This document shows, piece after piece, positions 1-64,000 of a stretch of DNA of 64,000 nt (position 1 is the stretch's first letter; the number at the start of each line of letters is the position of its first letter). Source of the DNA: an uncultured virus (IMG/VR IMGVR_UViG_3300031760_003860). Taxonomy: Duplodnaviria > Heunggongvirae > Uroviricota > Caudoviricetes. The stretch lies in IMG/VR virus record IMGVR_UViG_3300031760_003860; one strand, 5' to 3'. The notes under the pieces were generated by a model, which saw nothing but the letters and a program-made list of their open reading frames with translations, did not search any database and had not been told where the DNA came from. The translations under genes were made by a program, and so were the position numbers.

Positions 1-454
1 TAGTGGCAAGGAGTAACTTCCAAGGTATAGTAAAAAGTCTATAGGTAGAGACAATCGACGCAGCGAAGTATCTTACATTGATAAGATATGAGTTCAACGA
101 CTATCGAAAGCTAGACAACTACATTGATAGAAATATCTAAATACGAAAGTAGGTAGTTTGAAAATAAGGTAAGTTGAAATACTTACACGAAGCAAGTAGA
201 GTAGACCTCAAGTGAGGGTGAACTATTTTATAGTTCTTTACGAAACGGGAGGTTCTATTATACTGGTAACAGGTATAATAGGAAAGATATAGTCTGTACG
301 TCTATCGAGAGATAGAGAAATTATTTGATTTAAAAACCTATATCCTTTCTAGTATGACAGGATTTTAAGCTTCGCACGGTAATGTGCGTGATTATAGTTT
401 GAGATTTTTAAATCAATAATTTAGTTAGTCTAACGAACTAACTTAACACATTAG
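1..454 (+). mobile_element. Group I intron (IA2-like, no ORF in the visible part), 5' end outside window, interrupting ppk
   Basis: Core elements present: AATCGACGCAGCG (Q), GTTCAACGACTATC (R/P7), AAGATATAGTCT (S/P7'). Ends ACACATTAG (omegaG 454). The 3' ~170 nt are near-identical to the introns at 14646-15131 and 54649-55133. The downstream exon opens in the ppk frame at 455. Confidence 0.92.
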
Positions 455-1315
455 GAAAGCCACAATATTAAAGTTGCGAAGAAGCTATTTAAAGCTGGTT
501 GTAATGTAATCCACCCACCAAAAGGAATCAAGGTTCATAGCAAATTACTCGGAATACAAATGTCACATGGTAAAACTTATAATTATATAGGAACAGGCAA
601 TTTCAATGAAAAGACTGCAACTGGTTATGTGGATTATGCATATTTATCTAACGATAGAGAAGTGTACCAAGATATTCAAAATGTTATTTGTAGTAAAAGT
701 ACGGATGCCAAAAAACTTATTCTCTCACCAGATAACATGAGAAGTTTTTATAATGAACAATTCTATTTTGCAAGAGAATCTGTAAAAGAAGGTAAATTCT
801 GTGAGATAATTATAAAAGCAAATAGTATATCAGATAAAAAACTCATTGATGCGATATATGATGCAGCTATCAATGGAGGTGTTAGATTTAAGCTTATAAT
901 TCGTGGTATTTGTTGCATCACTCCTTGTGAAAATATTAAGGTGTACTCTGTAGTAGGTAAATATCTTGAACATGCTAGAGCTATGGTTATTAGTGTTTAT
1001 ACGGAAGATAATGAAACGTCTTTGACTTCCAAATTGATAAAAAGAAAATGCTTTATTGGAAGCGCCGATTTGATGCCAAGAAATCTTAATAGAAGAATCG
1101 AAGCAATCATCCCAATTGAACGAGGTGAAATTAAAAGTATAATTCATAATCAATTAGAACTTGAGATGGCTGGTAAGAATTATACAATGAATAAAGATGG
1201 TAGTTATACATTCAATGACCGTCGAATCGATTCTCAATTAGATAATGTGCTACAATTCATGACAGAAAAAGAGAAGGCAAATGGAAGTAAGAAAAGCAAA
1301 AAAACTTCTAAGTAA
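455..1315 (+). CDS. ppk: Polyphosphate kinase 1, 3' exon (5' exon lies outside window)
   Basis: Frame is open from 455: ESHNIKVAKKLFKAGCNVIHPPKGIKVHSKL, then IGTGNFNEKTA, IKANSISD, LIIRGICC, VGKYLEHAR and IGSADLMPRNLNRRIE. These are the PPK1 C-terminal PLD-like domain motifs. Confidence 0.92.
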   Translation, partial: ESHNIKVAKKLFKAGCNVIHPPKGIKVHSKLLGIQMSHGKTYNYIGTGNFNEKTATGYVDYAYLSNDREVYQDIQNVICSKSTDAKKLILSPDNMRSFYNEQFYFARESVKEGKFCEIIIKANSISDKKLIDAIYDAAINGGVRFKLIIRGICCITPCENIKVYSVVGKYLEHARAMVISVYTEDNETSLTSKLIKRKCFIGSADLMPRNLNRRIEAIIPIERGEIKSIIHNQLELEMAGKNYTMNKDGSYTFNDRRIDSQLDNVLQFMTEKEKANGSKKSKKTSK

Positions 1316-1421
1316 AACTGTTACAGTTCAGATTTTAACAGATGATGAAGATGTGCTTGGGCATATACCAAGATAGCTTAACATTTCCTTGTCTAGAATT
1401 ATATCGGTAAGAAATAATATA

Positions 1422-1460
1422 TAGGGTGTATCGGATAAATTTCGATATACCTTATTTTTT
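1422..1460 (+). terminator. Intrinsic terminator
   Basis: Hairpin AGGGTGTATCG...CGATATACCTT followed by a T-run. Confidence 0.65.
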
Positions 1461-1529
1461 TATCCAAAATTCGTATACTATAAAAAATTATGTAATATAC
1501 AAATTATTAAATAGACTATCAGAAAGGAT

Positions 1530-1967
1530 GTGAGTAATATTATGGGTGCTCAATTAAAAGAAGTATCATTCGGACTTGATAATTTTGGAAAACCAAAGAT
1601 GCTTTCTATTAAAGAGAGTATAGTGCAAGTCATCATGAATGTACTATTTATGAAACCAGGATGCTTTCCATCTATGCCTTGGATAGGAATAAATATTAAG
1701 TCATATTTATATATGATGGAAGACGAAATAGATATCGATACATTGAAATCAGATATCTATGAGCAATGTAGTGCGGTTATCAAATATGTGGAAATTGATT
1801 CTGTTGAGGCATATTTCACTTCAGCAAATGGAAGTGCTGTGCTAATTATTAATATACCTATTACGATTTCCAACAACTCATTTGATTGTACAATAGGATT
1901 TACTAAAGATTCATCTGATAGTAATGTGAAATACAATTTCCAATTAGAAGCTAGAAAAGCTTCTTAA
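1530..1967 (+). CDS. Putative baseplate wedge protein (gp25-like)
   Basis: Size, the LFMKPGCFPSMPWIGINI motif (gp25-like PGE..P.fG) and the structural-gene context. Confidence 0.55.
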   Translation: MSNIMGAQLKEVSFGLDNFGKPKMLSIKESIVQVIMNVLFMKPGCFPSMPWIGINIKSYLYMMEDEIDIDTLKSDIYEQCSAVIKYVEIDSVEAYFTSANGSAVLIINIPITISNNSFDCTIGFTKDSSDSNVKYNFQLEARKAS

Positions 1968-2001
1968 AACCACAAATAAAGATATAGGAGGATTAAAGCT
2001 A

Positions 2002-3777
2002 ATGAGCGAAGAAATTACAAGAACAGAAGATATGAATGTGAATGAATTACTTGAGCAGGCAAGAAAAAAAGAAACTGTTTCTACTACACCAGACGAAGAA
2101 GTTGCTACAAACATTGTAGGAGCTGGTTGGGCTGAAGGGGAAGAGGTTACAGTTACAAAAAATGATACAAGCACGTATGCCGAAGCTACCAAAGAAGTTT
2201 CTGAAGAACCAGTAAATGAAGACGCTGGAGAAGAAATTGAAAACGTCAAAGATACAGTTGCTCCAATTGGAGAAGAGGAAGAAGAAGCTGTGGTCGTAAA
2301 GAGAAAAGAAAAAACTGCTGGGCTTATCATCGATAATGATGAATTAAAAAAAGATGACCAACCTGCAATTGGTGATTTAGGACCAGAGGTAAAGAAGAGA
2401 GTCGAAAATTATATGAGTGACATGGATGCTGAAACTGAAGAATTACGTAAATATCATGACGATATCTTTGAAGCATTAGCAGAAAAAGGTGTTAATGCGA
2501 AAGACGAGTATCAGTTAAAGGAAGCAAGAATTCGGTTACTTGCAGCGGGGGTTAATATTGACGACCCTGAGGCAATCAGGAATTCAGATGTTGACTTAAC
2601 AAATCTTAATACGGAATGGATTAACGATGACAATGTTCACGATACAAAACTAGAAGACAGCTATAAGAAATACAATGAAGCTGTCGTTATCATTGATAAG
2701 AGTAAAATGGGTGCTGTCAATGGTTTCACACCTGAAGAACGTGCTAAGATGCGTAAAGCGGATGTTATTAAATTGAAAGAAATTGAAAATGTTTCTTTAG
2801 AGAATGTCGTAATTCGCCGTCCAAAAGAAAAGAAGAGTGCAAAAGATATCATCAGAAGAAATCGTAACCCATTCACTACAAACGTAGTTGCAGTTGCATC
2901 AGGTTATACTGCTGTTATGAAAGGCGGTTCTTCTTATGAGATTATTGCTTTATTAAGAGATTTAGAAGACCCTGTATTATCTGTAGAATCAAAATGGCAG
3001 TTAATCTATGATAAGATTGATTCTATGAGTTGTGGAAAACCTGCAGAATTTACAGATTGGTTGAAGATGACGGCTGCTGTGGATTACGATGTATTCATTT
3101 ACGGTATCTTAGTTGCAACTTATCCAGACGATGATGAAATTACATTTACATGTAATAATCCAGAGTGTAAGAAGGCACATTATGAATTTACTCATAAATA
3201 TTCTGTACGTTCTTTGATTCGTGCTGAAAGAATGTCTGATATTATGAAAGAAAGATTTGAAGCTGCTATTACAAATGCTGGTTCTGCAGAGATGTCTAAG
3301 CAGTATATGGAAACAGGTTCTCCAATGAGTAAAGTCCGCCGTTATAAGTTACCAGAATCTGAATTCATTGTAGATTTCCGTATCCGTTCAGCTTATGACT
3401 TAATTTACTCATCCATCAAAGATATTCAAGAAGCTAACTTGCCGGAGAGTTATAATGATATTGCTACTACAGCAACATCTATTTCTAGAATCTTGGTACC
3501 AGATTATGATGGCGGGTTGGATGAAATGGGCAACTATGCTTATGATGAATTTACTAGTCCAGTAGATATCGTTGAGTTAATCTACTCATTGAGAGATAAA
3601 GACTTACTTATCGTAAATAAGATTTCCGATGAGGTATATGCAGATGTAACATTCGATTTCGGTCTTATGAATATTATCTGCGATAGATGCCACACAGTTA
3701 CAGAATTCCACGAAATGGAAGTTGAAAGAATCCTTTTTCGGAAACTTCAGCAGGCGGCAGCCACTCAAATCGAATAA
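2002..3777 (+). CDS. Virion/tail assembly protein (acidic N-terminus; C-terminal CNNPEC and CDRC Zn motifs, baseplate-hub or chaperone-like)
   Basis: 591-aa ORF with RBS AGGAGG; Cys motifs; overlapping -1 frame extension at its 3' end. Confidence 0.5.
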   Translation: MSEEITRTEDMNVNELLEQARKKETVSTTPDEEVATNIVGAGWAEGEEVTVTKNDTSTYAEATKEVSEEPVNEDAGEEIENVKDTVAPIGEEEEEAVVVKRKEKTAGLIIDNDELKKDDQPAIGDLGPEVKKRVENYMSDMDAETEELRKYHDDIFEALAEKGVNAKDEYQLKEARIRLLAAGVNIDDPEAIRNSDVDLTNLNTEWINDDNVHDTKLEDSYKKYNEAVVIIDKSKMGAVNGFTPEERAKMRKADVIKLKEIENVSLENVVIRRPKEKKSAKDIIRRNRNPFTTNVVAVASGYTAVMKGGSSYEIIALLRDLEDPVLSVESKWQLIYDKIDSMSCGKPAEFTDWLKMTAAVDYDVFIYGILVATYPDDDEITFTCNNPECKKAHYEFTHKYSVRSLIRAERMSDIMKERFEAAITNAGSAEMSKQYMETGSPMSKVRRYKLPESEFIVDFRIRSAYDLIYSSIKDIQEANLPESYNDIATTATSISRILVPDYDGGLDEMGNYAYDEFTSPVDIVELIYSLRDKDLLIVNKISDEVYADVTFDFGLMNIICDRCHTVTEFHEMEVERILFRKLQQAAATQIE

Positions 3778-4067
3778 AGAATCTTTATACAATTATAGAC
3801 GACTCGCTAGAGCTGTTTAAAGGACAATTGTCTTATAACGAGATTCGTGATATGAGTTATAAGGAGTTATTAGCATTGCGTAATGCCCGAATTGATAGGC
3901 TTAATAAAGAACGAGAAGCAATGAATGATGACGGGGACGGCAATATCAGAGCAACAAACCCTGGCTTGAGTAAAGAGCAAGCCAGGGATTTTGTTTTAAG
4001 AGATATGGCATACTTTATGAACAAAAATGGACCGAGTGCTGAAGTTAAAAGAGGTGAAGAAAAATGA
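3726..4067 (+). CDS. Probable -1 frameshift extension of the 2002..3777 protein (tail-assembly-chaperone-like)
   Basis: Frame is open from 3726, well before the annotated TTG at 3828. Slippery C CTT TTT at 3732-3738. LSYNEIRDMSYKELLAL resembles chaperone-extension sequences. Confidence 0.55.
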   Translation, partial: KNPFSETSAGGSHSNRIKNLYTIIDDSLELFKGQLSYNEIRDMSYKELLALRNARIDRLNKEREAMNDDGDGNIRATNPGLSKEQARDFVLRDMAYFMNKNGPSAEVKRGEEK

Positions 4068-4339
4068 TGACAACTTTAGATTTTATGAAAAAAGTTGTTA
4101 ATGGCGTAGATGGTAATATTGATTTATGCCTTGATAAATATGAAGAACTAAAAAGAATTTATGATGACGCAAGGGACTTTAATTATACCATTGACGCATA
4201 TACCACTGAGGGGGATAATTTTATCATTGAACTCGATTTTAGGTATATTAAAGATGCGAAGGCATTTATGCGAAATGGGGAAAACTATGATTTCCCTTTA
4301 GCATTAGAAGAAAACTCTAAAGTATTGTGTTCATTATAG
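4064..4339 (+). CDS. Hypothetical protein
   Basis: 91-aa ORF with RBS GAGGTG, coupled to its neighbours. Confidence 0.7.
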   Translation: MMTTLDFMKKVVNGVDGNIDLCLDKYEELKRIYDDARDFNYTIDAYTTEGDNFIIELDFRYIKDAKAFMRNGENYDFPLALEENSKVLCSL

Positions 4340-4352
4340 GAAAGGAGTAACT

Positions 4353-6485
4353 ATGAAAATTCAGTTATATTCAGTTGATGATTTGGTGCGACTCAATAAA
4401 CTGGAAGAAGTTACAAATCCTATATTATATGATATAGGAGCAAATCCAACAGAAGATGGGTTGTTATCTAGACAAATATTTGGAAATAGCCAGATAGAAA
4501 GAAAAGAAACATTCGCATATATTGATTTGCATGGGCATTTTTTAAATCCATTTATTTATAAAATGCTAAAACGTATGAATCGTAACTTTGAATCTGTTGT
4601 AAACGGTTCAAAGAAATTCTCCATTATCAAAGGGGAACTAATTGTAGATGAGGAGAAAGGTGATACAGGTTTAGAATGGCTATATAAACATTGGGATGAA
4701 TTAAAATTCGAGAAGAATGAAAGTATTGCGAGAAATGAAAGAATTGATGTACTACGGGCATATGATAAAAAAGTTTTATTCCAAACAAAATTGGTTGTAT
4801 GCCCTCCATTTTATCGTGATACAAATATGACGGATGCAGAATCTGGAAAAATTCGTCCTCATTTATTGAATAAGTACTACTCTAATATAATATCATTTTC
4901 AAAAACGATTGAAAACACTAGTACGTTTGATTTTGTTCTTAATAATGCTAGAGCTAGTATAGAGTTACAAATGGTTGAAATTTACAATTATTATAAAGGA
5001 TTGATTGAAAAGAAAAATGGTCTGATTCGCAAGAATTTATTAGGTAAATCTATCACTTATGGTTCTAGGTCAGTTATTACGGCACCTACGTTTAAATCTA
5101 ATACGCCTGAAGAAATGCCTGTTAACTATACGCATACAGGAATACCGCTATCACAAGCGTGTGCTTTATTAGCTCCATTCATTGTGGCTCATGTAAAACG
5201 TTTCTTTCAGACAGAATTAGAAAAAATTGGTTCTAAATATCCTGTTATGGAAAAAGATGGGTCAATCACTTACGTAAAACTAAAGAAGCCCGATACTTAT
5301 TTCAATGATGCTTTTATTAAGAAACATCTTGATAGATTTATGCATAGCCCAGATGAACGATTTGAAAAAATTGAATTACCTGTAGAAGAACCGGACGATA
5401 AGAAAGGTAAAATATATATGCATTTTATTGGTCGTTATTATGAAAAAGGAAAACCAGAAACGGAATCCCCTTTGATTGAAAGACCTGCAACTTGGACAGA
5501 TGTATTCTATCAAGCAGCATATGAAGAAAGTAAAAATAAAATCGTATGGGTTACAAGATATCCTTTGTTAGATTATTTTGGTATGTTCCCAACCTATATG
5601 CATATTTTATCTACAAATGAAACAGTTCCTATGTATGTAGGAAATGTAGTTTATAAACACTATCCAAAAATAGATTTGGATTTACCAAAAGAAAAGGTTT
5701 CTACTATATTTGCAGATACTACTCTCATTAGTAATTTATATTTGCAAGGAAATGGTGGCGATTATGACGGTAAACTTGATTGCCGTCGTTAAACTCCTTT
5801 AATTGCTGGAAAGCCCATGTGGTCAATCAGCAGCGAAGCCTTTGTTAAAAGGAACGTTCAACGACTATCGAAAAGATAACTTAGGAGAAATACCTAGGCG
5901 AATAACTGAGTAGAGTAGGCGAAAGCCGAAACGGGGAGCTTTTATTATATGGTAAAAGTATAATAATTGAAGATATAGTCTACCCCTATGGCAACATAGG
6001 ATTTATCATTTTTCGTATATAAGACATTTTGATATAATAAATATAGGAATAAAAAATCTAAATTATTTATATCAAAATAAAGACATCAAGAATATTTTTG
6101 TTGATTACCAAAATATACTTTTAGCAGTAATTTATATTTATCTAATTGAAAATGTTAAAACTGGTAAAAAGTGTATGTTGGTAAAACTACAAATATAAAG
6201 AATAGAATATCACAATATATACGTGCTTCATATATTTTTTTATCCCTAGCGAAAACGAAAATAAATTTGAAACTTCTGATTTATGTGATGTCTTTAAATA
6301 TTATAAAATGGTAAGTGGATCAGGTAACAGATAAAGTAGTATTCTCTCAAAATGCTTGTAAAGAAGGAGAAAGAATTATGAAAAGTAAGAATCTTCTCCT
6401 TGGAATGCAGGGAGAAAATATGCGTGTAAGTACAAATGAGGCTATACAGACTTTATTTATGCTTACTAGAATGGAAGATGAATAG
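4353..6485 (+). CDS. rpoC: Phage multisubunit RNA polymerase beta-prime-like catalytic subunit (probably virion RNAP), spliced: exons 4353-5771 and 6318-6485, 528 aa
   Basis: Motifs DGLLSRQIFG, VCPPFYRD, KNGLIRKNLLGKSITYGSRSVIT and TRYP. The catalytic GGDYDG|DQ is restored by splicing to exon 2 (DQVTDKVVFSQNACKE...EAIQTLFMLT). No Zn-binding domain. Confidence 0.92.
5772..6317 (+). mobile_element. Group I intron inside the RNAP DxDGD active-site motif
   Basis: P1: exon GACGGT pairs with GCCGTC, with terminal U.G. Core elements AATTGCTGGAAA (P), AATCAGCAGCG (Q), GTTCAACGACTA (R), AAGATATAGTCT (S). OmegaG at 6317. P10 TTGATT/GATCAG. Confidence 0.93.
6124..6313 (+). pseudogene. Decayed GIY-YIG homing endonuclease remnant inside the intron's 3' extension
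   Basis: AVIYIYLIENVKTGK, then a frameshift in the A-run at ~6166-6170, then VYVGKTTNIKNRISQY. This is the GIY-YIG N-terminal motif with its conserved Arg. Confidence 0.7.
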
Positions 6486-6490
6486 AATGA

Positions 6491-6532
6491 TACAGATGTA
6501 TAAGTTAATCTACTTATACATCTGTACTTTTT
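6491..6532 (+). terminator. Intrinsic terminator after beta-prime exon 2
   Basis: TACAGATGTATAAGT / ACTTATACATCTGTA hairpin plus T-run. Confidence 0.7.
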
Positions 6533-6551
6533 AATGAAAATAGGTAAGAAA

Positions 6552-6563
6552 AACAATAGTATA
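6552..6563 (+). promoter_or_regulatory. AR9-type late promoter AACA-N6-TA
   Basis: AACA-ATAGTA-TA just upstream of the RBS of a structural gene; the motif recurs before many genes. Confidence 0.7.
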
Positions 6564-6590
6564 AAAGGCTATAAGAAAGGAGGATGATCC

Positions 6591-8108
6591 ATGGCAAATA
6601 AAACGGCTAAAGTTGTAAACTGCTCAGCTCTTCATGTTAGAAGTGGAGCAGGAACTAGCTATTCGGTATTAAAATATGTTAAAAAAGGATATAGTGGAAT
6701 TGTGACCGATTCTAAAAAAGTTGGTTCTTCCACATGGTATAAATGGAAAACTGGTGGTTGGTCTAATGGGAAGTATCTTAAAATAACTAACCCAGCTTCA
6801 AATACTAAAAAACCTTCCACTAAAACTACAACTAAGAAAACAAATAAAAAGAAATCAACGAAATTAATAGGTCCCAGACTACCAGATGGAAGTTTTAATA
6901 CACAAGAAAAGAAAAATAATGCATTAAGTAAAGAAAGTATAAAAGGGAAAAAATATGTAAAGTATATGAAAAAGAATGTTACTAAGGGTCTTAAAGGAAA
7001 AAATTCTACTAGCGTTAGTACTACAGCACATACTAAATCATATACTTCAAAATCAAAAGATAAAAAGTATAAACCTATATTCACAACTGGATATAGCGCT
7101 TTAAAAAATGGTAAAGATAATTTTACTATATCAACAAACTATATTTCTAAAGATATCAAAAATATAAAAGCAGAAATGAATCTCCCTATAAGTGGTTCAA
7201 AACTTAGACTTTATGATGCTGAAGGTAATGCTGAAACAAAGTCTTTATTTAGTCTTATGCATAATAAGTTTAATCGATTCAAATTACCATATCCAGATGA
7301 GGCTCTTCCTAAGACATTCGGATATGTATTTTTTACAAGACCTGCTTTACACTTATTAGCTTCATCTGATAAGCTTCTTGATGATTTGATAAATTTGCCT
7401 GATTACTACTACATGTTTATGGCGAGTAAAACAATTTTCCGCTCATTAACAGAAGGGTTTACAGACCAACATAATTTTCACCCATTCTTATCCAACATGG
7501 TAACATCATTTGATATTACCGATGAGTCGATAGATACTCAAGAGCATGGTGAATCTAATACTGGACATAAAGTTGTTTATGGCTCAATAGACACTAAATC
7601 TACTGTGGCGGGGTCTTTTAATGTTAATTTTGTAGATAATAAACGTCTAGAAGTATATAAGACTGTACATTTATGGGAAAGATATATCAGCGACATAAAG
7701 AAAGGTATCATTGAGCCTACTCGTAATGCAATATTAAATAAAGTACTAGATTATGCGGCTAGTGCATATTATTTCTTATTAGGTCCTGATGGAGAAGAAA
7801 TACTCTATTGGTCAAAATTTACAGGAGTTTTTCCTACAGCATCTCCTTCTGCAGAATTTTCATGGAAAAAGGGAGAGTTGATGGCTACTCCTAATTATAG
7901 TATTCCATTTGCTTACTCTTGGAAAAAAGATGAAGACATCTATCATCTGGCAGAATTCAATACACTATCTGCTAAAACTTACGAGTATAGGGAAATATAT
8001 GACCCATATATACAGACCGTTGGAACAACATGGGTTGGAGCACCATTTATAGAGACTTCGGTTTCTAAAGATGGAGATATACGATACAAATTAAGATTTA
8101 GAGTTTAG
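6591..8108 (+). CDS. Virion structural protein with N-terminal SH3b domain
   Basis: ALHVRSGAGTSYSVL...WYK...GGWSNGKYL (SH3b), a Lys/Thr-rich linker, and a C-terminal tube/baseplate-like region. Confidence 0.7.
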   Translation: MANKTAKVVNCSALHVRSGAGTSYSVLKYVKKGYSGIVTDSKKVGSSTWYKWKTGGWSNGKYLKITNPASNTKKPSTKTTTKKTNKKKSTKLIGPRLPDGSFNTQEKKNNALSKESIKGKKYVKYMKKNVTKGLKGKNSTSVSTTAHTKSYTSKSKDKKYKPIFTTGYSALKNGKDNFTISTNYISKDIKNIKAEMNLPISGSKLRLYDAEGNAETKSLFSLMHNKFNRFKLPYPDEALPKTFGYVFFTRPALHLLASSDKLLDDLINLPDYYYMFMASKTIFRSLTEGFTDQHNFHPFLSNMVTSFDITDESIDTQEHGESNTGHKVVYGSIDTKSTVAGSFNVNFVDNKRLEVYKTVHLWERYISDIKKGIIEPTRNAILNKVLDYAASAYYFLLGPDGEEILYWSKFTGVFPTASPSAEFSWKKGELMATPNYSIPFAYSWKKDEDIYHLAEFNTLSAKTYEYREIYDPYIQTVGTTWVGAPFIETSVSKDGDIRYKLRFRV

Positions 8109-8121
8109 GAGGGATAATTAA

Positions 8122-11100
8122 ATGGCTGCGGATTATAGTAATATTTATGATGTCAAAAAATTTGCCATGGAGAATATCCTACCAAATTTTTTCGATATGG
8201 AAGAAGCCAATACATTTAATATTGGTTTACTGGGTTATTTGAATGAAATAATTGGCAATATAACAGAGGATACATTCAATTCCATGTCATTCTATATGCA
8301 GGAAATGTCTCCAATTACAGCCAAATTAAAGTCTAGTATATACAGTATACTAGCAAAATTCAGGTATGAAGATGTGTTCGCCGTTCCTACAGAAACACAC
8401 CTCGCATTATTTATTAAAGAATCTGATATTACCGATAACGCAGAGAAAACTACAGATTCTTTAACCAATGAAACTACCTATACATTTATACTTGATAGAA
8501 ATATGGTTGTCGATGTCGATGGTCATAGTTATATGATGGACTATGATTTGAAAATTGTAGCTAGATTGTATAAAGGAGATTTTATTTATCAAGCTAAATA
8601 TGATAAAAGTTTCTCAAATACAATCAGTAATATCAATAGCCCATATACAACATGTAAGCGTGTAAACATTGGTGGAACAAATTATTTGATGGTGAGTGTT
8701 GTTGCACATCAGGTGACTAAAGAGACCTATGAAGATGCATTGATATCTAATGATGTATTGAATTTACCTACGATCAAATTCGAGTATACAGGTAATTTAT
8801 GTGGCTTCAATATATTTTATACAGATGCAGAAACGGGTATTGAACAACAACTGACACCTATCTTATACAAGTATTCTCCTTTATCAACTCCATTTTGTTT
8901 TTACAAAATGTCAGATGAAGGTGAGGTAACGATTTCGTTTACTTCTAAGGATGAATATTTTAGACCATCATTTGGTTCTGATATTCGTATTGAATATTAT
9001 ACATGTGAAGGAAAGGCTACTAATTTCGATTCTTATAATGGGATAGATATTAACGTTAAACCTTCTTCTGAAATTTACGACTATAACAATGGTTTAGTAA
9101 TGATTGGTGTGGTTGTTTCTTCCGGTATTAATGGGGCAGATATGCCTTCTATAGATGAATTACGTATTAAAGCTAATGTATTAGAAACTACTGCGGATAG
9201 TATCGGTACCGAATCAGATATCACGCAATTATTTTCTAGCTTTGTAAATAGTTATGGTGATGTATTAAAATTTGCCAAATATCGAGATGATGCATTATTC
9301 AGAACTTTCATGGCTTTTGCTTTGTTAAAGAATGGTAATGGGGATATCTATGGAACTAATACTCTTAATATCATTCTCAGAGCTTATAATAATGATTTTG
9401 ATGTAGAGTATGAACAAAGTAATCGTATGATTATTAAACCAGGTCGTATATTCTCATTTGAACAGGATAGTACGAAAGATATATCTTCATTAAAGCATCT
9501 GACTGTTTCTGATGAAGAGTTAAATGATTATGGGAATAGAATGTTATATACAAACCCATTCTTGATTTCAGTATGTAAGCAACCCCAGTCTGTTTCATAT
9601 TATATCAATACAATTGATAAACAGATTATGATGGATTATAAATATGCGAATGAAACCTGCTTTACCCAGTTTAATTGCAATAAACTTGTAGTTTCAAGAG
9701 ATGCTATTGGTGGAGATACTAGTTACAAAGTTTATGTAAATATATCTCTTACTTCATCTATGAGCGTTATATCGAGTATTGATTCTATAGACAATTTAGA
9801 TGAAGACTATACAGTGGACGATACTGAGACTAATATAGAAAATACCGAAGTAAATAACGAATTTGAAGATATAACGGAAGAAAATATTGAAGAAAAAGTA
9901 AAACTTCTATTATTTATCTATGGTGAAGATAGCAGAACAGCATATAAAGAAATGTCATTTGTGTCATATGATGCAAGTATAGATATGTATACATTCGAGT
10001 GTGAATTAGAGACAGATGACTATATTTCATCAAATAATTTACTGCGCTTAACAAATGTAAAGAACTATTCTACATTGCAGGAAATGCCTACATTGGTTGC
10101 AATGAATAATACTCAATTAGAGTTGGGTATTTTCTATAATAGCCCATCTGTTATTTCGCATGAGTTCTCAATGATTCCAGAAGTTTCATCTATGACGCTC
10201 ACTAACACTTATATTACAGATACACAGAGATGTGATTTTATCAAACCGATTAATCTTATTAACTCTACACTTCTTTATAAAGAAGAAGATTCTGTAGTTA
10301 CTAACACGGAAGATGTTAAGCTTGTAAAAGAGCCTGAATTCACAGCTTCTACTATAGAAGAAGGTAAAATTGATTTAACATGGGTTCTTAATAATCCATA
10401 TGATTATGTAAAATCATCATTCTTCTTAGTTCTCAATGATAATATTAATGATATTATTGAGCTAGATGAATCAAATCTCATCATAACAGACGGTGTATGT
10501 AAATATACGATAGATGACTTACCTACAAATGAAGCTACTGCAATTCAAATTGGTCAGACTATTACAACAAATATCGATGGAAATTTTGATGATTTTGAAT
10601 ATGCTTGTGCTTGCGATGCTACTAAAGGAATTGATAAGATTGGTGAAATATGCCCAGAGTGTGGAGAAGAGGTTAAACAATTTTCTATTGCACAAAAGTT
10701 TGAATATTCTTGCGATTGTGGCGCTATACAAACTGCTAAAAATATCGGAATAACTTGTGGATGTGGCTCAAAGTGTAGAAGACATTATCCGTTAGTTACT
10801 GATAGATATAGCTGTAACTGTGGAAAACTTAGAGGAGAACTTTATGCTGAACAGATTTGCTATAATTGTAAATCAAAAGTAGAGATTTCTAGTGATACAA
10901 TACACGAGTATACTTGTGAATGTGGAAACTTACACACATATGATGATCTTGGTAAAACATGCTCTGTTTGTGGAACTATCTGTACCAGAAAAAGAAAAGA
11001 TTTGAGTAATAATGTAGAAGCTAAGAAACTATCTCGTATAGTTACATTAACTGCATCAGGTAATGGGGATTCGGTTATGAGTTCTAATGGTATTGAATCT

Positions 11101-11712
11101 GTACAAATTTATGATGATACTCTTACATGTGTCACGAGTAAAGAAGTCAACAGTTATGCAGTTCATCTTAAACTGGTACCAGTTGTATCTGTAGACACAT
11201 TTAGAGATAATGGTTATATCTCATTTATCAACAATATAATTGATTTAAGTGATAAACTAGATGATATCAAAGAAAAAACACATAACAACTTTGGAATCAT
11301 TCTGCGTTTTTATAATACGTATGGTTATTCAAGTAACTTTACTGTAGATAATGGTGACCCTCTTGGTTTAGTTAACTTGTCTATTTCATATGCTATCAAA
11401 GTATCATATGGAGTTGTTGTAGATAGTCTGTTTAACGATATTAAGATATTTATCAAAGAGCAGATTGAAAACTCTAATACAAACGGTTCTAATAGTACGT
11501 TTTTATCTAATTTAACGACAGCGATTGAGAATAAATTTGCCGATGTAGAATACTGTAAATTCTTAGGTTTCAATACGTTTAGCCCAGAAATTCAAATCAT
11601 TGAAGATAATACTATTGGCGATATTTCTTCTTTAGATAAAAATGAGCGTATGACATATATACCAGAGTTCTTAACTGTAAAATTAGATGATATTACTTTA
11701 GTAGAACTTTAG
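8122..11712 (+). CDS. Large baseplate-wedge-like virion protein with an internal FN3-like domain and four Zn-finger repeats
   Basis: 1196 aa. IRIEYYTCEGKATNF and GINGAD...ELR resemble baseplate wedge motifs. Cys repeats at ~10594-10986. Confidence 0.6.
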   Translation: MAADYSNIYDVKKFAMENILPNFFDMEEANTFNIGLLGYLNEIIGNITEDTFNSMSFYMQEMSPITAKLKSSIYSILAKFRYEDVFAVPTETHLALFIKESDITDNAEKTTDSLTNETTYTFILDRNMVVDVDGHSYMMDYDLKIVARLYKGDFIYQAKYDKSFSNTISNINSPYTTCKRVNIGGTNYLMVSVVAHQVTKETYEDALISNDVLNLPTIKFEYTGNLCGFNIFYTDAETGIEQQLTPILYKYSPLSTPFCFYKMSDEGEVTISFTSKDEYFRPSFGSDIRIEYYTCEGKATNFDSYNGIDINVKPSSEIYDYNNGLVMIGVVVSSGINGADMPSIDELRIKANVLETTADSIGTESDITQLFSSFVNSYGDVLKFAKYRDDALFRTFMAFALLKNGNGDIYGTNTLNIILRAYNNDFDVEYEQSNRMIIKPGRIFSFEQDSTKDISSLKHLTVSDEELNDYGNRMLYTNPFLISVCKQPQSVSYYINTIDKQIMMDYKYANETCFTQFNCNKLVVSRDAIGGDTSYKVYVNISLTSSMSVISSIDSIDNLDEDYTVDDTETNIENTEVNNEFEDITEENIEEKVKLLLFIYGEDSRTAYKEMSFVSYDASIDMYTFECELETDDYISSNNLLRLTNVKNYSTLQEMPTLVAMNNTQLELGIFYNSPSVISHEFSMIPEVSSMTLTNTYITDTQRCDFIKPINLINSTLLYKEEDSVVTNTEDVKLVKEPEFTASTIEEGKIDLTWVLNNPYDYVKSSFFLVLNDNINDIIELDESNLIITDGVCKYTIDDLPTNEATAIQIGQTITTNIDGNFDDFEYACACDATKGIDKIGEICPECGEEVKQFSIAQKFEYSCDCGAIQTAKNIGITCGCGSKCRRHYPLVTDRYSCNCGKLRGELYAEQICYNCKSKVEISSDTIHEYTCECGNLHTYDDLGKTCSVCGTICTRKRKDLSNNVEAKKLSRIVTLTASGNGDSVMSSNGIESVQIYDDTLTCVTSKEVNSYAVHLKLVPVVSVDTFRDNGYISFINNIIDLSDKLDDIKEKTHNNFGIILRFYNTYGYSSNFTVDNGDPLGLVNLSISYAIKVSYGVVVDSLFNDIKIFIKEQIENSNTNGSNSTFLSNLTTAIENKFADVEYCKFLGFNTFSPEIQIIEDNTIGDISSLDKNERMTYIPEFLTVKLDDITLVEL

Positions 11713-11724
11713 AACAGTTTTATA
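11713..11724 (+). promoter_or_regulatory. AR9-type late promoter AACA-N6-TA
   Basis: AACA-GTTTTA-TA at the start of a ~400-nt non-coding structured region. Confidence 0.6.
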
Positions 11725-12119
11725 ATGAATATAAAATCGGTGTCTGAAAGTTTGGTGTAAAACGAAACTAGATATCGGATTAAATTTAAACCTAGCGTGT
11801 GTAATATGTTCATGATTCTTAAAATTCGTCTTATCGAGAGAAATAAACTTTAGGTATGGTATAGAGTGCTAAAGCCGGGGGTATACCATGATATAAAATA
11901 ATAAGATTTAATATTCTTATTACTCGACCTCATATTGGGTTTTTGTATAACCAAAAAGTTTTACCCATTCTTGGTATTTTATTTGATTATATAGTTTAAA
12001 TTTATTTCGATTCTTAGGATTAGTGGAGTAGGCAATAAGTGAACGTGCTTTTTAATATGGTTCTACCGATTTTATTTATACGCAAACTATAATGGGCTTC
12101 TCAATAGAGGAAGCCCTTT
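11725..12119 (+). ncRNA. Candidate large structured ncRNA
   Basis: Closing stem ATAAAATCGGT (11731-11741) / ACCGATTTTAT (12065-12075), nested stems, terminator at 12094-12119, no ORF. Confidence 0.5.
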
Positions 12120-12147
12120 GTATATAAAAAATAAGGAGGTAATAAAT

Positions 12148-13134
12148 ATGAATCCATTTGGAAATGCAAATACTAAGGTGACTTCTCATACTGGTTATAC
12201 TATGAAAAAAGAAAAACCTATAAAAGAGATGTTCGCAAACAATTCATACACAGTTATGAAAGAAAATGCTGCTGAAGCTGCTTTAGACAAACATATTGAG
12301 CAGAAGGCACAAAGAATTGCAAAGCAGGAGAGAATGAATAGTGTGATCGAATCTCAGACTAAGAGAACCCGCGTTACTTCAAAGTTAAATGAAGTTTCCG
12401 AGTCTATGAAAGAGCTTACTTTTACAAATATCTTAACAGAGATGTATATTGAATCTTTAGTTTTAGATGAAGATTTTAAGAAAGAAAAGAGAGCTCAATT
12501 AGAAGGATTTATCATTGACTATGTAAAATCAAACGGCGGTTATACATTCTTAACTGAAGCTGCTAGGAATCATCCAGAAGTACCACTTTTGCAGGCAATG
12601 GTAGAAGCTTGTGAAGATATTGCTTCTTTGTCAGCTTCTAAGAAATACTCTTATGCTATGGAGAATAACTTAACTTCTATTGATGATATCGATTTAAACT
12701 TCGATGATGAATGCCGAGATGAATTGGCTTGTAAAGTTGATAAGTTAGATATTAACGAATTAGCTAATGCTGTAAAGAATAAAGTTATTTCTGTAGTAAA
12801 AGATGAAAAAGAACGCCAGGAAGCAGCTAAAGCTGAGGAAGAAGAATTATCCCAGATGAATGAAGAGGATAAGAAAGTAAGCGAATCTCTCCACATTATG
12901 CAGATGGGAAGACCTTTGGAGGTTCCTACACTTTTCAATGCAATCATGCGTAGCAGCTACAAAGATATGCTTGAATCAGCTAATAGTGAAGTTTCTATGG
13001 ATATGGTTATGGCTGAGACAATTGCCAAGTATACTTTATTGGAGTTATCAAATACCATTCTGCTTGAGAACTACAATTCTACAAATACAGAAGCTATCAT
13101 CTTAGATTTGATGTATGGAGCTGAAAAGAAATAA
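12148..13134 (+). CDS. Hypothetical helical protein (probably virion-associated)
   Basis: RBS AAGGAGG before ATG 12148 (track start 12118); terminator hairpin follows at ~13143-13179. Confidence 0.7.
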   Translation: MNPFGNANTKVTSHTGYTMKKEKPIKEMFANNSYTVMKENAAEAALDKHIEQKAQRIAKQERMNSVIESQTKRTRVTSKLNEVSESMKELTFTNILTEMYIESLVLDEDFKKEKRAQLEGFIIDYVKSNGGYTFLTEAARNHPEVPLLQAMVEACEDIASLSASKKYSYAMENNLTSIDDIDLNFDDECRDELACKVDKLDINELANAVKNKVISVVKDEKERQEAAKAEEEELSQMNEEDKKVSESLHIMQMGRPLEVPTLFNAIMRSSYKDMLESANSEVSMDMVMAETIAKYTLLELSNTILLENYNSTNTEAIILDLMYGAEKK

Positions 13135-13408
13135 AGAAAGCAAGGTAAAGGATTTATCTATTCCTTTACCTTACTTTTTATTCGTTCATACGTTTTTAAA
13201 ATATTATTTACAGTTTCTAATACTTTAGATGTCTTGCAACTGTTTTAATCGTCTCAATTTTATATTTAACTTCTTTATATGACTCCATATATCCATTGAT
13301 ATAAAAAACATTTACTCAATTTCTCTATATAAATATAATTAATAGAATAAGACCTCTCGCACAAAATAGACTAAGGGATAAGCCATCATAATTTTATTGG
13401 CTTATCTC

Positions 13409-13720
13409 TTAGTCCTCTCGCTTTAGTATTTCTACTGCATCATTACGGCAGACAATTTTTAATGCAAAAACTGCAAACTCTGGCGATATGTGTGTCGAAA
13501 TACTAGATAAAACGATATCAAATAATTTATTTATGTTCTTCCCTTCGGGAACTGTAATAGTAATTCTCTTATTGCCATGCATAGTTACTGTACACTTTTC
13601 AGACAACTCATTATAAATATTCTGCATGACTTCGTCTATATTCAAATTCGCTTCATTATAACGCTTACGCGTTTCGTTTGCTTCTTTTGAAGCATTTTCT
13701 AAAAAATCACTTAAATTCAT
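13409..13720 (-). CDS. Hypothetical protein
   Basis: 103-aa ORF with GGGGTG RBS and an AACA-N6-TA promoter at 13753-13764 (-). Confidence 0.65.
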   Translation of the reverse strand: MNLSDFLENASKEANETRKRYNEANLNIDEVMQNIYNELSEKCTVTMHGNKRITITVPEGKNINKLFDIVLSSISTHISPEFAVFALKIVCRNDAVEILKRED

Positions 13721-13803
13721 TATTTTGTCACCCCAAAAATATATATTTTTATTACTAAAATGTTTCGCACCAAAGTAAAAAAGTAATATGATAGAGATAG
13801 CAA

Positions 13804-14463
13804 TTATATTATGCTATCTCTATCAATAACTCTATCTTTTATCTCTTGTATAGATTTCCAATTCTCAATTTTCTTTTTATTATATTTACAGTCATATTTA
13901 TCCATAAACTCAATTTCAATTTCTACTCTAGGTTTTGATGAATATAATTTGCGAATTCTTCCATCTACAATAAGAGAATCATCTAATAAAAAATAACCTT
14001 GGACCATATCAGAATATGTTTTACCTAGATTATCCCAATCTGGTCTGCTAATATGAAAAAGCAGTTTTAATTCGGCACATATCTTTTCTATCTTAGACAT
14101 AGAAGAAGGTATTTCCGAATATGTTGTAACATAGAATTTAGTGGGAGTAGTAATAGAAAAATCTAAATCTTTACACTCCTCTACGAACTGCTTAAATACC
14201 GCATTATTATCAGATGCATCCTTCACATAAAAATGCCTATGGAAACTTGTTGTTCTTGGTCGAGATGTCGGTTTAGGGGTCATATAGAATACAAATTCTA
14301 ACTTATTCCATCTCTTATGTAGCAATTTATCAACTGCTACTTTTAACTTCTCTAAATCTTTCTTAGAGAATTTCATTTTATCCATCATCAAATGAAATCT
14401 ATCCATATAATTATCTGGTATATCATCATATTTTTTAAAATATTCCCTGTATTTCTTTTTCAT
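13804..14463 (-). CDS. rusA: RusA-like Holliday junction resolvase
   Basis: PKPTSRPR, RPDWDNLGKTYSD, LLDDSLIV and KLYSSKPRVEIEI match RusA motifs. Confidence 0.85.
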   Translation of the reverse strand: MKKKYREYFKKYDDIPDNYMDRFHLMMDKMKFSKKDLEKLKVAVDKLLHKRWNKLEFVFYMTPKPTSRPRTTSFHRHFYVKDASDNNAVFKQFVEECKDLDFSITTPTKFYVTTYSEIPSSMSKIEKICAELKLLFHISRPDWDNLGKTYSDMVQGYFLLDDSLIVDGRIRKLYSSKPRVEIEIEFMDKYDCKYNKKKIENWKSIQEIKDRVIDRDSII

Positions 14464-14477
14464 AAATAACCTCTTTT

Positions 14478-16730
14478 TTAGAAATAGAAGAAGCCACCTA
14501 CCCAGTTCTTAATTCCTGCCATAAAACTTGTCAAAATATTTTCTGGGATGTCTTCAACTCTTCCTACTATTGCAGCAACTAATGTTTCTAATTTTAGCAT
14601 TAACTGGGGGCGCGTAATATCCACACCACACATAACGCTCAAATACTAATGTGTTAAGTTAGTTCGTTAGACTAACTAAATTATTGATTTAAAAATCTCA
14701 AACTATAATCACGCACATTACCGTGCAAAGCTTAAAATCCTGTCATACTAGAAAGGATATAGGTTTTTAAATCAAATAATTTCTCTATCTCTCGATAGAT
14801 GTACAGACTATATCTTCATATATACACCTGTTACCAGTGCATACATGCCTACCATTTCGTAAAGAACTATTATATAGTTCACCCTCACTTGAGGTCTACT
14901 CTACTCAGTTACTCTCCTAGATATTTCTATCTAAGATACCCTTTCGATAGTCGTTGAACTCATATCTTATAAATAAGATACTTCGCTGCGTCGATTGTCT
15001 CTATCTTTAACCTTTTTACTATACCTTTGGAGTTACCCATTGCCACTAGATGTATTACTACTCTAGTTTAGTAGTTAAAGCTTAACAAGACTTCCCCGCA
15101 ATTAGATAGGTTTTACATGAACTAATAGTTAATTCATTAAAGCCGTATTCTTAAAGAATTTAATTGGCTCTGTGGATTTATTCATAAATAAAGAAGAATA
15201 TAGCTCTCTTACTCTTACAGTACATACAATTCTTGTTGGTAAACCTTCATGCGACCAATGCCCTTCTCCACCTTTTTCAATGGATAAAGACTCAATAATA
15301 GCTAATTCAGTATTAAAGAATCCAGGGCAGAATGCTTTTATTAAGAAAGGCGATTTATATGAGTTAGGTCCTGAATATTTAGGCATAGCGAAAGCTAATA
15401 AATGGCATAGAGGAACGATACAATTGTAATAAATTGCTTCCCTCGTACCATAAGGACTAACTAATTCAACAGTAAAATCAAAACTAGCTTCATGGTCTGA
15501 ATCTTCCCAAATTTCAGGAAATGCAATATTTGCCCCTCGAACTACTTGACTTGTGGAACCAACTAATCTGCTAATCGCACTATTAGAATTATTCAATCCT
15601 GCCGCTGTAGCAAGAGAACCTAAGCCTTCTATTCCTGTTGTAACTCCTGATGACACTGCATTTACAAGTTTACTTTGACCTGTTAAAAACTGTAATTCTT
15701 TTACCATAGCTTCACCACTTTCAAATCTACTTTTCAATGAAGATTCTCTTGTTCTATTGGTAAATGTATCAGAATAAGAAGTCATCGGATTAGCATAGAA
15801 AGGGATATATGAGTATTTACCATATAGGTTTTCTTCTAATTCCTTTGCAGCCCTAGATAATGCCGACTTCTTTGCTTTTTTTGTTTTTGCTTTTTTAGCA
15901 CTAGTTTCTGTAGTAAACGTGCTTTTGTCATTCTTTTCTTTGGTGTAGTCATCTCTCCATTTATAATTCTTCCAATTATAACGCTTTAAAGCAACTTTTC
16001 CTCCTGGAGCTTTCTTGTCACCAAGACCCATATAAATAGCACACATTCTACATAACATATTTACATACTTCATGTATGTGGCATAATCTTCTTTTAATTC
16101 AAAGTATCTTACATTTTTATCGCCTTTAATGATTTTATTTATAATGCTTTTCGTATCAGCAGTTGTATCATATTCTGAATCACCAAATAATGTACTTAAA
16201 GCTTTACGCTCCTTTTTCGATACATTAGGAAGATAGTTTGCTTTTCCCGGCACAATATATACTAAAGGAGCTTCTGTCATTATACGGTTGATATATTCTC
16301 TGCCCAACTTCAATGAAGTACCTCTGTAATCTACAGATTTTGTAAAATGGTGAGGTGCCCCAAATAAATGTGGGTTACAATTTAAAAATGCAGCATCATC
16401 GTATCCTGAGTTTAAAATGGCAGCATATTTCTTAGCCATAGCTTTAGACTCTTTATTTAACTTAGCTGTTGTTTTCTTCTTAGTTTCTTTTTCTTTATTT
16501 GCTTTTGTATTTTTATTAGTTGTCTGCGATTTTGCAACTTTAAGATATTTTCCATTAGACCAACCGCCATCTTTCCACTTATACCAAGTAACTGAGCCAA
16601 CTTTTTTTGAGTCTACAACAATTCCAGAATATCCTGATTTAAGACTGCCTATTATCTTAAAACTAGTCCCAGCCCCGCTACGTTTATTTAAAACACTACA
16701 ATTAACAACTTTAGCTGTTTTATTTGCCAT
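14478..16730 (-). CDS. Virion structural protein with N-terminal SH3b, spliced: exons 16730-15132 and 14645-14478
   Basis: SH3b nearly identical to the 6591 protein. The ORF stops at the first codon (TAA) of an intron. Exon 2 reads YLSVMCGVDITRPQ...GGFFYF* in frame. Confidence 0.8.
14646..15131 (-). mobile_element. ORF-less group I intron (dispersed family copy)
   Basis: P1 ATGAAT|TAACTATTA-GTTCAT with U.G; full P/Q/R/S core; ends ACACATTAG; removal restores the frame. Confidence 0.93.
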
Positions 16731-16793
16731 AATTTTTACCTCCTTATCGTAAAATATAAGATAAAGGAAGCATCAATTTATCTGATGCTCCTT

Positions 16794-16805
16794 TATCTCA
16801 TTGTT
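16794..16805 (-). promoter_or_regulatory. AR9-type late promoter
   Basis: AACA-ATGAGA-TA on the minus strand upstream of the 16730 gene. Confidence 0.55.
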
Positions 16806-16824
16806 TTTCTGGGAAAAAATTAAA

Positions 16825-19800
16825 CTATCTACCTCTGCTAATATTCTTAGCAGTCGCATAACCCTTTCCAGCTTTTGTTGTGGTTGCTGTATTAGAAGTT
16901 GCAACGTTATTAGTTGTATTAACTACATTATTTGTATTGCTTGCCTTTATCCCAGAAATTGCTGTACGAACTTTTTCAAGTCCTTCTGTAGAATTTCCTG
17001 TATTCGTAGCGATAGCTTCTAAGAATTTAAGCATTTCTTCTAATACTTGTGTACTATCTTTCTTTTCTACTACACCAACTTGAATTCCACCATAGCCTCC
17101 AATTGGTTTACGCAACTCAATCGAATTTCTATGATAATTCATATTGCTTGTAGATGGTTTATTATTCTTTGGTATATAGTAGTTACTATAAGAGCTAACT
17201 GATAAACCGTCGCCTTTTCCACCACCAACACCCATCGCTTTTAAGATTCTAGTACCAGTAGATTCTACAGATGGTGCCCATGTTGTACTAATAGAGCCGT
17301 TATTGTTATAAGCATAGCCTTTCTTAGCTGGATTATTACCCATACCGATTGAATCGATACTCTTAGCTCCATATTCTGTATAATATTTATCAAGAAGATT
17401 TGAACTGTATATACCAAATGATTCTCCTAAATTATTAGGATTAAATGTTTTAGCACCCCCATATGGGTTAGAGTTAACCGCACCCCATCCCCATAGGTTA
17501 CCTTTATTTCGAGCAATGCTAGAAGTACCCCAACCAGATTCTAATGCGCCAATGGCTAATGGAACCAATGCAGATAAACCTGTTTTCCCTTGGGCTTCAT
17601 AGATACCTTTGGCATCTTTATTCAAATTAGCATTAGTAAATACTGAAGTTGGATGCCCGTTGATAAATGCACCCTTTAGTGCAGATGCGATCTGCTCTTG
17701 TGATGCGAATGGAATAGATTTCAAGTCTGCCGTTCTAAATGAAGAACCAGTCATATTCTTAATAGATGAGCCGGATAGATTTGTTACGGTAGATGAACTT
17801 GAACTACTACTATTATCGCTATCTTCAAAAGGATTAGATGAGAATCCCCATGATTTCCAAACACCAGAATCCAAAGCATCATCAAATATAGATACAACTC
17901 TATCTAAAGCTGTCGCCGATTCATTACTACTTGAATCAGAACTATTAATTCCGGAGAAATCGGATGTACCATCGTAATTAGGACGACCATACCCAAGAAT
18001 TTTACTTGTAGCAAGGGCGTAACTCTTTTCAGCAACACCTCCACCATTATCTACTACACCAGCACCAACTGATGTATTTCCTTCTACAGTGTATACTTTT
18101 CCGCTATCAACATTTGTTACAATACCTACATGGTTTGCACCTGCATGTCTAGAACCAGAAAAGAATATAATATCACCAGGTTGAGGATTTGAAGTAGTAA
18201 ATTGGTTTTTATTCTTAAATGCTCTCATCATTCCATCAGCAGAACGTGTTAAACTCAATAAAATACTTGTCGCTTTATTCTTATTTTTTCCGGCTGCTAT
18301 ATAGAAGCACCAAGAAACGAATGAAGCACACCAATAGTTTCCATTTGAACCAAACACATCTCTTTCGTATTTTGTATAATTTGAGCTACCAGCATTACCT
18401 GTCTTACTGTCTAAGTTGTTATTGGATGCTTTTTCTACATAACCAACTTCATTCTTAGCTACAGCAATAACATCGGTAGCTGTAAAATTGTTTCCACCCT
18501 TTCCACCAAGAACTCTACTCATTCTTACTGTACCTCGACCACCATTAGTGAATGACCAAGCTGCATTTGTAGAATTAACTAAATCTTTAGCTGAGTATTT
18601 TCCTGAGTATTGCTTTCCTCTAGGGTCGTTTATGATATAGTTACCTGCTTTATCTTTTCCAACTGCTACGACATAATGTCCAGCATTTGTATAAGGTGTA
18701 CCGTTACCGCCTCTACCAGATAATAATACAGGTCCATTCGCTATCTGCGAATCAAGTGCCTTTTGCGTTGGTTTAATATTGATAGCAGAACTCAAACCAT
18801 ATTGGCTTGCTGTATCTGAAACGAAATTCCAGTTTGTTCCTGTACTATCATTGTAACCTTTTGCTTTTGTATAATCTGCAATTTGTTTAGGATTAACATC
18901 TCCACGCATACCTTTAACGATCATAGCCATAGCTGTAGGTCCACAACCATTATCTGCTAGGGTACCACCATCATTGGCACTATACGAAGTATTACCCCAT
19001 CTTGCATCTTTTTGTGAGAAGTAAGGGAAGTTATTAGCTTCGTCTCCTTTCCCTCCTCCAATTCCAAAGAATTTTCCTTTTCCTCTACCGCCTGTTCCTT
19101 GTCCAACAGCAGTAACTCCAGAAATATCTTCATTGATTGTTTCACCTTTACCAGAAATCCAACTTGTAAATGAGTCCCAAGCATTACTTACTGTATCTTT
19201 TGCACTACTCCATGCACTCGAAATTTTATCTTGGATTTTATTGAACGCATCACTCATTCCAGATTGTTTCTTAATATCGGCTTTGTACGTCAATAAAGGT
19301 TTATATTTTTCATTGAACTCTTCGTCACTAATTCCAGTTTCAAGAGGACTATGTGTTGCACTACAGTGTGTCCAGCCATTTTTCTCTCTAATATAGTAAG
19401 AACCATCTGGAGATATATAACCTTCAAATGTAGATGATGAGAAAAAGTCTACTACTGCAGTCTTGGCAGAATTTAGTTTGCCAGCTAGATAACCTCCAAT
19501 TCCCTTTTCTTTAATCTCTGCAGTTAAAGCTGAAAATTTCTCGGATACTTTTGAACCAATTGTTTTAAAAGCCCCACCAACAGCTTTAAGACCTTTAGAA
19601 AATGCTTTTGCTGATTTTGAACCAATATTAGCAATTCCTGAACCAGCTTTTTCCAAAACATTTTTCTCAACTGTAACCGTCTGTTCTGTTAATGTAGGAA
19701 TAATATCTGTAAGGTCATTTATACTAATATTCTCTGATAGTAAACTTCCTGTGCTAGAATAATAAGAAACGTTTCCTTTGTTGATTACGTAATAGTTACC

Positions 19801-22800
19801 TTCAGCATCGTAATATCTAGTTTCTTTCTTACCAAGTAAAAAAGAACCAATATTATTTTTAATTTTGTTAGCTGTACTTCCAACTTTATTAGCTAGTTTG
19901 CTAGCTTTAGAGCCAATTGACTTAAATAGTCCAGTAATGGCTTTTGAAGCTTTGTTGAATCCACTTGAGGCAGCGTTTCCAACTTTACTAAATCCATCTC
20001 CAAGTTTTCCAAGAATATTCTTTTCGGTAGTAATAGTTTTTTCAACTAAAAGATTAGTTTTTAGAAGTTCTGTAAATTCGTCGGCAGTGATATTACTAAT
20101 AGGTGTTCCTGAAGCTTGGTAATATGTGTAACTCTTGCCATTATCTTCAGTCGCATAATAATTACCACTTTCGTCATACCATACTTTATCTTTTCTTCCT
20201 CCAAAAAACGCACCAATATTACTAGACGTTTTTGCAACCGCTGATGCAGCACTACTAGCTAGTTTGCTAGCTTTAGAGCCAATTGAACTAAAGAATTTTG
20301 TTGTGGCATTAAAGCCTTTCTTAAATCCTTTCGATACAATATTGCCAAGTTTTTTCGAACCTTCTACAATAGCAAAATCTCTAACAACTTTTGTACCAGC
20401 TTTAACTTGAGCATTGCCCATTAACGTATAGAGCTCTGTATCCGATATAGGTTCTACAGGCATAACATCACCATTTACATTACACAACTCATATGTTCCG
20501 TCGTCTTTAGCTTGATAATATTTGCCAGAACCATCAGTTAAATAGTATACCTTCTTAGTATCTCTAGTGAAGAAATTCTTAGCTCCAGTTTTTAAAGCAT
20601 TTCCAGCCTTTGATGCTAACTTGACAGTATCTTGTGCTAATCCCTTACCGACATTTAATACGGTCTTTCCTCTTTCAACATAGCGATTAACAAATTTTTT
20701 CCCAGCAGACTTTAATGTGCCTATAGGGTTATTTTTAAGTTTTTTCAATGTTTTACCAGGATGTATTAAGGCGTTACCTATACTCTTATAGTAATCTAAT
20801 TCACTTTTGACTATATTTTTAACTCCTTTAACACCAGCCTTATATGCCTTCTCGGCAATACCTTCTTTAGCAGAAACTTCTGTCTTTTTAACATTCTCAG
20901 GTAATGTTGTAGTTGTACCATACTTACTACCCTTTGAATCATAGACAGTATAAGAACCGTCACCATTATCAGAATATTTATTACCATCTTCGTCAGTATA
21001 GTATGTTTCCGCTTTAGTTCCACCTAAGAAACCTCCTATTTTAGAAAGTCCTTTTCCTACGGCTGAAAACATCTTACTTGTTGAAGTTTTATTTTTAGCA
21101 TCATTATATTCATTTTCAGTTAAATCATCAATACCAGTCTTTTCCTTAAAAGCTTGATAATCTTCTTTAAATGAACTTTGGGCAGCTTTAAATGTTTCTC
21201 CTGCCTCTTTGTCAAATAAATTACAGTAACCTTTGTAGATTTCACAAGCAATAAGCGATTTAACATCAATATCTGATAATGATTTGAAAATCTCATTCAA
21301 TACATCCAATATCGGTCCAACGATTGGACTCGCATCAATCCATGCTTTAATGATTGATGAGATTGTTCTCATTGGTGTAGTGACCTCATCATTACTCACA
21401 TGGAATAAATTTGAAGCATCTAATGCTCCAGTAACCGCACCATAGGTAGCAAATACAGCGGTACCAATTCCTAATGTAACAGCCTCAGTTCCAGTCTTAG
21501 CAGCTATTTTAGCAAGTGCTGCAGAAATCTTTGTAGCGAAAGGTGCTAATACTTTTTCAGAGAGTTTTGCCACGATTTTACTATTCATAGTTTTCTCTAA
21601 AACTTTTGCTCCTTTCTCTCCAATTAATTTTGCTAACTTACTATTACTTACCAAAGATTTTATGATTTTCTTAACAAAACCAATGAATTTACCTATAGCT
21701 GAATTACTAACTTTCTCTGTAACTTCTTTTGTAACCTTCGATATAGCTTCTTTGGTTGCAGCCTTTTTAGCTGCCCCAGTTTCCATAGCTTTACCAACGG
21801 TTTGTAATCCTTTATTATTGGAAGCAAGTAATTTGTCTGTTGCAGCACTATAAAGAGCCTGTCCTATCGTTTTTGTATCTTTAGATAGAGCAGCATAACC
21901 TCCATTATGTGCTTCATTAATACCAACTGCTCCAATATTAAGCAAAGGATTAATTGATGTTCTAGTTCCATTTACAGTAAGACCATTCATAACCATAGAA
22001 TCGCCATTTTTTACTGTACTTGCAATAACTTTACCATTTTTCGTAGTTAAAATTCTTGCATTAAAATTAGGGTCGTTGAAATCGATAGTATCTGTCTTTA
22101 CTGCTTTCGTACTAGTTGATTCTTTATTAAAGAATCTATTTTTGAATTTTGACCACCAACTTTCCTTTCCACCTACAGGATTGCCATCACTGTCAATAAC
22201 GTCACCTGTAACTCTTTCGACACCTTCGATATATTTACCAGCCTTATGAGTAGATGAACCTGCCTTACTGTAACTACCTTCAGGCATTGATATAATTGAA
22301 CCATCAGAATCCACAATTTCGATAGTTGACTCTGTTGCGGCAGTTGATGCTGATGAAATATTAGGGTGATTTTTCTCATATATTTGTCTTGTAATGTCAT
22401 CGACATTCTGCTCAATAGTGAGTGAATCGTCCCATGTAGCATTGACGCCATTTTTCTTAGCATCTTTAATATAAGAGTTTTTAATTTTATTATACTCTTT
22501 AGAATCTGCTTGTTCAAGAACCTTTGTAGCAAAATTAGAGTCACTAGTAAATCCTGTAGTAGATGCTGTTTCGGTAGCATTTGCACTAGCTTTCGCAGTT
22601 GCTTTCTCGCTGGTAGTTGCACCAACTTTAGCAGTCTCTTTTTGTTTTCCATATATAGAGTTATAACGTATATCATTTAGTGTCGAATTAGCATACTTAT
22701 CTTCAAGAAGAAGTGTTTCTCCTTTTGTTGATGCTTCTAATGCAGGTGTAGCATTTGCAGTAGTTCCAATAGCAGATTTCTCCCTAACAGCAATTGCGGC

Positions 22801-25800
22801 AGCATCTTTGGCAGCAGTTGCACTTCTAGTAGCTAATGTTGTGTTGGCGGCGGCTTTTTCTGTAACATTACTTGATGCTGCAATTCCAGCCTTTCCAGCA
22901 GCTGTGCCTGCTCCAGTTTCTATACCGTGAATCGCACCTGAAATTAGTCCTTTAACTGCAGCAGTCGCACCAACTGTTTCAGTAATAACAAACTTAAGAG
23001 GATTCTTAAGAATGTTTAAGATAGAATTAGCAGCTTTCCCTATTGTAGTAACACCTGTTTTAAGCCAAGCAGGTAGTGAACTTAAAGCAGCCATCGCAGC
23101 AGTACCAACAGTTTCCAAAGTGCTATTCGTACTATTATCACTCTCATCATTCATAAAATAATTGTTATTAATTGTAGTAATATTATCTCCTGCAGCCATT
23201 GGAAGCATTGGCGCTTCGGTCGCTTGATGATTAGCTGAATCTTCTCTAGAAACAGAATTTGTAAACTCTGATTCTCCTTCTAATCCAGAATACATTGCAG
23301 AAGCTGCACCCTGAGATGCTGCACTTACTCCTTTCAAATAACGCTTAAATCCATTTGTTCCAGAAATCCCAGCACCTAACCTATTTGCCTCTGCTCGACT
23401 AAGAGAACCATTATATGAATTAGTTAATGAAGTAAATGGACTAGCTGTTGCCTTTAAACCACTCAATCCACTTACACCAGCAGTAATCGTATTCTTTGCT
23501 CCATTCGCTAATTTTTTATAATTACCTCCTAATAATGTATCTTGTAGTGCATTATATCCACTTGATACTTTACCGAAAATATTAGAACCAAAATTAAATG
23601 CTTTTCCTAAACCTGATACAACTTTAGAATTTTTTACAGCTGTAAAGACTTTACCTAAAGAACTAAATAATCCGAATCCACCACGTTTAAATCTCCAAGC
23701 AGAATTTGTAGCGTTCATAGTTGAAGATGCGTCATAAACTCCAGAATATTCTGGACCTCTTGGATCACTAATAATTGGGTTACCATTGGCGTCTAGTCCT
23801 GTAGCTACTACATAATGACCAGCATTTGTATAAGGCGTACCATATCCGCCAGCACCTGATAATAAAACTGGTCTACCATTTGCCAGCTCATTCATTATAA
23901 ATGACTCACTAGGGTGCACACTCTGTGTTGCACGTAATCCCGCAGCATTTGATGCAGAATTTACAAAGTTCCAATTTGTGCCTGTAGAATCACTGTAACC
24001 TTTAGATTTAGCATAAGCTCCCATAATTGCAGGATTGATATTTCTACCGAATCCACCTGCTATCATAGACATTGCCGTAGGACCACAACCTGTTATACCA
24101 AATCTACCTAGTTTATTATAATTAATTCCAGACCATCTTGGGTCTTTTTGAGAGTAATAAGGAGTACCAAAACCGCCTTGTCCACCATCCGGGTCACGCA
24201 TGGTAAATCCGTTTTCTCCTTCTGGTCCACGAATTCTACCATTCTCATCTCTTTCATTTCCCTGATAAAACAGATGGTCATATCTGTTCCAATTTAAAAC
24301 TGAATGTGATACGCCATTTTCATCTGTATGATGAATACCGACTAATCTATCAAGAATTTTAGTCAAAGTTCTTGCAGCATCTTTCATATGTTCTTTCATA
24401 CCTTTTTGATGCTGAATACTTTCATCCATTTTATCATTAGCTCTACGACCAGTATCATTCAACTCAGTCATAGTGTCTTTCAAGCGTTCCATATCTGATG
24501 GTAAAGCGTCTCCGACATAATTCTGAGCCTGTTCTTGAATGGCTTTATTACGTTTATCTTTACCCATCACAGACGAAATATTTAATAACTCTTGTAAATC
24601 CTTATTCTTTAGAGCTTTTGCATTCTTTTTATCTTTTGTAGAATCAAGTAATTTGGTGAGTTTTTTAAGTCTTTTAGAAGAGAACCTATCACCAAATTTT
24701 TCTTTCAATTCTTCATCACTCATATTGAGGATATCATACATAGAGTCAATCTGATACTGGGTATCACTATCATAGTTCTCCTGATAATCCTCTCCTCTAG
24801 CTTTTGCTCGAACTGCGCTAAGAATCATTTGTTTTTCACGTAAACGTCTATGTTGTTCTTCGCGTTCTGCAGTTCTCTTTTCTTCTCGAGCTTTGCGACG
24901 CTCGTCATAATCATCATAATTTACACGCTCAATAACATTTCCATCTCTATCTACAATGTCGCCACCATGAGCTTTACGTCTTGCACGTTCGTCTCGGTTT
25001 ATAACACCATACATACGGTCTATTATATTACGTCTACGTCTTACTACTCGATGATTACCATTCTCGTCATATTCGTAATTACCATCAGAATCACGTTTTA
25101 AATCCCAATAGTACTTTAAACCTTTTTTCTTATCACGTTTTTCTTTTGCAAGAGCTACTTTTTCTGCTAACTTGAATGGTGCAGAAATTACTTTTCCTGC
25201 TAATTTGAATGGATTAGTAGCGAGCCCCTTAACACCTTTCCAGATGAGTCTACCAACTTTACCAAAAAATCCATTTAAACGTTTATCGACACGTTTGAAT
25301 ATATTATCAATTCCGCCTAAAAGTTTTGAACCAGCAGCTTTAAATAAATCTTTCGTTTTTACAGCCATTCCAATTGCAGCATTTTTAATTGGCTCAGTTG
25401 CATTCATAAACGGCATACCGATACCATCAATGAACCAGTCTTTTATATTAAGTGCAAGTTGTTGACCACTTAACTTTAATGGTGCGAAGACATTTAATTT
25501 TGTCCAGTTTCTAAACTGTCCCATTAATCCGCCTTCTTTTTTACCAGTATCTTTATTAAAGGTACCAAATACTCTTTCTTTCCATTTATTAGAAGCTGCT
25601 GTAATACCTAAAGCTGCACCAGCTAATGCTCCACCAAGAGGTCCTAATGGAGTTAAAGCTGCACCCATAATACCAAAACTTCCAATAACAGAGGATAAAG
25701 CTGCTCCAGAGATAGCGCCAGCCGCAGCACTTCCTGCAACTTTTCCAGCATTTCCGTCTGTACGCATCTTGCCAAATATAGAACCTAAAAGTCCTTTATT

Positions 25801-28800
25801 AGAACGACGCTTACCTTCATTATCTTTAGGTCCAAATAAGAAATTCTGGAATGTGTCTGAACGCTTTAATATACCAAAACCAGCACCCATCAAAGCTCCA
25901 CCGATTGGTCCACCTGGTAATAAAAACGATGGTAATAAACCGATACCTAAGGCTCCCTTTAAAAATCCTACAGTTGCCCCACCAACAATAGGAACTTTGT
26001 TATCCTTAAAGAATTTCTGAGTCTTGGCACTGATTACATTACCGACTCTTTCTCCAGTTTCTTTATCCTTTTCTCCAAATAACCAATTCTTAAATTTTTC
26101 AGATTGAGAAAGATATCCTACTGCACTACCTATAATAGCTCCACCGATTGGACCACCTGGTAAAAATAATGAACCTAATAAACCTAAACCTGAACTACCA
26201 GCTAAAGCACCACCGATAAAACCAGTAATGCCACCAGCAGCCATTTTAGGAGCTCTTTCTTTCAAATTCTTACCGAAATCTTTCATTTCGACAGACATTC
26301 TACTACGATATACCTTAGCTCTTCCATCTGGTCCAGTTGCAATATATTCACTTGGACCAAAAAGTGCTTCGCCTAAAGTTTTAAATCCATCAGATAATGA
26401 ATTCAGTGCCCCTTTAACAAAACCACCTTTTTTACCTTCTCCATCTGTATCTTTTTTATCACCAAAAAGATATGACTTAACTGTATTCTTTAATCCATTA
26501 AAATCTTTCTTTAGTTCGGGAAAGACTGCGTTTTCTGTAGCATTATGCTTTACGCCTTTGCTATCTGTCCATTCTTTTCCTGTAAAGAAAGCCTTCATAG
26601 TCCGTGTTACGTCATGCAATTCATTAGAAGTTTCAGATAAAATTCCACCAGAACGCAAACCTGTTGATTCATTCAATTCTCCGAGTAAGTTTTCTTTTAT
26701 ATTCTTACCTTTTGCTCCTAATATATCATATAGGTCAGATTCTTTTACTTGTGTAAATAAACCATTTTTACCAAAAAGTTTATCTTTAAACCAGTCACCT
26801 AAGTCATCCATCTTAACTTTAAAGGTAGATAAAGATTTATTCATAAAGTTATTAGAATCATCGCCATCTTCAGAACCAAAAACGATATTATAAAGGGTAT
26901 TATCCATACGGTCGAATACCCCTGCAATCATTCTAGCTGGAGCTGTAAATACAGATTGCACAGCATATTTCCAATCATTCAGTTTCTCTTGTGCTGATTG
27001 ACCCATTTTACCTGCTTTTGTTTTAGAGATTTCATCCATAGCTTTGCTAATCATGTTATCATTAGGATTAACTGGTTTATCTACTTCGGCTAACTTTCTC
27101 TGAATTTCTTCAACACTAAAGTCTTGACCTGCACCAAATACGACTGTACCAATGCCTCGTTGTCTTGTGATTTGCTCTTCGGTTAAAGGTGTAGCACTAC
27201 GTCTATTCATAGAGTCATAATATTGCTTCTCCTGATAAGTCATATCGTTAAGGAACGACTCATTAGGATTATAAGCTCCGCCACCTTTACCTTTCTTTCC
27301 ATTTCCAACAGTATAAACTTTAATACCATTTGCAAGCATAGTTTGAATATTACGAAGATAAGATAAAGATGTTTGACCATATTTATCGTGTATTCCTGTA
27401 GTCTTCCAATTCTTACTATTTTTATTTCTACCATTATCTATCTCATCGCCACTGTATTTGCTAAACTGAGCGTTGTATTCATATGGATTTTGTTCTGATT
27501 CCTCTAAAATCTTCTTTCTAGCGGCTATTGCATTTTGTCTGGCTCTACCGTTCAAAGCCATTTTTTGATTTCTAGGTAGATTATTGTACATTGCAATGAT
27601 GGCATTTATATCATCCTGCGAATAACTATATCCGTTGTATGTTAAGCCTTCTAAAATTTCCCGTAAATCTTTGAAACCTTTTTTACCATAATCACTTTTT
27701 GAAGTTGTAATACCTGAAATACTAGAATCTGTAGAGAGTTTCAATAGAAGCTTATCTATCTTCTCTCCTAAATGCATATCTTCTCCATTGGCATTTAAAA
27801 ACTTAGCATTTTTCGTCATAGCATATCGAATATCATAAAAGTTTGATAACATAGCATCGTTTACTTTATTATCAAATTCATCACGCATTCCATATGCAGA
27901 ACGCCATTTACCTTTTGCAAGGTCAAACGCTCTCTCTTCTCTTCCAGTTAAAGCGGCTTCAATTTTTCTTAAATAACCTGGTATTACTTCTACGATAGAT
28001 TTTCTCACATATCCATCGAATGGAACAGCTTTCTTATTATAGTTACCTAAGTCTATGCTACTTTTTGTATTAGGAGTAACTCCAAAAATACGTCCAGCTA
28101 ATGCATATAATGGGTTATCGCTATCTCGTAATCCAGATATTTTCGATAACATTGCTGGGAAAAACTCTGAAAACGTCTTATCAAACGCCGCCATACTTTG
28201 CTTTGCAAGTTCTGGAACTAACTTTTCAGCAATAGTATCTGTAACCATCTGTAATGGGGATGCTAAGAATAATTTCATATTATCCTTATCAGACATCATC
28301 GCTTTAATCATAGACAATCCAGGAGTTTCATCAATCGCATTACCTGTATTACGTTTTATCATACCAAGATATGACTTGATATCCAATCCTCCACCAGATA
28401 AAAATACCTGAGTAGGGTCATAACCTTTGTATGCTTCTTCTTTTTTTACTTCAGTAAGTTTCTTTAATTCTGAAACTTGCTCAGATAACAACTTCAAACT
28501 ATCTTCATAATATTTCTGTGAAGACTCTATGAATTTACTAACAATTCCATTATTAAAAGAAATCAAAGAACCAATATTCTCATTAACAGTACTAAGATTC
28601 CTATTTGTATTTTCATTACTTTCTACAATAGCACTGATGGTTGTCTCTGTTAAAGAACTCATCAATTTATTGCTGGCTTTACTTGTAGTAATGATAGCAT
28701 CTGTTGTTGCCTTTGTCGCTTTAACTAAAGGGCTTTTTTCGGTTGCATTCATATCTATTTTATTGATAGTAATGGATGCACCATCTAAGTCTACATCTTC

Positions 28801-29154
28801 ACCTAAATCAAATGAATCTTCAAAATCATCAAAGAAGTCATCACCAAGCATATCATCATCCATACCAACACTTTCTAATCGTTCTTGGTTATAGAACTTA
28901 CCTGTCTTTAAATCCTCTTTGGCATTCTTTAGTCCTTCTTTGACCATTTTTTTATACTCATCGAAAGGCGTAGACTTTATTTTAATAAACTCTTTCAAGT
29001 TTTTTGCCTCTCCAATTTCTTCACGTATAGTTGAAGAATTGGAAGATATAAAGTCTAATGTTGAATTAAGCTCATTAGAAACGCTATTTGATGCAGTATG
29101 TCCAATAGACCTAGCCACATTCTTAAAATAATTATTAGCACTTCTTTTTGCCAT
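16825..29154 (-). CDS. Giant tape-measure-like tail protein with two C39-like peptidases, CHAP and glucosaminidase domains
   Basis: 4109 aa. Gly-rich hydrophobic repeats (LLPGGPIGGA). Two YxSQKDxRW...GCGPTAM...GHYVVA...DP domains. CHAP (YWCASFVSW...HVGIV...TVEGNT...GYGRP). GH73-like (ALESGWGTS...NLWGWGA). Confidence 0.8.
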   Translation of the reverse strand: MAKRSANNYFKNVARSIGHTASNSVSNELNSTLDFISSNSSTIREEIGEAKNLKEFIKIKSTPFDEYKKMVKEGLKNAKEDLKTGKFYNQERLESVGMDDDMLGDDFFDDFEDSFDLGEDVDLDGASITINKIDMNATEKSPLVKATKATTDAIITTSKASNKLMSSLTETTISAIVESNENTNRNLSTVNENIGSLISFNNGIVSKFIESSQKYYEDSLKLLSEQVSELKKLTEVKKEEAYKGYDPTQVFLSGGGLDIKSYLGMIKRNTGNAIDETPGLSMIKAMMSDKDNMKLFLASPLQMVTDTIAEKLVPELAKQSMAAFDKTFSEFFPAMLSKISGLRDSDNPLYALAGRIFGVTPNTKSSIDLGNYNKKAVPFDGYVRKSIVEVIPGYLRKIEAALTGREERAFDLAKGKWRSAYGMRDEFDNKVNDAMLSNFYDIRYAMTKNAKFLNANGEDMHLGEKIDKLLLKLSTDSSISGITTSKSDYGKKGFKDLREILEGLTYNGYSYSQDDINAIIAMYNNLPRNQKMALNGRARQNAIAARKKILEESEQNPYEYNAQFSKYSGDEIDNGRNKNSKNWKTTGIHDKYGQTSLSYLRNIQTMLANGIKVYTVGNGKKGKGGGAYNPNESFLNDMTYQEKQYYDSMNRRSATPLTEEQITRQRGIGTVVFGAGQDFSVEEIQRKLAEVDKPVNPNDNMISKAMDEISKTKAGKMGQSAQEKLNDWKYAVQSVFTAPARMIAGVFDRMDNTLYNIVFGSEDGDDSNNFMNKSLSTFKVKMDDLGDWFKDKLFGKNGLFTQVKESDLYDILGAKGKNIKENLLGELNESTGLRSGGILSETSNELHDVTRTMKAFFTGKEWTDSKGVKHNATENAVFPELKKDFNGLKNTVKSYLFGDKKDTDGEGKKGGFVKGALNSLSDGFKTLGEALFGPSEYIATGPDGRAKVYRSRMSVEMKDFGKNLKERAPKMAAGGITGFIGGALAGSSGLGLLGSLFLPGGPIGGAIIGSAVGYLSQSEKFKNWLFGEKDKETGERVGNVISAKTQKFFKDNKVPIVGGATVGFLKGALGIGLLPSFLLPGGPIGGALMGAGFGILKRSDTFQNFLFGPKDNEGKRRSNKGLLGSIFGKMRTDGNAGKVAGSAAAGAISGAALSSVIGSFGIMGAALTPLGPLGGALAGAALGITAASNKWKERVFGTFNKDTGKKEGGLMGQFRNWTKLNVFAPLKLSGQQLALNIKDWFIDGIGMPFMNATEPIKNAAIGMAVKTKDLFKAAGSKLLGGIDNIFKRVDKRLNGFFGKVGRLIWKGVKGLATNPFKLAGKVISAPFKLAEKVALAKEKRDKKKGLKYYWDLKRDSDGNYEYDENGNHRVVRRRRNIIDRMYGVINRDERARRKAHGGDIVDRDGNVIERVNYDDYDERRKAREEKRTAEREEQHRRLREKQMILSAVRAKARGEDYQENYDSDTQYQIDSMYDILNMSDEELKEKFGDRFSSKRLKKLTKLLDSTKDKKNAKALKNKDLQELLNISSVMGKDKRNKAIQEQAQNYVGDALPSDMERLKDTMTELNDTGRRANDKMDESIQHQKGMKEHMKDAARTLTKILDRLVGIHHTDENGVSHSVLNWNRYDHLFYQGNERDENGRIRGPEGENGFTMRDPDGGQGGFGTPYYSQKDPRWSGINYNKLGRFGITGCGPTAMSMIAGGFGRNINPAIMGAYAKSKGYSDSTGTNWNFVNSASNAAGLRATQSVHPSESFIMNELANGRPVLLSGAGGYGTPYTNAGHYVVATGLDANGNPIISDPRGPEYSGVYDASSTMNATNSAWRFKRGGFGLFSSLGKVFTAVKNSKVVSGLGKAFNFGSNIFGKVSSGYNALQDTLLGGNYKKLANGAKNTITAGVSGLSGLKATASPFTSLTNSYNGSLSRAEANRLGAGISGTNGFKRYLKGVSAASQGAASAMYSGLEGESEFTNSVSREDSANHQATEAPMLPMAAGDNITTINNNYFMNDESDNSTNSTLETVGTAAMAALSSLPAWLKTGVTTIGKAANSILNILKNPLKFVITETVGATAAVKGLISGAIHGIETGAGTAAGKAGIAASSNVTEKAAANTTLATRSATAAKDAAAIAVREKSAIGTTANATPALEASTKGETLLLEDKYANSTLNDIRYNSIYGKQKETAKVGATTSEKATAKASANATETASTTGFTSDSNFATKVLEQADSKEYNKIKNSYIKDAKKNGVNATWDDSLTIEQNVDDITRQIYEKNHPNISSASTAATESTIEIVDSDGSIISMPEGSYSKAGSSTHKAGKYIEGVERVTGDVIDSDGNPVGGKESWWSKFKNRFFNKESTSTKAVKTDTIDFNDPNFNARILTTKNGKVIASTVKNGDSMVMNGLTVNGTRTSINPLLNIGAVGINEAHNGGYAALSKDTKTIGQALYSAATDKLLASNNKGLQTVGKAMETGAAKKAATKEAISKVTKEVTEKVSNSAIGKFIGFVKKIIKSLVSNSKLAKLIGEKGAKVLEKTMNSKIVAKLSEKVLAPFATKISAALAKIAAKTGTEAVTLGIGTAVFATYGAVTGALDASNLFHVSNDEVTTPMRTISSIIKAWIDASPIVGPILDVLNEIFKSLSDIDVKSLIACEIYKGYCNLFDKEAGETFKAAQSSFKEDYQAFKEKTGIDDLTENEYNDAKNKTSTSKMFSAVGKGLSKIGGFLGGTKAETYYTDEDGNKYSDNGDGSYTVYDSKGSKYGTTTTLPENVKKTEVSAKEGIAEKAYKAGVKGVKNIVKSELDYYKSIGNALIHPGKTLKKLKNNPIGTLKSAGKKFVNRYVERGKTVLNVGKGLAQDTVKLASKAGNALKTGAKNFFTRDTKKVYYLTDGSGKYYQAKDDGTYELCNVNGDVMPVEPISDTELYTLMGNAQVKAGTKVVRDFAIVEGSKKLGNIVSKGFKKGFNATTKFFSSIGSKASKLASSAASAVAKTSSNIGAFFGGRKDKVWYDESGNYYATEDNGKSYTYYQASGTPISNITADEFTELLKTNLLVEKTITTEKNILGKLGDGFSKVGNAASSGFNKASKAITGLFKSIGSKASKLANKVGSTANKIKNNIGSFLLGKKETRYYDAEGNYYVINKGNVSYYSSTGSLLSENISINDLTDIIPTLTEQTVTVEKNVLEKAGSGIANIGSKSAKAFSKGLKAVGGAFKTIGSKVSEKFSALTAEIKEKGIGGYLAGKLNSAKTAVVDFFSSSTFEGYISPDGSYYIREKNGWTHCSATHSPLETGISDEEFNEKYKPLLTYKADIKKQSGMSDAFNKIQDKISSAWSSAKDTVSNAWDSFTSWISGKGETINEDISGVTAVGQGTGGRGKGKFFGIGGGKGDEANNFPYFSQKDARWGNTSYSANDGGTLADNGCGPTAMAMIVKGMRGDVNPKQIADYTKAKGYNDSTGTNWNFVSDTASQYGLSSAINIKPTQKALDSQIANGPVLLSGRGGNGTPYTNAGHYVVAVGKDKAGNYIINDPRGKQYSGKYSAKDLVNSTNAAWSFTNGGRGTVRMSRVLGGKGGNNFTATDVIAVAKNEVGYVEKASNNNLDSKTGNAGSSNYTKYERDVFGSNGNYWCASFVSWCFYIAAGKNKNKATSILLSLTRSADGMMRAFKNKNQFTTSNPQPGDIIFFSGSRHAGANHVGIVTNVDSGKVYTVEGNTSVGAGVVDNGGGVAEKSYALATSKILGYGRPNYDGTSDFSGINSSDSSSNESATALDRVVSIFDDALDSGVWKSWGFSSNPFEDSDNSSSSSSSTVTNLSGSSIKNMTGSSFRTADLKSIPFASQEQIASALKGAFINGHPTSVFTNANLNKDAKGIYEAQGKTGLSALVPLAIGALESGWGTSSIARNKGNLWGWGAVNSNPYGGAKTFNPNNLGESFGIYSSNLLDKYYTEYGAKSIDSIGMGNNPAKKGYAYNNNGSISTTWAPSVESTGTRILKAMGVGGGKGDGLSVSSYSNYYIPKNNKPSTSNMNYHRNSIELRKPIGGYGGIQVGVVEKKDSTQVLEEMLKFLEAIATNTGNSTEGLEKVRTAISGIKASNTNNVVNTTNNVATSNTATTTKAGKGYATAKNISRGR

Positions 29155-29179
29155 AGTTATTAACCTCCTCTCTTTGTAT

Positions 29180-29191
29180 TAGGGAATTGTT
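29180..29191 (-). promoter_or_regulatory. AR9-type late promoter
   Basis: AACA-ATTCCC-TA upstream of the tape-measure RBS (GAGGAGG). Confidence 0.7.
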
Positions 29192-29369
29192 TCTTATAAA
29201 AAATTAAACAGATTTTAGACAAAAAATAGATAGTAACTAAAAAAGTTACTATCTATTTTACAAAAGGAATCCCCATAGTATCAATTAAAATACTATGGGG
29301 AGTGCGCAAAAATGAAATCAATTTAACAGCATGATTTATACACACTAATATGTTTATTGATTTTTATTT

Positions 29370-29903
29370 TTACTGATTGCTCTTAAGATGTTTAGGACAA
29401 GTAGAATCTGCTTTAAGCTTCTTGTAAGCTTTCTGGTGGCTAACGCCAGCTTCACCTGTCTTTGGATTGTGATATGGTTCATCATGCTCGGCAATTAAGT
29501 TTAAGTTAATTGAACCCTGGAAGTCTTCTTTTGGCATAAATGTAAATTTCTTTCCTGCTGCCATATACTGATATAAATCCTCTGATACAAACTCATATAA
29601 TCCATTTACGTTGTCTACTTCAATAGACATAGCCAATGATTCAGCTTCTGCGTTGTCATGTCCGGCTTTCTTTAAAATATTCTTAATCATACCCTGACGG
29701 AAAGCTTCTACTGGCTTAACATCTTCAACTACCATTTCTCCGTTTACAGTCTTAGTCTTCTTTGTTGTATAATCAACCTCATTGAACAAAGCCTTTGAGA
29801 TTAAATTGAAGTCTGCTGAAGAATGTGTTGACATTTTCTCTCCTGTTTTTGTTGTTGGCACACTGCCAAGAATACTGTTCCATACATCACTAAAATTTCT
29901 CAT
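29370..29903 (-). CDS. Putative HU/IHF-like DNA-binding protein
   Basis: YHNPKTGE...KAYKKLK resembles the HU beta-arm (RNPxTGE); strong RBS. Confidence 0.4.
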   Translation of the reverse strand: MRNFSDVWNSILGSVPTTKTGEKMSTHSSADFNLISKALFNEVDYTTKKTKTVNGEMVVEDVKPVEAFRQGMIKNILKKAGHDNAEAESLAMSIEVDNVNGLYEFVSEDLYQYMAAGKKFTFMPKEDFQGSINLNLIAEHDEPYHNPKTGEAGVSHQKAYKKLKADSTCPKHLKSNQ

Positions 29904-29957
29904 GATTAAAATCCTCCTTGGTATTAAATATTTATTTTATCACACCTTATGGCGTAA

Positions 29958-30140
29958 TTAACAATTGATTGTGCATTTGCCTTTATGAGTTTTAGGCTCT
30001 GCATTTTCTTTTACACTATTTTGTTGTAATAGTGATTTCTTCTTTTCATCATATTCTTCTTTATGATTGAGATAATTCTTTTCAGAAAACTCCAATATTG
30101 TATCTATCGTGCAATTGTCAAAATCAAATTCTCTAGCCAT
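29958..30140 (-). CDS. Hypothetical protein
   Basis: RBS AGGAGGTG; TATATTAT early-type motif at 30174-30181. Confidence 0.6.
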   Translation of the reverse strand: MAREFDFDNCTIDTILEFSEKNYLNHKEEYDEKKKSLLQQNSVKENAEPKTHKGKCTINC

Positions 30141-30292
30141 AATAATTCACCTCCTTTGTAAAACTCCATTAAAATAATATATTCTTATTTCTATCTTTGG
30201 TGAATATTATGATATAGTTCTATAATAAATAATTATTTACACGAAATAGGTAGAGTATAGTTGTACTTTACTATACTCTACCATTTTAGGAA

Positions 30293-30697
30293 TCAGAACG
30301 GAATCAATGCCTTTGACGTTACTATATATTTCGCATATAACTTATCATCATTTCCAAGAATAAGAATAGAAAACTTAAGATTATCATAAGATTTGAATGT
30401 ATAGTGATATATCTTAAAATTCTTTAATTCATTTTCTGGAATATCGTTTCTTATTATCTGCCCCATTTTTTCTCCATAAATATCACATAGATGGTAATGG
30501 TCGAATAAATTTTTGTTATCTGAAAATAATGCAAAAACTTTCGCCCTTGTTTCAATATAATCAGATGTAGTAGATTTTGGTAAACCAATTTCTACTGGTG
30601 CTATTAATTCCTCTTTTCTCCTATTATAATACATATACGCAAAATCTAAATCCCCGTTTAAAAAATAACTTTCCACTACTGTATAATTAATCGCCAT
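30293..30697 (-). CDS. Hypothetical protein
   Basis: 134-aa ORF directly downstream of the RNAP beta gene, followed by a terminator hairpin. Confidence 0.65.
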   Translation of the reverse strand: MAINYTVVESYFLNGDLDFAYMYYNRRKEELIAPVEIGLPKSTTSDYIETRAKVFALFSDNKNLFDHYHLCDIYGEKMGQIIRNDIPENELKNFKIYHYTFKSYDNLKFSILILGNDDKLYAKYIVTSKALIPF

Positions 30698-30724
30698 AAA
30701 TTATACCCCCTAGAACTAGAAAAT

Positions 30725-33700
30725 TTATTTATCGTATATCTCTTTTAACCTATCTTTTAACCCCATAATGATTTTATATCCAAACATAGTAATCAGGATA
30801 CTTGGTGTTTTACGAGCGTTGATAGATAAAGGTGCTAAAGCTAAAGATATCTCCTCATCAGGTCTATTGATGGTATAAGGTTCATAACTTTCTGGAATAA
30901 CATCTCCTATAGTTCCTTTCAAAGCTGTAAAAAACATTACATTCACATGATTCGTTACTTCATGCAGTTCTCTTATGAACTTCCCTAAGTCTCCTTAGGA
31001 TATTAGACTATATCTTCCTTATTATAACTTTTACCATTATAATAAAGCCTCCCATTTCGTAAAGGACCAATTTCGTCCACCCCACTTGGGTCTACTCTAC
31101 TCGCTTCTTCACTTAAGTCTTTCTCTTAAGCTATGCTTTCGATAGTCGTTGAACTCATATCTTATCATTGTAAGATACTTCGCTGCGTCGATTGCCTCTA
31201 CCTATAAACTTTTTACCATACCTCAGAAGTTACTCCTTGCCACTAAGTATGTTACCATCTTAGTTTGGTATTTATAGTCTAACGAGACTTTCCCGCAATT
31301 AGGAAGGTTTAACGTGACCAATCGCGTTTTAGTCACCTTATCACCGATACTACAAATATCTCTATATTTTATATAGAAAATGATAAGTACTCCATCGTTT
31401 ACTTTATTTCCTTTTATAATACCGTCTTTGGTTTCAATTTTATGGTCTGGCTCTGATACCAACATACCACAGCGATATACATCGCTACCTTTTTTATCAT
31501 ACTTCTTTAATAAAGCTTTCTTTGCTTTCACAGAAGACCAATAATCACCAACGATTTTCTGTAAAGAAGGTGATAACTCTGATAATTCAGAACCAGAGTA
31601 TACTTTAATTCCCTCGATAACACCACTATATTTTGCTTTAATAGGTGTTTTACCAAATGACTTAACTTCTTCTTTCAACTCTTCACCGATATTACCTAAG
31701 AGTTTATTCAAAGATTCTTCTTCGAAAGAATTTTCAAATACCATAAGTTCATCACCTAGTAATACTCTATCTCCTTCTTTAACCATTTTATCTACTGTAG
31801 CATTCTTACCTAATACTACAGGCACTTCCATTACTACTTCAGTAGCCATATCATTAGCAGCTTTAGAAGTAATGAATGTAGAGTCCTCAAAAGTAGAGTA
31901 CTCTTGCATAACAGCAATCTTTTCTAACGCTCCGATATTAAACTTATTACCAAATAATGTATTAGAAAAGAATTTACTATCATAAGCTAAGATATCATCT
32001 TTATCGAACTTGTCTCCTACTTTTAAATCATAGATTAACTGATTGGATAAGAAAAATCCTCCTGCACCATTCTTGTCAATCGTCTTAGAAATGTCAATTG
32101 CTTTAGTATAAGCAACTTCTCCTTTAGGCTGGTATTCTACTATCATCAAACCTAACTTTTCGTTGATTTCTTTAACAACGCCTTTTTCTTCTGCCGTTAC
32201 AACGAAGTCGTTAGATAAATGATATTGAATAACCTGCTCTGAACCATTTGAAATCAATACCGGAGATGCTTTTTCTACAGGAACAACATGCTTTGACTGT
32301 TTAACTGCCCGATTGGTATTCACATGAGTCGTTACTTCATGCAGTTCTCTTATGAACTTCTCTATATCACTATAGATGTCTAGACTATATCTTCATCTCT
32401 ATATACTGTTACCATATATAGAGAGCTTCCCATTTCGTTATCACTTGATAACTACTCTACTCAGTTACTCTCTTAGATATTTCTATCTAAGATACCCTTT
32501 CGATAGTCGTTGAACCTTACTCAAAAAAATAAAAAAAATAATGCCCGTTTATACTTCATCTCATTGAGATGTCTCACCAAAACGGAGCCGAAAGGTTCGA
32601 TTTACATTGGTAGCACATATGTACCACCAATGGCACTATAATCCCTATGTCACCATAGGGGGTTGCCCCACGCTTCCTCTCCTTCTTTAAGGAGTCTTCT
32701 ACCTATCACTAGGTACTAAAAGGCACCACTGGTCAAATAAATGATCAGCTGAATGTCATCTAATGCTATTAGACTTTATTCACAATAATAATATATACTT
32801 ATATATTTATATTAAACTATTTTGAGTATTGGCTGCTGATTGTCCTCGAAGGAGTTCCCAGCAATTAAGGAAGTTTGTAGTATATGTCACCATATACTGC
32901 CACTACTAGTTAATGGCTGTTCTTGTTGTGTCATCGCGTGTTGCTCCCAAAGGAGAAAGTAATTCTCCTGGTGTTAATAAGTTAACATCTTTTAATTTAT
33001 CTAATTCATCTTCATGTAAATCCATATAACCACGAGCATTTGTGATGGTAGGCTCCAGTGTTAGGGACCGGACAACACCACAATTCATGTCTATTGTATC
33101 TTCCCACAGGTCGTTAATCTGTAGAGTTCTCTTATGAACTTCTCTATATTGCTATAGACGATGAGACCATATCTTCATCTCTATATACTGTTACCATATA
33201 TAGAGAGAAACCCTTTTCGTTATCACTTGATAACTACTCTACTCAGTTACTCCTTACTATATTTCTATAATAAGTACCTTTTCGATGGTCGTTGAACGTT
33301 CCTCTTATTAAGAGGCTTCGCTGCTGATTGTCCTCGAGGGAGTTCCCAGCAATTAAGGTTTATTTGTAACTATTATCACTAATAGTTGCCCCAACATGTT
33401 CTAGGGCTAGTCGACATGCCGATTACACCTAACATCGAGCTATCATATGAACGTTTCTCTAATGTATATGCGTCCGATAAGTTCATACCAGCAGGTCCTT
33501 TTGGTGTACAAGCATGTAACTTTTCTGCTTCTGTCATAGGATTTAACTTTGAATAATTTTCTACAATCTGATTCTGTAATACATTCTTAATGACAATATC
33601 CTGCGGTATTGACATCTTGACTGGATTATTACTATATGCAGTATTCTTATATCTCAAATAAGCATCGGCAATCGCCTCATATAAGAATGTGACTACAATC

Positions 33701-36267
33701 TCAGAACTTCGTATTCTTGCATTATTGAAATTCATCTCCGCGATATACTTATTGTCAGACAGTAATTCATTTGCAAATAATACTAAGCCACAAAAATCTG
33801 TTGGATAGTTAAAGTCATCCAATACTTCTTTTGTAATTGGTCCTATAAAAAACTCATAGAACTGCTCAAAAGCCGATGCTAATAACTTTTTACCATAATT
33901 GGTTTCAATAATGTCAAAATAGACATCTTTTTCATTGAATTCAGAGAATTCATATAATTCCGTATGCAGCTCTTTTAAACCGTTTAATAATAACTGGTTT
34001 TTAAACGGTGAACCTTCATATAAAAGATAGCCATCTGCGAACTTTATACTGTACTGATTCTTATAAATCTTAGCTCTTGGACTATCTGAGAATGAGTAGT
34101 TAATCCCTGCTTTTTTAAGAGTAATAGTCAATCCTTCTAAATAAGACAATAAAAGAATAACAGGTACTCTCTTCTTCATGATAGTACAGTAAGAATAAGT
34201 CGCTTTCTTACCAGGGTTCATTTTATTGAAGTTCTCTTTTAATTCACCACCTAATCTATCTGCGATATATTCGCAGAAGCTCTTATCTTCAACTAATTGG
34301 TCATTTGTGTTAATCCACAATAACTTCTTTTCTTTTGTCTTAGGATCAACTTCATACCCAAAACAGATATCAAATTCTTTCTCTTTCTTAGCTTTCATCT
34401 CTTTTACTAATGCTTCAGCGTCTTCCTGATTGAATAAGATATGAACTTTTCCGTTTGTTAATTCCCTATAGCGTTTACTAAGTTCATCATATTCAAAGAA
34501 TGTATCATAATCTTTATTAACACTGAAAGAGTTTCCTCGTTTAACCCGTATGGTAGACGCTTTCAATTTCTCTATGGATTTTACCATCATCTCAATATCT
34601 GTAGATGACTTTGTATTATAACGAGAAACGAAAATCTTTCTATTATATTCAGAAGAAACTAATTGTACTGTATCATGAGATGTTTTTACAATTGGCTTCA
34701 TCATCTGCTGATGAATGATAACCTTTTTATTTCCACCTAAATAGATGTATCGGTCATCTAAGAAGATAGGCATATCGAATTTTAAGGTATGCCTTACACG
34801 ATTCTCATCTTCTAACTTAACTGTCCAAGTTTCTTTAAGATTTAATTCATCTGACGTATCCTCTACCGATATATCTAAGATATAGATTCCTATCTTCTTA
34901 TCATTTAAAGACTTAATGACGCGGGTTATATCATTACGATACATTTTCTTGATATAAGTCTTTTCGATGTTCGGATAAGCTATCTTAGTAATATTCCGAT
35001 TTGATGTATTTACTTTATTCGATACATCGTGTATTGGAACTTTAATCTGTTCTCTTGGCAATTTATCCACTTCATCAATAGAAATACTGTCAAGTTTCAA
35101 TTTCTTTTGTTTTTCTCGCAATACCGTATCTCTCTTAATAGATGCTGTACTACGACCAGTTGCATGTTTTTCTCTTACTAACTGAATTTCACGCATTACA
35201 TCATCTGTATTGATTTCACCGTCGCTTTTTGCATTTTTATCAATTACGTCAGCGATTTCTTTTTCTTCTTCTTTATTGGTATTAATACGTTCTTCATGAA
35301 CATCCACAGTTCCGTCAGCATCTCCAGAGAAAGAATACTTATCTTTAAAGATATCTACGGCTCTTCCCAATTCCTTTTTTAATTCGGAAGTATCAATAGG
35401 GTCTTCGATATCTTCAATAATAGTATTAGGTAATATCTTATTTACTAATCTTCTATATAGAAGGACTTTTTTCTCATCGTGTTTAGCTGGGTTAATCTTA
35501 AAGAATTTATTCTGACCTACTATTACGATATCGATATCACCTAATGCTTTGTATGCATCTGGGTCTTTTCTCATAAGATAATAAAAGATGAATAAAATAT
35601 TATCCCACTGCTTCTTCGTCATATTATTATCGATACCTTTCTTAGATATCCAAGAATTTGCATCAATAAGCATTGTCTTATGATAATCTTTTAATCTAGG
35701 GTCATTGATAACGTTCTTAGTGATTGTCATAATAGTATTGACTTTAATAATCATACTATTACTGAAGCCTTCTCTTTCTAAGTACATCTGATTATACTTA
35801 CTCATATCATAATAGAAGTTGAAATGATTTGCATTATGAATTTCATTGATACAATTCATTCCAGTTTCTTCAGTAACTTTAGCGTAAATTGGTATACGGT
35901 TCTTCTTATTAACCTCTCTAAACGTCTTATTTAGGATACGCAAAGAATAACGATAATCAATATAATATCTTTTATAACGATTCATCGAGTTAATGCTCGT
36001 ATGATTGATTAACTTAATAGAATCTTCGATAGAAGTTGTATTTAAAATAACAACTTCGTTCTTCGTCGGTTCTTTTGTATTATAAGGTAAGAATATATTC
36101 TTTTGTAGTTTATAGTAAGGCATAGCTGAGAAAATACGATACGCTTCTGTAACAGGTTCTAGATGGTCTATATCTACCATACTTTCTAAGTATGCTTTAC
36201 TACTCTCATAAATAGATTCTTCTCTTTCTTTAGATATCCCATTCATAACAATAGTATTACTAACCAT
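30725..36267 (-). CDS. rpoB: Phage multisubunit RNA polymerase beta-like subunit (probably virion RNAP), 4 exons: 36267-33403, 33091-32913, 32309-31331, 30934-30725; ~1410 aa
   Basis: Motifs YIYLGGNKK, RIRSSE, NPMTEAE...KGPAGMN. Spliced junctions give TSP|DMNCGVVR, DDTTRTAM|AVKQ and GDKVT|FFTALKG, matching conserved beta regions. TFEDSTFITS also present. RBS AGGAG before ATG 36267. Confidence 0.9.
30935..31330 (-). mobile_element. ORF-less group I intron (RNAP beta intron 3)
   Basis: P1 GTGACT|...GGTCAC with U.G; P/Q/R/S core; ends GTAATG; frame restored. Confidence 0.92.
32310..32912 (-). mobile_element. Group I intron (RNAP beta intron 2) with a ~300-nt structured insert in P6
   Basis: P1 GCCAT|...GTGGC with U.G; splits an ATG codon (AT|G); ends CCAATCG; P6 TACTCAAAA/TTTTGAGTA encloses the insert. 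Confidence 0.92.
32525..32795 (-). ncRNA. Candidate structured RNA nested in the intron P6 loop
   Basis: TATATTAT promoter-like motif (32788-32795), several GNRA-capped hairpins, stems with G.U pairs that favour the minus strand, and a terminal stem plus long U-run; no ORF. Confidence 0.55.
33092..33402 (-). mobile_element. ORF-less group I intron (RNAP beta intron 1), apparent terminal A
   Basis: P1 GCCCT|...GGGGC with U.G; compensatory P7 GACCA/TGGTC; the in-frame 3' exon begins GAC ATG AAT after ...CAATA. Confidence 0.88.
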
Positions 36268-36293
36268 AATTATTACTCCTTTCTTTCCTATAT

Positions 36294-36305
36294 TAAAGAT
36301 TTGTT
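36294..36305 (-). promoter_or_regulatory. AR9-type late promoter for the RNAP beta gene
   Basis: AACA-AATCTT-TA. Confidence 0.65.
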
Positions 36306-36327
36306 TTTTACTTAATATACGAAGCAC

Positions 36328-36618
36328 AAGAAAAGACCTAAGCTTAAAGAAATAAGCTTAGGTCATTATATTTAAAAGTTGCACGGGACTTCCAATATTC
36401 CCAATGTGCGTATACGCCTTACGATACGTATACAATAAAAATCGAATTATACTCCTTCAAACGCGCATTGCTAATTACTATACGGAGTTGTAACTTAGGT
36501 GTAACCACTGACCCATTACGGTGCCAGCTTGATGACGCAAAGGATGCACTCGACAACTCATATACGCCCTCCTGCTAGGGATTCAAATAATTCTATAATA
36601 ATTACCGAGCCTAACATT
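36328..36618 (-). ncRNA. Candidate structured ncRNA (minus strand)
   Basis: AACA-CTTTAG-TA promoter at 36618-36629; GC-richer multi-stem body; perfect terminator GACCTAAGCTTA/TAAGCTTAGGTC plus T-run. Confidence 0.55.
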
Positions 36619-36686
36619 ACTAAAGTGTTTAATGAATTTGAAAAAATAATTTTTTATAAAAAAATATATAGATGCAACATATAATT

Positions 36687-36838
36687 GAAAGACGGACGCT
36701 TTCATATGAAAAACTAGTCAGCCGCAGATTTAGTCCCATTGGATCAGGGGCGTTGGAGGCGGTAAGATGGATTAGTTCAGGGATTTGGTGTAGGTGCGAA
36801 GCTCGTGAAGATAGCTTGCGCCTATACCCTGTTTTTGC
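36687..36838 (+). ncRNA. Candidate structured ncRNA (plus strand)
   Basis: AACA-TATAAT-TG promoter at 36676-36687; stems AACTAGTC/GATTAGTT and GCCGC/GCGGT; long 3' hairpin plus T-run. Confidence 0.5.
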
Positions 36839-36960
36839 AAAATCGTATTTTTTGTATAAGTACATATACATTATTTTTGTGTATATAGATAGTCTATATA
36901 CTTCATATACCTGTCGTATATGAATTACTATGTTCCTAGATAAAATCTGGAGAGGAAGGT

Positions 36961-37344
36961 ATGGTGACTATTATGAAATCAAGAGCTAAAGGTTTAGAAA
37001 TTACAGTAAACTTCAATATCGGTATCAAAGCTGGAAGTATTGAGTTATCTAATGAGAGAAACGATAATCCAAGAAAAAATAATGAGGTTTACAAAGATGT
37101 GGATACATGCTGCAATTTTAACATCAAGTTCGGTGCTGATGAATATGAGGATGAAATCGACTTAAAGGAACTGACTGAAGCTTTGAATACTCTTGTCAAT
37201 AAATCTGTCTCCGAAGTTAAAGAGAAGATTGAAGAACAGAAAACGACTGAAGAATCTGCAGAGAAAAACTCAGCAACAGATTCTTCCGAAGAACATTATT
37301 CTGATGATATCGACGGAGATGAAATCGCAAACGGAATGTGCTAA
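36961..37344 (+). CDS. Hypothetical acidic protein
   Basis: 127-aa ORF with purine-rich RBS and a downstream terminator. Confidence 0.65.
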   Translation: MVTIMKSRAKGLEITVNFNIGIKAGSIELSNERNDNPRKNNEVYKDVDTCCNFNIKFGADEYEDEIDLKELTEALNTLVNKSVSEVKEKIEEQKTTEESAEKNSATDSSEEHYSDDIDGDEIANGMC

Positions 37345-37393
37345 TCCTTACATAATAAAAGAAGGTTTGAACTAATAGATTCGCCTTCTTTTT

Positions 37394-38400
37394 TGTAAAT
37401 TATTTCCATTTATTTTTTATGAGAAGTTATTTTTATTATTTTATTGCTCTATTGTCCAAATATAGGTACGATATAAATAAATTCATAAAAAGTTCATTTT
37501 ATTATAAAATATCTCTAACATAGTAGTAATAAAACATTAGCCCGAAGGGGCAAAGGTGAAACGACTAGAAAGATAGGAATAGAAGAAAAATAAATATAAT
37601 TGCAATTACTTTTAATTAAATTGATTATAATTAGCATGCCTATTATAATTTCTCTTTATTATACTATATTATATTATAATATCCCAAGTGAATTTTTTTA
37701 TTTACTTGGGATATTTTTTTTGATTAATAGATGAATTTTAATATTTTTTACCAATTCTATATTTTGTATATTAAATATATTATACCAAAAATATAAAAAT
37801 GGGAATAATTATTACTGTAAATTATTTCCATTTATTTTTTATGATAAGTTATTTTATCATTTTATTGTTCTATTATCCAAATATAGGTATGATATAAATG
37901 AATTCATAAAAAGTTCATTTTATTATAAAAAATGTATAACATAGTAGTAATAAACAATGCCCCGAAGGGCGCATTGTTTATAATTCCCCGGAGGGGAACC
38001 CGAACGGGGAATTATCAAAGGGAGCTCCGGAGGAGCGACGAGCGGAACGAAGTGGAGCGGAACAGAAGAAGCGGGAGCATACAAGATGGAAGGAGAAGAA
38101 AGAAAAGAAGAGAAGAAGTAGGAATAGGAAAAATAGAAATATAATTATATAAATTAAAATTATATGAATTACAATTATGAATTTATATATTTACCATTTA
38201 ATTTATATTGATTATTATTTTATCATATATTATATATGCTTAATATAGTATATATAATATATTATTATATTGCAAAATGAAAAATTTTTAATTAGTTTGG
38301 ATAATATTTGACAGATTAGTAGAAGAATTTTAATATTTCTTTTACTAATCTGATTATTTTTGTTAAAAATTGTATATTAAATATATTATACCAAAAGTAA
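37394..38400. repeat. Imperfect ~155-bp direct repeat (37394-37550 and 37816-37970) plus a shorter second repeat in a very AT-rich non-coding region; possible replication origin
   Basis: TGTAAATTATTTCCATTTATTTTTTATGA...AACATAGTAGTAATAAA...CCCGAAGGG occurs twice. TTGTATATTAAATATATTATACCAAAA occurs at ~37763 and ~38370. Confidence 0.75.
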
Positions 38401-39129
38401 GAAAAAGAGATAAAATTGATAAAATTTAGAGAAAAATAATAAAATTTACCAATAAATGTAAAAAGTATAGAAATACTAAAAATCTTATTTCCCAATATAA
38501 GGAGACTATTAAAAGTCCAATTAAAAATAAAAATTGATAAACAAAATTATAATAAACATTCCTGTGAAGGAATGTTTATTATACATTCTATTGCTTTTTA
38601 TCCAAGATATGTTGGTTAATAGAAAGCAATAATTTTATATAATTTATGCTATATAATAAACTAGAAATAGTTTATTGACAATCCATAAAATTCATAAATG
38701 TCTTGAGCTAGTTTGGTGAATACTCAACTAGCTCCCTTTCTATTGTAAATTCACTCCATATATAAATAATTTAATTATATAAAGAAAGAGTGATATAATT
38801 TACCAAAATAACTAATATTGCAATTAAAGTATCTACCTACATGGGTATACACTTCTATTATCAATTTAGATGATATATAAGAGAAACTTCTTAAATTATT
38901 TGAATTTACTTTAACTGGAATATTTAATCTTAGGGCAGGAGAAAAAATAGATATGGGATTATTAGTGAGAATTCTATGTTCCGACCAGAATATAACAGCG
39001 TCTTTTTATTTACAGATAACGATGGGGCAGAGTATTATTTGAACCTATATACATTTAGACATACTAGTGATGATAAAATTATTTTATCATTCAAACAGTT
39101 TCAATTAAATTGAATTTTAATATTTGCTT

Positions 39130-39450
39130 AACATAATAGTATATCCATTATGCTGAGTGGATATGACTGATTACTCCACTTCATTACCACCAGAGATGGA
39201 TAATACACTATCTTTGGTGGTAACCCCTCATTTTTAATTTATATAACATAGTAGTAAATACTTATTTCTCCATTGATACAAGTATTTACTTCCCATCCAT
39301 TAGAGAGTAGTCCCATAACTCTCTAATGGATTCTATTTTTAAAATTAAATAAGCATTAACATTTATATGAAACCAAGAAATTTGTACAACTTATATCATT
39401 TGTCTAGTAAGCCATTTTCTACATCGTGGTTTACTGGGCATCTTATTTTT
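39130..39450 (+). ncRNA. Three tandem promoter-hairpin-terminator small-RNA units
   Basis: AACA-N6-TA/TG at 39130, 39245 and 39358, each followed by ~90 nt ending in a hairpin plus T-run. Confidence 0.5.
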
Positions 39451-39468
39451 CTATCAATGAAATAAAGA

Positions 39469-39476
39469 TATATTAT
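39469..39476 (+). promoter_or_regulatory. Early-type promoter motif TATATTAT
   Basis: TATATTATTT.A.TGATATCGGT is shared with 48439; TATATCAT variants at 47771 and 56131; each precedes an accessory gene. Confidence 0.55.
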
Positions 39477-39530
39477 TTTATTGATATCGGTTAACAACTA
39501 AGTTATAAAATACTAAAGGAGGAATCAGTT

Positions 39531-40433
39531 ATGCTTGATTATAACAAAAGAATTGACGCAAGTCAAGGTCAAAAAAGAATTACAGTAAAGGATTTAATTG
39601 AATATTTAAAGACACTTAATAAGGATGCAAAAATAAGTGTTTTAGGAGACCCATGCTTTTATATCCACGTAGAACAGGATGGCTCAGAAGTCATTTTTGA
39701 CGATAGCCCTCTTGAAGATGAATATCCGATGTCTTACTCTATGAGTGATTATTTGGAAAGAAATAAAGCGGAGGAAAAGAGTAAGAAAGAAGCAAATGAT
39801 TTATATGAAAAGTCCATTAAAGCTCAGGCTGAGATTCCAGTAGATGAAAATAAACAGGAAATTCAGAGCGCTGGTCCTTATATGGAAGCATACTTAAAGC
39901 GTCATTTCACGAAAAAAGCATCAGATGACCTTAAAGAAATGCTAACAGGAAAGGTTAATCTAGATACATTTAAAGAAGCTTACATAGGAATTGGTGATTG
40001 CAGAGTTCTATTTGAAGCAAAAATGCATGAGCATCTAAATAGAATAGTTGTAATTGCATCTCCAGAGCTTCTCTGTATCGCTTTAGTGGTTAAGCATAGA
40101 GGGCGACTAAAAGTTATCCCTCAATGCTCTAATAATCCCTCATATTTACAAGAGGATAAGATATTGTCTATTAATGGAATTAATTTCCTAGTTAATAATA
40201 CAATACATTCAATGACTTCAGATAGATTTGTGATTATAGATATATTTAAGTTATCTGAATTAGCAAAAATGGTAATTCCGGATGCGATTGAGTATCTTAT
40301 GAACCGGAAGGAATACGATGCTAAAAACGATGATGAAGCTACCAGAGTAAAAACTGCATATAATTTTATTATAATGAACTCTAAAGGTAAATATGGACCT
40401 TTAGTACCATTAGTTTTACCAGTAAAGAATTAA
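39531..40433 (+). CDS. Hypothetical protein
   Basis: 300-aa ORF with RBS AGGAGG. Confidence 0.75.
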   Translation: MLDYNKRIDASQGQKRITVKDLIEYLKTLNKDAKISVLGDPCFYIHVEQDGSEVIFDDSPLEDEYPMSYSMSDYLERNKAEEKSKKEANDLYEKSIKAQAEIPVDENKQEIQSAGPYMEAYLKRHFTKKASDDLKEMLTGKVNLDTFKEAYIGIGDCRVLFEAKMHEHLNRIVVIASPELLCIALVVKHRGRLKVIPQCSNNPSYLQEDKILSINGINFLVNNTIHSMTSDRFVIIDIFKLSELAKMVIPDAIEYLMNRKEYDAKNDDEATRVKTAYNFIIMNSKGKYGPLVPLVLPVKN

Positions 40434-40726
40434 AATAAAACTGTATGTTAAACAGAATAAAAAGAGAGTGAATTAAAACTCTCTCTTTTTAAATATAGAA
40501 AGGAGGGGAAAGAACACTTATGAAAAGATGCCTGGCAGAGCAGAAATTTTGCCAGAATATTTTACCTAATAAAAATAAAAGATAACAGGTCTATCGTCAA
40601 AGCTAATAATGAAAGAATTATTATGACAGATGCTGAAGAGTATAATGGAACACATATTAATACTTTCGTTATTTAGTGATATTAAGAGATAAGACTTGCC
40701 ATATTAAGAAAGGAGGAATGATACAA

Positions 40727-41209
40727 ATGAGTAGACTTCCAGAATATTTTATTTATAGCGATGGTGCATGTAAAGGTAACCCGGGACCAGGTGGTTATGG
40801 GACTCTTGTGCTAACTATGAAAGAGCTAGACTTTACAGAAGTGGGACGCTTCGCTAGAGGTTATTTCGACACTACAAATAATAGAATGGAATTGATGGGA
40901 GTCATAAGAGGACTCATAGAAATTAAAAAACCATCGACTGTAGTTGTAATTACGGATTCTAAATATATCGTTGATTCCATCAATAAAAGATGGTTAAATA
41001 ATTGGTTGAGGAATGGTTGGATAACAAGCACCCAGAAACCAGTTAAAAATAAAGATTTGTGGTTAGAACTACTAAAACAGATGAAAAATCATAATGTTAC
41101 GTTTCAATGGGTAAAGGGTCATGCACAGAATGAGTATAACAATACTTGTGATAAGTTAGCTGTAGAAGCATCCCATAACCCAGATAGTATTGACATTATA
41201 GTGAATTAG
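40727..41209 (+). CDS. rnhA: Ribonuclease HI
   Basis: IYSDGACKGNPGPGGYG, TTNNRMEL, TDSKY, PVKNKDLW, WVKGHA..N..CDKLA. Start could instead be ATG 40718. Confidence 0.96.
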   Translation: MSRLPEYFIYSDGACKGNPGPGGYGTLVLTMKELDFTEVGRFARGYFDTTNNRMELMGVIRGLIEIKKPSTVVVITDSKYIVDSINKRWLNNWLRNGWITSTQKPVKNKDLWLELLKQMKNHNVTFQWVKGHAQNEYNNTCDKLAVEASHNPDSIDIIVN

Positions 41210-41521
41210 ACTATAAGATATTTTAAGTAATAAATCAGCCGTTAAATTTATACTTTAACTTTTATTGCTTGAAAATCTTATTAGTAAAAGAGATTCGTGC
41301 TTGGGAACACGAACCCTTTAAGTAATAACTTACCCACATAACTTGTAAATTGGCAATAGCCAAATCCACCAAATAAAGAATGTAATATCTATTTAAGGGT
41401 TTTACAATCCTATTCCCAAAAACAAAATGACTTAACGGCTGCAAAAATATTCAACGATAAGGAAACTGAAAATAGAATAAACTATGCAAATGAAAAAGCT
41501 CATAGAGTGAAAGGAGATAAT

Positions 41522-42331
41522 ATGAAGAATTTAAAAATTTATTGGTTAGGAATTATGGCGATTGCTTTAGTATTAGTCGGCATAAATACGAAACAAATAG
41601 GAATTAATGCAACTAGTAGTAAGAAATTAACAGAATCACAGCAGAAATATGCTGATAAAATTGCCGAAGTTGCAATTGACAATTGGGAAACATATGGAGT
41701 GTTACCATCAGTAGCAGTAGGTCAAGCATTTATTGAAAGTACATTAGGAGACTATTGTAGAGGGTATAATCTTTGGGGAATTAAATCAGGTGCAGTAACA
41801 TATAGTTCTTTAGATGAAGGAATTCATGCTTACTTAAAAGTAATCAATAATGGTTATTATAAAGATGCACCATTTTGTAAAGATTGGAGAACCCAAATAA
41901 GAAGAATACTTAATGGAGGTTATTGCGTACCAGAAGGAAGTTATTATTCTGATATATCATGGTCTATTGAGACATATAACTTTGATAAATATGACAAAAA
42001 ATTATTTAAGGTACTAGAGAAAAAAGAAAAAGCTAAAAAAGAAAAAGAGAGAAAAGAAAGAGAAGCAAAGAAAGCTAAAGAAAAGAAAGAGAAAATTGAG
42101 TCTACGACATTTAAGTTGGTATATAGACCCCAGTTATCAGCAAATACTTTAGCTATAAGCAGTTCATTAGCCAAGAAGGGCATAATCGTACTTTATAAAG
42201 ATAATGTATTTGATGGATATTATGATGTGTATAGTACAAACCTCATATCAGAAAACTGTTTAGGGACATCGAATACAGCGGAAATAGGAAATGAAGTAAC
42301 TATTATGGTCTATGAAGATGTCAAGGGCTAA
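41522..42331 (+). CDS. Secreted glucosaminidase/muramidase (GH73-like cell-wall hydrolase)
   Basis: Signal peptide; YGVLPSVAVGQAFIES..G, YNLWGIK, GGYC, YNFDKYD. Confidence 0.8.
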   Translation: MKNLKIYWLGIMAIALVLVGINTKQIGINATSSKKLTESQQKYADKIAEVAIDNWETYGVLPSVAVGQAFIESTLGDYCRGYNLWGIKSGAVTYSSLDEGIHAYLKVINNGYYKDAPFCKDWRTQIRRILNGGYCVPEGSYYSDISWSIETYNFDKYDKKLFKVLEKKEKAKKEKERKEREAKKAKEKKEKIESTTFKLVYRPQLSANTLAISSSLAKKGIIVLYKDNVFDGYYDVYSTNLISENCLGTSNTAEIGNEVTIMVYEDVKG

Positions 42332-42402
42332 TTAACACAGATAGAAGACTAAGATAACTATCTTAGTCTTCTGTCATTATATTTTGTAAAGGAGACAAAA
42401 AT

Positions 42403-42774
42403 ATGTTTACACCACTTAATTTAAACGAGATAGATAATATACCACAAGCTCATGTAATGATAAATGGAGTTTATCATCTTATTTATATAACAGATATAAA
42501 GTATGAAACTACAGCAAAGATGGTTGTTGGTAAAATACGAATTGATACTGAAGATGGGGAAGTCGTAATGGAAAGCGAAGATTATGCTCCTACGATAGTT
42601 GCCATTATTGGTGGAAAACGATTCATTGTCACATTCGATGGAGATGTTACGTCTGTAAATAAGAAGGAACATGTAGAATCATATAGATTCGATATAGTCA
42701 TAGATGATTCTATAATATATCTGTATCCTTCAAAATTAAAGCAATGGCAGGCTTATTTGAAGTCTAAAAAATGA
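42403..42774 (+). CDS. Hypothetical protein
   Basis: ORF with RBS AGGAG. Confidence 0.7.
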   Translation: MFTPLNLNEIDNIPQAHVMINGVYHLIYITDIKYETTAKMVVGKIRIDTEDGEVVMESEDYAPTIVAIIGGKRFIVTFDGDVTSVNKKEHVESYRFDIVIDDSIIYLYPSKLKQWQAYLKSKK

Positions 42775-42820
42775 TACTACATATTTATGATATGAATAAA
42801 ATACCAAGGAGGACATAATA

Positions 42821-43696
42821 ATGGACAAAAATAGAGACGTAAAAGAAAATAATATTTACAATTATACTGAAGTTGAATCTATAAGAAGAGGAAGTGTCTA
42901 TTATGTAAAAAGAAATGTTGACTGTAATTTTTATAGTGGTACAGCTATAACTTTAAAGAATAAACGTCCTTTTATAGTACTATCAGAGCACAGAGATAAT
43001 ACCTATTCTAGAATTGTCACATGTTGCCCGATCATTACTAGAGAAGAAAAAGGTAATGAGCATTTTGAGTATGTAAATTTTGTAGATTCGCGTGGTAAGC
43101 ACGTTATGGCAAACCTGTCTCAAATAACATGTATTCCTATAGAGCATGTTAAGGGTTATATTTATACAGTTCCTAAAGAAAAAATGGATGAGATTGATAG
43201 ATTACTAGCTCGTCGTCTTTGTTTAGAGAATTATATTGAAACTCTGGTCAAGCAGTATCTGGAAGATGTTATAGGTGTTTCAATTACCCATTCAATCGAA
43301 TTAGATATGAATGTAAGAAAGCAAGAACCTCTTTCAACTAAACAAGTAAAAGATATGATATATAGTAAACAATTCCAGCAATCTGAAGAAAAGATGCGGA
43401 AGCTTCTAGAAATACCAGAAAGCACATACTGTGAGCCCGAAGAGGATGCTCATATTTGTGATATGAAACTTAACCATATTGATGCATCTGAATTAAAAGA
43501 TATAGAGCCAGAACGAAAATCTACAAATAATTGGACGCCAGAAAAGATGCAAGAAGTTGTCGATTACAGAGCTTCTCATACATTAGAAGAAACAGCAGAA
43601 AAATATCATATTAAAAATAACTCCATGAATACAGTACTATGGAAAGCGAAGAGGAAGTATGGTATAACTGCATCAAGTAACAATAATCTTCATTAA
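42821..43696 (+). CDS. PemK/MazF-like endoribonuclease domain fused to a C-terminal HTH-like repeat
   Basis: IRRGSVYYV...KNKRPFIVLS...IVTCCPI...LSQITCI...MDEIDRLL. Confidence 0.7.
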   Translation: MDKNRDVKENNIYNYTEVESIRRGSVYYVKRNVDCNFYSGTAITLKNKRPFIVLSEHRDNTYSRIVTCCPIITREEKGNEHFEYVNFVDSRGKHVMANLSQITCIPIEHVKGYIYTVPKEKMDEIDRLLARRLCLENYIETLVKQYLEDVIGVSITHSIELDMNVRKQEPLSTKQVKDMIYSKQFQQSEEKMRKLLEIPESTYCEPEEDAHICDMKLNHIDASELKDIEPERKSTNNWTPEKMQEVVDYRASHTLEETAEKYHIKNNSMNTVLWKAKRKYGITASSNNNLH

Positions 43697-43719
43697 GTGT
43701 CGAAAGAAAGGGGATATCC

Positions 43720-44379
43720 ATGTCAAGGAAGTTATGGACAAAAGAAGAAGCTGAAAAGCTTATAAACTACTATAAAACGCATTCAATTAATGAAAGTATT
43801 GAGCGCTATGGATATGCTAGTGCGAATTCGCTTAGAAGAACTATAAGTGAGTTACGCAAGAGATTTGGTATACCTAAAGAAAGAAAATTCAAATGGGACG
43901 AAGAGAAAGCAAGGGAACTTGTAAATTTTTATGCTACACATACTGCAAAAGAAACTGCTGAAAAATATGAATATTCTAGCATAAATAGTTTGTATCATGC
44001 ATTATATATTGTGTCGGACAAATATAACATTCCTAGGAATAGAAAAAAGAACTACTATAAATGGACAGAAGAAAAAGCGAAGGAGTTTATGGAATTCTAT
44101 TTATCCCATTCGACCGAAGAAACTGCTGAAAAATATGAATTTTTATCTAAAAAAAGTATAAGTGGTACATTCAGCAGATTATCTAAGATGTATAATATTC
44201 GTATGGAAAGAAAGAGAGTTAAATGTAAATGGTCAGAAGAAAAAGCGAAGGAGCTTATAGAATTCTATTTATCCCATTCGACCGAAGAAACAATGAAAAG
44301 ATATAACTTTTCTAGTAAAAATAATGTATATAGAGCCATCAATAGATTGACTAAGAAGTATAATATAGCTAGAAAATAA
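43720..44379 (+). CDS. Protein made of four tandem HTH-like repeats
   Basis: Four copies of the type KWxEEKAKELxxFYxxHSxEETAEKY...LSKKYNI; DNA-level identity between repeats 3 and 4. Confidence 0.75.
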   Translation: MSRKLWTKEEAEKLINYYKTHSINESIERYGYASANSLRRTISELRKRFGIPKERKFKWDEEKARELVNFYATHTAKETAEKYEYSSINSLYHALYIVSDKYNIPRNRKKNYYKWTEEKAKEFMEFYLSHSTEETAEKYEFLSKKSISGTFSRLSKMYNIRMERKRVKCKWSEEKAKELIEFYLSHSTEETMKRYNFSSKNNVYRAINRLTKKYNIARK

Positions 44380-44500
44380 AAATGAGAAGAAGCTAGACAT
44401 GCACACATACACGCCTAGCTTCTTTTTTGGTCTAATATTCATTTTTTCTTTTTTAGGAAACATTTTTATATAGATAAAATTAGGGAAAGGATGTTATAGT

Positions 44501-47500
44501 ATGGAAGTAATTAAACGTGATGGTACTAGCGTCGATTATGACGAGACTAAAATTATGAAAGCTATTCAGGGTGCGAATAGTGAAATGACAAAAGAGGAAG
44601 ATAAGTTAAGCGTAGATGGAATTGCTAACTTAATAGAAGATTTTAATAAAATAACGACTCCTCTTCATCGGATTGAAGTAGAGGAGATTCAGGATATCGT
44701 GGAAGAATTACTCATGCGCTATAAGAAATATAAATTAGCCAAAGCTTATATTATTTATAGATATATCCATGCGGAAAAGCGTTCAGGGAATGATGTTATT
44801 TCTAGAGTAAAAACTCTTATTGATGGAATCAATACAGAGTTAAACGAAGAGAATTCTAACAAGAATTCCTTTATCAACAGCGTGCAAAGAGATTATATGG
44901 CTGGAGAAGTTTCAAAAGAAATTACAAAAGAACTTCTTCCAGAAGATATTTACCGAGCATGGAAAGAAGGTTTAATCCATTTCCATGACTCTGATTATTT
45001 CGCTCAGTATATGACTAATTGTTGTTTGATAGCATTAGATGATATGCTTGAGAATAGCACCGTAATCAGTGATACTTTAATAGAAACCCCTCATGCATTT
45101 TCTACCGCATGTACAATCGCAACACAGATTATTGCACAGGTTGCATCTTCTCAATACGGCGGTCAATCCATATCATTGGCTCATTTGGCACCTTATGTGG
45201 ATAAGAGTAGACAGAAGTTTACAGAGTTTATAACTCGTGTTTATGGTAAAATGGGAGAGAAAGAAAAGGAATTGCTTGATATTCTTATGCAGTATGAAAT
45301 ATCAAAAGGTGTTCAGACAATTCAGTATCAGGTGCAGACATTATTAACAACAAATGGTCAGGCTCCATTCTTAACTTTATTTATGTGGATTAATGAAGTT
45401 CCAGAAGGACAAACAAGAGATGACTTAGCGTTATTAATAGAAGAAGTATTAAAACAGCGTATTTTAGGAGTTAAAAATGAGAAAGGTATTTATGTATCAC
45501 CAGCCTTCCCTAAGCTCATTTATGTTACAGATGAAAATAATATTTATCCGGATAGAAAATATTGGTACTTAACGGAATTAGCTTGTAAATGTACAGCAAA
45601 GAGATTAGTTCCAGATTATATTTCTGCAAAGAAAATGGCTGAATACAAAGAGGGTAATGTATTTCCAGTGATGGGATGCGTGGAAGGTAATGAGATTATT
45701 TCATATAAATATCATGGGAAACTTTTCGTAGAATCATTTAAGCGAATGTGGGAACGTTTGTCTGAGGATTTCCCAATAAAACACCAATTTTCAGAAGATA
45801 ATCCTAATTTATATATGGATTTGACTGATGTTGAAATTTATGATACAGAAAAAGGTTTTGTGAATACGCAAAGAATTATTCGTAATAAGAGTAATGATTG
45901 GGTTAAAGTTCACATGTCAAATGGTCGAATTTTATTATGTACATCTGTTCATCCTTTTGATACTGTAAATAGAGGTAGAGTTTTGGCAAAAGATTTGCAG
46001 ACAGATATAATTAGAATTAATCATTCACAAGTTACAGGAGATGCTCAAAACAATTGGAATGAAGATTTAGCTTGGGCTTATGGTGTTTTATTATGCGATT
46101 CTTCATATGCAGGTACTCCTATGGGAACATTTGCCATTAACGGGGAAGATGATATCATTGACCATTTGGTTGAAGTTATAGAGAATAATTATAATATTAA
46201 ATGCGAAGTTCGAGAACAACACAGAGGAGTTAAAGGAAATTATAAAGAAGTTGTTATGCCTTCTAGAGAATTACGATATGATCTATGTAGATTTTTTGAA
46301 GGTATCGCAAAAGTAGACAGGCATATTCCGAATATACTGTTTTCTATGAAAGAATCAGTAAGATTAGCGTTTTTAGCTGGAATGATTGATGCTGATGGTT
46401 ACATTAACGCTACTAGTTCTTTAAGTAAAATTCAAATAAGCTCAACAAATAAAGAGCTCGCTTTGCAACAAATGGCATTAATACAGAGTTTAGGTATGCC
46501 AGCGTATCAGTATGAAAATCATTATAGTAAAAAACATGCTGATAAAATTAGGTATAGAATTGAAGCTGTTCCAAGTGATGATATTATAGATTATCTAATC
46601 TGTAACAAGAAAAACTCTTTATTTAAAAATAATGAACGATGTCGTTCAGTAGATAGTATAAAAGCCAAAGCAGCAATTAAATATATAGAAGTTATTGATA
46701 ATTACGAAGATTATAGTTATGACGTTACAACAGAATCTGATCATTTTGAGGTTAGCGGAATATATAGTCATAACTGTAGAAGTAATCTTTCTCCTTGGAA
46801 AGATGAAAATGGAAATTATAAATTCTACGGGCGCTTTAATCAAGGTGTTGTAACTATCAACTTAGTTGATGTCGCATGTTCATCAAATAAAGATATGGAA
46901 AAATTCTGGCAAATCTTTGATGAAAGATTAGAGCTTTGTCATAGGGCATTATTATGTAGACATGAAAGATTAAAAGGTACTACCACAAAAGTTGCTCCTA
47001 TCTTATGGCAATATGGTGCATATGCACGATTAGGTAAAGATGATGTCATTGATGAGTTATTGTATAATGGCTATTCTACAATTTCTTTAGGATATGCAGG
47101 ATTGGCAGAGTGTGTTTACTATATGACTGGCAAGTCACATACATCAGACGAAGCAAAACCATTCGCTTTATCTATTATGCAGCATATGAACGATATGTGC
47201 AATAAGTGGAAAGAAGAGCATGAGCATCATTTAGCATTTTCTTTATATGGTACTCCATTAGAGTCTACAACATACTCTTTTGCGAAAGCATTGAGGAAAA
47301 GATTTGGTGTTATCGAAGGAGTTACCGATAAAGATTATATAACAAACTCTTATCATGTAAAAGTAACAGAGCAGATTGATGCATTTAGTAAATTGGCAAT
47401 TGAGGCAGAATTCCAGCATTTATCAACTGGTGGTGCTATTAGTTATATTGAAGTGCCTAACATGCAGAATAACATTGAAGCTATTGAATCTGTTGTTCAA

Positions 47501-47749
47501 TTCATGTATGAAAACGTTATGTATGCGGAACTTAATACAAAATCAGACTATTGTCAAGTTTGTGGTTATGATGGGGAAATTCAGATTGTTGAAGATGATA
47601 ACGGTAAATTGATATGGGAATGCCCGAATTGTAAAAATAGAGACCAATCTAAGATGAATGTGGCAAGACGTTCATGTGGATATATCGGAACCCAATTCTG
47701 GAATCAAGGAAGAACACAAGAGATTAAAGAACGCGTACTTCATTTATAA
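44501..47749 (+). CDS. nrdD: Anaerobic (class III) ribonucleoside-triphosphate reductase with ATP cone and intein
   Basis: VIKRDG ATP cone, ENSNK, HFHD, NCCL, QYGGQS, FPKL, MG[intein]CRS, GRFNQGVVTINL, YITNSYH, C-terminal CxxC...CPNC and RRSCGYIG glycyl loop. Late promoter at 44459-44470. Confidence 0.96.
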   Translation: MEVIKRDGTSVDYDETKIMKAIQGANSEMTKEEDKLSVDGIANLIEDFNKITTPLHRIEVEEIQDIVEELLMRYKKYKLAKAYIIYRYIHAEKRSGNDVISRVKTLIDGINTELNEENSNKNSFINSVQRDYMAGEVSKEITKELLPEDIYRAWKEGLIHFHDSDYFAQYMTNCCLIALDDMLENSTVISDTLIETPHAFSTACTIATQIIAQVASSQYGGQSISLAHLAPYVDKSRQKFTEFITRVYGKMGEKEKELLDILMQYEISKGVQTIQYQVQTLLTTNGQAPFLTLFMWINEVPEGQTRDDLALLIEEVLKQRILGVKNEKGIYVSPAFPKLIYVTDENNIYPDRKYWYLTELACKCTAKRLVPDYISAKKMAEYKEGNVFPVMGCVEGNEIISYKYHGKLFVESFKRMWERLSEDFPIKHQFSEDNPNLYMDLTDVEIYDTEKGFVNTQRIIRNKSNDWVKVHMSNGRILLCTSVHPFDTVNRGRVLAKDLQTDIIRINHSQVTGDAQNNWNEDLAWAYGVLLCDSSYAGTPMGTFAINGEDDIIDHLVEVIENNYNIKCEVREQHRGVKGNYKEVVMPSRELRYDLCRFFEGIAKVDRHIPNILFSMKESVRLAFLAGMIDADGYINATSSLSKIQISSTNKELALQQMALIQSLGMPAYQYENHYSKKHADKIRYRIEAVPSDDIIDYLICNKKNSLFKNNERCRSVDSIKAKAAIKYIEVIDNYEDYSYDVTTESDHFEVSGIYSHNCRSNLSPWKDENGNYKFYGRFNQGVVTINLVDVACSSNKDMEKFWQIFDERLELCHRALLCRHERLKGTTTKVAPILWQYGAYARLGKDDVIDELLYNGYSTISLGYAGLAECVYYMTGKSHTSDEAKPFALSIMQHMNDMCNKWKEEHEHHLAFSLYGTPLESTTYSFAKALRKRFGVIEGVTDKDYITNSYHVKVTEQIDAFSKLAIEAEFQHLSTGGAISYIEVPNMQNNIEAIESVVQFMYENVMYAELNTKSDYCQVCGYDGEIQIVEDDNGKLIWECPNCKNRDQSKMNVARRSCGYIGTQFWNQGRTQEIKERVLHL
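45677..46774 (+). mobile_element. Intein with LAGLIDADG homing endonuclease (366 aa)
   Basis: Starts CVEGNE, block B CTSVHPF, LAFLAGMIDADG, ends YDVTTESDHFEVSGIYSHN|C. Inserted in the MG|CRS motif. Confidence 0.95.
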
Positions 47750-47871
47750 TATAAAACTTTATTGCGAATATATATCATCATAGGGGTATATCGATATAAA
47801 AACGTGATATACCCCTATAAAAATAGTACTTATGATAAAATACTATGTTCCCTTGAAAGGAGGATGTTCTT

Positions 47872-48222
47872 ATGAAAAAAGAAGCGTTTGAGAAAGCTTT
47901 TGCAGAAGCGAAAGCTTCAGATTTTAACATGGAACTTGTGAAACAATGGAATGAAGCAGGAAACCAAAATACTATAGAGGCAACTGGTGACTTAACAATT
48001 CGTTCCATTATTGCTATGGAAGAACTTGCTGAGTGCTCACAAGCTATCTCTAAGTCTCTTCGCAAAGAGGATTTCAGAACTAACTTAATTGAAGAAATTG
48101 CTGATGTTTATAGTATGCTTTATCATGTAATGTGTAAGCATAATATTACAGAGGAAGATATCCAGAAAGCGAGACTTGTGAAAATGAAGAGAGACCTAGA
48201 CAGATGGAGTAAAGATAAATGA
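47872..48222 (+). CDS. MazG-like nucleotide pyrophosphohydrolase
   Basis: AMEELAECSQAISK...LIEEIADV (EExxE...EExxD). Confidence 0.75.
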   Translation: MKKEAFEKAFAEAKASDFNMELVKQWNEAGNQNTIEATGDLTIRSIIAMEELAECSQAISKSLRKEDFRTNLIEEIADVYSMLYHVMCKHNITEEDIQKARLVKMKRDLDRWSKDK

Positions 48223-48288
48223 GTCTTTAATAAAAATAAGTAGTTATAGATAATATAACTACTTATTTTTTATTTTAATATCCCTTAT

Positions 48289-48433
48289 AACAATAAAGTA
48301 AAATCATGGGTGAAAATTATAAACTACTTACTCCTAAGTCCATCCGTATAAATCCTTGAAATAAAGTCTACTCATGATTAAATATACTAATAATTGCACA
48401 TGGTTCATCCCTCCCATGTGCAATATTTTTTTT
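48289..48433 (+). ncRNA. Candidate small RNA
   Basis: AACA-ATAAAG-TA promoter; stem AATCATGGGT/ACTCATGATT; terminator ATTGCACATGG/CCATGTGCAAT with a C-rich loop. Confidence 0.45.
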
Positions 48434-48483
48434 GTTTGTATATTATTTCAATGATATCGGTAAAAGAAAGGAAGATTATACCT

Positions 48484-49188
48484 ATGAGAGAAATTAAATT
48501 ACCAGATGAGTTTGATATGGATTTTTGTCAAAAAGAAAAAGCGATGAAAGAAACAGAAAGATGTGTTTATTGTGGAAGCGAAAGGATTAAACGGAGTAAG
48601 CCTAAAGTTATTAAAGTTAAAGAGGGTCTATTTAAGAAAAAGATTATGCATGAAGTGGTTTGTAAATGCAAGGATTGTGGAGCTAAATATGCAACAGACC
48701 CTTATCCAATGAAAAAGAAAGATAGAATAAAGAATAAAGAGAAGAGAAAATATCCCAATATAAATCCAGTAATTGTATGCTTAGGTTGTTGGATTGGTAG
48801 CATAACAATAGAATATCTAATTATACAATACAATGGAGAATCAATAATATTAGGAGCTTTACTTTTCTTCTTAATATTTATTCCATTACTCATAACTATA
48901 TTTAAAACAATAAATGATGAAATAGATAGTTATAATAGATACTGGGCAGCAGCATTAGTAGTGTCAATATCATTATTTGTAATTGAACCAATTACATGTG
49001 CAATGTTACTAACAAACTACGTGGATGTGTATGTGCATGATGATAACGGTAACGTTATTAAAGCTTATAAATATATTGATGAAGGATACATTGAGTACAT
49101 AGATGACAATAATGTTTCAATCTATGATAGAAATACAGGTAACTATGAATATTATTCTAAAAATAAAATAACGATAAAGGATGAATAA
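48484..49188 (+). CDS. Membrane protein with N-terminal Zn-ribbon
   Basis: CVYC...CKDC, three hydrophobic segments; ATG at 48484 after an AGGAAG RBS. Confidence 0.7.
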   Translation: MREIKLPDEFDMDFCQKEKAMKETERCVYCGSERIKRSKPKVIKVKEGLFKKKIMHEVVCKCKDCGAKYATDPYPMKKKDRIKNKEKRKYPNINPVIVCLGCWIGSITIEYLIIQYNGESIILGALLFFLIFIPLLITIFKTINDEIDSYNRYWAAALVVSISLFVIEPITCAMLLTNYVDVYVHDDNGNVIKAYKYIDEGYIEYIDDNNVSIYDRNTGNYEYYSKNKITIKDE

Positions 49189-49190
49189 TT

Positions 49191-49661
49191 ATGTTAAAGA
49201 AAACAAAAATAGGAAAAGTAGTTTACAATGGAAATGAATATGGATTGTTTTTAAGCTCATTAGACCCGATTAACGATATTGCATGTTCTATAGACTTAAA
49301 TGAGATTTATGTAAAAAAAAGTTATTTCGGTAAAGATAGAAATAACCAAGAATGCTTTATGTGGCATGAAATAGGGCATATCATTAACCATACTGATAAT
49401 GAATATGTTGCAGATAAATTTGCTTGTGAGCGAGTTGGATGCCAGAGATTTATTGATGCGATAGATAGTGATTATTTAGATATAAAGAAAAGATTATCGC
49501 CTGCACGAAGGGACGCATTTAGTAATTATCAGGCTTATCGTATCAATGTATTAGACGAATTACCAGAAAATACTATTGAAGAGAAATATGAAATAGTGTT
49601 AAATGATGGCTTGACTATTGAAATATTAAAGAATATGGTAGTAACTGACATAGAAGATTAA
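49191..49661 (+). CDS. Putative zinc metallopeptidase-like protein
   Basis: WHEIGH...NEYVADKFA (HEXXH+E). Confidence 0.65.
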   Translation: MLKKTKIGKVVYNGNEYGLFLSSLDPINDIACSIDLNEIYVKKSYFGKDRNNQECFMWHEIGHIINHTDNEYVADKFACERVGCQRFIDAIDSDYLDIKKRLSPARRDAFSNYQAYRINVLDELPENTIEEKYEIVLNDGLTIEILKNMVVTDIED

Positions 49662-49679
49662 TGTTATATAAGAAAGGAA

Positions 49680-50156
49680 GTGATAAAAATGAAGATGCCA
49701 GTTAGAATTATTATTGCTGGTAGTAGAGAGTTTAATAATTATACATCTTTGAATACATTTATGAATAAGTTTATAAAAGAACTTATTGAAAAATTTAAAG
49801 ATGCACCAGTTGAGATTGGTATGGAGAATATTGAGATTGTTTCAGGAGGTGCAAGAGGAGCCGATAGGTTGGGAGAAGAATGGGCTCGTAAGCACAAATT
49901 ACCGTATAGAGTATTTGTACCTAATTGGAAAGAATATGGGAAGGGAGCAGGACATGTTAGAAATGCTGAGATGGCTAAATATGCTTCGGGTAAAAGTGAT
50001 GGTAAAGAAGCATTTGGGATATGTGTTGTGTTCTGGGATGGAAAATCGAGAGGTTCTCAGTCAATGATTTCTTATGCTGAAAGAAATGGTCTTATGACTG
50101 TAGTTAAGAAAATAAGACCAGTTAAACAAGAAAATATATTTAAGAAAGAAATATAA
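49680..50156 (+). CDS. SLOG-family (DUF2493/YspA-like) protein
   Basis: IIIAGSREF, IVSGGARGAD, AGHVRNAEM, FWDGKSRGS. Confidence 0.85.
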   Translation: MIKMKMPVRIIIAGSREFNNYTSLNTFMNKFIKELIEKFKDAPVEIGMENIEIVSGGARGADRLGEEWARKHKLPYRVFVPNWKEYGKGAGHVRNAEMAKYASGKSDGKEAFGICVVFWDGKSRGSQSMISYAERNGLMTVVKKIRPVKQENIFKKEI

Positions 50157-50183
50157 ATAATAGACAAATGAGGAGGAAATAAA

Positions 50184-50933
50184 ATGGCAAAATTAATTTT
50201 CAAAGATGCGTTGGAGGAAATGTATGGGGCTAGAATTGCGAAACCAAAAGGGGCAATGCGTACAGCGGTAGCATTGTATGCGAAATATATTGACATTGTA
50301 CAGCAAGGTACAGAGTATATCGTTGTCGTGCAACATCACGAAGGAACAAGTTTCTTTAAGGTGGAAGAACAGGTGTTATTAGAAAGCGATAATCCTATAA
50401 CGATGGGAGATGAATATACAAATGTTTTCTTATCATATGATGTGATGGGATTTACGCAGACACGAGAGCAATCTATCGGATTTGCAACATCGGCTACTTA
50501 TAAGAAATTCTCTAAGTGGCTATTTGATGTGAATCAAGATATTTATATTGTAATGACAGAAGAAATGAGTCAGTTCATTCGTTCAGCTAGGTTTACAATT
50601 AATTTAGATATTACAGGGTATAACCACTACATGGCTAATTGTATTTTAGAATATACTTCTATGAAGTCATACTTGAAGCCATGTGTAGTTGAATTAAAGA
50701 AAGGAAATCCTTTAATAAAACAGTTAGCCGAATCAGGAAAATGTTTTATACTTGGAACGGATTTAGAACCAATTACAAAAGAAACTACAGGAATGGTCTA
50801 TGTATCAGAACAGATTTCATTAACGGATGGAACTGTAGCGGATTATTGCTGCTGGGTAGAAGAAAATTCTGACTATGACCATGCACCTTTATCTAAGTAT
50901 TTAGATATAGTATTTGGGTTTGAGGTAAAATAA
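50184..50933 (+). CDS. Hypothetical protein
   Basis: ORF with RBS GAGGAGG. Confidence 0.75.
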   Translation: MAKLIFKDALEEMYGARIAKPKGAMRTAVALYAKYIDIVQQGTEYIVVVQHHEGTSFFKVEEQVLLESDNPITMGDEYTNVFLSYDVMGFTQTREQSIGFATSATYKKFSKWLFDVNQDIYIVMTEEMSQFIRSARFTINLDITGYNHYMANCILEYTSMKSYLKPCVVELKKGNPLIKQLAESGKCFILGTDLEPITKETTGMVYVSEQISLTDGTVADYCCWVEENSDYDHAPLSKYLDIVFGFEVK

Positions 50934-50935
50934 TT

Positions 50936-51433
50936 ATGAAAGTATATGTATTAGAGAATAAAGAAACAGGAGAGGTAGTAGGAATCTCTGAAGAAAAAGA
51001 AGCTGCTAAACTTTTTATGGAGCAGTATCAACTAAATAAGGATGACTTTACTATAACAAAAGTAAAAGGTAAAACAGCTGAGAAGCTGTTCAATAAGTAT
51101 GCAGAGAAGAAAGGAATTACATTTGTTTCCCAAAGAGACATTGTAGCACAGGGAGAACGCGCGGATGCGATATTTGAATCATTGTCTAGTATTCGTGCAG
51201 ATATTACAATGGCATCTAGTGTTATTAGTAGACTGATGCAGATGAATATAAGTTCGGAAGAAAGACTTGCTCTTAATAAGACAAAAATCTTACTAAGAGA
51301 TTTTCAAGTTAATGATGATAGATTAGAAGATGTTATGCGAGATATGATTTTATTCTACTTATCAGAGGATTCTGATTCATTCATTGCTGCGATGAATGAA
51401 TTGCGGTTTAATTACGATAAGATCCGCTTCTAG
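50936..51433 (+). CDS. Hypothetical protein
   Basis: Coupled ORF followed by a terminator hairpin. Confidence 0.7.
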   Translation: MKVYVLENKETGEVVGISEEKEAAKLFMEQYQLNKDDFTITKVKGKTAEKLFNKYAEKKGITFVSQRDIVAQGERADAIFESLSSIRADITMASSVISRLMQMNISSEERLALNKTKILLRDFQVNDDRLEDVMRDMILFYLSEDSDSFIAAMNELRFNYDKIRF

Positions 51434-51487
51434 AAGCGGATCTTTATTTTTCTACATTTTAGAAAGATAGAGAGGAGAGTTGGTATT

Positions 51488-51721
51488 ATGGCTGGTATAC
51501 CGTTACATAGAGTAGTTGATGGGGTTAAAAAGGTCTACTCTGTAATTATATGTAACACTCAATGCTATAAGGGTAATAATATCAAGTTAGGCACAAAGGA
51601 TGAGGGAGATATCTCTGGAAAAATTACTGGTATTTTCGACGAATACTTAATTTTAACCAATGAGCATGAAATTCGATATACCATATTATACGATAATATC
51701 ACTAGTTTAGTGATATTATAA
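51488..51721 (+). CDS. Hypothetical protein
   Basis: ORF with RBS AGGAG. Confidence 0.6.
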   Translation: MAGIPLHRVVDGVKKVYSVIICNTQCYKGNNIKLGTKDEGDISGKITGIFDEYLILTNEHEIRYTILYDNITSLVIL

Positions 51722-51764
51722 TAAGAGTCTAACAGTTAGGTAAATTACAATAATAAGATTAGAG

Positions 51765-52091
51765 GTGAAAAGAATGACAATCCATGTAAGATACCAAGGA
51801 AGAGAGAAAGAGATTGAAACTTTAGTAAATCTTAGAAACTGTTTCGATAAAGAAACGAATCCTACTGCCGCAGATTCTATGTTGCCAGTTATTTATAATC
51901 ATGATGGCGACGATTCGGTAATTGGGACGATGGACTATGTTGTAGTAGATGACAACGAAACAGTGTATATCATGAATATGCCACCATTAGACGGAATATA
52001 TGACCATGTATTTGAGAATATTGAATCTATGAGCCTTAAGATTAAACAGATTGAGGGAGCGCATGGATATCTATTTATTCTTACAGATTAA
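51765..52091 (+). CDS. Hypothetical protein
   Basis: ORF preceded by AACA-GTTAGG-TA (51731-51742). Confidence 0.6.
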   Translation: MKRMTIHVRYQGREKEIETLVNLRNCFDKETNPTAADSMLPVIYNHDGDDSVIGTMDYVVVDDNETVYIMNMPPLDGIYDHVFENIESMSLKIKQIEGAHGYLFILTD

Positions 52092-52164
52092 AATACTTAC
52101 TCCGAAGACTATAAAAAATAGTCTTCGGAGACATTATTATGAAAAATGGAAAGGATAAAATATT

Positions 52165-52695
52165 ATGGAATTAGGAAATTTGATTTTTGGAAACAGTAGA
52201 GGGGAATTTGAAATTGATAGGGATGTCTATCAGGATTTATTTGCAGAATTTTTCCGTTCGATAGGAATAGATTCATATGGTACAGTAACAAGTAAGCTTG
52301 CAAAAGTTTATCCAGAGTATATAAAAGGTTGTACTTTTGAAAATGATACATTTATAGTGCGACCATATTATTGGGGAGATGATGAAGAGATTGCATCTAT
52401 GCCAAATTTTGAGTATAAGCCAGATGAATTAAAAATATGCTGGTATAAATATATGATGCGTGATGCATATTCAAATAAAGAATTAACAGTAGATTATATA
52501 AAGGAAGTATTTGAGAATATTAGAAAGAGTCTTCCCAAATTACAGGATATCAAAATAGAAAAACCTTCAGATGAGTTGCGAAGAAAATATTTTGATTATA
52601 GGATGGAAAAGATACAAAAGAATAGTATTTATGGTGCTTTCGGATTCGGTGGTTTCCATAGAGGAGGTTTTAATAATGACGACAGAAGAAATTGA
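52165..52695 (+). CDS. Hypothetical protein
   Basis: ORF with RBS; C-terminal KNSIYG motif. Confidence 0.7.
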   Translation: MELGNLIFGNSRGEFEIDRDVYQDLFAEFFRSIGIDSYGTVTSKLAKVYPEYIKGCTFENDTFIVRPYYWGDDEEIASMPNFEYKPDELKICWYKYMMRDAYSNKELTVDYIKEVFENIRKSLPKLQDIKIEKPSDELRRKYFDYRMEKIQKNSIYGAFGFGGFHRGGFNNDDRRN

Positions 52696-52915
52696 AAAAG
52701 TTGATAAATATGTTGGAGGACTTAAGTCATCCATTGATAACATTCAGCATGTAGCTAGATTATTAAATCTTCCAGAAGAGTTAGATGAAGATGTTGATAA
52801 AATGATTGCTATACTAAAGTGTAGAGTCGAGGAAATCACTCATGCTGAAAGTAAAAAAGAATTGAAAAAACTTTTAAAATTAAAGAAAATTTTAGGAGAT
52901 GACAGTAATGAGTAG
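52676..52915 (+). CDS. Hypothetical protein
   Basis: GAGGAGG RBS before MTTEEIEK (track start 52571). Confidence 0.6.
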   Translation: MTTEEIEKVDKYVGGLKSSIDNIQHVARLLNLPEELDEDVDKMIAILKCRVEEITHAESKKELKKLLKLKKILGDDSNE

Positions 52916-53501
52916 TGCTAGGTCTTTAATAGAATCTGAAATTCTTACTGAAGGTGGCTATGCCATATTTGACCCATACACGCAAGAAGTCTATTTTGCT
53001 CCCAATAAAAAAATATTAAATAACTATATCAAAAATCCAGCAAGGAAGCATATAGATTTTATTGTAACGGAAATAAAACCCAATGAAGATATTCATGAAA
53101 CAATTCTTGGGCATCTTGGGTTCAATTATATTACTGATATTGATGGGATAGCTGTATCTCCTGAAGAAGAGGAAATGCTTTATAGTTATCCAGATGATAT
53201 AGATGAATTTGTGATGCCTTTAAAGACTTTGCATAATTACGCTTCTTATTTAAAATTAGATAAAAGTATTAGGGAGAGACTCATAGATATTACAATTCGT
53301 ATGATAGAATTTCTAAGAAAAGCCGAGTGTGAAGTGTATCCTAATAATAGTTGCGATGATTTTACGTATTTTAATAAGAGAGCTCTTATCAATCATTGTA
53401 TTGAATATCTTAATAGTGATGATATGAGAGAACAGAGACATAATAACATTACCTATATCAAACGTTTTAGATATTTTGACAAAGATAGAAAGGAGGGATA
53501 G
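52899..53501 (+). CDS. Hypothetical protein, paralog family member 1
   Basis: YAIFDPYTQEVYFA...KHIDFIV N-terminus shared with the next two genes. Confidence 0.7.
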   Translation: MTVMSSARSLIESEILTEGGYAIFDPYTQEVYFAPNKKILNNYIKNPARKHIDFIVTEIKPNEDIHETILGHLGFNYITDIDGIAVSPEEEEMLYSYPDDIDEFVMPLKTLHNYASYLKLDKSIRERLIDITIRMIEFLRKAECEVYPNNSCDDFTYFNKRALINHCIEYLNSDDMREQRHNNITYIKRFRYFDKDRKEG

Positions 53502-54024
53502 TACTATGTCTAACGATGAATGGTATATGATACTGAATAAAAAGACAGAGGATGTCTTTTATGCAGAGAACCTAGAAGATGCTACGATATTTGTGAATGA
53601 TAAAGCTCGTAAGTTCGATGATTTCATTGTCGAGAAAGTACCAAAAAAAATAATAACGAGCAGTTTAATTAATTCGATGGAAAGCCGTTCTTTAATCTGG
53701 TCTTTAGATGGTAATAGAGTGCTAGCTCCGGACGAAATAGCGGATTTTGAAAATCTCTATGACCAGATGCCGTATCTTGTTTATAAAATAAAGCATGCTG
53801 TTGAAGATTTATCTAAATTGAAATTAGAAGAAGATGTTGATATATTTGTGCGGGAAACTATGTATAAACTATATAATACATTGAATATTATATCGGACTA
53901 TGATTTCTATTGTCAAATGTGTAACGATGAAGATGATGGATATAGATGGTATGAGAATTTTAATAATGGGTATTTACTTGATACAATTATAAGGTATTAC
54001 ACAGGATGTACGGAGGGAACATGA
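53476..54024 (+). CDS. Hypothetical protein, paralog family member 2
   Basis: YMILNKKTEDVFYAE...DKARKFDDFIVEKVP. Confidence 0.7.
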   Translation: MTKIERRDSTMSNDEWYMILNKKTEDVFYAENLEDATIFVNDKARKFDDFIVEKVPKKIITSSLINSMESRSLIWSLDGNRVLAPDEIADFENLYDQMPYLVYKIKHAVEDLSKLKLEEDVDIFVRETMYKLYNTLNIISDYDFYCQMCNDEDDGYRWYENFNNGYLLDTIIRYYTGCTEGT

Positions 54025-54506
54025 GCAATTATTACGCTATTTATAATAAAACTTTAGATGAATTATATTATGCAGAAGATAAAGAAACAGCAATCGCTTT
54101 TGTACACGATAAATCACGTAATTGTAATAAATTTATTATTAAGAAAGTTCCAACAGATTTAGTTACCGGTAATGTATTAGACTATATAGCTACCCATACT
54201 GTTTCATACAGTACGGAAAGTTCTAGAGTTTTAACTTTTGACGAATATGAAGCATTTTTATATTTAGATGATTATGTATCTGATTTAGGGAAATCTTTAG
54301 ATGAAGCTTTTAGTCGCTTAATATTTCTAAAAGATAATGAATTTATTATGGATACGCTGACATCTGTTATGGATGAACTTTGTAGGGTAGCTCAGATATG
54401 TTTGTATGATACTGTTTTTGAGTTTGGTGGAGATTTGTCACTATATCTCAATGTAGATGTACTAACCACCGTTATAATAAAAAATAATAGCGGAAGACAA
54501 AAGTAG
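54006..54506 (+). CDS. Hypothetical protein, paralog family member 3
   Basis: YAIYNKTLDELYYAE...DKSRNCNKFIIKKVP. Confidence 0.7.
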   Translation: MYGGNMSNYYAIYNKTLDELYYAEDKETAIAFVHDKSRNCNKFIIKKVPTDLVTGNVLDYIATHTVSYSTESSRVLTFDEYEAFLYLDDYVSDLGKSLDEAFSRLIFLKDNEFIMDTLTSVMDELCRVAQICLYDTVFEFGGDLSLYLNVDVLTTVIIKNNSGRQK

Positions 54507-54546
54507 AGATTTCAACACTCCTATAATAAGAAAGGAGTGTTGAAAT

Positions 54547-55703
54547 ATGCCAAGACCAATAATTCGTAAAGGAGCCAAATTTGACCCAGTTGAAGTGAAA
54601 TCAATTACAAAGGTGGGTAAATTTGAACGCTCTATCGTTATTATGAATTAACTATTAGTTCATGTAAAACCTATCTAATTGCGGGGAAGTCTTGTTAAAC
54701 CATAAATACCAAACTAAGATGGTGACATACTTAGTGGCGAGGGGTAACTCCCGAGGTATGGTAAAAAGTTTATGGGTAGAGACAATCGACGCAGCGAAGT
54801 ATCTTATTTATAAGATATGAGTTCAACGACTATCGAAAGGGTATCTTAGATAAAAATATCTAGGAGAGTAACTGAGTAGAGTAGACCTCAAGTGAGGGTG
54901 AACTATTATATAGTTCTTTACGAAACGGTAGGCATGTATACACTGGTAACAGGTGTATATATGAAGATATAGTCTGTACATCTATTGAGAGATAGAGAAA
55001 TTATCGATTTAAAAATCTATATCCTTTCTAGTATGACAGGATTTTAGGCTTTGCACGGTAATGTGCGTGATTATAGTTTGAGATTTTTAAATCAATAATT
55101 TAGTTAGTCTAACGAACTAACTTAACACATTAGGATAAGCAGAAGATTGCTTTTATTAAGAGATTAGAAACAATTGTGCGTACATCTATGGAATATAAAG
55201 ATTATATCAAATATTTACGGGAGTTTATCAATATGGAAGAATGTTCTTTCTATAAGAACGTTACGAATAAGTATAGTAAGAAAATCTCCATAGAGATTCA
55301 CCATGAGCCGTTTACATTATTTGATATTTGTGATGTTATTTTATCAAAGTGGCTAAAGAAGGATTGGAATCTAGACCCTTATTTAATGGCTGAAGAGGTT
55401 ATGAAATTACATTATATGAACTTGGTTGGTTTAGTACCGTTATCAATAACAGTTCACCAATTAGTTCATGATGGAAAATTATTTGTTCCGCTACAAAATG
55501 TTAAAGGAGACTTTAATGATTTCATTAGATCATATGAAGAATTCATGAGTCCGGAATTGAAATCTAAAATCAAAGCAAAGAAGATTCTTTCTGAAGAAGT
55601 TGTTGATACATCTGTACTAGATAAGAAGTTTATTTACTTAAAAGTAGAAGGATGGGAATTACCTAGTATTGTATCTGAAGATTTGGAAGAATCTGACGAT
55701 TAG
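54547..55703 (+). CDS. HNH-like protein, spliced: exons 54547-54648 and 55134-55703
   Basis: RBS AAGGAG. Exon 1 MPRPIIRK...SIVIMN joins DKQKIAFIKRLETIVRTSMEY. Motifs IEIHHEP...LVPLSITVHQLVH. Paralog of 63040..63714. Confidence 0.8.
54649..55133 (+). mobile_element. ORF-less group I intron (dispersed family copy)
   Basis: P1 ATGAAT|TAACTATTA-GTTCAT; P/Q/R/S core; ends ACACATTAG; nearly identical to 14646-15131 outside the P5 extension. Confidence 0.93.
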
Positions 55704-55717
55704 AAAGAGGAAATATT

Positions 55718-56059
55718 ATGATAGATTTGATAACAGATATCATAAAGTGTGAAGAATCGGCAAAAGAAGATTTCTTAAAGGGATTGTATGAAAGAGCCCT
55801 TTTACTATTAAGGGAGCATTTTTATGATGTAGTAGATAATGAGGATGCTTATCTGCATAAAATAAAGTCTGAGATGGTGGAAAAAGAACAACATGTGGTC
55901 TATGATTATAATGGACAGTTATTGCAGCCGAATTTTGAATTTAGCCTAGAGGTTAAAACTGGAACTTTACATGCTTCGTTAGAAAGTTTTACACGATACG
56001 ATTTATTTTCAGATGAATCAAAAACTATTTCTTTACATGATTGGTTAAAGGAGCAATAA
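55718..56059 (+). CDS. Hypothetical protein
   Basis: ORF with RBS, followed by a hairpin. Confidence 0.7.
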   Translation: MIDLITDIIKCEESAKEDFLKGLYERALLLLREHFYDVVDNEDAYLHKIKSEMVEKEQHVVYDYNGQLLQPNFEFSLEVKTGTLHASLESFTRYDLFSDESKTISLHDWLKEQ

Positions 56060-56162
56060 ATGAGTTGTTACCTAGAAGTTATATTATAACTTCTAGGTGA
56101 CATTTGTTATTTCAAAAATACCAATGATTATATATCATTAAGATAGAAAGGAGAAATGGATT

Positions 56163-57155
56163 ATGTTTATAGATACAGGAACATCATCCAAATCAAATAC
56201 CGAGCCAATTGATTTGGTGTATATCAATGACTTTGATGATACTTATAATGAGTATGAAGAAGAGAAAGCGAGGAATGAACTAGAAAGAGAAGCACGAAAA
56301 ATTAGAAGAAGATATAGAAATATTAATGAGTATAACTACGCTCTTAATATCTTTTGTCAATATATGGCAGAGCTTTCTATATCGTATGGACAGAGGGAAT
56401 TATTTAATGCGGCATTGCGTTCTGGAGCAATAAAAGATTTTATTCCACCGTTTCCTAGATTAAAGATGACTAAGTTAAATAAGAAAATGCTTAAGAAAGG
56501 AATTAGAGATTCTATTGGAGACGGAAAGCTTATATCATCACCAGAAGATGTAGAAATGTTAATTCGTGCTTATATGGGAGATGAAGAATATATTGACCCA
56601 AATGAAACGGTTTTATATAATCCAATTCCAGTCCATAAGACGAAGATATTGGAAGAGGAGATAGATGATGTTAAAGATGAAACAGGTATGAGAAGTGATA
56701 GACGTATGTCGGAAATCGATTATTTGGAAGAATACTTTAGAGCTAAAAACATTATGAAATCTAAGAAATCATCAAAGAAGAAAAAAGAAGACGAAGAACT
56801 ATCAGGTTCAGACTGGTTCTATGGTAATTATTCTTCGGATGACGTAGAAGAAAAAGAGAATGAAGTTGTATGGTACGAGGGAAGCCTCTTAAGTGGAAAA
56901 GAAATCGAGGATGTCAAAGTTATGAGAATGCTAAAGACGCTCGGTTGGGATTCTATAAAGATGATGCGAGGAAAAACTGGTACAGTTTCATCTGTTCGAC
57001 ATATGAAAAATGTGGATAAGATGGAAAAGAAAGCAAAGAAGAAGAAAGAGAAAACAGATAATTTCTTAACAAAGGTATTGACCGATAACTCATTCGATTC
57101 TTTTGAAGACTTCGAAGATGCTATGTTAGATTTTACGTTTGGAGGTGATAGTTGA
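56163..57155 (+). CDS. Hypothetical protein
   Basis: 330-aa ORF with RBS and upstream TATATCAT motif. Confidence 0.75.
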   Translation: MFIDTGTSSKSNTEPIDLVYINDFDDTYNEYEEEKARNELEREARKIRRRYRNINEYNYALNIFCQYMAELSISYGQRELFNAALRSGAIKDFIPPFPRLKMTKLNKKMLKKGIRDSIGDGKLISSPEDVEMLIRAYMGDEEYIDPNETVLYNPIPVHKTKILEEEIDDVKDETGMRSDRRMSEIDYLEEYFRAKNIMKSKKSSKKKKEDEELSGSDWFYGNYSSDDVEEKENEVVWYEGSLLSGKEIEDVKVMRMLKTLGWDSIKMMRGKTGTVSSVRHMKNVDKMEKKAKKKKEKTDNFLTKVLTDNSFDSFEDFEDAMLDFTFGGDS

Positions 57156-58927
57156 TGTTGAAAACTAAAGTTTTAAGATGCCGAATAAATGAAGTCTTTA
57201 CAAATGATATGTTAAAAGCAATTCATCAGGTAACTGATGACCCTACTATTCCAGACAATAATTCTAAGATAGATATTATTAATGAGCTATTAACGAGATT
57301 TGAAATTGACTATGTTCCGATTGGACCTGGTACAAATCGTTATGCTATTTTGATTGATGGTATTGTATTTAAGATAGCATTAGATGACTGGGGAATGAGA
57401 GATAATCTAAATGAATTTGCTATGTCTAGAGAACTTCAACCTTATGTAATTAAGGTATATGAAGTAAATTCATTAGGAACCATAATGACTTGTCAGTATG
57501 TGACTGTAATAGACAAAGACGAATACCTAAAACAGAAAGAAGCCATCTTATCAATCTTAGAAGATTTATCTCAATCATATCTTTTAGGTGATGTCGGTTA
57601 TGTTAGTAAGAACTTCTTGAACTGGGGTTATACTGACGAAGGTGATTTAGTAATTCTTGACTTTGCTTATATCTATAAAGTAATTGCTCATGAATTACTT
57701 TGTAATAATAAAGATTGTATTTCTCATCCATATCTTGAGTACAATTCAACTTATACGGAATTGCATTGCCCAGAGTGTAGAAAGAAATATACATTTATGG
57801 ATATCCGTAGAAGATATAATAAGAAAGACGAAGAGGACTTAATTCGTTTAACGAAAGAGTTATCTTATAAGACTCAAGGAAAGACATACGATATCGAAGT
57901 GGATGTTAATGAAGAAAAGAAACCATTTGAAGTTATCATTGATGATGAAGATGATGAAAATGCACTTTCTAATTTAACATATGAAGAACTTAATAGTAAT
58001 AATAAAGAACTTCGTAATATTGATATCGGTGTAGAGAAATCAATGGAAGTGATTAATTCTTTTGTAGTACAAAAGGATGAAAATATATTTGACCCAGATG
58101 TTTTAACTAAGCTAGAAGAAAGAAGGAAAAATAAGGAGGATACTACTATGAGTTATTTTATGGAACATTTAGCTGAATTACAGAGCGGAAAGAAGAAAAA
58201 AGAAGAAGACTTTTCTTTTTATCCAACAGCGAAACCAGTGGTAGAAGAAATAGAGGAAGAGAAACAGGAAGATCCAGTTGATGCATATACAGCTATGTTA
58301 AATGGCTTTAATAATTCTCAGCCTCAGAAGAAACCTAATTATCAGGCAACTGAAAAGATACAAGAAAATAAGCCGAGAAATAACAATCAGCAGAACAAGA
58401 AGAAATTCAACGAGAAACCTGTGAGAAATGTTAATCCATCTCCTAAGCAGGAAGCGAAAGTGGAAGAAAAGAAGCAGACTCCAAAGAGAGTAATTCCTAC
58501 TAGAAATCCAGAAGAAGTAGTCAATGTCAATATCCAGGAGCGAGAACCAGTTGTAGACGAAAAGGTTGAAGAAGTTAAGCTGGTTGAAAATGTTGAAGTG
58601 ACACCAGTTACACAACAGGAAGCTGAAGAACACTTTGATAATATTATTGAAGAATTACAGGCAGATGAAAATGCATATTCTGTTAAAGTTCCAGATGAAG
58701 AAAATCCTTTAGATGAAACAAAGGAAGTAAAGGGAGGTGAAACCGTGACAGATTCTCAGAAAGAAGTTTTAGCTGCGTTGAATGCTCCTCAGCAGACAAC
58801 AATGTCAAATGAGGAAGACAAGGCGGTAATTAAAAATGACGATGCTAAACCATCATTCTCATTTACACCAGCTCCAAGTAAGGAATCAGATATTGAAGCG
58901 TTAATCAACAGTCAGAAAAGAGGTTAA
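57152..58927 (+). CDS. Protein-kinase-like N-terminal domain, Zn ribbon and long disordered acidic tail
   Basis: IGPGTNR (Gly loop), VFKIA (Lys), DNLNE (alphaC Glu), GDV....NWG (catalytic loop), VILDFAY (DFG-like); CNNKDC...CPEC. Confidence 0.65.
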   Translation: MMLKTKVLRCRINEVFTNDMLKAIHQVTDDPTIPDNNSKIDIINELLTRFEIDYVPIGPGTNRYAILIDGIVFKIALDDWGMRDNLNEFAMSRELQPYVIKVYEVNSLGTIMTCQYVTVIDKDEYLKQKEAILSILEDLSQSYLLGDVGYVSKNFLNWGYTDEGDLVILDFAYIYKVIAHELLCNNKDCISHPYLEYNSTYTELHCPECRKKYTFMDIRRRYNKKDEEDLIRLTKELSYKTQGKTYDIEVDVNEEKKPFEVIIDDEDDENALSNLTYEELNSNNKELRNIDIGVEKSMEVINSFVVQKDENIFDPDVLTKLEERRKNKEDTTMSYFMEHLAELQSGKKKKEEDFSFYPTAKPVVEEIEEEKQEDPVDAYTAMLNGFNNSQPQKKPNYQATEKIQENKPRNNNQQNKKKFNEKPVRNVNPSPKQEAKVEEKKQTPKRVIPTRNPEEVVNVNIQEREPVVDEKVEEVKLVENVEVTPVTQQEAEEHFDNIIEELQADENAYSVKVPDEENPLDETKEVKGGETVTDSQKEVLAALNAPQQTTMSNEEDKAVIKNDDAKPSFSFTPAPSKESDIEALINSQKRG

Positions 58928-58929
58928 AT

Positions 58930-59601
58930 ATGATACTTTATCTTGACACAAAAAAGTTGTGCAAGTTTCTGGCAGATAAAAATCCGAGAGACTACTATTT
59001 TGTAGTTATCTCGGATTTAGTTTCGACTGACCAGAAATATGATAATATAAGTTACTTGTCCAATTTAGTTCCAACGCCATCTGCGTTAAGAAAGTTCTAT
59101 ACAAATGGAATAACAGATGAATACCGTGGAGCGTATCTTTCTATGGTTAGTAAACCAGATAACATTACGAGTTTAGCGATTATTGTTAATGCTGCCATCA
59201 ATCGTAATTTGAATCTTATACTAGTAAATGCTCCAAGAGAGAAGAATCTATGTTATATGGAATTATTGGCTGATTTTATTGAGAGTTCTTTTAAGCTTCC
59301 AGTATATAATTGGAAGGACTATAAGAAAGACAAGAAAATAGCTTATATGGAGTATACGGAAGAACAGAAGAAAATTGCTAATGTAGTATTAAAGAAGTTA
59401 TGTAAGACTCTGAAGGAGAAAGAGGAAAAAAATATTGATGTTATCTTACACCCTGAGAATTACATGAAAATGCTGCAGAAGTTAAAGAAGAAAGAATTAA
59501 GAAATATCTGTACTGTTCAGCATATTCCTTTATGGGGAAAAGAGCATAAGGACAAAGACAAGATGATTCTTAAAATTATGAAGAGAATTAGCATTTGCTA
59601 A
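58930..59601 (+). CDS. Hypothetical protein
   Basis: Coupled 223-aa ORF. Confidence 0.7.
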   Translation: MILYLDTKKLCKFLADKNPRDYYFVVISDLVSTDQKYDNISYLSNLVPTPSALRKFYTNGITDEYRGAYLSMVSKPDNITSLAIIVNAAINRNLNLILVNAPREKNLCYMELLADFIESSFKLPVYNWKDYKKDKKIAYMEYTEEQKKIANVVLKKLCKTLKEKEEKNIDVILHPENYMKMLQKLKKKELRNICTVQHIPLWGKEHKDKDKMILKIMKRISIC

Positions 59602-59631
59602 TTCTCTTCTTTTTACTTAGGAGGAATTAAG

Positions 59632-60324
59632 TTGAATAATATTAAATTATTTGTGATTGAAGAAACAACATGTCCTATATGTGGGGCTAAAATTGACAGA
59701 GAACCATTTTCAGAGCCAGGAGTTTCAGAGTTCTGGTGTGATGATTGTAGTGTCAAAACTACATTTGTTGATAGAAATGTGAATTTAGTGTTAAATAATA
59801 AATCAGATTTATTCAATATAGAGACTATAAATGCTCTTAGAATTGGACATTGTAAACCTTGTAGTGTACGACTTTTTGTTCAAGAAAATCTGGAAGCTAT
59901 GGAAGAGATTAGAAAACAATTAGAGTTTGATGATTCTATGAAGATGAATTTTTCAGTCCATTGTCAAATAAGAGACGATATTCCTAATTATGTGATTATT
60001 AGAAAAAGATTTGCTAGAGAACTTGTAAAATTTTACGAAGAGATTTTTTCTAATGTAGAAAATAAGAAACTTAAAAGATATAGATTTAAAACAAAATCAG
60101 TTGATGATTTTAGACCATTGATAGATATGAGTTCTATAAACATGCCTTGGTGGTCCACAGGAGAGTCTGGTGACGGCAAATATGCTACAATAGTATGCTA
60201 CCTACCTCCAGAAGAAGATTTGATGAAATACTGGGACGACGCGTATGATATTGATGTTGAAGACGTTGAAGAAATTAAATACAGTAGTAGATTTCCAAAA
60301 CCAGATTGGGTGAAAGGAGAATAA
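59632..60324 (+). CDS. Zn-ribbon-containing hypothetical protein
   Basis: CPICG...GVSEFWCDDC; RBS AGGAGG. Confidence 0.7.
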   Translation: MNNIKLFVIEETTCPICGAKIDREPFSEPGVSEFWCDDCSVKTTFVDRNVNLVLNNKSDLFNIETINALRIGHCKPCSVRLFVQENLEAMEEIRKQLEFDDSMKMNFSVHCQIRDDIPNYVIIRKRFARELVKFYEEIFSNVENKKLKRYRFKTKSVDDFRPLIDMSSINMPWWSTGESGDGKYATIVCYLPPEEDLMKYWDDAYDIDVEDVEEIKYSSRFPKPDWVKGE

Positions 60325-60327
60325 CTG

Positions 60328-60750
60328 ATGAATAATAAATTATTTGAAACAAAAAAGAGTATATGTCCTAAATGTGGAAAAGAACTTATTAGATTAGAGC
60401 CGTATTCAACTAAAGGCGTATCAGAGTTCTGGTGTGATGATTGCAATATTAAAATTACAATTGACGATAAGAATAGAGATGAATTAAATACAGAGTTGAG
60501 TTCGGCAGATTTGCTTGAACCATCAACAATGAAATTAGAAGAAACTAAATTTTCTACCAAAGACCTTTTTCCCAAAGCAGTTAAAAACTATGCAAATCAA
60601 GACAGTAATTTGAAAGTCCAGTATAATGTAGGAGATGCCGATGCGGATAATGTAATTATCAGCGAGAGTTTTGCTAAAAAGATATTTGCTGATGAGCATC
60701 CTATTGATGCCGTGAAAGAAGTAATCGATAACAAAACCCAAGCGATGTAG
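60328..60750 (+). CDS. Zn-ribbon-containing hypothetical protein
   Basis: CPKCG...GVSEFWCDDC, the same module as the upstream gene. Confidence 0.7.
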   Translation: MNNKLFETKKSICPKCGKELIRLEPYSTKGVSEFWCDDCNIKITIDDKNRDELNTELSSADLLEPSTMKLEETKFSTKDLFPKAVKNYANQDSNLKVQYNVGDADADNVIISESFAKKIFADEHPIDAVKEVIDNKTQAM

Positions 60751-61001
60751 AATTGTGAAATGAATGAGCCTTATATGGCGTCCAGTAAGTCTGACAATAT
60801 GAGTGTCGCCAAGGTTACTGTTGATGAATTTTTATCTCTGATTCCGGGTCGTCATGCTTAAGTGACTTCTGAAATAGAAAAAAGTACTCAAGAAGCGTTA
60901 TCTTCAAAATGGGGTTATGAAGAGCAGAAGATTCAGATGAAAGATAACTACAATTAAAACAGAATGATAATACGATAAATTATTCATAGGAGAAAATAGA
61001 A

Positions 61002-61760
61002 ATGGGTAAATTATATGAAAGGTCATTCTATACTAATACAGGCATTGAAAGTCTCATAAATACTCCAATTATCGAATATGATATCAAGAGTGGCGGTTTC
61101 AATGTCTGTAAGTTTTTTAAGTTATTACCAGAAAAGAAAATAGAGAAATTAGAATCTTTAGGAAAGAAAGACAGACAGATTCAGTTAGGATTGTATCAAA
61201 AGAAGCAAAAAGGTCTTTCGAAACAAATGGAAGAAGGCTTTAAAAAATGTCGTGAAATATTTTTTAAAGCTAACGATTTAGCAAACGAAGATGTCATTTC
61301 TATTAAGAGAGATGCGTTATTTGTAACAAAGCCATGCTATAAATGTGAGTTTGAGAATATTCTATTTAGAGAAAAGAATATTTACTCTTCGTATTACTAT
61401 ATAGATGGGAAAGAATTATACTACAACAAAGATAGACTTGATGTGAAAGGAATTGATGATATTAAATTACTCAAGCATAAGGATTATATGTTATCATTTC
61501 TTAGTAATATATTCCGATGTATTGAAGAAGGTTCGTATGACTATGCTAGAAAAACATTAAGAGAATTTTCTGATTATTATAGGCATAGAGCTTTGGATAT
61601 AGAATACTATAGAGAATTCAATAGTGATTCGTTATTTATGACGGATATAGAATTTATGGGGGATTATATGGGTCTTCATGATACAGGAGATATTTCTATA
61701 GTTAATATCAACTATAACTATACACATATAATCGTTCCATTGATATCAATTCTATCATAA
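61002..61760 (+). CDS. Divergent family-B DNA-polymerase-like palm protein
   Basis: IIEYDIKSGG (motif A-like), ISIKRDALF (motif C-like), LDVKGI. Confidence 0.55.
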   Translation: MGKLYERSFYTNTGIESLINTPIIEYDIKSGGFNVCKFFKLLPEKKIEKLESLGKKDRQIQLGLYQKKQKGLSKQMEEGFKKCREIFFKANDLANEDVISIKRDALFVTKPCYKCEFENILFREKNIYSSYYYIDGKELYYNKDRLDVKGIDDIKLLKHKDYMLSFLSNIFRCIEEGSYDYARKTLREFSDYYRHRALDIEYYREFNSDSLFMTDIEFMGDYMGLHDTGDISIVNINYNYTHIIVPLISILS

Positions 61761-61770
61761 GGAGGAATTT

Positions 61771-62565
61771 ATGAAAATAGATTTAACATATAAATGCTCT
61801 ATGGGTTGTTCACACTGTATGTTAGCCTGTACAGAAAATGGAGAAGAGATGAAACTAGATGTACTAAAGGATGTGATGGGTTTTATTAAGACACATAAAA
61901 TACCGTATGTCTTATTATCGGGTGGAGAGTTATTTGAGCATAGTAGCATTTTAGATTGTATGAAGTTGATTCTAGAAAATACAGATGCCAAAACTCCGAT
62001 AATGATTACTACAAATGGGAGAAAACTTTCTAGTGATATAGATATGCTAGAAAAGTTTAAAGAAATAATTGCACCTCATAAAAAGAGAATCATGATGCAG
62101 GTAACAGATGACGATAGATTCTATCCAACTAAATTAGATAGTAAACAGAGATATCGTTTAGAGAAATTAGGTGCTACTATAGAACCAGTACCATCCAGAA
62201 ATCCAGAAGATAGAAACAGATGTCTTTATCCTCAGGGTAGAGCATTAGAAAATTTTACAGATGAATGGTATGATTCTATAGCACCAAAATGTATTAACTG
62301 TCGTTTAATGGTAAAACAAGGAGTTAATAGTTTTCATAAATTAGTTATGACGTTAATGAGTGCGGCTAAACTGTGCACACCAGCCATCGCACCGGATGGT
62401 TCTATTAAACTTGGAGAGTCAGCTTTATGCCCAGCTTGTTCAAGTATATATAAGAGCGATTCAGAAATTATAGAAGATATAAGAAAATTTGATTGTGGAG
62501 CTTGCAAATATTCTTGGGAGAAAGCGAAGCATAATACTGAAATGATGGACATAATGTGTCAATAA
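61771..62565 (+). CDS. Radical SAM protein
   Basis: LTYKCSMGCSHC (CxxxCxxC), LSGGE, ITTNG. Confidence 0.88.
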   Translation: MKIDLTYKCSMGCSHCMLACTENGEEMKLDVLKDVMGFIKTHKIPYVLLSGGELFEHSSILDCMKLILENTDAKTPIMITTNGRKLSSDIDMLEKFKEIIAPHKKRIMMQVTDDDRFYPTKLDSKQRYRLEKLGATIEPVPSRNPEDRNRCLYPQGRALENFTDEWYDSIAPKCINCRLMVKQGVNSFHKLVMTLMSAAKLCTPAIAPDGSIKLGESALCPACSSIYKSDSEIIEDIRKFDCGACKYSWEKAKHNTEMMDIMCQ

Positions 62566-62607
62566 AAAGAAGGTACTAGAGTTTTATTCTCTAGTACCTT
62601 CTTTTTT
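62564..62607. terminator. Bidirectional intrinsic terminator
   Basis: AAAAAGAAGGTACTAGAG / CTCTAGTACCTTCTTTTT between convergent genes. Confidence 0.8.
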
Positions 62608-63017
62608 TATTTTTGTCGCGATTTTAAATCGGCAATCAGTAGCAATTCTACATTTTGTATGACAAAACGCATTAAGTAATCTTCACTGAAATAATAAGCA
62701 AAGTTTTCCTGCGTTCCTTTTCCTATGTTAGCATAAATTTCTTTTGATAAAATCTCCAGCTCTTCTTCAATGCGATAGTATCTCATTGTGTTTAAGTCAT
62801 ATACGAGAGCTTTACGTTTTTCAAAACTCATATTAATACACCAACTAACAATGTTAATTACATCTTCATGTGATAATGTTGGTTTAAATGGTATTTTTGG
62901 AGTTTCATTAGATGGCATTTTATCTATTTTTTTAGCTATAAATAAAAATCCTAGTATAATCACACCCAAAATAGCAACTAGAGATAAAAGAAATAAACAG
63001 CGTGTTACAATATCCAT
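62607..63017 (-). CDS. Membrane-anchored hypothetical protein
   Basis: N-terminal hydrophobic helix; RBS AAGGAGG. Confidence 0.7.
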   Translation of the reverse strand: MDIVTRCLFLLSLVAILGVIILGFLFIAKKIDKMPSNETPKIPFKPTLSHEDVINIVSWCINMSFEKRKALVYDLNTMRYYRIEEELEILSKEIYANIGKGTQENFAYYFSEDYLMRFVIQNVELLLIADLKSRQK

Positions 63018-63039
63018 ATATTACCTCCTTAAGTATATC

Positions 63040-63714
63040 TTAACTCCATTCCCGTATAGTATCTCTTAATTCAAGTATACCATTATCCGTACTATCATAT
63101 CTGAGAGAAGTTTCGATATATTCATTAATTTTATCTCTTTGTTCTCGACTTATTCCATATCCATATTTTCTGATAAATCGGTTTATATTACCAAAACCTT
63201 GTTTCATATTCAGAAAGATATTGTTTTCATGAACCTCTTCATGTGCCGTTTTACTTAGCATGACTACCTGCACATTATTTTCATAATGCTCTTGTATTAC
63301 CTTAGTAGTCATACCGAATGTAGAAAGAACCCTTCCATGATATAATTCGCTATCTGTCATAATAGAAATTACATCAAAAAGAGTAAGTATTGGTCCATGA
63401 TGCATTTCTATCTCTGTCATAGAGTTGGGTTCTTCTGGAAGCTCGATATTGGGATGTATTTGACACACATTTAATCCTAACTCATGTAATTTTCCTTTAT
63501 ATTGCTTATATTCTTTTGAACTTCTTACCATTTTTTCTACAGCTTTTACATAACGGACAAAGTTATCATAAGGTGCAAAGTATTCATTATCTTTATAAAA
63601 AGGAATCTCGAAACCTACACCATAATCATTATCTAAAATCGGCATACGGTTCGTCCCTGTAAATGAAATACCTGGTATTTTTGGCATAGCTACCCTCTCC
63701 TTTCTTATTCTCAT
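63040..63714 (-). CDS. HNH-like protein (paralog of 54547..55703)
   Basis: VEKMVRSSKEYKQY, IEMHHGPILTLFD, VVMLSKTAHEEVH; late promoter at 63719-63730. Confidence 0.7.
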   Translation of the reverse strand: MRIRKERVAMPKIPGISFTGTNRMPILDNDYGVGFEIPFYKDNEYFAPYDNFVRYVKAVEKMVRSSKEYKQYKGKLHELGLNVCQIHPNIELPEEPNSMTEIEMHHGPILTLFDVISIMTDSELYHGRVLSTFGMTTKVIQEHYENNVQVVMLSKTAHEEVHENNIFLNMKQGFGNINRFIRKYGYGISREQRDKINEYIETSLRYDSTDNGILELRDTIREWS

Positions 63715-63782
63715 AGGTTACATAAATGTTTCCTTAATACAAGCACATAATTTTAATAATACTTTAGAAAGGAGAAGTATTC

Positions 63783-64000
63783 ATGAATTTCGAACAGATA
63801 CAGAAGTATTTTAAACTTATATTAGATAGCTTAGTGATAAAATACCAATCTGAAGCAGATTCAGAAGATACGATTGAATCTGTATTGGCTTTTGAAAAAT
63901 ATAAGATTGCAAAACTTAAGCAAGATACTATTTACTCACATCCTACAATAGATTTAGAAGTTCTTCTGGATGCTGGGTTTAGCGAAAGTGAAGCTATCAA
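63783..64000 (+). CDS. Hypothetical protein, truncated by window end
   Basis: RBS AAGGAG; MNFEQIQKYFKLILDSLVIKYQ... open to the window end. Confidence 0.7.
   Translation, partial: MNFEQIQKYFKLILDSLVIKYQSEADSEDTIESVLAFEKYKIAKLKQDTIYSHPTIDLEVLLDAGFSESEAI

Follow-up and report, generated by a model that had tools for sequence, protein, structure and literature searches.

ORF-less group I introns dispersed in an AR9-like jumbo phage are likely derivatives of a TnpB-carrying IStron family

How near-identical group I introns that encode no protein come to interrupt unrelated genes of one virus is the question raised by the 64,000-nucleotide stretch of DNA from an uncultured cattle-gut jumbo phage (Caudoviricetes) studied here (the window). 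It holds two full copies, copy A at 14646..15131 on the minus strand (486 nt) and copy B at 54649..55133 on the plus strand (485 nt), and a partial copy C at 1..454 on the plus strand, the 5' end of which lies outside the window. In a blastn search of 54649-55133 against the window, copy B matched copy A (15131-14646) with 93.0% identity over 486 columns, copy C (region 1-454) with 81.4% over 456 columns and 31317-31005 with 81.4% over 318 columns. The near-identity of the A and B cores and 3' ends, proposed in a sequence-only reading of this DNA, was thus borne out, and the identical 5' stretch, put there at about 45 nt, extends over the first 50 nt. In copy B coordinates, A and B agree at 50/50 positions (1-50), 62/85 (51-135) and 114/115 (136-250), followed by 98/104, 25/27, 51/52 and 52/52 in the remaining segments. 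The identity is mosaic: 23 of the 34 differences fall within one 85-nt patch, outside of which 390/400 positions are identical, and the patch of copy B matches the RNAP intron at 30983-31361 at 77/85 positions. Copy C is nearly identical to both over its final 131 nt (130/131 positions shared with A and 127/131 with B), a common 3' domain that had been estimated at about 170 nt, and about 83% identical upstream, with an additional 47-nt insertion.

A group I ribozyme in the 5' part, which is a defining feature of IStrons, is present in the window copies. The Rfam model RF00028 (gathering score 50) gave 66.2 bits for copy A and 72.7 bits for copy B, the latter in a scan of the copy B region alone, as both whole-window scans missed this copy. 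In an alignment of six introns of the family, 42 of the 97 predicted pairs keep pairing with changes on both sides. As read earlier, A and B lie directly after the hexamer ATGAAT, pair with it in P1 through the internal guide (IGS) GTTCAT with a U.G pair at the splice site, and open with an in-frame TAA. The guide occupies intron positions +10..+15 in both (54658..54663, plus strand, in copy B; 15122-15117 in copy A). The longest open frame within A or B has 52 aa and is antisense, in agreement with their description as ORF-less.

The interrupted genes are unrelated. Gene A encodes a virion structural protein; its exon 1 (15132..16730, minus strand, 533 codons) ends in ATGAAT at 15137-15132, and its exon 2 (14478..14645, minus strand) supplies 55 codons plus the stop. 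Exon 1 matches phrog_20401 at 1.9e-44 and is a homologue of Machias_090 and of LY01 WRM43545. Exon 1 of gene B (54547..54648, plus strand, 34 codons) ends in the target hexamer at 54643-54648, and exon 2 (55134..55703, plus strand) belongs to phrog_12252, of unknown function; this was the sole match, and the suggestion that gene B is HNH-like found no sequence support in Pfam or PDB. Joined in silico, the exons align through both junctions with uninterrupted homologues, gene A with WRM43545 and gene B with AR9 g242 and with its paralogue in the window. Machias_090 is interrupted at another site than gene A. Copy C lies inside a polyphosphate kinase (ppk) gene, the following exon of which (455..1315, plus strand) begins to match PP_kinase_C_1 at its first residue (profile position 78). 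A classical homing group I intron was considered and rejected: the window copies hold no ORF, and AR9 g242 and WRM43545 are uninterrupted at these sites.

The origin of the introns is indicated by their right end. In copy B, the last 104 nt (55030..55133, plus strand) form a module, presumably the remnant of an omegaRNA scaffold, in which the 3' strand of a closing ('IR') stem (55081-55101) is followed by a terminal hairpin (55102-55122), and the tail UAACACAUUAG holds the 3' splice site; no Rfam match to these 104 nt was obtained. The 5' strand of this 20-bp, AU-rich stem lies upstream at 54998..55018 (plus strand). The stem fold has z = -4.6, with none of 200 shuffles as stable, and at one pair, read by eye, copy B and the related locus L007 differ by a G-C to A-U change. 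A 20-mer scan of metagenome contigs returned 13 loci, of which six are family members (L001 = L005, L002 = L006, L007 and L011); the other seven lie in unrelated GC-rich DNA and were dismissed as chance matches. In L002, L006, L007 and L011, sequence 95-100% identical to the 104 nt stands behind the stop codon of a TnpB gene, the ORF directly ahead of it ending in ...IDRDVNAAYN.... The L007 ORF (440 aa) matches Cas12f1-like_TNB at 1.3e-11, OrfB_IS605 at 1.7e-6 (below cut-off) and ISDra2 TnpB chains at 2.4e-7, with the GIDLG, VVDE and DRDVNAA motifs and two CxxC pairs visible in the ISDra2 alignment. The L002 ORF gave the same Pfam matches.

In these full-length relatives the IR stem loops out the tnpB gene, which sits exactly at 55029|55030. 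The L002 junction reads ...CCTTTCT|AACAAATTCG...AGGAGG...ATG; contigs of runs X2, X3 and X6 switch from copy B to this leader at 55030, and in contigs of runs X16 and X3 the sequence ...GCTTAG leads into copy B at 55030. Since their last 104 nt match the sequence that follows the TnpB gene in relatives, A, B and C can be read as ORF-less ("mini") IStrons. An ORF of the IS200/IS605 or IS607 family, a further IStron feature, is present in L007 and L002 and absent from the window copies, which are therefore filed as ORF-less derivatives. We consider it likely that all three derive from this IStron family, with splicing, deletion of tnpB and the route of spread as its conjectural parts.

Recent activity, also proposed from the letters, is supported by alleles of gene B that lack exactly the intron. 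DNA contigs from two other cattle-gut studies, X3 (10,072 nt, depth 9) and X6 (8,511 nt, depth 221), skip precisely from 54648 to 55134 (485 nt, TA..AG). Their flanks differ from the window at 13 (X3) and 23 (X6) letters, and copy B is thereby lacking in alleles that show 98-99% identity elsewhere. Based on this exact absence in two other studies we conclude that copy B is polymorphic and recently mobile. Run X3 holds the empty allele beside full-length and mini forms, and run X2 the occupied allele, in contigs that reach 24 nt into the copy B intron and emerge from it over the final 28 nt. As in IStrons, the splice sites mark both ends of the element, which is gained or lost as one precise unit and duplicates no target. 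A spliced-like joined form in RNA run X16 is no demonstration of splicing, because the same form exists as DNA.

Besides the virion gene, phrog_12252 and ppk, members of the family interrupt other genes, among them those for a DNA polymerase of family B (L005) and for an NAD ligase (L011), and in three X3 contigs ...TATGAAT|intron is preceded by different upstream sequence. An empty site (…TTAGAT|AATGAT…, 63625..63636, minus strand) is provided by the paralogue of gene B, which lacks the intron; in a contig of run X16, the family right end is joined to 30 nt, 28 of which match this site by eye.

The hexamer ATGAAT occurs 128 times per 128,000 positions (both strands), and a second copy falls at the same hexamer by chance in about 1 of 1000 cases. 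The 5' flanks of the family are ATGAAT, CTGGAT, AAGGAT and TTAGAT, with only ..AT constant, and its 3' end reads TTAG instead of TCAG. As predicted earlier, the guide was seen to vary together with the flank: a cognate P1 of 4-8 bp is formed in 13/13 cases and a non-cognate pairing of at least 6 bp in 0/152, the cognate values being partly circular, as the 5' splice sites of non-family introns were picked by the P1 rule. The first 17-25 nt (the P1 hairpin) vary by site and the rest is conserved; P1 is site-specific in the L005, L007X and RNAP introns. This variation counts against the family unit transposing intact from its left end. Selection on P1 together with gene conversion between resident introns would yield the same co-variation of flank and guide.

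A search for the mobilising genes that had been proposed found no TnpB, TnpA, serine recombinase or reverse transcriptase among the 156 open frames of at least 65 aa in the window, and tblastn with the L007 TnpB returned nothing in the window. Y1 transposases were found in 0/3 cultured relatives and in none of 22 frames of related contigs. At the right, the introns have a hairpin that lies 11 nt from their end; at the left, the site-variable P1 hairpin is the only one. PATE-like derivatives of IS200/IS605 have similar subterminal hairpins at left and right ends, recognised by the Y1 transposase, and target choice by the IS200/IS605 transposase likewise depends on pairing with a guide at the left end. 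Of the IStron-style mobilisation in trans suggested previously, the link to TnpB stands through the 3' end, which is the sequence found after TnpB genes, and the trans-acting enzyme was not found in the window. As the window holds no transposase, TnpB or reverse transcriptase, the route of movement is something we can only infer.

An IStron combines a 5' group I ribozyme, tnpB, which encodes an RNA-guided nuclease of the IS200/IS605 family, and a structured 3' end, the location of the 3' splice site and presumably also of the omegaRNA scaffold, with a long AU-rich stem looping out tnpB. In the window copies, the tnpB cassette is missing exactly between 55029 and 55030, and the minis would have arisen by its deletion. 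As judged from their sequence, each copy should self-splice at the RNA level, using P1 (ATGAAU/GUUCAU) and a 3' splice site after ...CAUUAG, which would leave the virion, phrog_12252 and ppk genes intact. At the DNA level, the 485-nt unit is gained or lost precisely, without target duplication, at several landing sites the final bases of which pair with the family guide. Spread may depend on a transposase supplied in trans by the host or by the phage genome outside the window, or the TnpB of full-length copies may use the retained mini scaffold to cut empty alleles in co-infecting phages.

The relation between the minis and tnpB could also be the reverse, with the ORF-less copies as the original form and the tnpB cassette as a separate element nested in the P9-distal loop, like a homing-endonuclease gene. 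The TAM would then be ..TTTCT, the guide would match AGTATGACAGG... inside the intron, and TnpB would home into empty intron copies, the minis being its targets and not decay products. The constant boundary at 55029|55030 agrees with this, as ribozyme cores are only about 75% identical (L007X vs B), and so do a 6-bp hairpin of differing sequence past the junction in L002 and L007 (by eye) and the conservation of the junction-adjacent 104 nt, which exceeds that of the cores, as expected under co-conversion. In the Staphylococcus jumbo phages Machias and LY01, moreover, the unit of TnpB and right end occurs in 5 places, vs about 30 core matches per genome. However, the unit that is naturally present or absent is the whole intron, and no locus was found both with and without the cassette. 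In the elements of Staphylococcus phages, GC-rich structured sequence of about 190 nt separates the tnpB stop from the 3' splice site, and the omegaRNA of known TnpB systems consists of the 3' region of the element and its 3' flank (PMC13565253), which fits a scaffold in the 104 nt and a guide in the 3' exon. We therefore regard a nested cassette, including its proposed TAM and guide, as improbable.

Two further accounts leave tnpB aside. The excised intron might reverse-splice into ATGAAU RNA and return to DNA by reverse transcription and recombination, the TnpB link being incidental. The flank-guide co-variation described above and the absence of a DNA transposase from the window, cultured relatives and related contigs are consistent with this, and A, B and the further X3 contigs follow the full 6-7 nt guide complement. 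Working copies must nevertheless pair with their flank whatever inserted them, so that the pairing does not discriminate; the cognate values carry the circularity noted, guide pairing is equally a property of the IS200/IS605 transposase, and the window has no reverse transcriptase. MarsHill-like Staphylococcus jumbo phages are reported to carry one, of unknown role (10.1101/2020.12.14.422802). Overall, we judge RNA-level spread somewhat less probable still than a nested cassette. Alternatively, old resident introns may have been homogenised downstream of P1 by gene conversion, with no recent transposition. The mosaic identity of A and B, the kinship of the copy B patch to the RNAP intron, the likewise mosaic tnpB genes of L007 and L002 and the site-specific P1 all point this way. 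Gene conversion accounts for the mosaic, but not for the occupancy of new sites: A and B have the P1 hairpin, the guide and the hexamer flank in common, at the chance of about 1 in 1000 given above, and copy B is cleanly missing from near-identical alleles. This account appears very improbable, and we retain descent from a TnpB-carrying IStron as the preferred reading.

The multi-intron genes of phage Twort show that one phage can hold related ORF-less group I introns at several sites, with no TnpB link to our knowledge. PATE/MITE derivatives of IS200/IS605 are non-autonomous and consist of transposon ends only; we know of none with a ribozyme. TnpB-bearing introns arranged in the same way lie in several genes of Machias and LY01 (MW349128, OR836606), likewise AR9-like jumbo phages with intragenic TnpB-only elements and no Y1 TnpA, with 4 (Machias) and 6 (LY01) TnpB matches. 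Five of these (L018-L022) stand behind compact intron cores with guides GTCC or GTCT and 5' flanks CGGAT (four) or TAGAT (one), so that these elements, too, lie after ..GGAT or ..AGAT and have a guide that matches. The annotation of Machias_090 describes a virion gene of two exons enclosing a 'transposase'; this orthologue of gene A carries its element near residue 405, vs 533 here. The Machias/LY01 TnpB is only 24-25% identical to that of the family, the ribozyme is much more compact, and the right end of about 190 nt is unrelated in sequence. As this right end is found only beside tnpB and the core stretch about 30 times per genome, the ORF-less introns there are not obviously decayed IStrons. 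The main text of the genome paper of Staphylococcus jumbo phages (10.1101/2020.12.14.422802), to which this statement is limited, mentions introns and does not contain 'transposase'.

Comparison with described IStrons relies on the relevant sections of Tourasse et al. 2014 (PMC4227781) and of a review (PMC13565253). Like the group A IStrons of Clostridioides difficile and relatives (CdISt1), the family has a 5' group I ribozyme and an IS200/IS605-family ORF B (TnpB) towards the 3' end, is bounded by splice sites with U as the last 5' exon base in a U.G pair, pairs a short 5' target with its guide, duplicates no target and occurs in unrelated genes, often without TnpA (PMC4227781). Unlike group A, as described there, it has RRAT flanks (ATGAAT, CTGGAT, AAGGAT, TTAGAT) vs TTGAT, ATTAT and TTTAT, ends in TTAG vs TCAG, has the long AU-rich closing stem that is a group B trait, and resides in a jumbo phage, the window copies having no ORF at all. 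Assignment to group A was thus rejected, as the flanks TGAAT (two copies), TGGAT and AGGAT and the TTAG end do not fit and only the U.G splice site does. Group B IStrons insert after GG, end in CGG, follow a 5' exon whose last base is G, and have a long AU-rich IR stem (PMC4227781); with flanks ending in AT and a 3' end of TAG, only the stem fits, and this group was rejected as well. The ORF-less BcISt1 of emetic Bacillus cereus, a group B element, resembles the minis in that the ORF is cleanly removed, the ribozyme and the former ORF-looping stem remain and the copies are still intragenic, whereas it inserts after GG, ends in CGG and splices after G (PMC4227781). In the same source its ORF-less copies occupy orthologous loci and are judged vertically inherited, whereas the minis lie in at least 4 different genes and one is polymorphic. 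CbISt3 and CbISt4 of the Clostridium botulinum phages c-st and D-1873 are phage-borne, as here, but are described as group B (IS607-type), single-copy and ORF-carrying (PMC4227781).

IStrons, ORF-less IStrons and phage IStrons are thus all already published, and the new point is the probable origin of the window introns as TnpB-IStron derivatives. More speculatively, and in our estimate with little likelihood, the P1 guide of 4-7 nt may be doubly used, specifying the RNA splice site and also the DNA or RNA insertion site. Retargeting would then occur by a change of guide alone (GTTCAT, GTCCAG, GTCCTT, ...) in phages without their own transposase, and the TnpB of a few full-length copies would drive minis into empty alleles at co-infection via the retained scaffold. 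If true, the family would be an RNA-guided intron parasite that retargets itself and exists in one virus as helper and dependent forms.

For annotation, a structured 3' tail on an ORF-less intron may mark the remnant of an IStron. The samples offer a natural case in which full-length and mini IStrons co-occur, and occupied and empty sites are found in one habitat. With defined sequences at hand, it becomes testable whether a nuclease-less intron borrows TnpB in trans, which TAM a TnpB with AT-rich targets has, and how IStrons arrive at new sites without TnpA. For AR9-like jumbo phages, the finding ties their known intron plasticity to TnpB-type RNA-guided nucleases.

Alignment of copy B of the intron (54649-55133, plus strand, in gene B, phrog_12252) to the window by blastn returned copy A, located in the virion gene A (15131-14646), at 93.0% identity and the partial copy C in the polyphosphate kinase gene ppk (1-454, plus strand) at 81.4%. 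Weaker matches were found in an RNA polymerase gene and at 5856-5918. Both copies A and B are inserted directly after ATGAAT, and their longest internal ORF, located on the antisense strand, is 52 aa, in agreement with the sequence-only reading of dispersed introns without ORFs. The description of gene B as HNH-like in that reading had no support from Pfam or PDB sequence matches. Rfam identified a group I intron in the region of copy A (14783-15166, 66.2 bits in E-value mode), and copy B scored 72.7 bits when its region was scanned alone.

The intron boundaries were defined by joining the exons in silico, from 54648 to 55134 in gene B and from 15132 to 14645 in gene A. Gene B starts at 54547 and continues for 34 codons up to ...ATG AAT, followed by TAA, and gene A on the minus strand runs for 533 codons up to the same ...ATG AAT, likewise followed by TAA. 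The joined gene B aligned without a break at the junction to AR9 g242 and to a paralogue in the window (63040-63714), as did the joined gene A to WRM43545 of the Staphylococcus jumbo phage LY01. The PP_kinase_C_1 match begins at the first residue of the ppk exon located 3' of copy C. Thus, the exon junction alignments show that the introns extend 136-137 nt beyond the end of the Rfam model at the P9 hairpin. This tail is predicted to fold into a 20-bp AU-rich closing stem with two inner hairpins, followed by a terminal hairpin and a final 11 nt with G as the last base (z = -4.6 and -3.8; none of 200 shuffles was as stable).

A 20-mer from the tail matched 13 metagenome loci, six of which belong to the family (L001 = L005, L002 = L006, L007 and L011); the other seven (L003, L004, L008, L009, L010, L012 and L013) were chance matches in GC-rich DNA. 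In locus L005, the gene of a family B DNA polymerase is interrupted by a full ORF-less copy (91.5% identical) and, 250 nt further on, by another, distinct group I intron (2834-3268, 39.8 bits). In L002, L006, L007 and L011, the match was limited to the last 104 nt (95-99% identity) and was located directly 3' of an ORF ending in ...IDRDVNAAYNCFKYGLKEIIA*. The 5' ends of the elements in L002, L006 and L011, of the ppk copy and of L007Y, a shorter derivative within L007 that has retained the last 52 nt only, are outside the visible sequence.

The 440-aa ORF in L007 matched the profile Cas12f1-like_TNB (1.3e-11) and, below the cut-off, OrfB_IS605 (1.7e-6), and the same profile matches were obtained for the L002 ORF. 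In PDB, the L007 ORF matched chains of ISDra2 TnpB (2.4e-7), in an alignment that displayed the RuvC motifs and the zinc-finger cysteines. The intron core located 5' of the L007 ORF is 75% identical to copy B. At the junction in L002, ...CCTTTCT is followed by AACAAATTCG...AGGAGG..ATG, and in the ORF-less copies the same ...CCTTTCT is followed by AGTATGACAGG. Based on this agreement we conclude that the window copies are the same element minus the tnpB cassette. The layout corresponds to the published architecture of IStrons (PMC4227781; bioRxiv 10.1101/2023.11.20.567912; review PMC13565253). Exact scans of IMG/VR with two intron stretches and a scan of genome contigs gave no match, and TnpB-based locus searches in viral contigs and genome contigs yielded no confirmed locus.

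The locus of copy B was present, at least in part, in 20 of the 24 listed public sequencing runs, which represent 16 studies, mostly of cattle gut. We aligned the contigs of four runs to this locus. An empty allele, in which 54648 is joined to 55134 and 485 nt are skipped (TA..AG), was observed in a 10,072-nt contig of run X3 and an 8,511-nt contig of run X6, both from DNA, with flanks that differ from the window by 13 and 23 letters, respectively. The occupied allele was observed in run X2, with contigs that enter the intron (to 54672) and leave it (from 55106). A collapse of copies during assembly can thus be ruled out, since contigs of X2, from another study, run through the two intron-exon borders, and the empty allele is present in X3 and X6. 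The intron-less alleles asked for in the sequence-only reading exist, and together with the TnpB-linked right end they support its main proposal of a recently active, non-autonomous intron-transposon. The joint of 54648 to 55134 was also present in a 186-nt contig of the RNA run X16, which we do not count as evidence of splicing because the same joint exists as DNA.

Loose ends at position 55030, where the tnpB cassette would be joined, connect B-like sequence to the 3' end of tnpB (X16 and X3) and to the tnpB leader (X2, X3 and X6), so that full-length elements with the same junction are present alongside in these samples. In three contigs of X3, other upstream sequence is joined to ...TATGAAT and the intron, and two further 3' exons, in runs X2 and X6, are absent from the window. 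One X16 contig contains the right end followed by 30 nt, 28 of which match the intron-less paralogue at 63630, where the window reads ...TTAGAT|AATGAT.... The depth over the intron was 10-20 times that of the flanks, a value that sums the contigs of all organisms and hence is not a copy number.

The pairing between guide and 5' exon was analyzed for 13 introns: copies A and B, L005, element L007X of L007, four further introns of the window and five elements from Staphylococcus phages. Each was represented by the 12 exon bases that precede and the 32 intron bases that follow its 5' splice site. The cognate P1 helix was 4-8 bp in 13 of 13 introns, as compared to 152 non-cognate pairings with 5 bp in six and 6 bp in none, although the 5' splice sites of the non-family introns were set by the P1 rule itself. 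Within the family, the flank/guide pairs were ATGAAT/GTTCAT, CTGGAT/GTCCAG and AAGGAT/GTCCTT. The P1 hairpin varied by site in sequence and length, whereas the elements were conserved from P3 onwards. Copies A and B matched at 390 of 400 positions outside one 85-nt patch and at 62 of 85 within it, and the patch of copy B matched an RNA polymerase intron at 77 of 85 positions; a mosaic pattern was also seen in tnpB of L007 and L002. The co-variation of flank and guide that the sequence-only reading proposed to test was seen, but much of it is explained by gene conversion among the resident introns while selection preserves a P1 specific to each site. Gene conversion does not, however, explain copies A and B, which have both P1 and flank in common. 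With 128 occurrences of ATGAAT on the two strands of the window, the odds that a second copy falls at this hexamer by chance are about 1 in 1000.

The phage from which the window derives is a jumbo phage of the AR9/PBS1 type. Genes in the window specify pieces of a multisubunit RNA polymerase (phrog_2986, 14872 and 38251) and a 4109-aa protein that contains C39, CHAP and glucosaminidase domains. Among cultured phages, AR9/PBS1 and the jumbo phages of Staphylococcus are closest, with proteins 24-45% identical. Also encoded are an anaerobic ribonucleotide reductase, NrdD (44501-47749, plus strand), split by an intein that contains a LAGLIDADG endonuclease domain, the intron-split polyphosphate kinase (455-1315, plus strand, and upstream; PP_kinase_C and C_1 domains) and a 291-aa protein (42821-43696, plus strand) with a PemK/MazF-like toxin domain (1.6e-9). 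A segment of about 2.2 kb (37345-39530) contains no ORF of at least 80 aa on either strand, and gave no Pfam match on short frames and no Rfam match.

Three group I introns on the minus strand interrupt one RNA polymerase subunit gene, two identified at the Rfam gathering threshold (30983-31367 and 33142-33413) and one in E-value mode (32360-32922, 41.3 bits). They have a common tail, AAGTTCATAAGAGAACT..., after P9 that ends in ..TGAAT, unlike the TnpB-type tail. A similar tail start (GTTCATAAGAGAAC) was joined to an RBS-like stretch in six X6 contigs (consensus at 0.6 agreement). Another group-I-like intron (about 5772-6470, plus strand) follows the RNA polymerase beta'-N frame at ...NGGDYDG, within the DxDGD catalytic motif, with P1 GACGGT/GCCGTC and the core match at 5856-5918; it had no Rfam match at E<=1. 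A candidate short exon (..ENMRVSTNEAIQTLFML..) was seen in it by eye, and a decayed GIY-YIG-like frame at about 5960-6200, also noted by eye, was discarded as it had no Pfam match.

Full-length matches to the L007 TnpB, at 24-25% identity, were found in the Staphylococcus jumbo phages Machias and LY01. TnpB matches numbered 4 in Machias and 6 in LY01, and there were none in AR9. In five of their elements (L018-L022), TnpB is located 3' of a compact group-I-like core. These elements are inserted after CGGAT (four) or TAGAT (one), with guides GTCC or GTCT and a 3' end of ...CAG. The annotation of the gene A orthologue Machias_090 gives a virion gene of two exons that encloses a "transposase". 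The compact cores were recognized by similarity to other copies alone, with no Rfam match at E<=0.1 in the Machias and LY01 TnpB loci. A core stretch of about 85 nt located 5' of tnpB occurs in approximately 30 places per genome, mostly under the Rfam cut-off and often in clusters of 3-4 copies within 1 kb (for example LY01 40411-41066 and 176236-176750); the right end matches only five places in Machias and LY01. Matches to RF00028 numbered 10 in Machias, 21 in LY01 and 18 in AR9. The Staphylococcus jumbo phage genome paper reports many variable introns and an RT, and the word "transposase" is absent from its main text (10.1101/2020.12.14.422802).

A gene for an RT, TnpA, TnpB or recombinase, as the sequence-only reading proposed to look for, was absent from the 47 + 109 open frames of the 64-kb window, and tblastn for TnpB found none there. 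None of these enzymes was encoded in 22 frames of related contigs, nor was a Y1 transposase found in Machias, LY01 or AR9. The route to new sites is one that we infer. Published examples already exist of IStrons, of IStrons without an ORF and of IStrons carried by phages; no description of IStrons or of TnpB within an intron in jumbo phages was found in the literature covered, mostly outside subscription journals. We therefore assign the window copies to a TnpB-IStron family found in AR9-like jumbo phages, as members that lack an ORF and are polymorphic in nature.

Follow-up and report, generated by a model that had tools for sequence, protein, structure and literature searches.

A candidate early-transcribed structured RNA in the endonuclease slot of a group I intron in a jumbo-phage virion RNA polymerase gene

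Intron E and the insert in its P6 loop

The DNA analyzed here, a 64-kb stretch that we call the window, comes from a giant phage of the cattle gut, a distant AR9/PBS1-like jumbo phage. It holds seven group I introns, three of which interrupt the virion RNA polymerase (RNAP) β gene on the minus strand. The middle one of these three, intron E, occupies about 32310 to 32912 and is separated by exon 2 (192 nt, 32913 to 33104) from intron D (33105 to 33402; all these limits are inferred), a close paralogue that was identified by Rfam at 69.6 bits and by alignment and that has a short P6 (GAAGCCTCTTAATAAGAGGAAC). The core of intron E is nearly identical to that of D, and E covers the whole Rfam group I model RF00028 (IA2-like) with 41.3 bits (E = 7e-8, 32922 to 32360), a 293-nt insertion holding its score under the gathering score of 50. 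With a covariance model of the 3′ core (R1, the P3′-P8-J8/7-P7′-P9 region, drawn from 39 introns), we recovered 7/7 true introns in the 64-kb window at E values of 5.5e-9 or better; the 3′ core of intron E scored 69.9 bits, E itself being part of the training set. The 5′ splice site probably lies after the U of GCCAU, with a U·G pair in P1, and the 3′ splice site probably after G32310; the exons would then join in frame as ...RTAM/AVKQSK..., which parallels ...RVGMQTTKQSK... in AR9.

Within intron E, a 9-bp P6a stem, formed by TACTCAAAA (32820 to 32828, minus strand) and TTTTGAGTA (32518 to 32526, minus strand), encloses 293 nt of the minus strand (32819 to 32527). The two strands are flanked by the P4′ strand CAGCAGCC and, after an AGG, by GTTCAACGAC (J6/7-P7), which identifies the loop holding this cargo as P6 of a group I intron; the junction TTGAGTAAGGTTCAACGAC is common to four IMG/VR introns. 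Read directly, P6 is a hairpin of about 15 to 30 nt in the six other introns of the window. Both observations bear out the original prediction, made from the sequence of this locus, that the P6 stem of the second β-gene intron holds some 300 nt without an open reading frame (ORF) and that P6 is short in the other six introns, all seven having been found with R1. Apart from P6, introns F, A, C, and G carry an ORF-less structured P5 extension of about 80 nt, and A, C, and G an ORF-less structured 3′ extension of about 150 nt. A decayed, frameshifted GIY-YIG gene of 27% GC, its protein still readable, follows intron B (about 6090 to 6320).

The cargo of intron E has three parts: an AT-rich stretch with a promoter motif, about 250 nt of GC-rich hairpins, and a stem followed by a long U-tract. 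Its longest stop-free frame, on the sense strand, has 42 codons, and no long ORF appears under altered genetic codes, the reassignment of any single stop giving at most 61 codons in sense and 77 in antisense. Pfam matched none of the 4 open frames of the cargo at E values up to 10, and the best E value for an endonuclease remnant was 0.11 in tblastn searches with six ORF products (four intron-cargo ORFs, from loci L001, L002, and L024 and AR9 g190, and two neighboring-gene ORFs from L001 and L002). With no detectable remnant of a protein, the cargo does not appear to be a decayed endonuclease ORF, a possibility that the original prediction had itself singled out. The cargo DNA is real, since a 520-nt contig of sequencing run X3, from another study, spans 32680 to 33198 with three differences and runs from the initial 140 nt of the cargo into the 5′ half of intron E, exon 2, and part of intron D. 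The 64-kb window holds no second copy of the cargo.

Predicted fold and promoter motif

Over 306 nt, the cargo folds at −89.6 kcal/mol with z = −4.85, none of 100 shuffles being as stable, and the 255 nt from the predicted transcription start to the U-run give z = −4.74 (0/200 shuffles equally stable). When stability was corrected for GC content across 1,276 windows of 300 nt on both strands of the 64 kb, those overlapping the cargo ranked first and, on the minus strand, supplied three of the top five. The sense strand folds at −81.7 kcal/mol versus −69.2 kcal/mol for the antisense strand, and the G·U pairs also favor sense. At 45% GC, the hairpin part lies at the 99.6th percentile of 175-nt windows.

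In the predicted fold, the 5′ part of the RNA (32726 to 32781, minus strand, like all elements below) contains the hairpin GUCUAAU-AGC-AUUAGAU (32774 to 32758) and a weaker hairpin (32751 to 32726). A central three-way domain (32659 to 32726), closed by GGUGCC/GGGCAACC, includes the hairpins UACCUA-GUGA-UAGGUA (32715 to 32700) and CUCCUU-AAAG-AAGGAG (32694 to 32679), the latter pairing a Shine-Dalgarno-like sequence with its complement, while an alternative hairpin, GGGG-CAA-CCCC (32669 to 32659), competes with another pairing. Next come the hairpin CCCUAUG-GUGA-CAUAGGG (32643 to 32660) and a 3′ domain (32538 to 32640) whose 7-bp closing stem, AUAGUGC/GCAUUAU, surrounds a 12-bp hairpin with two G·U pairs (32632 to 32605), the hairpin CGAA-CCU-UUCG (32599 to 32588), and CCGUUU...AAACGG with the inner hairpin CAUCUC-AAU-GAGAUG (32585 to 32545). 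Directly after the closing stem lies a U-tract of about U7-8 A U7 (32523 to 32538), a possible terminator, whose last four U residues double as part of the P6a 3′ strand. A consensus terminator scan made no minus-strand call inside the cargo because the stem is branched: what the fold shows is the 7-bp stem of a branched domain, then the U-tract. Five of the six hairpins listed in the original prediction are present in the minimum-energy fold, whereas the sixth, GGG-GCAA-CCC, can form but faces the competing pairing; the CCGTTT/AAACGG stem and long U-run (32538 to 32523) that were said to close the element are there as described.

The first 100 nt of the cargo have 25% GC, and the motif AAGTATATATTAT (32788 to 32800, minus strand) is followed by the spacer TATTGT (32787 to 32782) and a predicted +1 G at 32781. 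According to PMC5312081, the early promoter of AR9, which is read by its virion RNAP, was defined experimentally as AAATATATATTAT-N6-G(+1). The sequence AAGTATATATTAT-TATTGT-G (32800 to 32781) agrees with this consensus at 12 of 13 positions and at the +1 G, a match from which we infer promoter activity and which substantiates the earlier report of an AT-rich segment with a promoter-like motif. The only mismatch is at position 3. At this position of the AR9 g057 promoter, a one-base change accompanies the absence of early transcription, as the same source describes (PMC5312081); the putative promoter at −30186 of the window likewise carries a G there. Statistically, the promoter stands out only modestly: sites with at most one mismatch and the G number three in the window against 0.36 expected, the shuffle maximum also being three. 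The core 8-mer TATATTAT, found in the cargo at 32795 to 32788, is not enriched in the window in its bare form (24 sites versus 18.0 ± 4.5, with 9/100 shuffles reaching 24), and TATATTAT-N6-G occurs 27 to 48 nt upstream of a Shine-Dalgarno sequence and ATG at +39469, +48439, and −30181. A sigma-70 scan of 29000 to 36500 returned 43 promoters versus 36.9 expected and is uninformative.

The endonuclease slot in other introns and the search for relatives

Phage group I introns are viewed as carriers of homing-endonuclease genes, and the P6 position of the cargo is one where such genes are found in related phages. The orthologous gene of AR9, g189 (KU878088), is annotated as a join of six pieces and contains five group I introns by Rfam. 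One of them carries inside its P6 (ACTCTCGTT...AACGAGAGT) the series AAATATATATTAT-N6, Shine-Dalgarno, ATG, and the HNH gene g190. The likeness to intron E extends to the virion RNAP β gene, the intron family, and the P6 cargo (KU878088; PMC5312081) and to the order of the elements, namely, P6 5′ strand, early promoter, N6, start, cargo, and P6 3′ strand. However, the AR9 cargo encodes a 226-amino-acid HNH protein at 24% GC, whereas that of intron E, at 45% GC, is a 250-nt series of hairpins that lacks an ORF and has a U-tract at its end; moreover, the g190 intron sits at a different site of the gene, and AR9 intron 4, which occupies the site of E, has a short P6. In the IMG/VR locus L034, P6 contains an ORF of 276 codons together with ATTATATATTAT-TTTAAT-G and a Shine-Dalgarno sequence, and loci L001/L003 and L002 have ORFs in the same P6 junction. 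The AR9 g190 intron and these loci thus use the same slot, and the claim that the cargo sits where a homing endonuclease would normally be is upheld.

More distant systems show partial parallels. The cargo of T4-type phage introns has its own expression signals and is able to decay. As in intron E, the interrupted gene is essential, the intron splices itself, and the cargo is looped out of one of its peripheral helices (PMC12908238); the endonuclease of the T4 nrdB intron, I-TevIII, is reported to be defunct (PMC2790892). Yet T4-type cargoes are, or visibly were, protein genes, whereas the cargo of intron E bears no protein trace. Twin-ribozyme group I introns harbor a second structured RNA (GIR1, the lariat-capping ribozyme) that serves the endonuclease mRNA. 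In IStrons, a guide RNA is tied to a group I intron (PMC10690162). Both resemble intron E in having a second structured RNA element within or overlapping a group I intron, but in both the RNA serves an adjacent protein gene (the endonuclease mRNA or TnpB), whereas intron E has neither such a gene nor an Rfam match. By Pfam, no RNA-guided nuclease of the TnpB/IscB type was found among 46 window ORFs, 30 of which had no match at all; the 4109-amino-acid ORF of the window, compared with PHROGs only, is not one of the 46.

Searches for relatives of the cargo returned nothing that resembles it. At E values up to 10, none of 4,227 models (Rfam 15, with riboswitches, ribozymes, GIR1, tRNA, and 6S included) identified an RNA family in 32500 to 32860, where the output consisted of the P3-P6 piece of the intron itself and three noise matches of 11 to 16 bits; the proposed ribozyme or guide identity therefore finds no counterpart in Rfam. 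ARAGORN detected 0 tRNA or tmRNA genes. Against 50,697 phage records, blastn with the whole of intron E matched only the 3′ core (query 396 to 563), and with the cargo alone it gave chance-level matches only. Exact cargo patterns were absent from viral, metagenome, and genome contig collections, and protein-guided locus searches with exon 3 retrieved no relative from viral or metagenome contigs. A pattern for P6 cargoes of similar length hit 26 loci, of which 25 merely bridge two adjacent introns (24 by regular expression and L027 by eye); the only one with a real P6 cargo, L024, has a 98-codon open frame. Among the orthologous genes of LPJP1, AH12, BpSp, and LY01, detectable introns were confined to that of BpSp, and no RNA-family match fell inside them. 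The cargo is without a known homologue, and every reading of it rests on one sequence. None of the papers returned by literature searches dealt with a non-coding RNA gene as phage group I intron cargo; additional starts inside introns may be given in Tables S2 and S3 of PMC5312081.

The phage is present in many cattle-gut runs, 20 entries from 17 studies containing it. We also compared contigs of four sequencing runs (X3, X5, X15, and X17), which as contigs cannot show transcript starts. They leave 32553 to 32639 uncovered and 32640 to 32726 almost so, and such gaps prove nothing. The two RNA runs have almost no cover of the cargo, a single X17 contig of 112 nt extending into its final 32 nt (32558 to 32527), from which no conclusion follows. 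In one X5 contig, 32521 and 32818 are joined through 23 different letters, indicating the existence of a short-looped P6a stem like that of E. Further joints link 32518 to 32855 in the RNA run X15 (side 21) and 32517 to 32830 in X5, and all of these joints may derive from paralogous introns in other phages. X5 contigs have loose ends at 32775 and 32809, which suggests that the promoter segment has other neighbors as well; 30-mers taken from these ends are absent from the window, and a 23-mer of one is absent from viral contigs.

Readings of the cargo and what they would mean

We favor, with a probability of about 45%, the reading that the P6 cargo is an early-transcribed non-coding RNA cassette of about 250 nt, placed in the endonuclease slot and laid out like the cassettes of related phages. 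Early in infection, the injected virion RNAP would start at G32781, six bases past AAGTATATATTAT, transcribe about 250 nt of self-contained hairpin domains, and stop at the stem and U-tract near 32538 to 32527. Late in infection, the cargo DNA would be read through within the β-subunit pre-mRNA, where the cargo would fold on itself and the 9-bp P6a stem shut the loop, such that the ribozyme core could still fold and the intron splice itself from the essential gene. Promoter activity, termination, and a discrete RNA are all predicted from sequence. As to the role of the RNA, our guess is a trans-acting early decoy or regulator that benefits the intron or the phage in place of homing. The view that intron E carries an independent RNA gene as cargo, put forward in the original prediction, is in part sustained by the endonuclease slot, the absence of an ORF or its remnant, the sense-strand fold, and the promoter match; on the other side, no homologue and no Rfam family speaks for it.

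The endonuclease ORF could instead have been lost or replaced, leaving a functionless cassette with a leftover promoter, whether active or inactive, and with hairpins kept only since a loose 300-nt P6 loop would get in the way of folding and splicing in an essential gene. We consider this unlikely, though far from negligible. A promoter is equally expected in the relic of a lost endonuclease gene; the layout is identical to that of the AR9 g190 and L034 cassettes; and CUCCUU-AAAG-AAGGAG followed by GTG resembles a sequestered ribosome-binding site before an ORF that now has 8 codons. Decay of an endonuclease is seen in this very genome, in the frameshifted GIY-YIG gene after intron B, and has a T4 precedent in I-TevIII (PMC2790892), and the 23-letter loop of the X5 contig between 32521 and 32818 presents an E-like P6a without a large insert. 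However, neither tblastn nor Pfam revealed a protein remnant, and a 45% GC segment that is the best-folding stretch of the 64 kb exceeds what mere tolerance needs, given that plain deletion would do; a long U-tract after the closing stem is likewise unnecessary for P6.

Three further origins were weighed. That the cargo is debris of other group I introns, its hairpins copied from P8-J8/7-P7, P9, and P2 by nested insertion or recombination, strikes us as quite improbable. It draws on a 21-nt exact match (32574 to 32554) to the crAss-like phages cr55_1 and cr1_1, which can be read as the P8 hairpin and J8/7 start of an HNH-carrying intron in a major head protein gene, and on the arrangement CCGUUU-UGGUGA-[hairpin]-AAGUAU-AAACGG, which follows the order P7-P3′-P8-J8/7-P7′. 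Further resemblances are those of CCCTATGGTGACATAGGG in the cargo to P9 of intron B, of the CCCUAUG hairpin to E's own P2 (12 shared nt, TATGGTGACATA), and of GAAUAAAGUCUAAU at the predicted start to GAAGAUAUAGUCUAAU of intron F. But these similarities are at chance level (BLAST E value of 1; best nhmmer E value of 0.43 in a 35-kb intron set), model R1 finds in the cargo only a P9-like hairpin of 11.7 bits (E about 1), the cr55_1 intron goes unrecognized by Rfam at E values up to 0.01, and the pieces are not colinear with one intron. A peripheral ribozyme domain, in which a P6 extension docks GNRA loops on the core as P5abc does in Tetrahymena and the promoter motif is due to chance, is very unlikely: two GUGA loops do cap regular stems, as would a GCAA loop if the competing GGG-GCAA-CCC forms, and other introns of this phage have ORF-less P5 (F, A, C, and G) and 3′ (A, C, and G) extensions; nevertheless, the first 100 nt combine 25% GC with the 12/13 promoter match and G, the multi-branched loop stacks no helix on P6, and a P6 of about 15 to 20 nt suffices both for the closest paralogue, D, and for AR9 intron 4, which occupies the same site. 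We give hardly any weight to a new ribozyme or guide RNA taking over the role of the endonuclease in intron homing. Location in the endonuclease slot and the precedents of IStron guide RNAs (PMC10690162) and twin-ribozyme introns would suit it, but it is opposed by the lack of a ribozyme or guide family match in Rfam and of an RNA-guided nuclease family by Pfam among the 46 window ORFs, and a comparison of the cargo with the exon junction and the rest of the 64-kb window gave no notable match.

Returning to the early-RNA reading, a wider and rather doubtful proposal would be that jumbo-phage introns can swap the endonuclease for an early structured RNA of about 250 nt that the injected virion polymerase transcribes and that acts in trans, for instance as a decoy or regulator when a phage is in conflict with its host or with another phage; the intron would then have a mutualistic reason for persisting. 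Were such swaps to occur, introns would be carriers of small RNA genes. Should the cargo be inert filler, the case would document how an intron manages once its endonuclease gene is lost. If the cargo is indeed a promoter-driven non-coding RNA, it would represent a different type of cargo for phage group I introns, one by which an intron delivers an early-expressed RNA from within a late, essential gene, and it would bear on the debate over whether such introns are nothing but selfish or bring a benefit in return.

An ORF-less insert in an intron of the virion RNA polymerase gene

Among the proteins encoded by the window (~32% GC) are matches to PHROGs families of the multisubunit RNA polymerases of jumbo phages. 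The product of one large minus-strand gene has its best matches in virion RNAP beta subunits, those of Bacillus phages Goe21, PBS1, and AR9 (~32% identity), so the window derives from a distant AR9/PBS1-like jumbo phage. Across 17 studies, bovine gut runs include contigs with near-identical DNA. Three group I introns, D, E, and F, interrupt the beta gene (~36327 down to 30725, −), with Rfam matches at 33413-33142, 32922-32360, and 31367-30983 (all −; 69.6, 41.3, and 56.1 bits), and four lie outside it: G (14783-15166, −), B (~5780-6010, +), C (~54640-55133, +), and A (1 to ~470, +; cut by the window start). A purpose-built 3'-core model recovers 7/7. The AR9 orthologue, g189, is annotated as a join of six pieces, within which Rfam detects five group I introns, and the orthologous beta gene of Bacillus phage BpSp (6700-10600) has at least five intron signals, with annotated ORFs (gp249, gp247, and gp246) on the opposite strand within its intron-sized gaps.

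The P4' strand of intron E, CAGCAGCC, precedes TACTCAAAA (32828-32820, −), whose complement TTTTGAGTA (32526-32518, −) leads into AGGTTCAACGAC at the J6/7-P7 junction; the 293 nt flanked by this pairing (32819-32527, −) are therefore the terminal loop of P6a. Intron D, with a core nearly identical to that of E, has a P6 hairpin of only ~15-20 nt, and P6 is likewise short in the five remaining window introns and in AR9 intron 4, which occupies the same gene site as E inside the R..M...KQSK motif (exon order by tblastx). The longest open frame of the insert has 42 codons, or at most 61 (sense) and 77 (antisense) with any single stop reassigned, and its sole Shine-Dalgarno-preceded start, a GTG at 32672, opens 8 codons. 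The original prediction of a P6 enclosing ~300 nt with no ORF, in a genome where the other six introns have only a short P6, is thus borne out.

A Pfam search with the four longest frames (E up to 10) returned nothing, and tblastn for an endonuclease remnant in a 310-nt target, with six queries (the intron-cargo ORF products of the related loci L001, L002, and L024, AR9 g190, and two neighboring-gene ORFs), gave a best E of 0.11, so that no trace appeared of the decayed endonuclease ORF against which the prediction was to be checked. The insert is unlike a decayed endonuclease as exemplified in the same genome by the GIY-YIG relic after intron B. That homing-endonuclease gene (6090-6320, +; 27% GC), directly 3' of the intron, is frameshifted with fragments still legible (...AVIYIYLIENVKTGKK / VYVGKTTNIKNRISQY...), and AVIYIYLIENVKTGKK and VYVGKTTNIKNRISQYIR lie in different frames.

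Beyond Rfam's intron end, introns A, C, and G continue into a common stretch of ~150 nt that is conserved, rich in hairpins, and free of ORFs (300-470, +; 54990-55133, +; and 14780 down to at least 14700, −, respectively). The exon frame downstream of C restarts only at ~55134 (...CACATTAG|GATAAG), and the real introns A, C, and G are therefore ~500 nt, with a long 3' (P9-side) extension. Intron A lies upstream of an ORF with polyphosphate-kinase C-terminal domains (560-1312, +), a gene (1-1312 region) that it may split. Elsewhere in the window, NrdD, the anaerobic ribonucleotide reductase (44501-47749, +), is interrupted by an intein in which Pfam finds a LAGLIDADG endonuclease domain, and a 4109-aa ORF (16825-29154, −), presumably a giant virion protein, has an endolysin-like domain near residues 3560-3740.

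An early-promoter match ahead of a stable predicted fold

Lavysh et al. (PMC5312081) give AAATATATATTAT-(6N)-G(+1) as the promoter from which the injected virion RNAP of AR9 transcribes early genes. After the P6a 5' strand and 19 AT-rich nt, the insert carries AAGTATATATTAT (32800-32788), TATTGT, and a G (32781), agreeing with this consensus at 12/13 positions and at the G. The window has three sites with at most one mismatch plus the G, against 0.36 expected (the maximum in 100 shuffles was also 3). TATATTAT-N6-G is found 27-48 nt upstream of a Shine-Dalgarno sequence and ATG at +39469, +48439, and −30181, and from these positions the phage appears to use it as a signal. A promoter-like motif seen before accessory genes had been proposed; bare TATATTAT is not enriched in the window, though its surroundings are informative. 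One instance, AAGAATATATTAT-TTTAAT-G (in 29958-30186, −), stands 27 nt upstream of the Shine-Dalgarno and ATG of a 62-aa ORF that lies a short way downstream of the beta gene. In AR9, this place holds a Hef-like homing endonuclease. Three small ORFs there (30296-30697, 29958-30146, and 29373-29903) have no Pfam match, and the first and last also lack a PHROG match.

The insert folds much more stably than expected by chance: 306 nt give z = −4.85, and the 255 nt that extend between the predicted start and the U-run give −4.74, with no shuffle as stable in either case. Among 1276 windows of 300 nt on both strands of the whole 64 kb, three of the best five by GC-corrected folding energy overlap the insert on the minus strand, ahead of every intron core. 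The sense strand is more stable than the antisense by 12.5 kcal/mol, as predicted from two G.U pairs in the 12-bp stem, and GC reaches 45% in the hairpin part, at the 99.6th percentile among 175-nt windows. In the predicted minus-strand fold, the promoter match leads into the hairpin GUCUAAU-AGC-AUUAGAU. Next come a three-way domain that includes CUCCUU-AAAG-AAGGAG and a hairpin with a GUGA cap, and then the hairpin CCCUAUG-GUGA-CAUAGGG. In the 3' domain, AUAGUGC/GCAUUAU forms a 7-bp stem around three hairpins, with U7-A-U7 immediately after. The hairpins originally named are all in the minimum-energy fold except one, which is absent from it.

The strand switch lies in a 3-kb AT-rich intergenic region (36360-39530) with repeated ~200-nt units (37390-37600 and 37810-38140) and a purine- and GC-rich piece (37950-38125). 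AACATAGTAGTA, which fits the AR9 late consensus AACA-N6-TA, occurs there in four copies (36.4-39.5 kb; one mismatched), each followed by hairpins and T-runs. Several windows of this region rank with the most stably folded of the 64 kb and are therefore candidate small RNA genes.

Endonuclease cassettes and competing origins

According to the same source (PMC5312081), the early AR9 gene g190, for an HNH endonuclease, has its promoter as well as its coding sequence within an intron of the late gene g189. This cassette runs from the P6 5' strand through AAATATATATTAT, AATAGT, the start, a Shine-Dalgarno, and ATG to the stop and the P6 3' strand. A jumbo-phage contig from IMG/VR has an identical promoter core, N6-G, a Shine-Dalgarno, and a 276-codon ORF in P6 of a related intron, and the same P6-P7 junction carries ORFs in three further related introns (L001/L003 and L002), and the L004 intron has a short P6. 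Given these parallels, the insert has the architecture of an endonuclease cassette, except that hairpin elements take the place of the short leader and ORF after the promoter match.

Where the hairpins came from is a separate matter. A minor rival, which we consider unlikely, is that they are pieces of other group I introns. With the insert alone as query, blastn gives an exact 21-nt match (window 32574-32554) to two crAss-like phages, in a segment interpreted as a P8 hairpin running into J8/7 within the HNH-carrying intron of their major head protein gene; the last hairpin of the insert follows the order P7-P3'-P8-J8/7-P7', and a faint likeness to P9 and J8/7 of introns B and F is seen in other pieces. 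However, this similarity is statistically weak (BLAST E 1; nhmmer E at least 0.43), the crAss intron is not called by Rfam (E up to 0.01), and a covariance model of the core region built on 39 introns finds in the insert only a P9-like hairpin, at E about 1. In the crAss-like phage cr55_1 (440-1300), the annotated HNH gene is contained in this putative intron and overlaps its core.

The suggested Infernal search found no match to the insert among 4227 Rfam families (E up to 10), and ARAGORN found neither tRNA nor tmRNA in it. A peripheral domain of the intron ribozyme seems improbable, and a new ribozyme or guide RNA more improbable still. A relic cassette, retained merely as compact filler, is a possibility that we regard as doubtful. 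We found no homologue of the insert in phage records or in viral, metagenome, and genome contig collections, nor, in the literature searched, a description of such RNA cargo in a phage group I intron.

The structured, ORF-less P6 cargo is confirmed as an observation, and its best reading, to which we assign a probability of roughly 45%, is an RNA cassette that lacks an ORF, is driven by its own promoter, and occupies the endonuclease slot. Among contigs of four runs, one of 520 nt from another study links the first 140 nt of the insert with the intron 5' half, exon 2, and a portion of intron D at 3 differences, which shows the junction to be real DNA. A second run has a contig that links 32521 to 32818 through 23 other letters, as an E-like P6a stem whose loop is short, and further contigs of that run have the promoter segment in common and then diverge, a hint that cassettes differ in content between strains or are also found in other settings. 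As a promoter-driven cassette, the insert would be transcribed early, on its own, and late in infection would be read through as a self-contained P6 loop.
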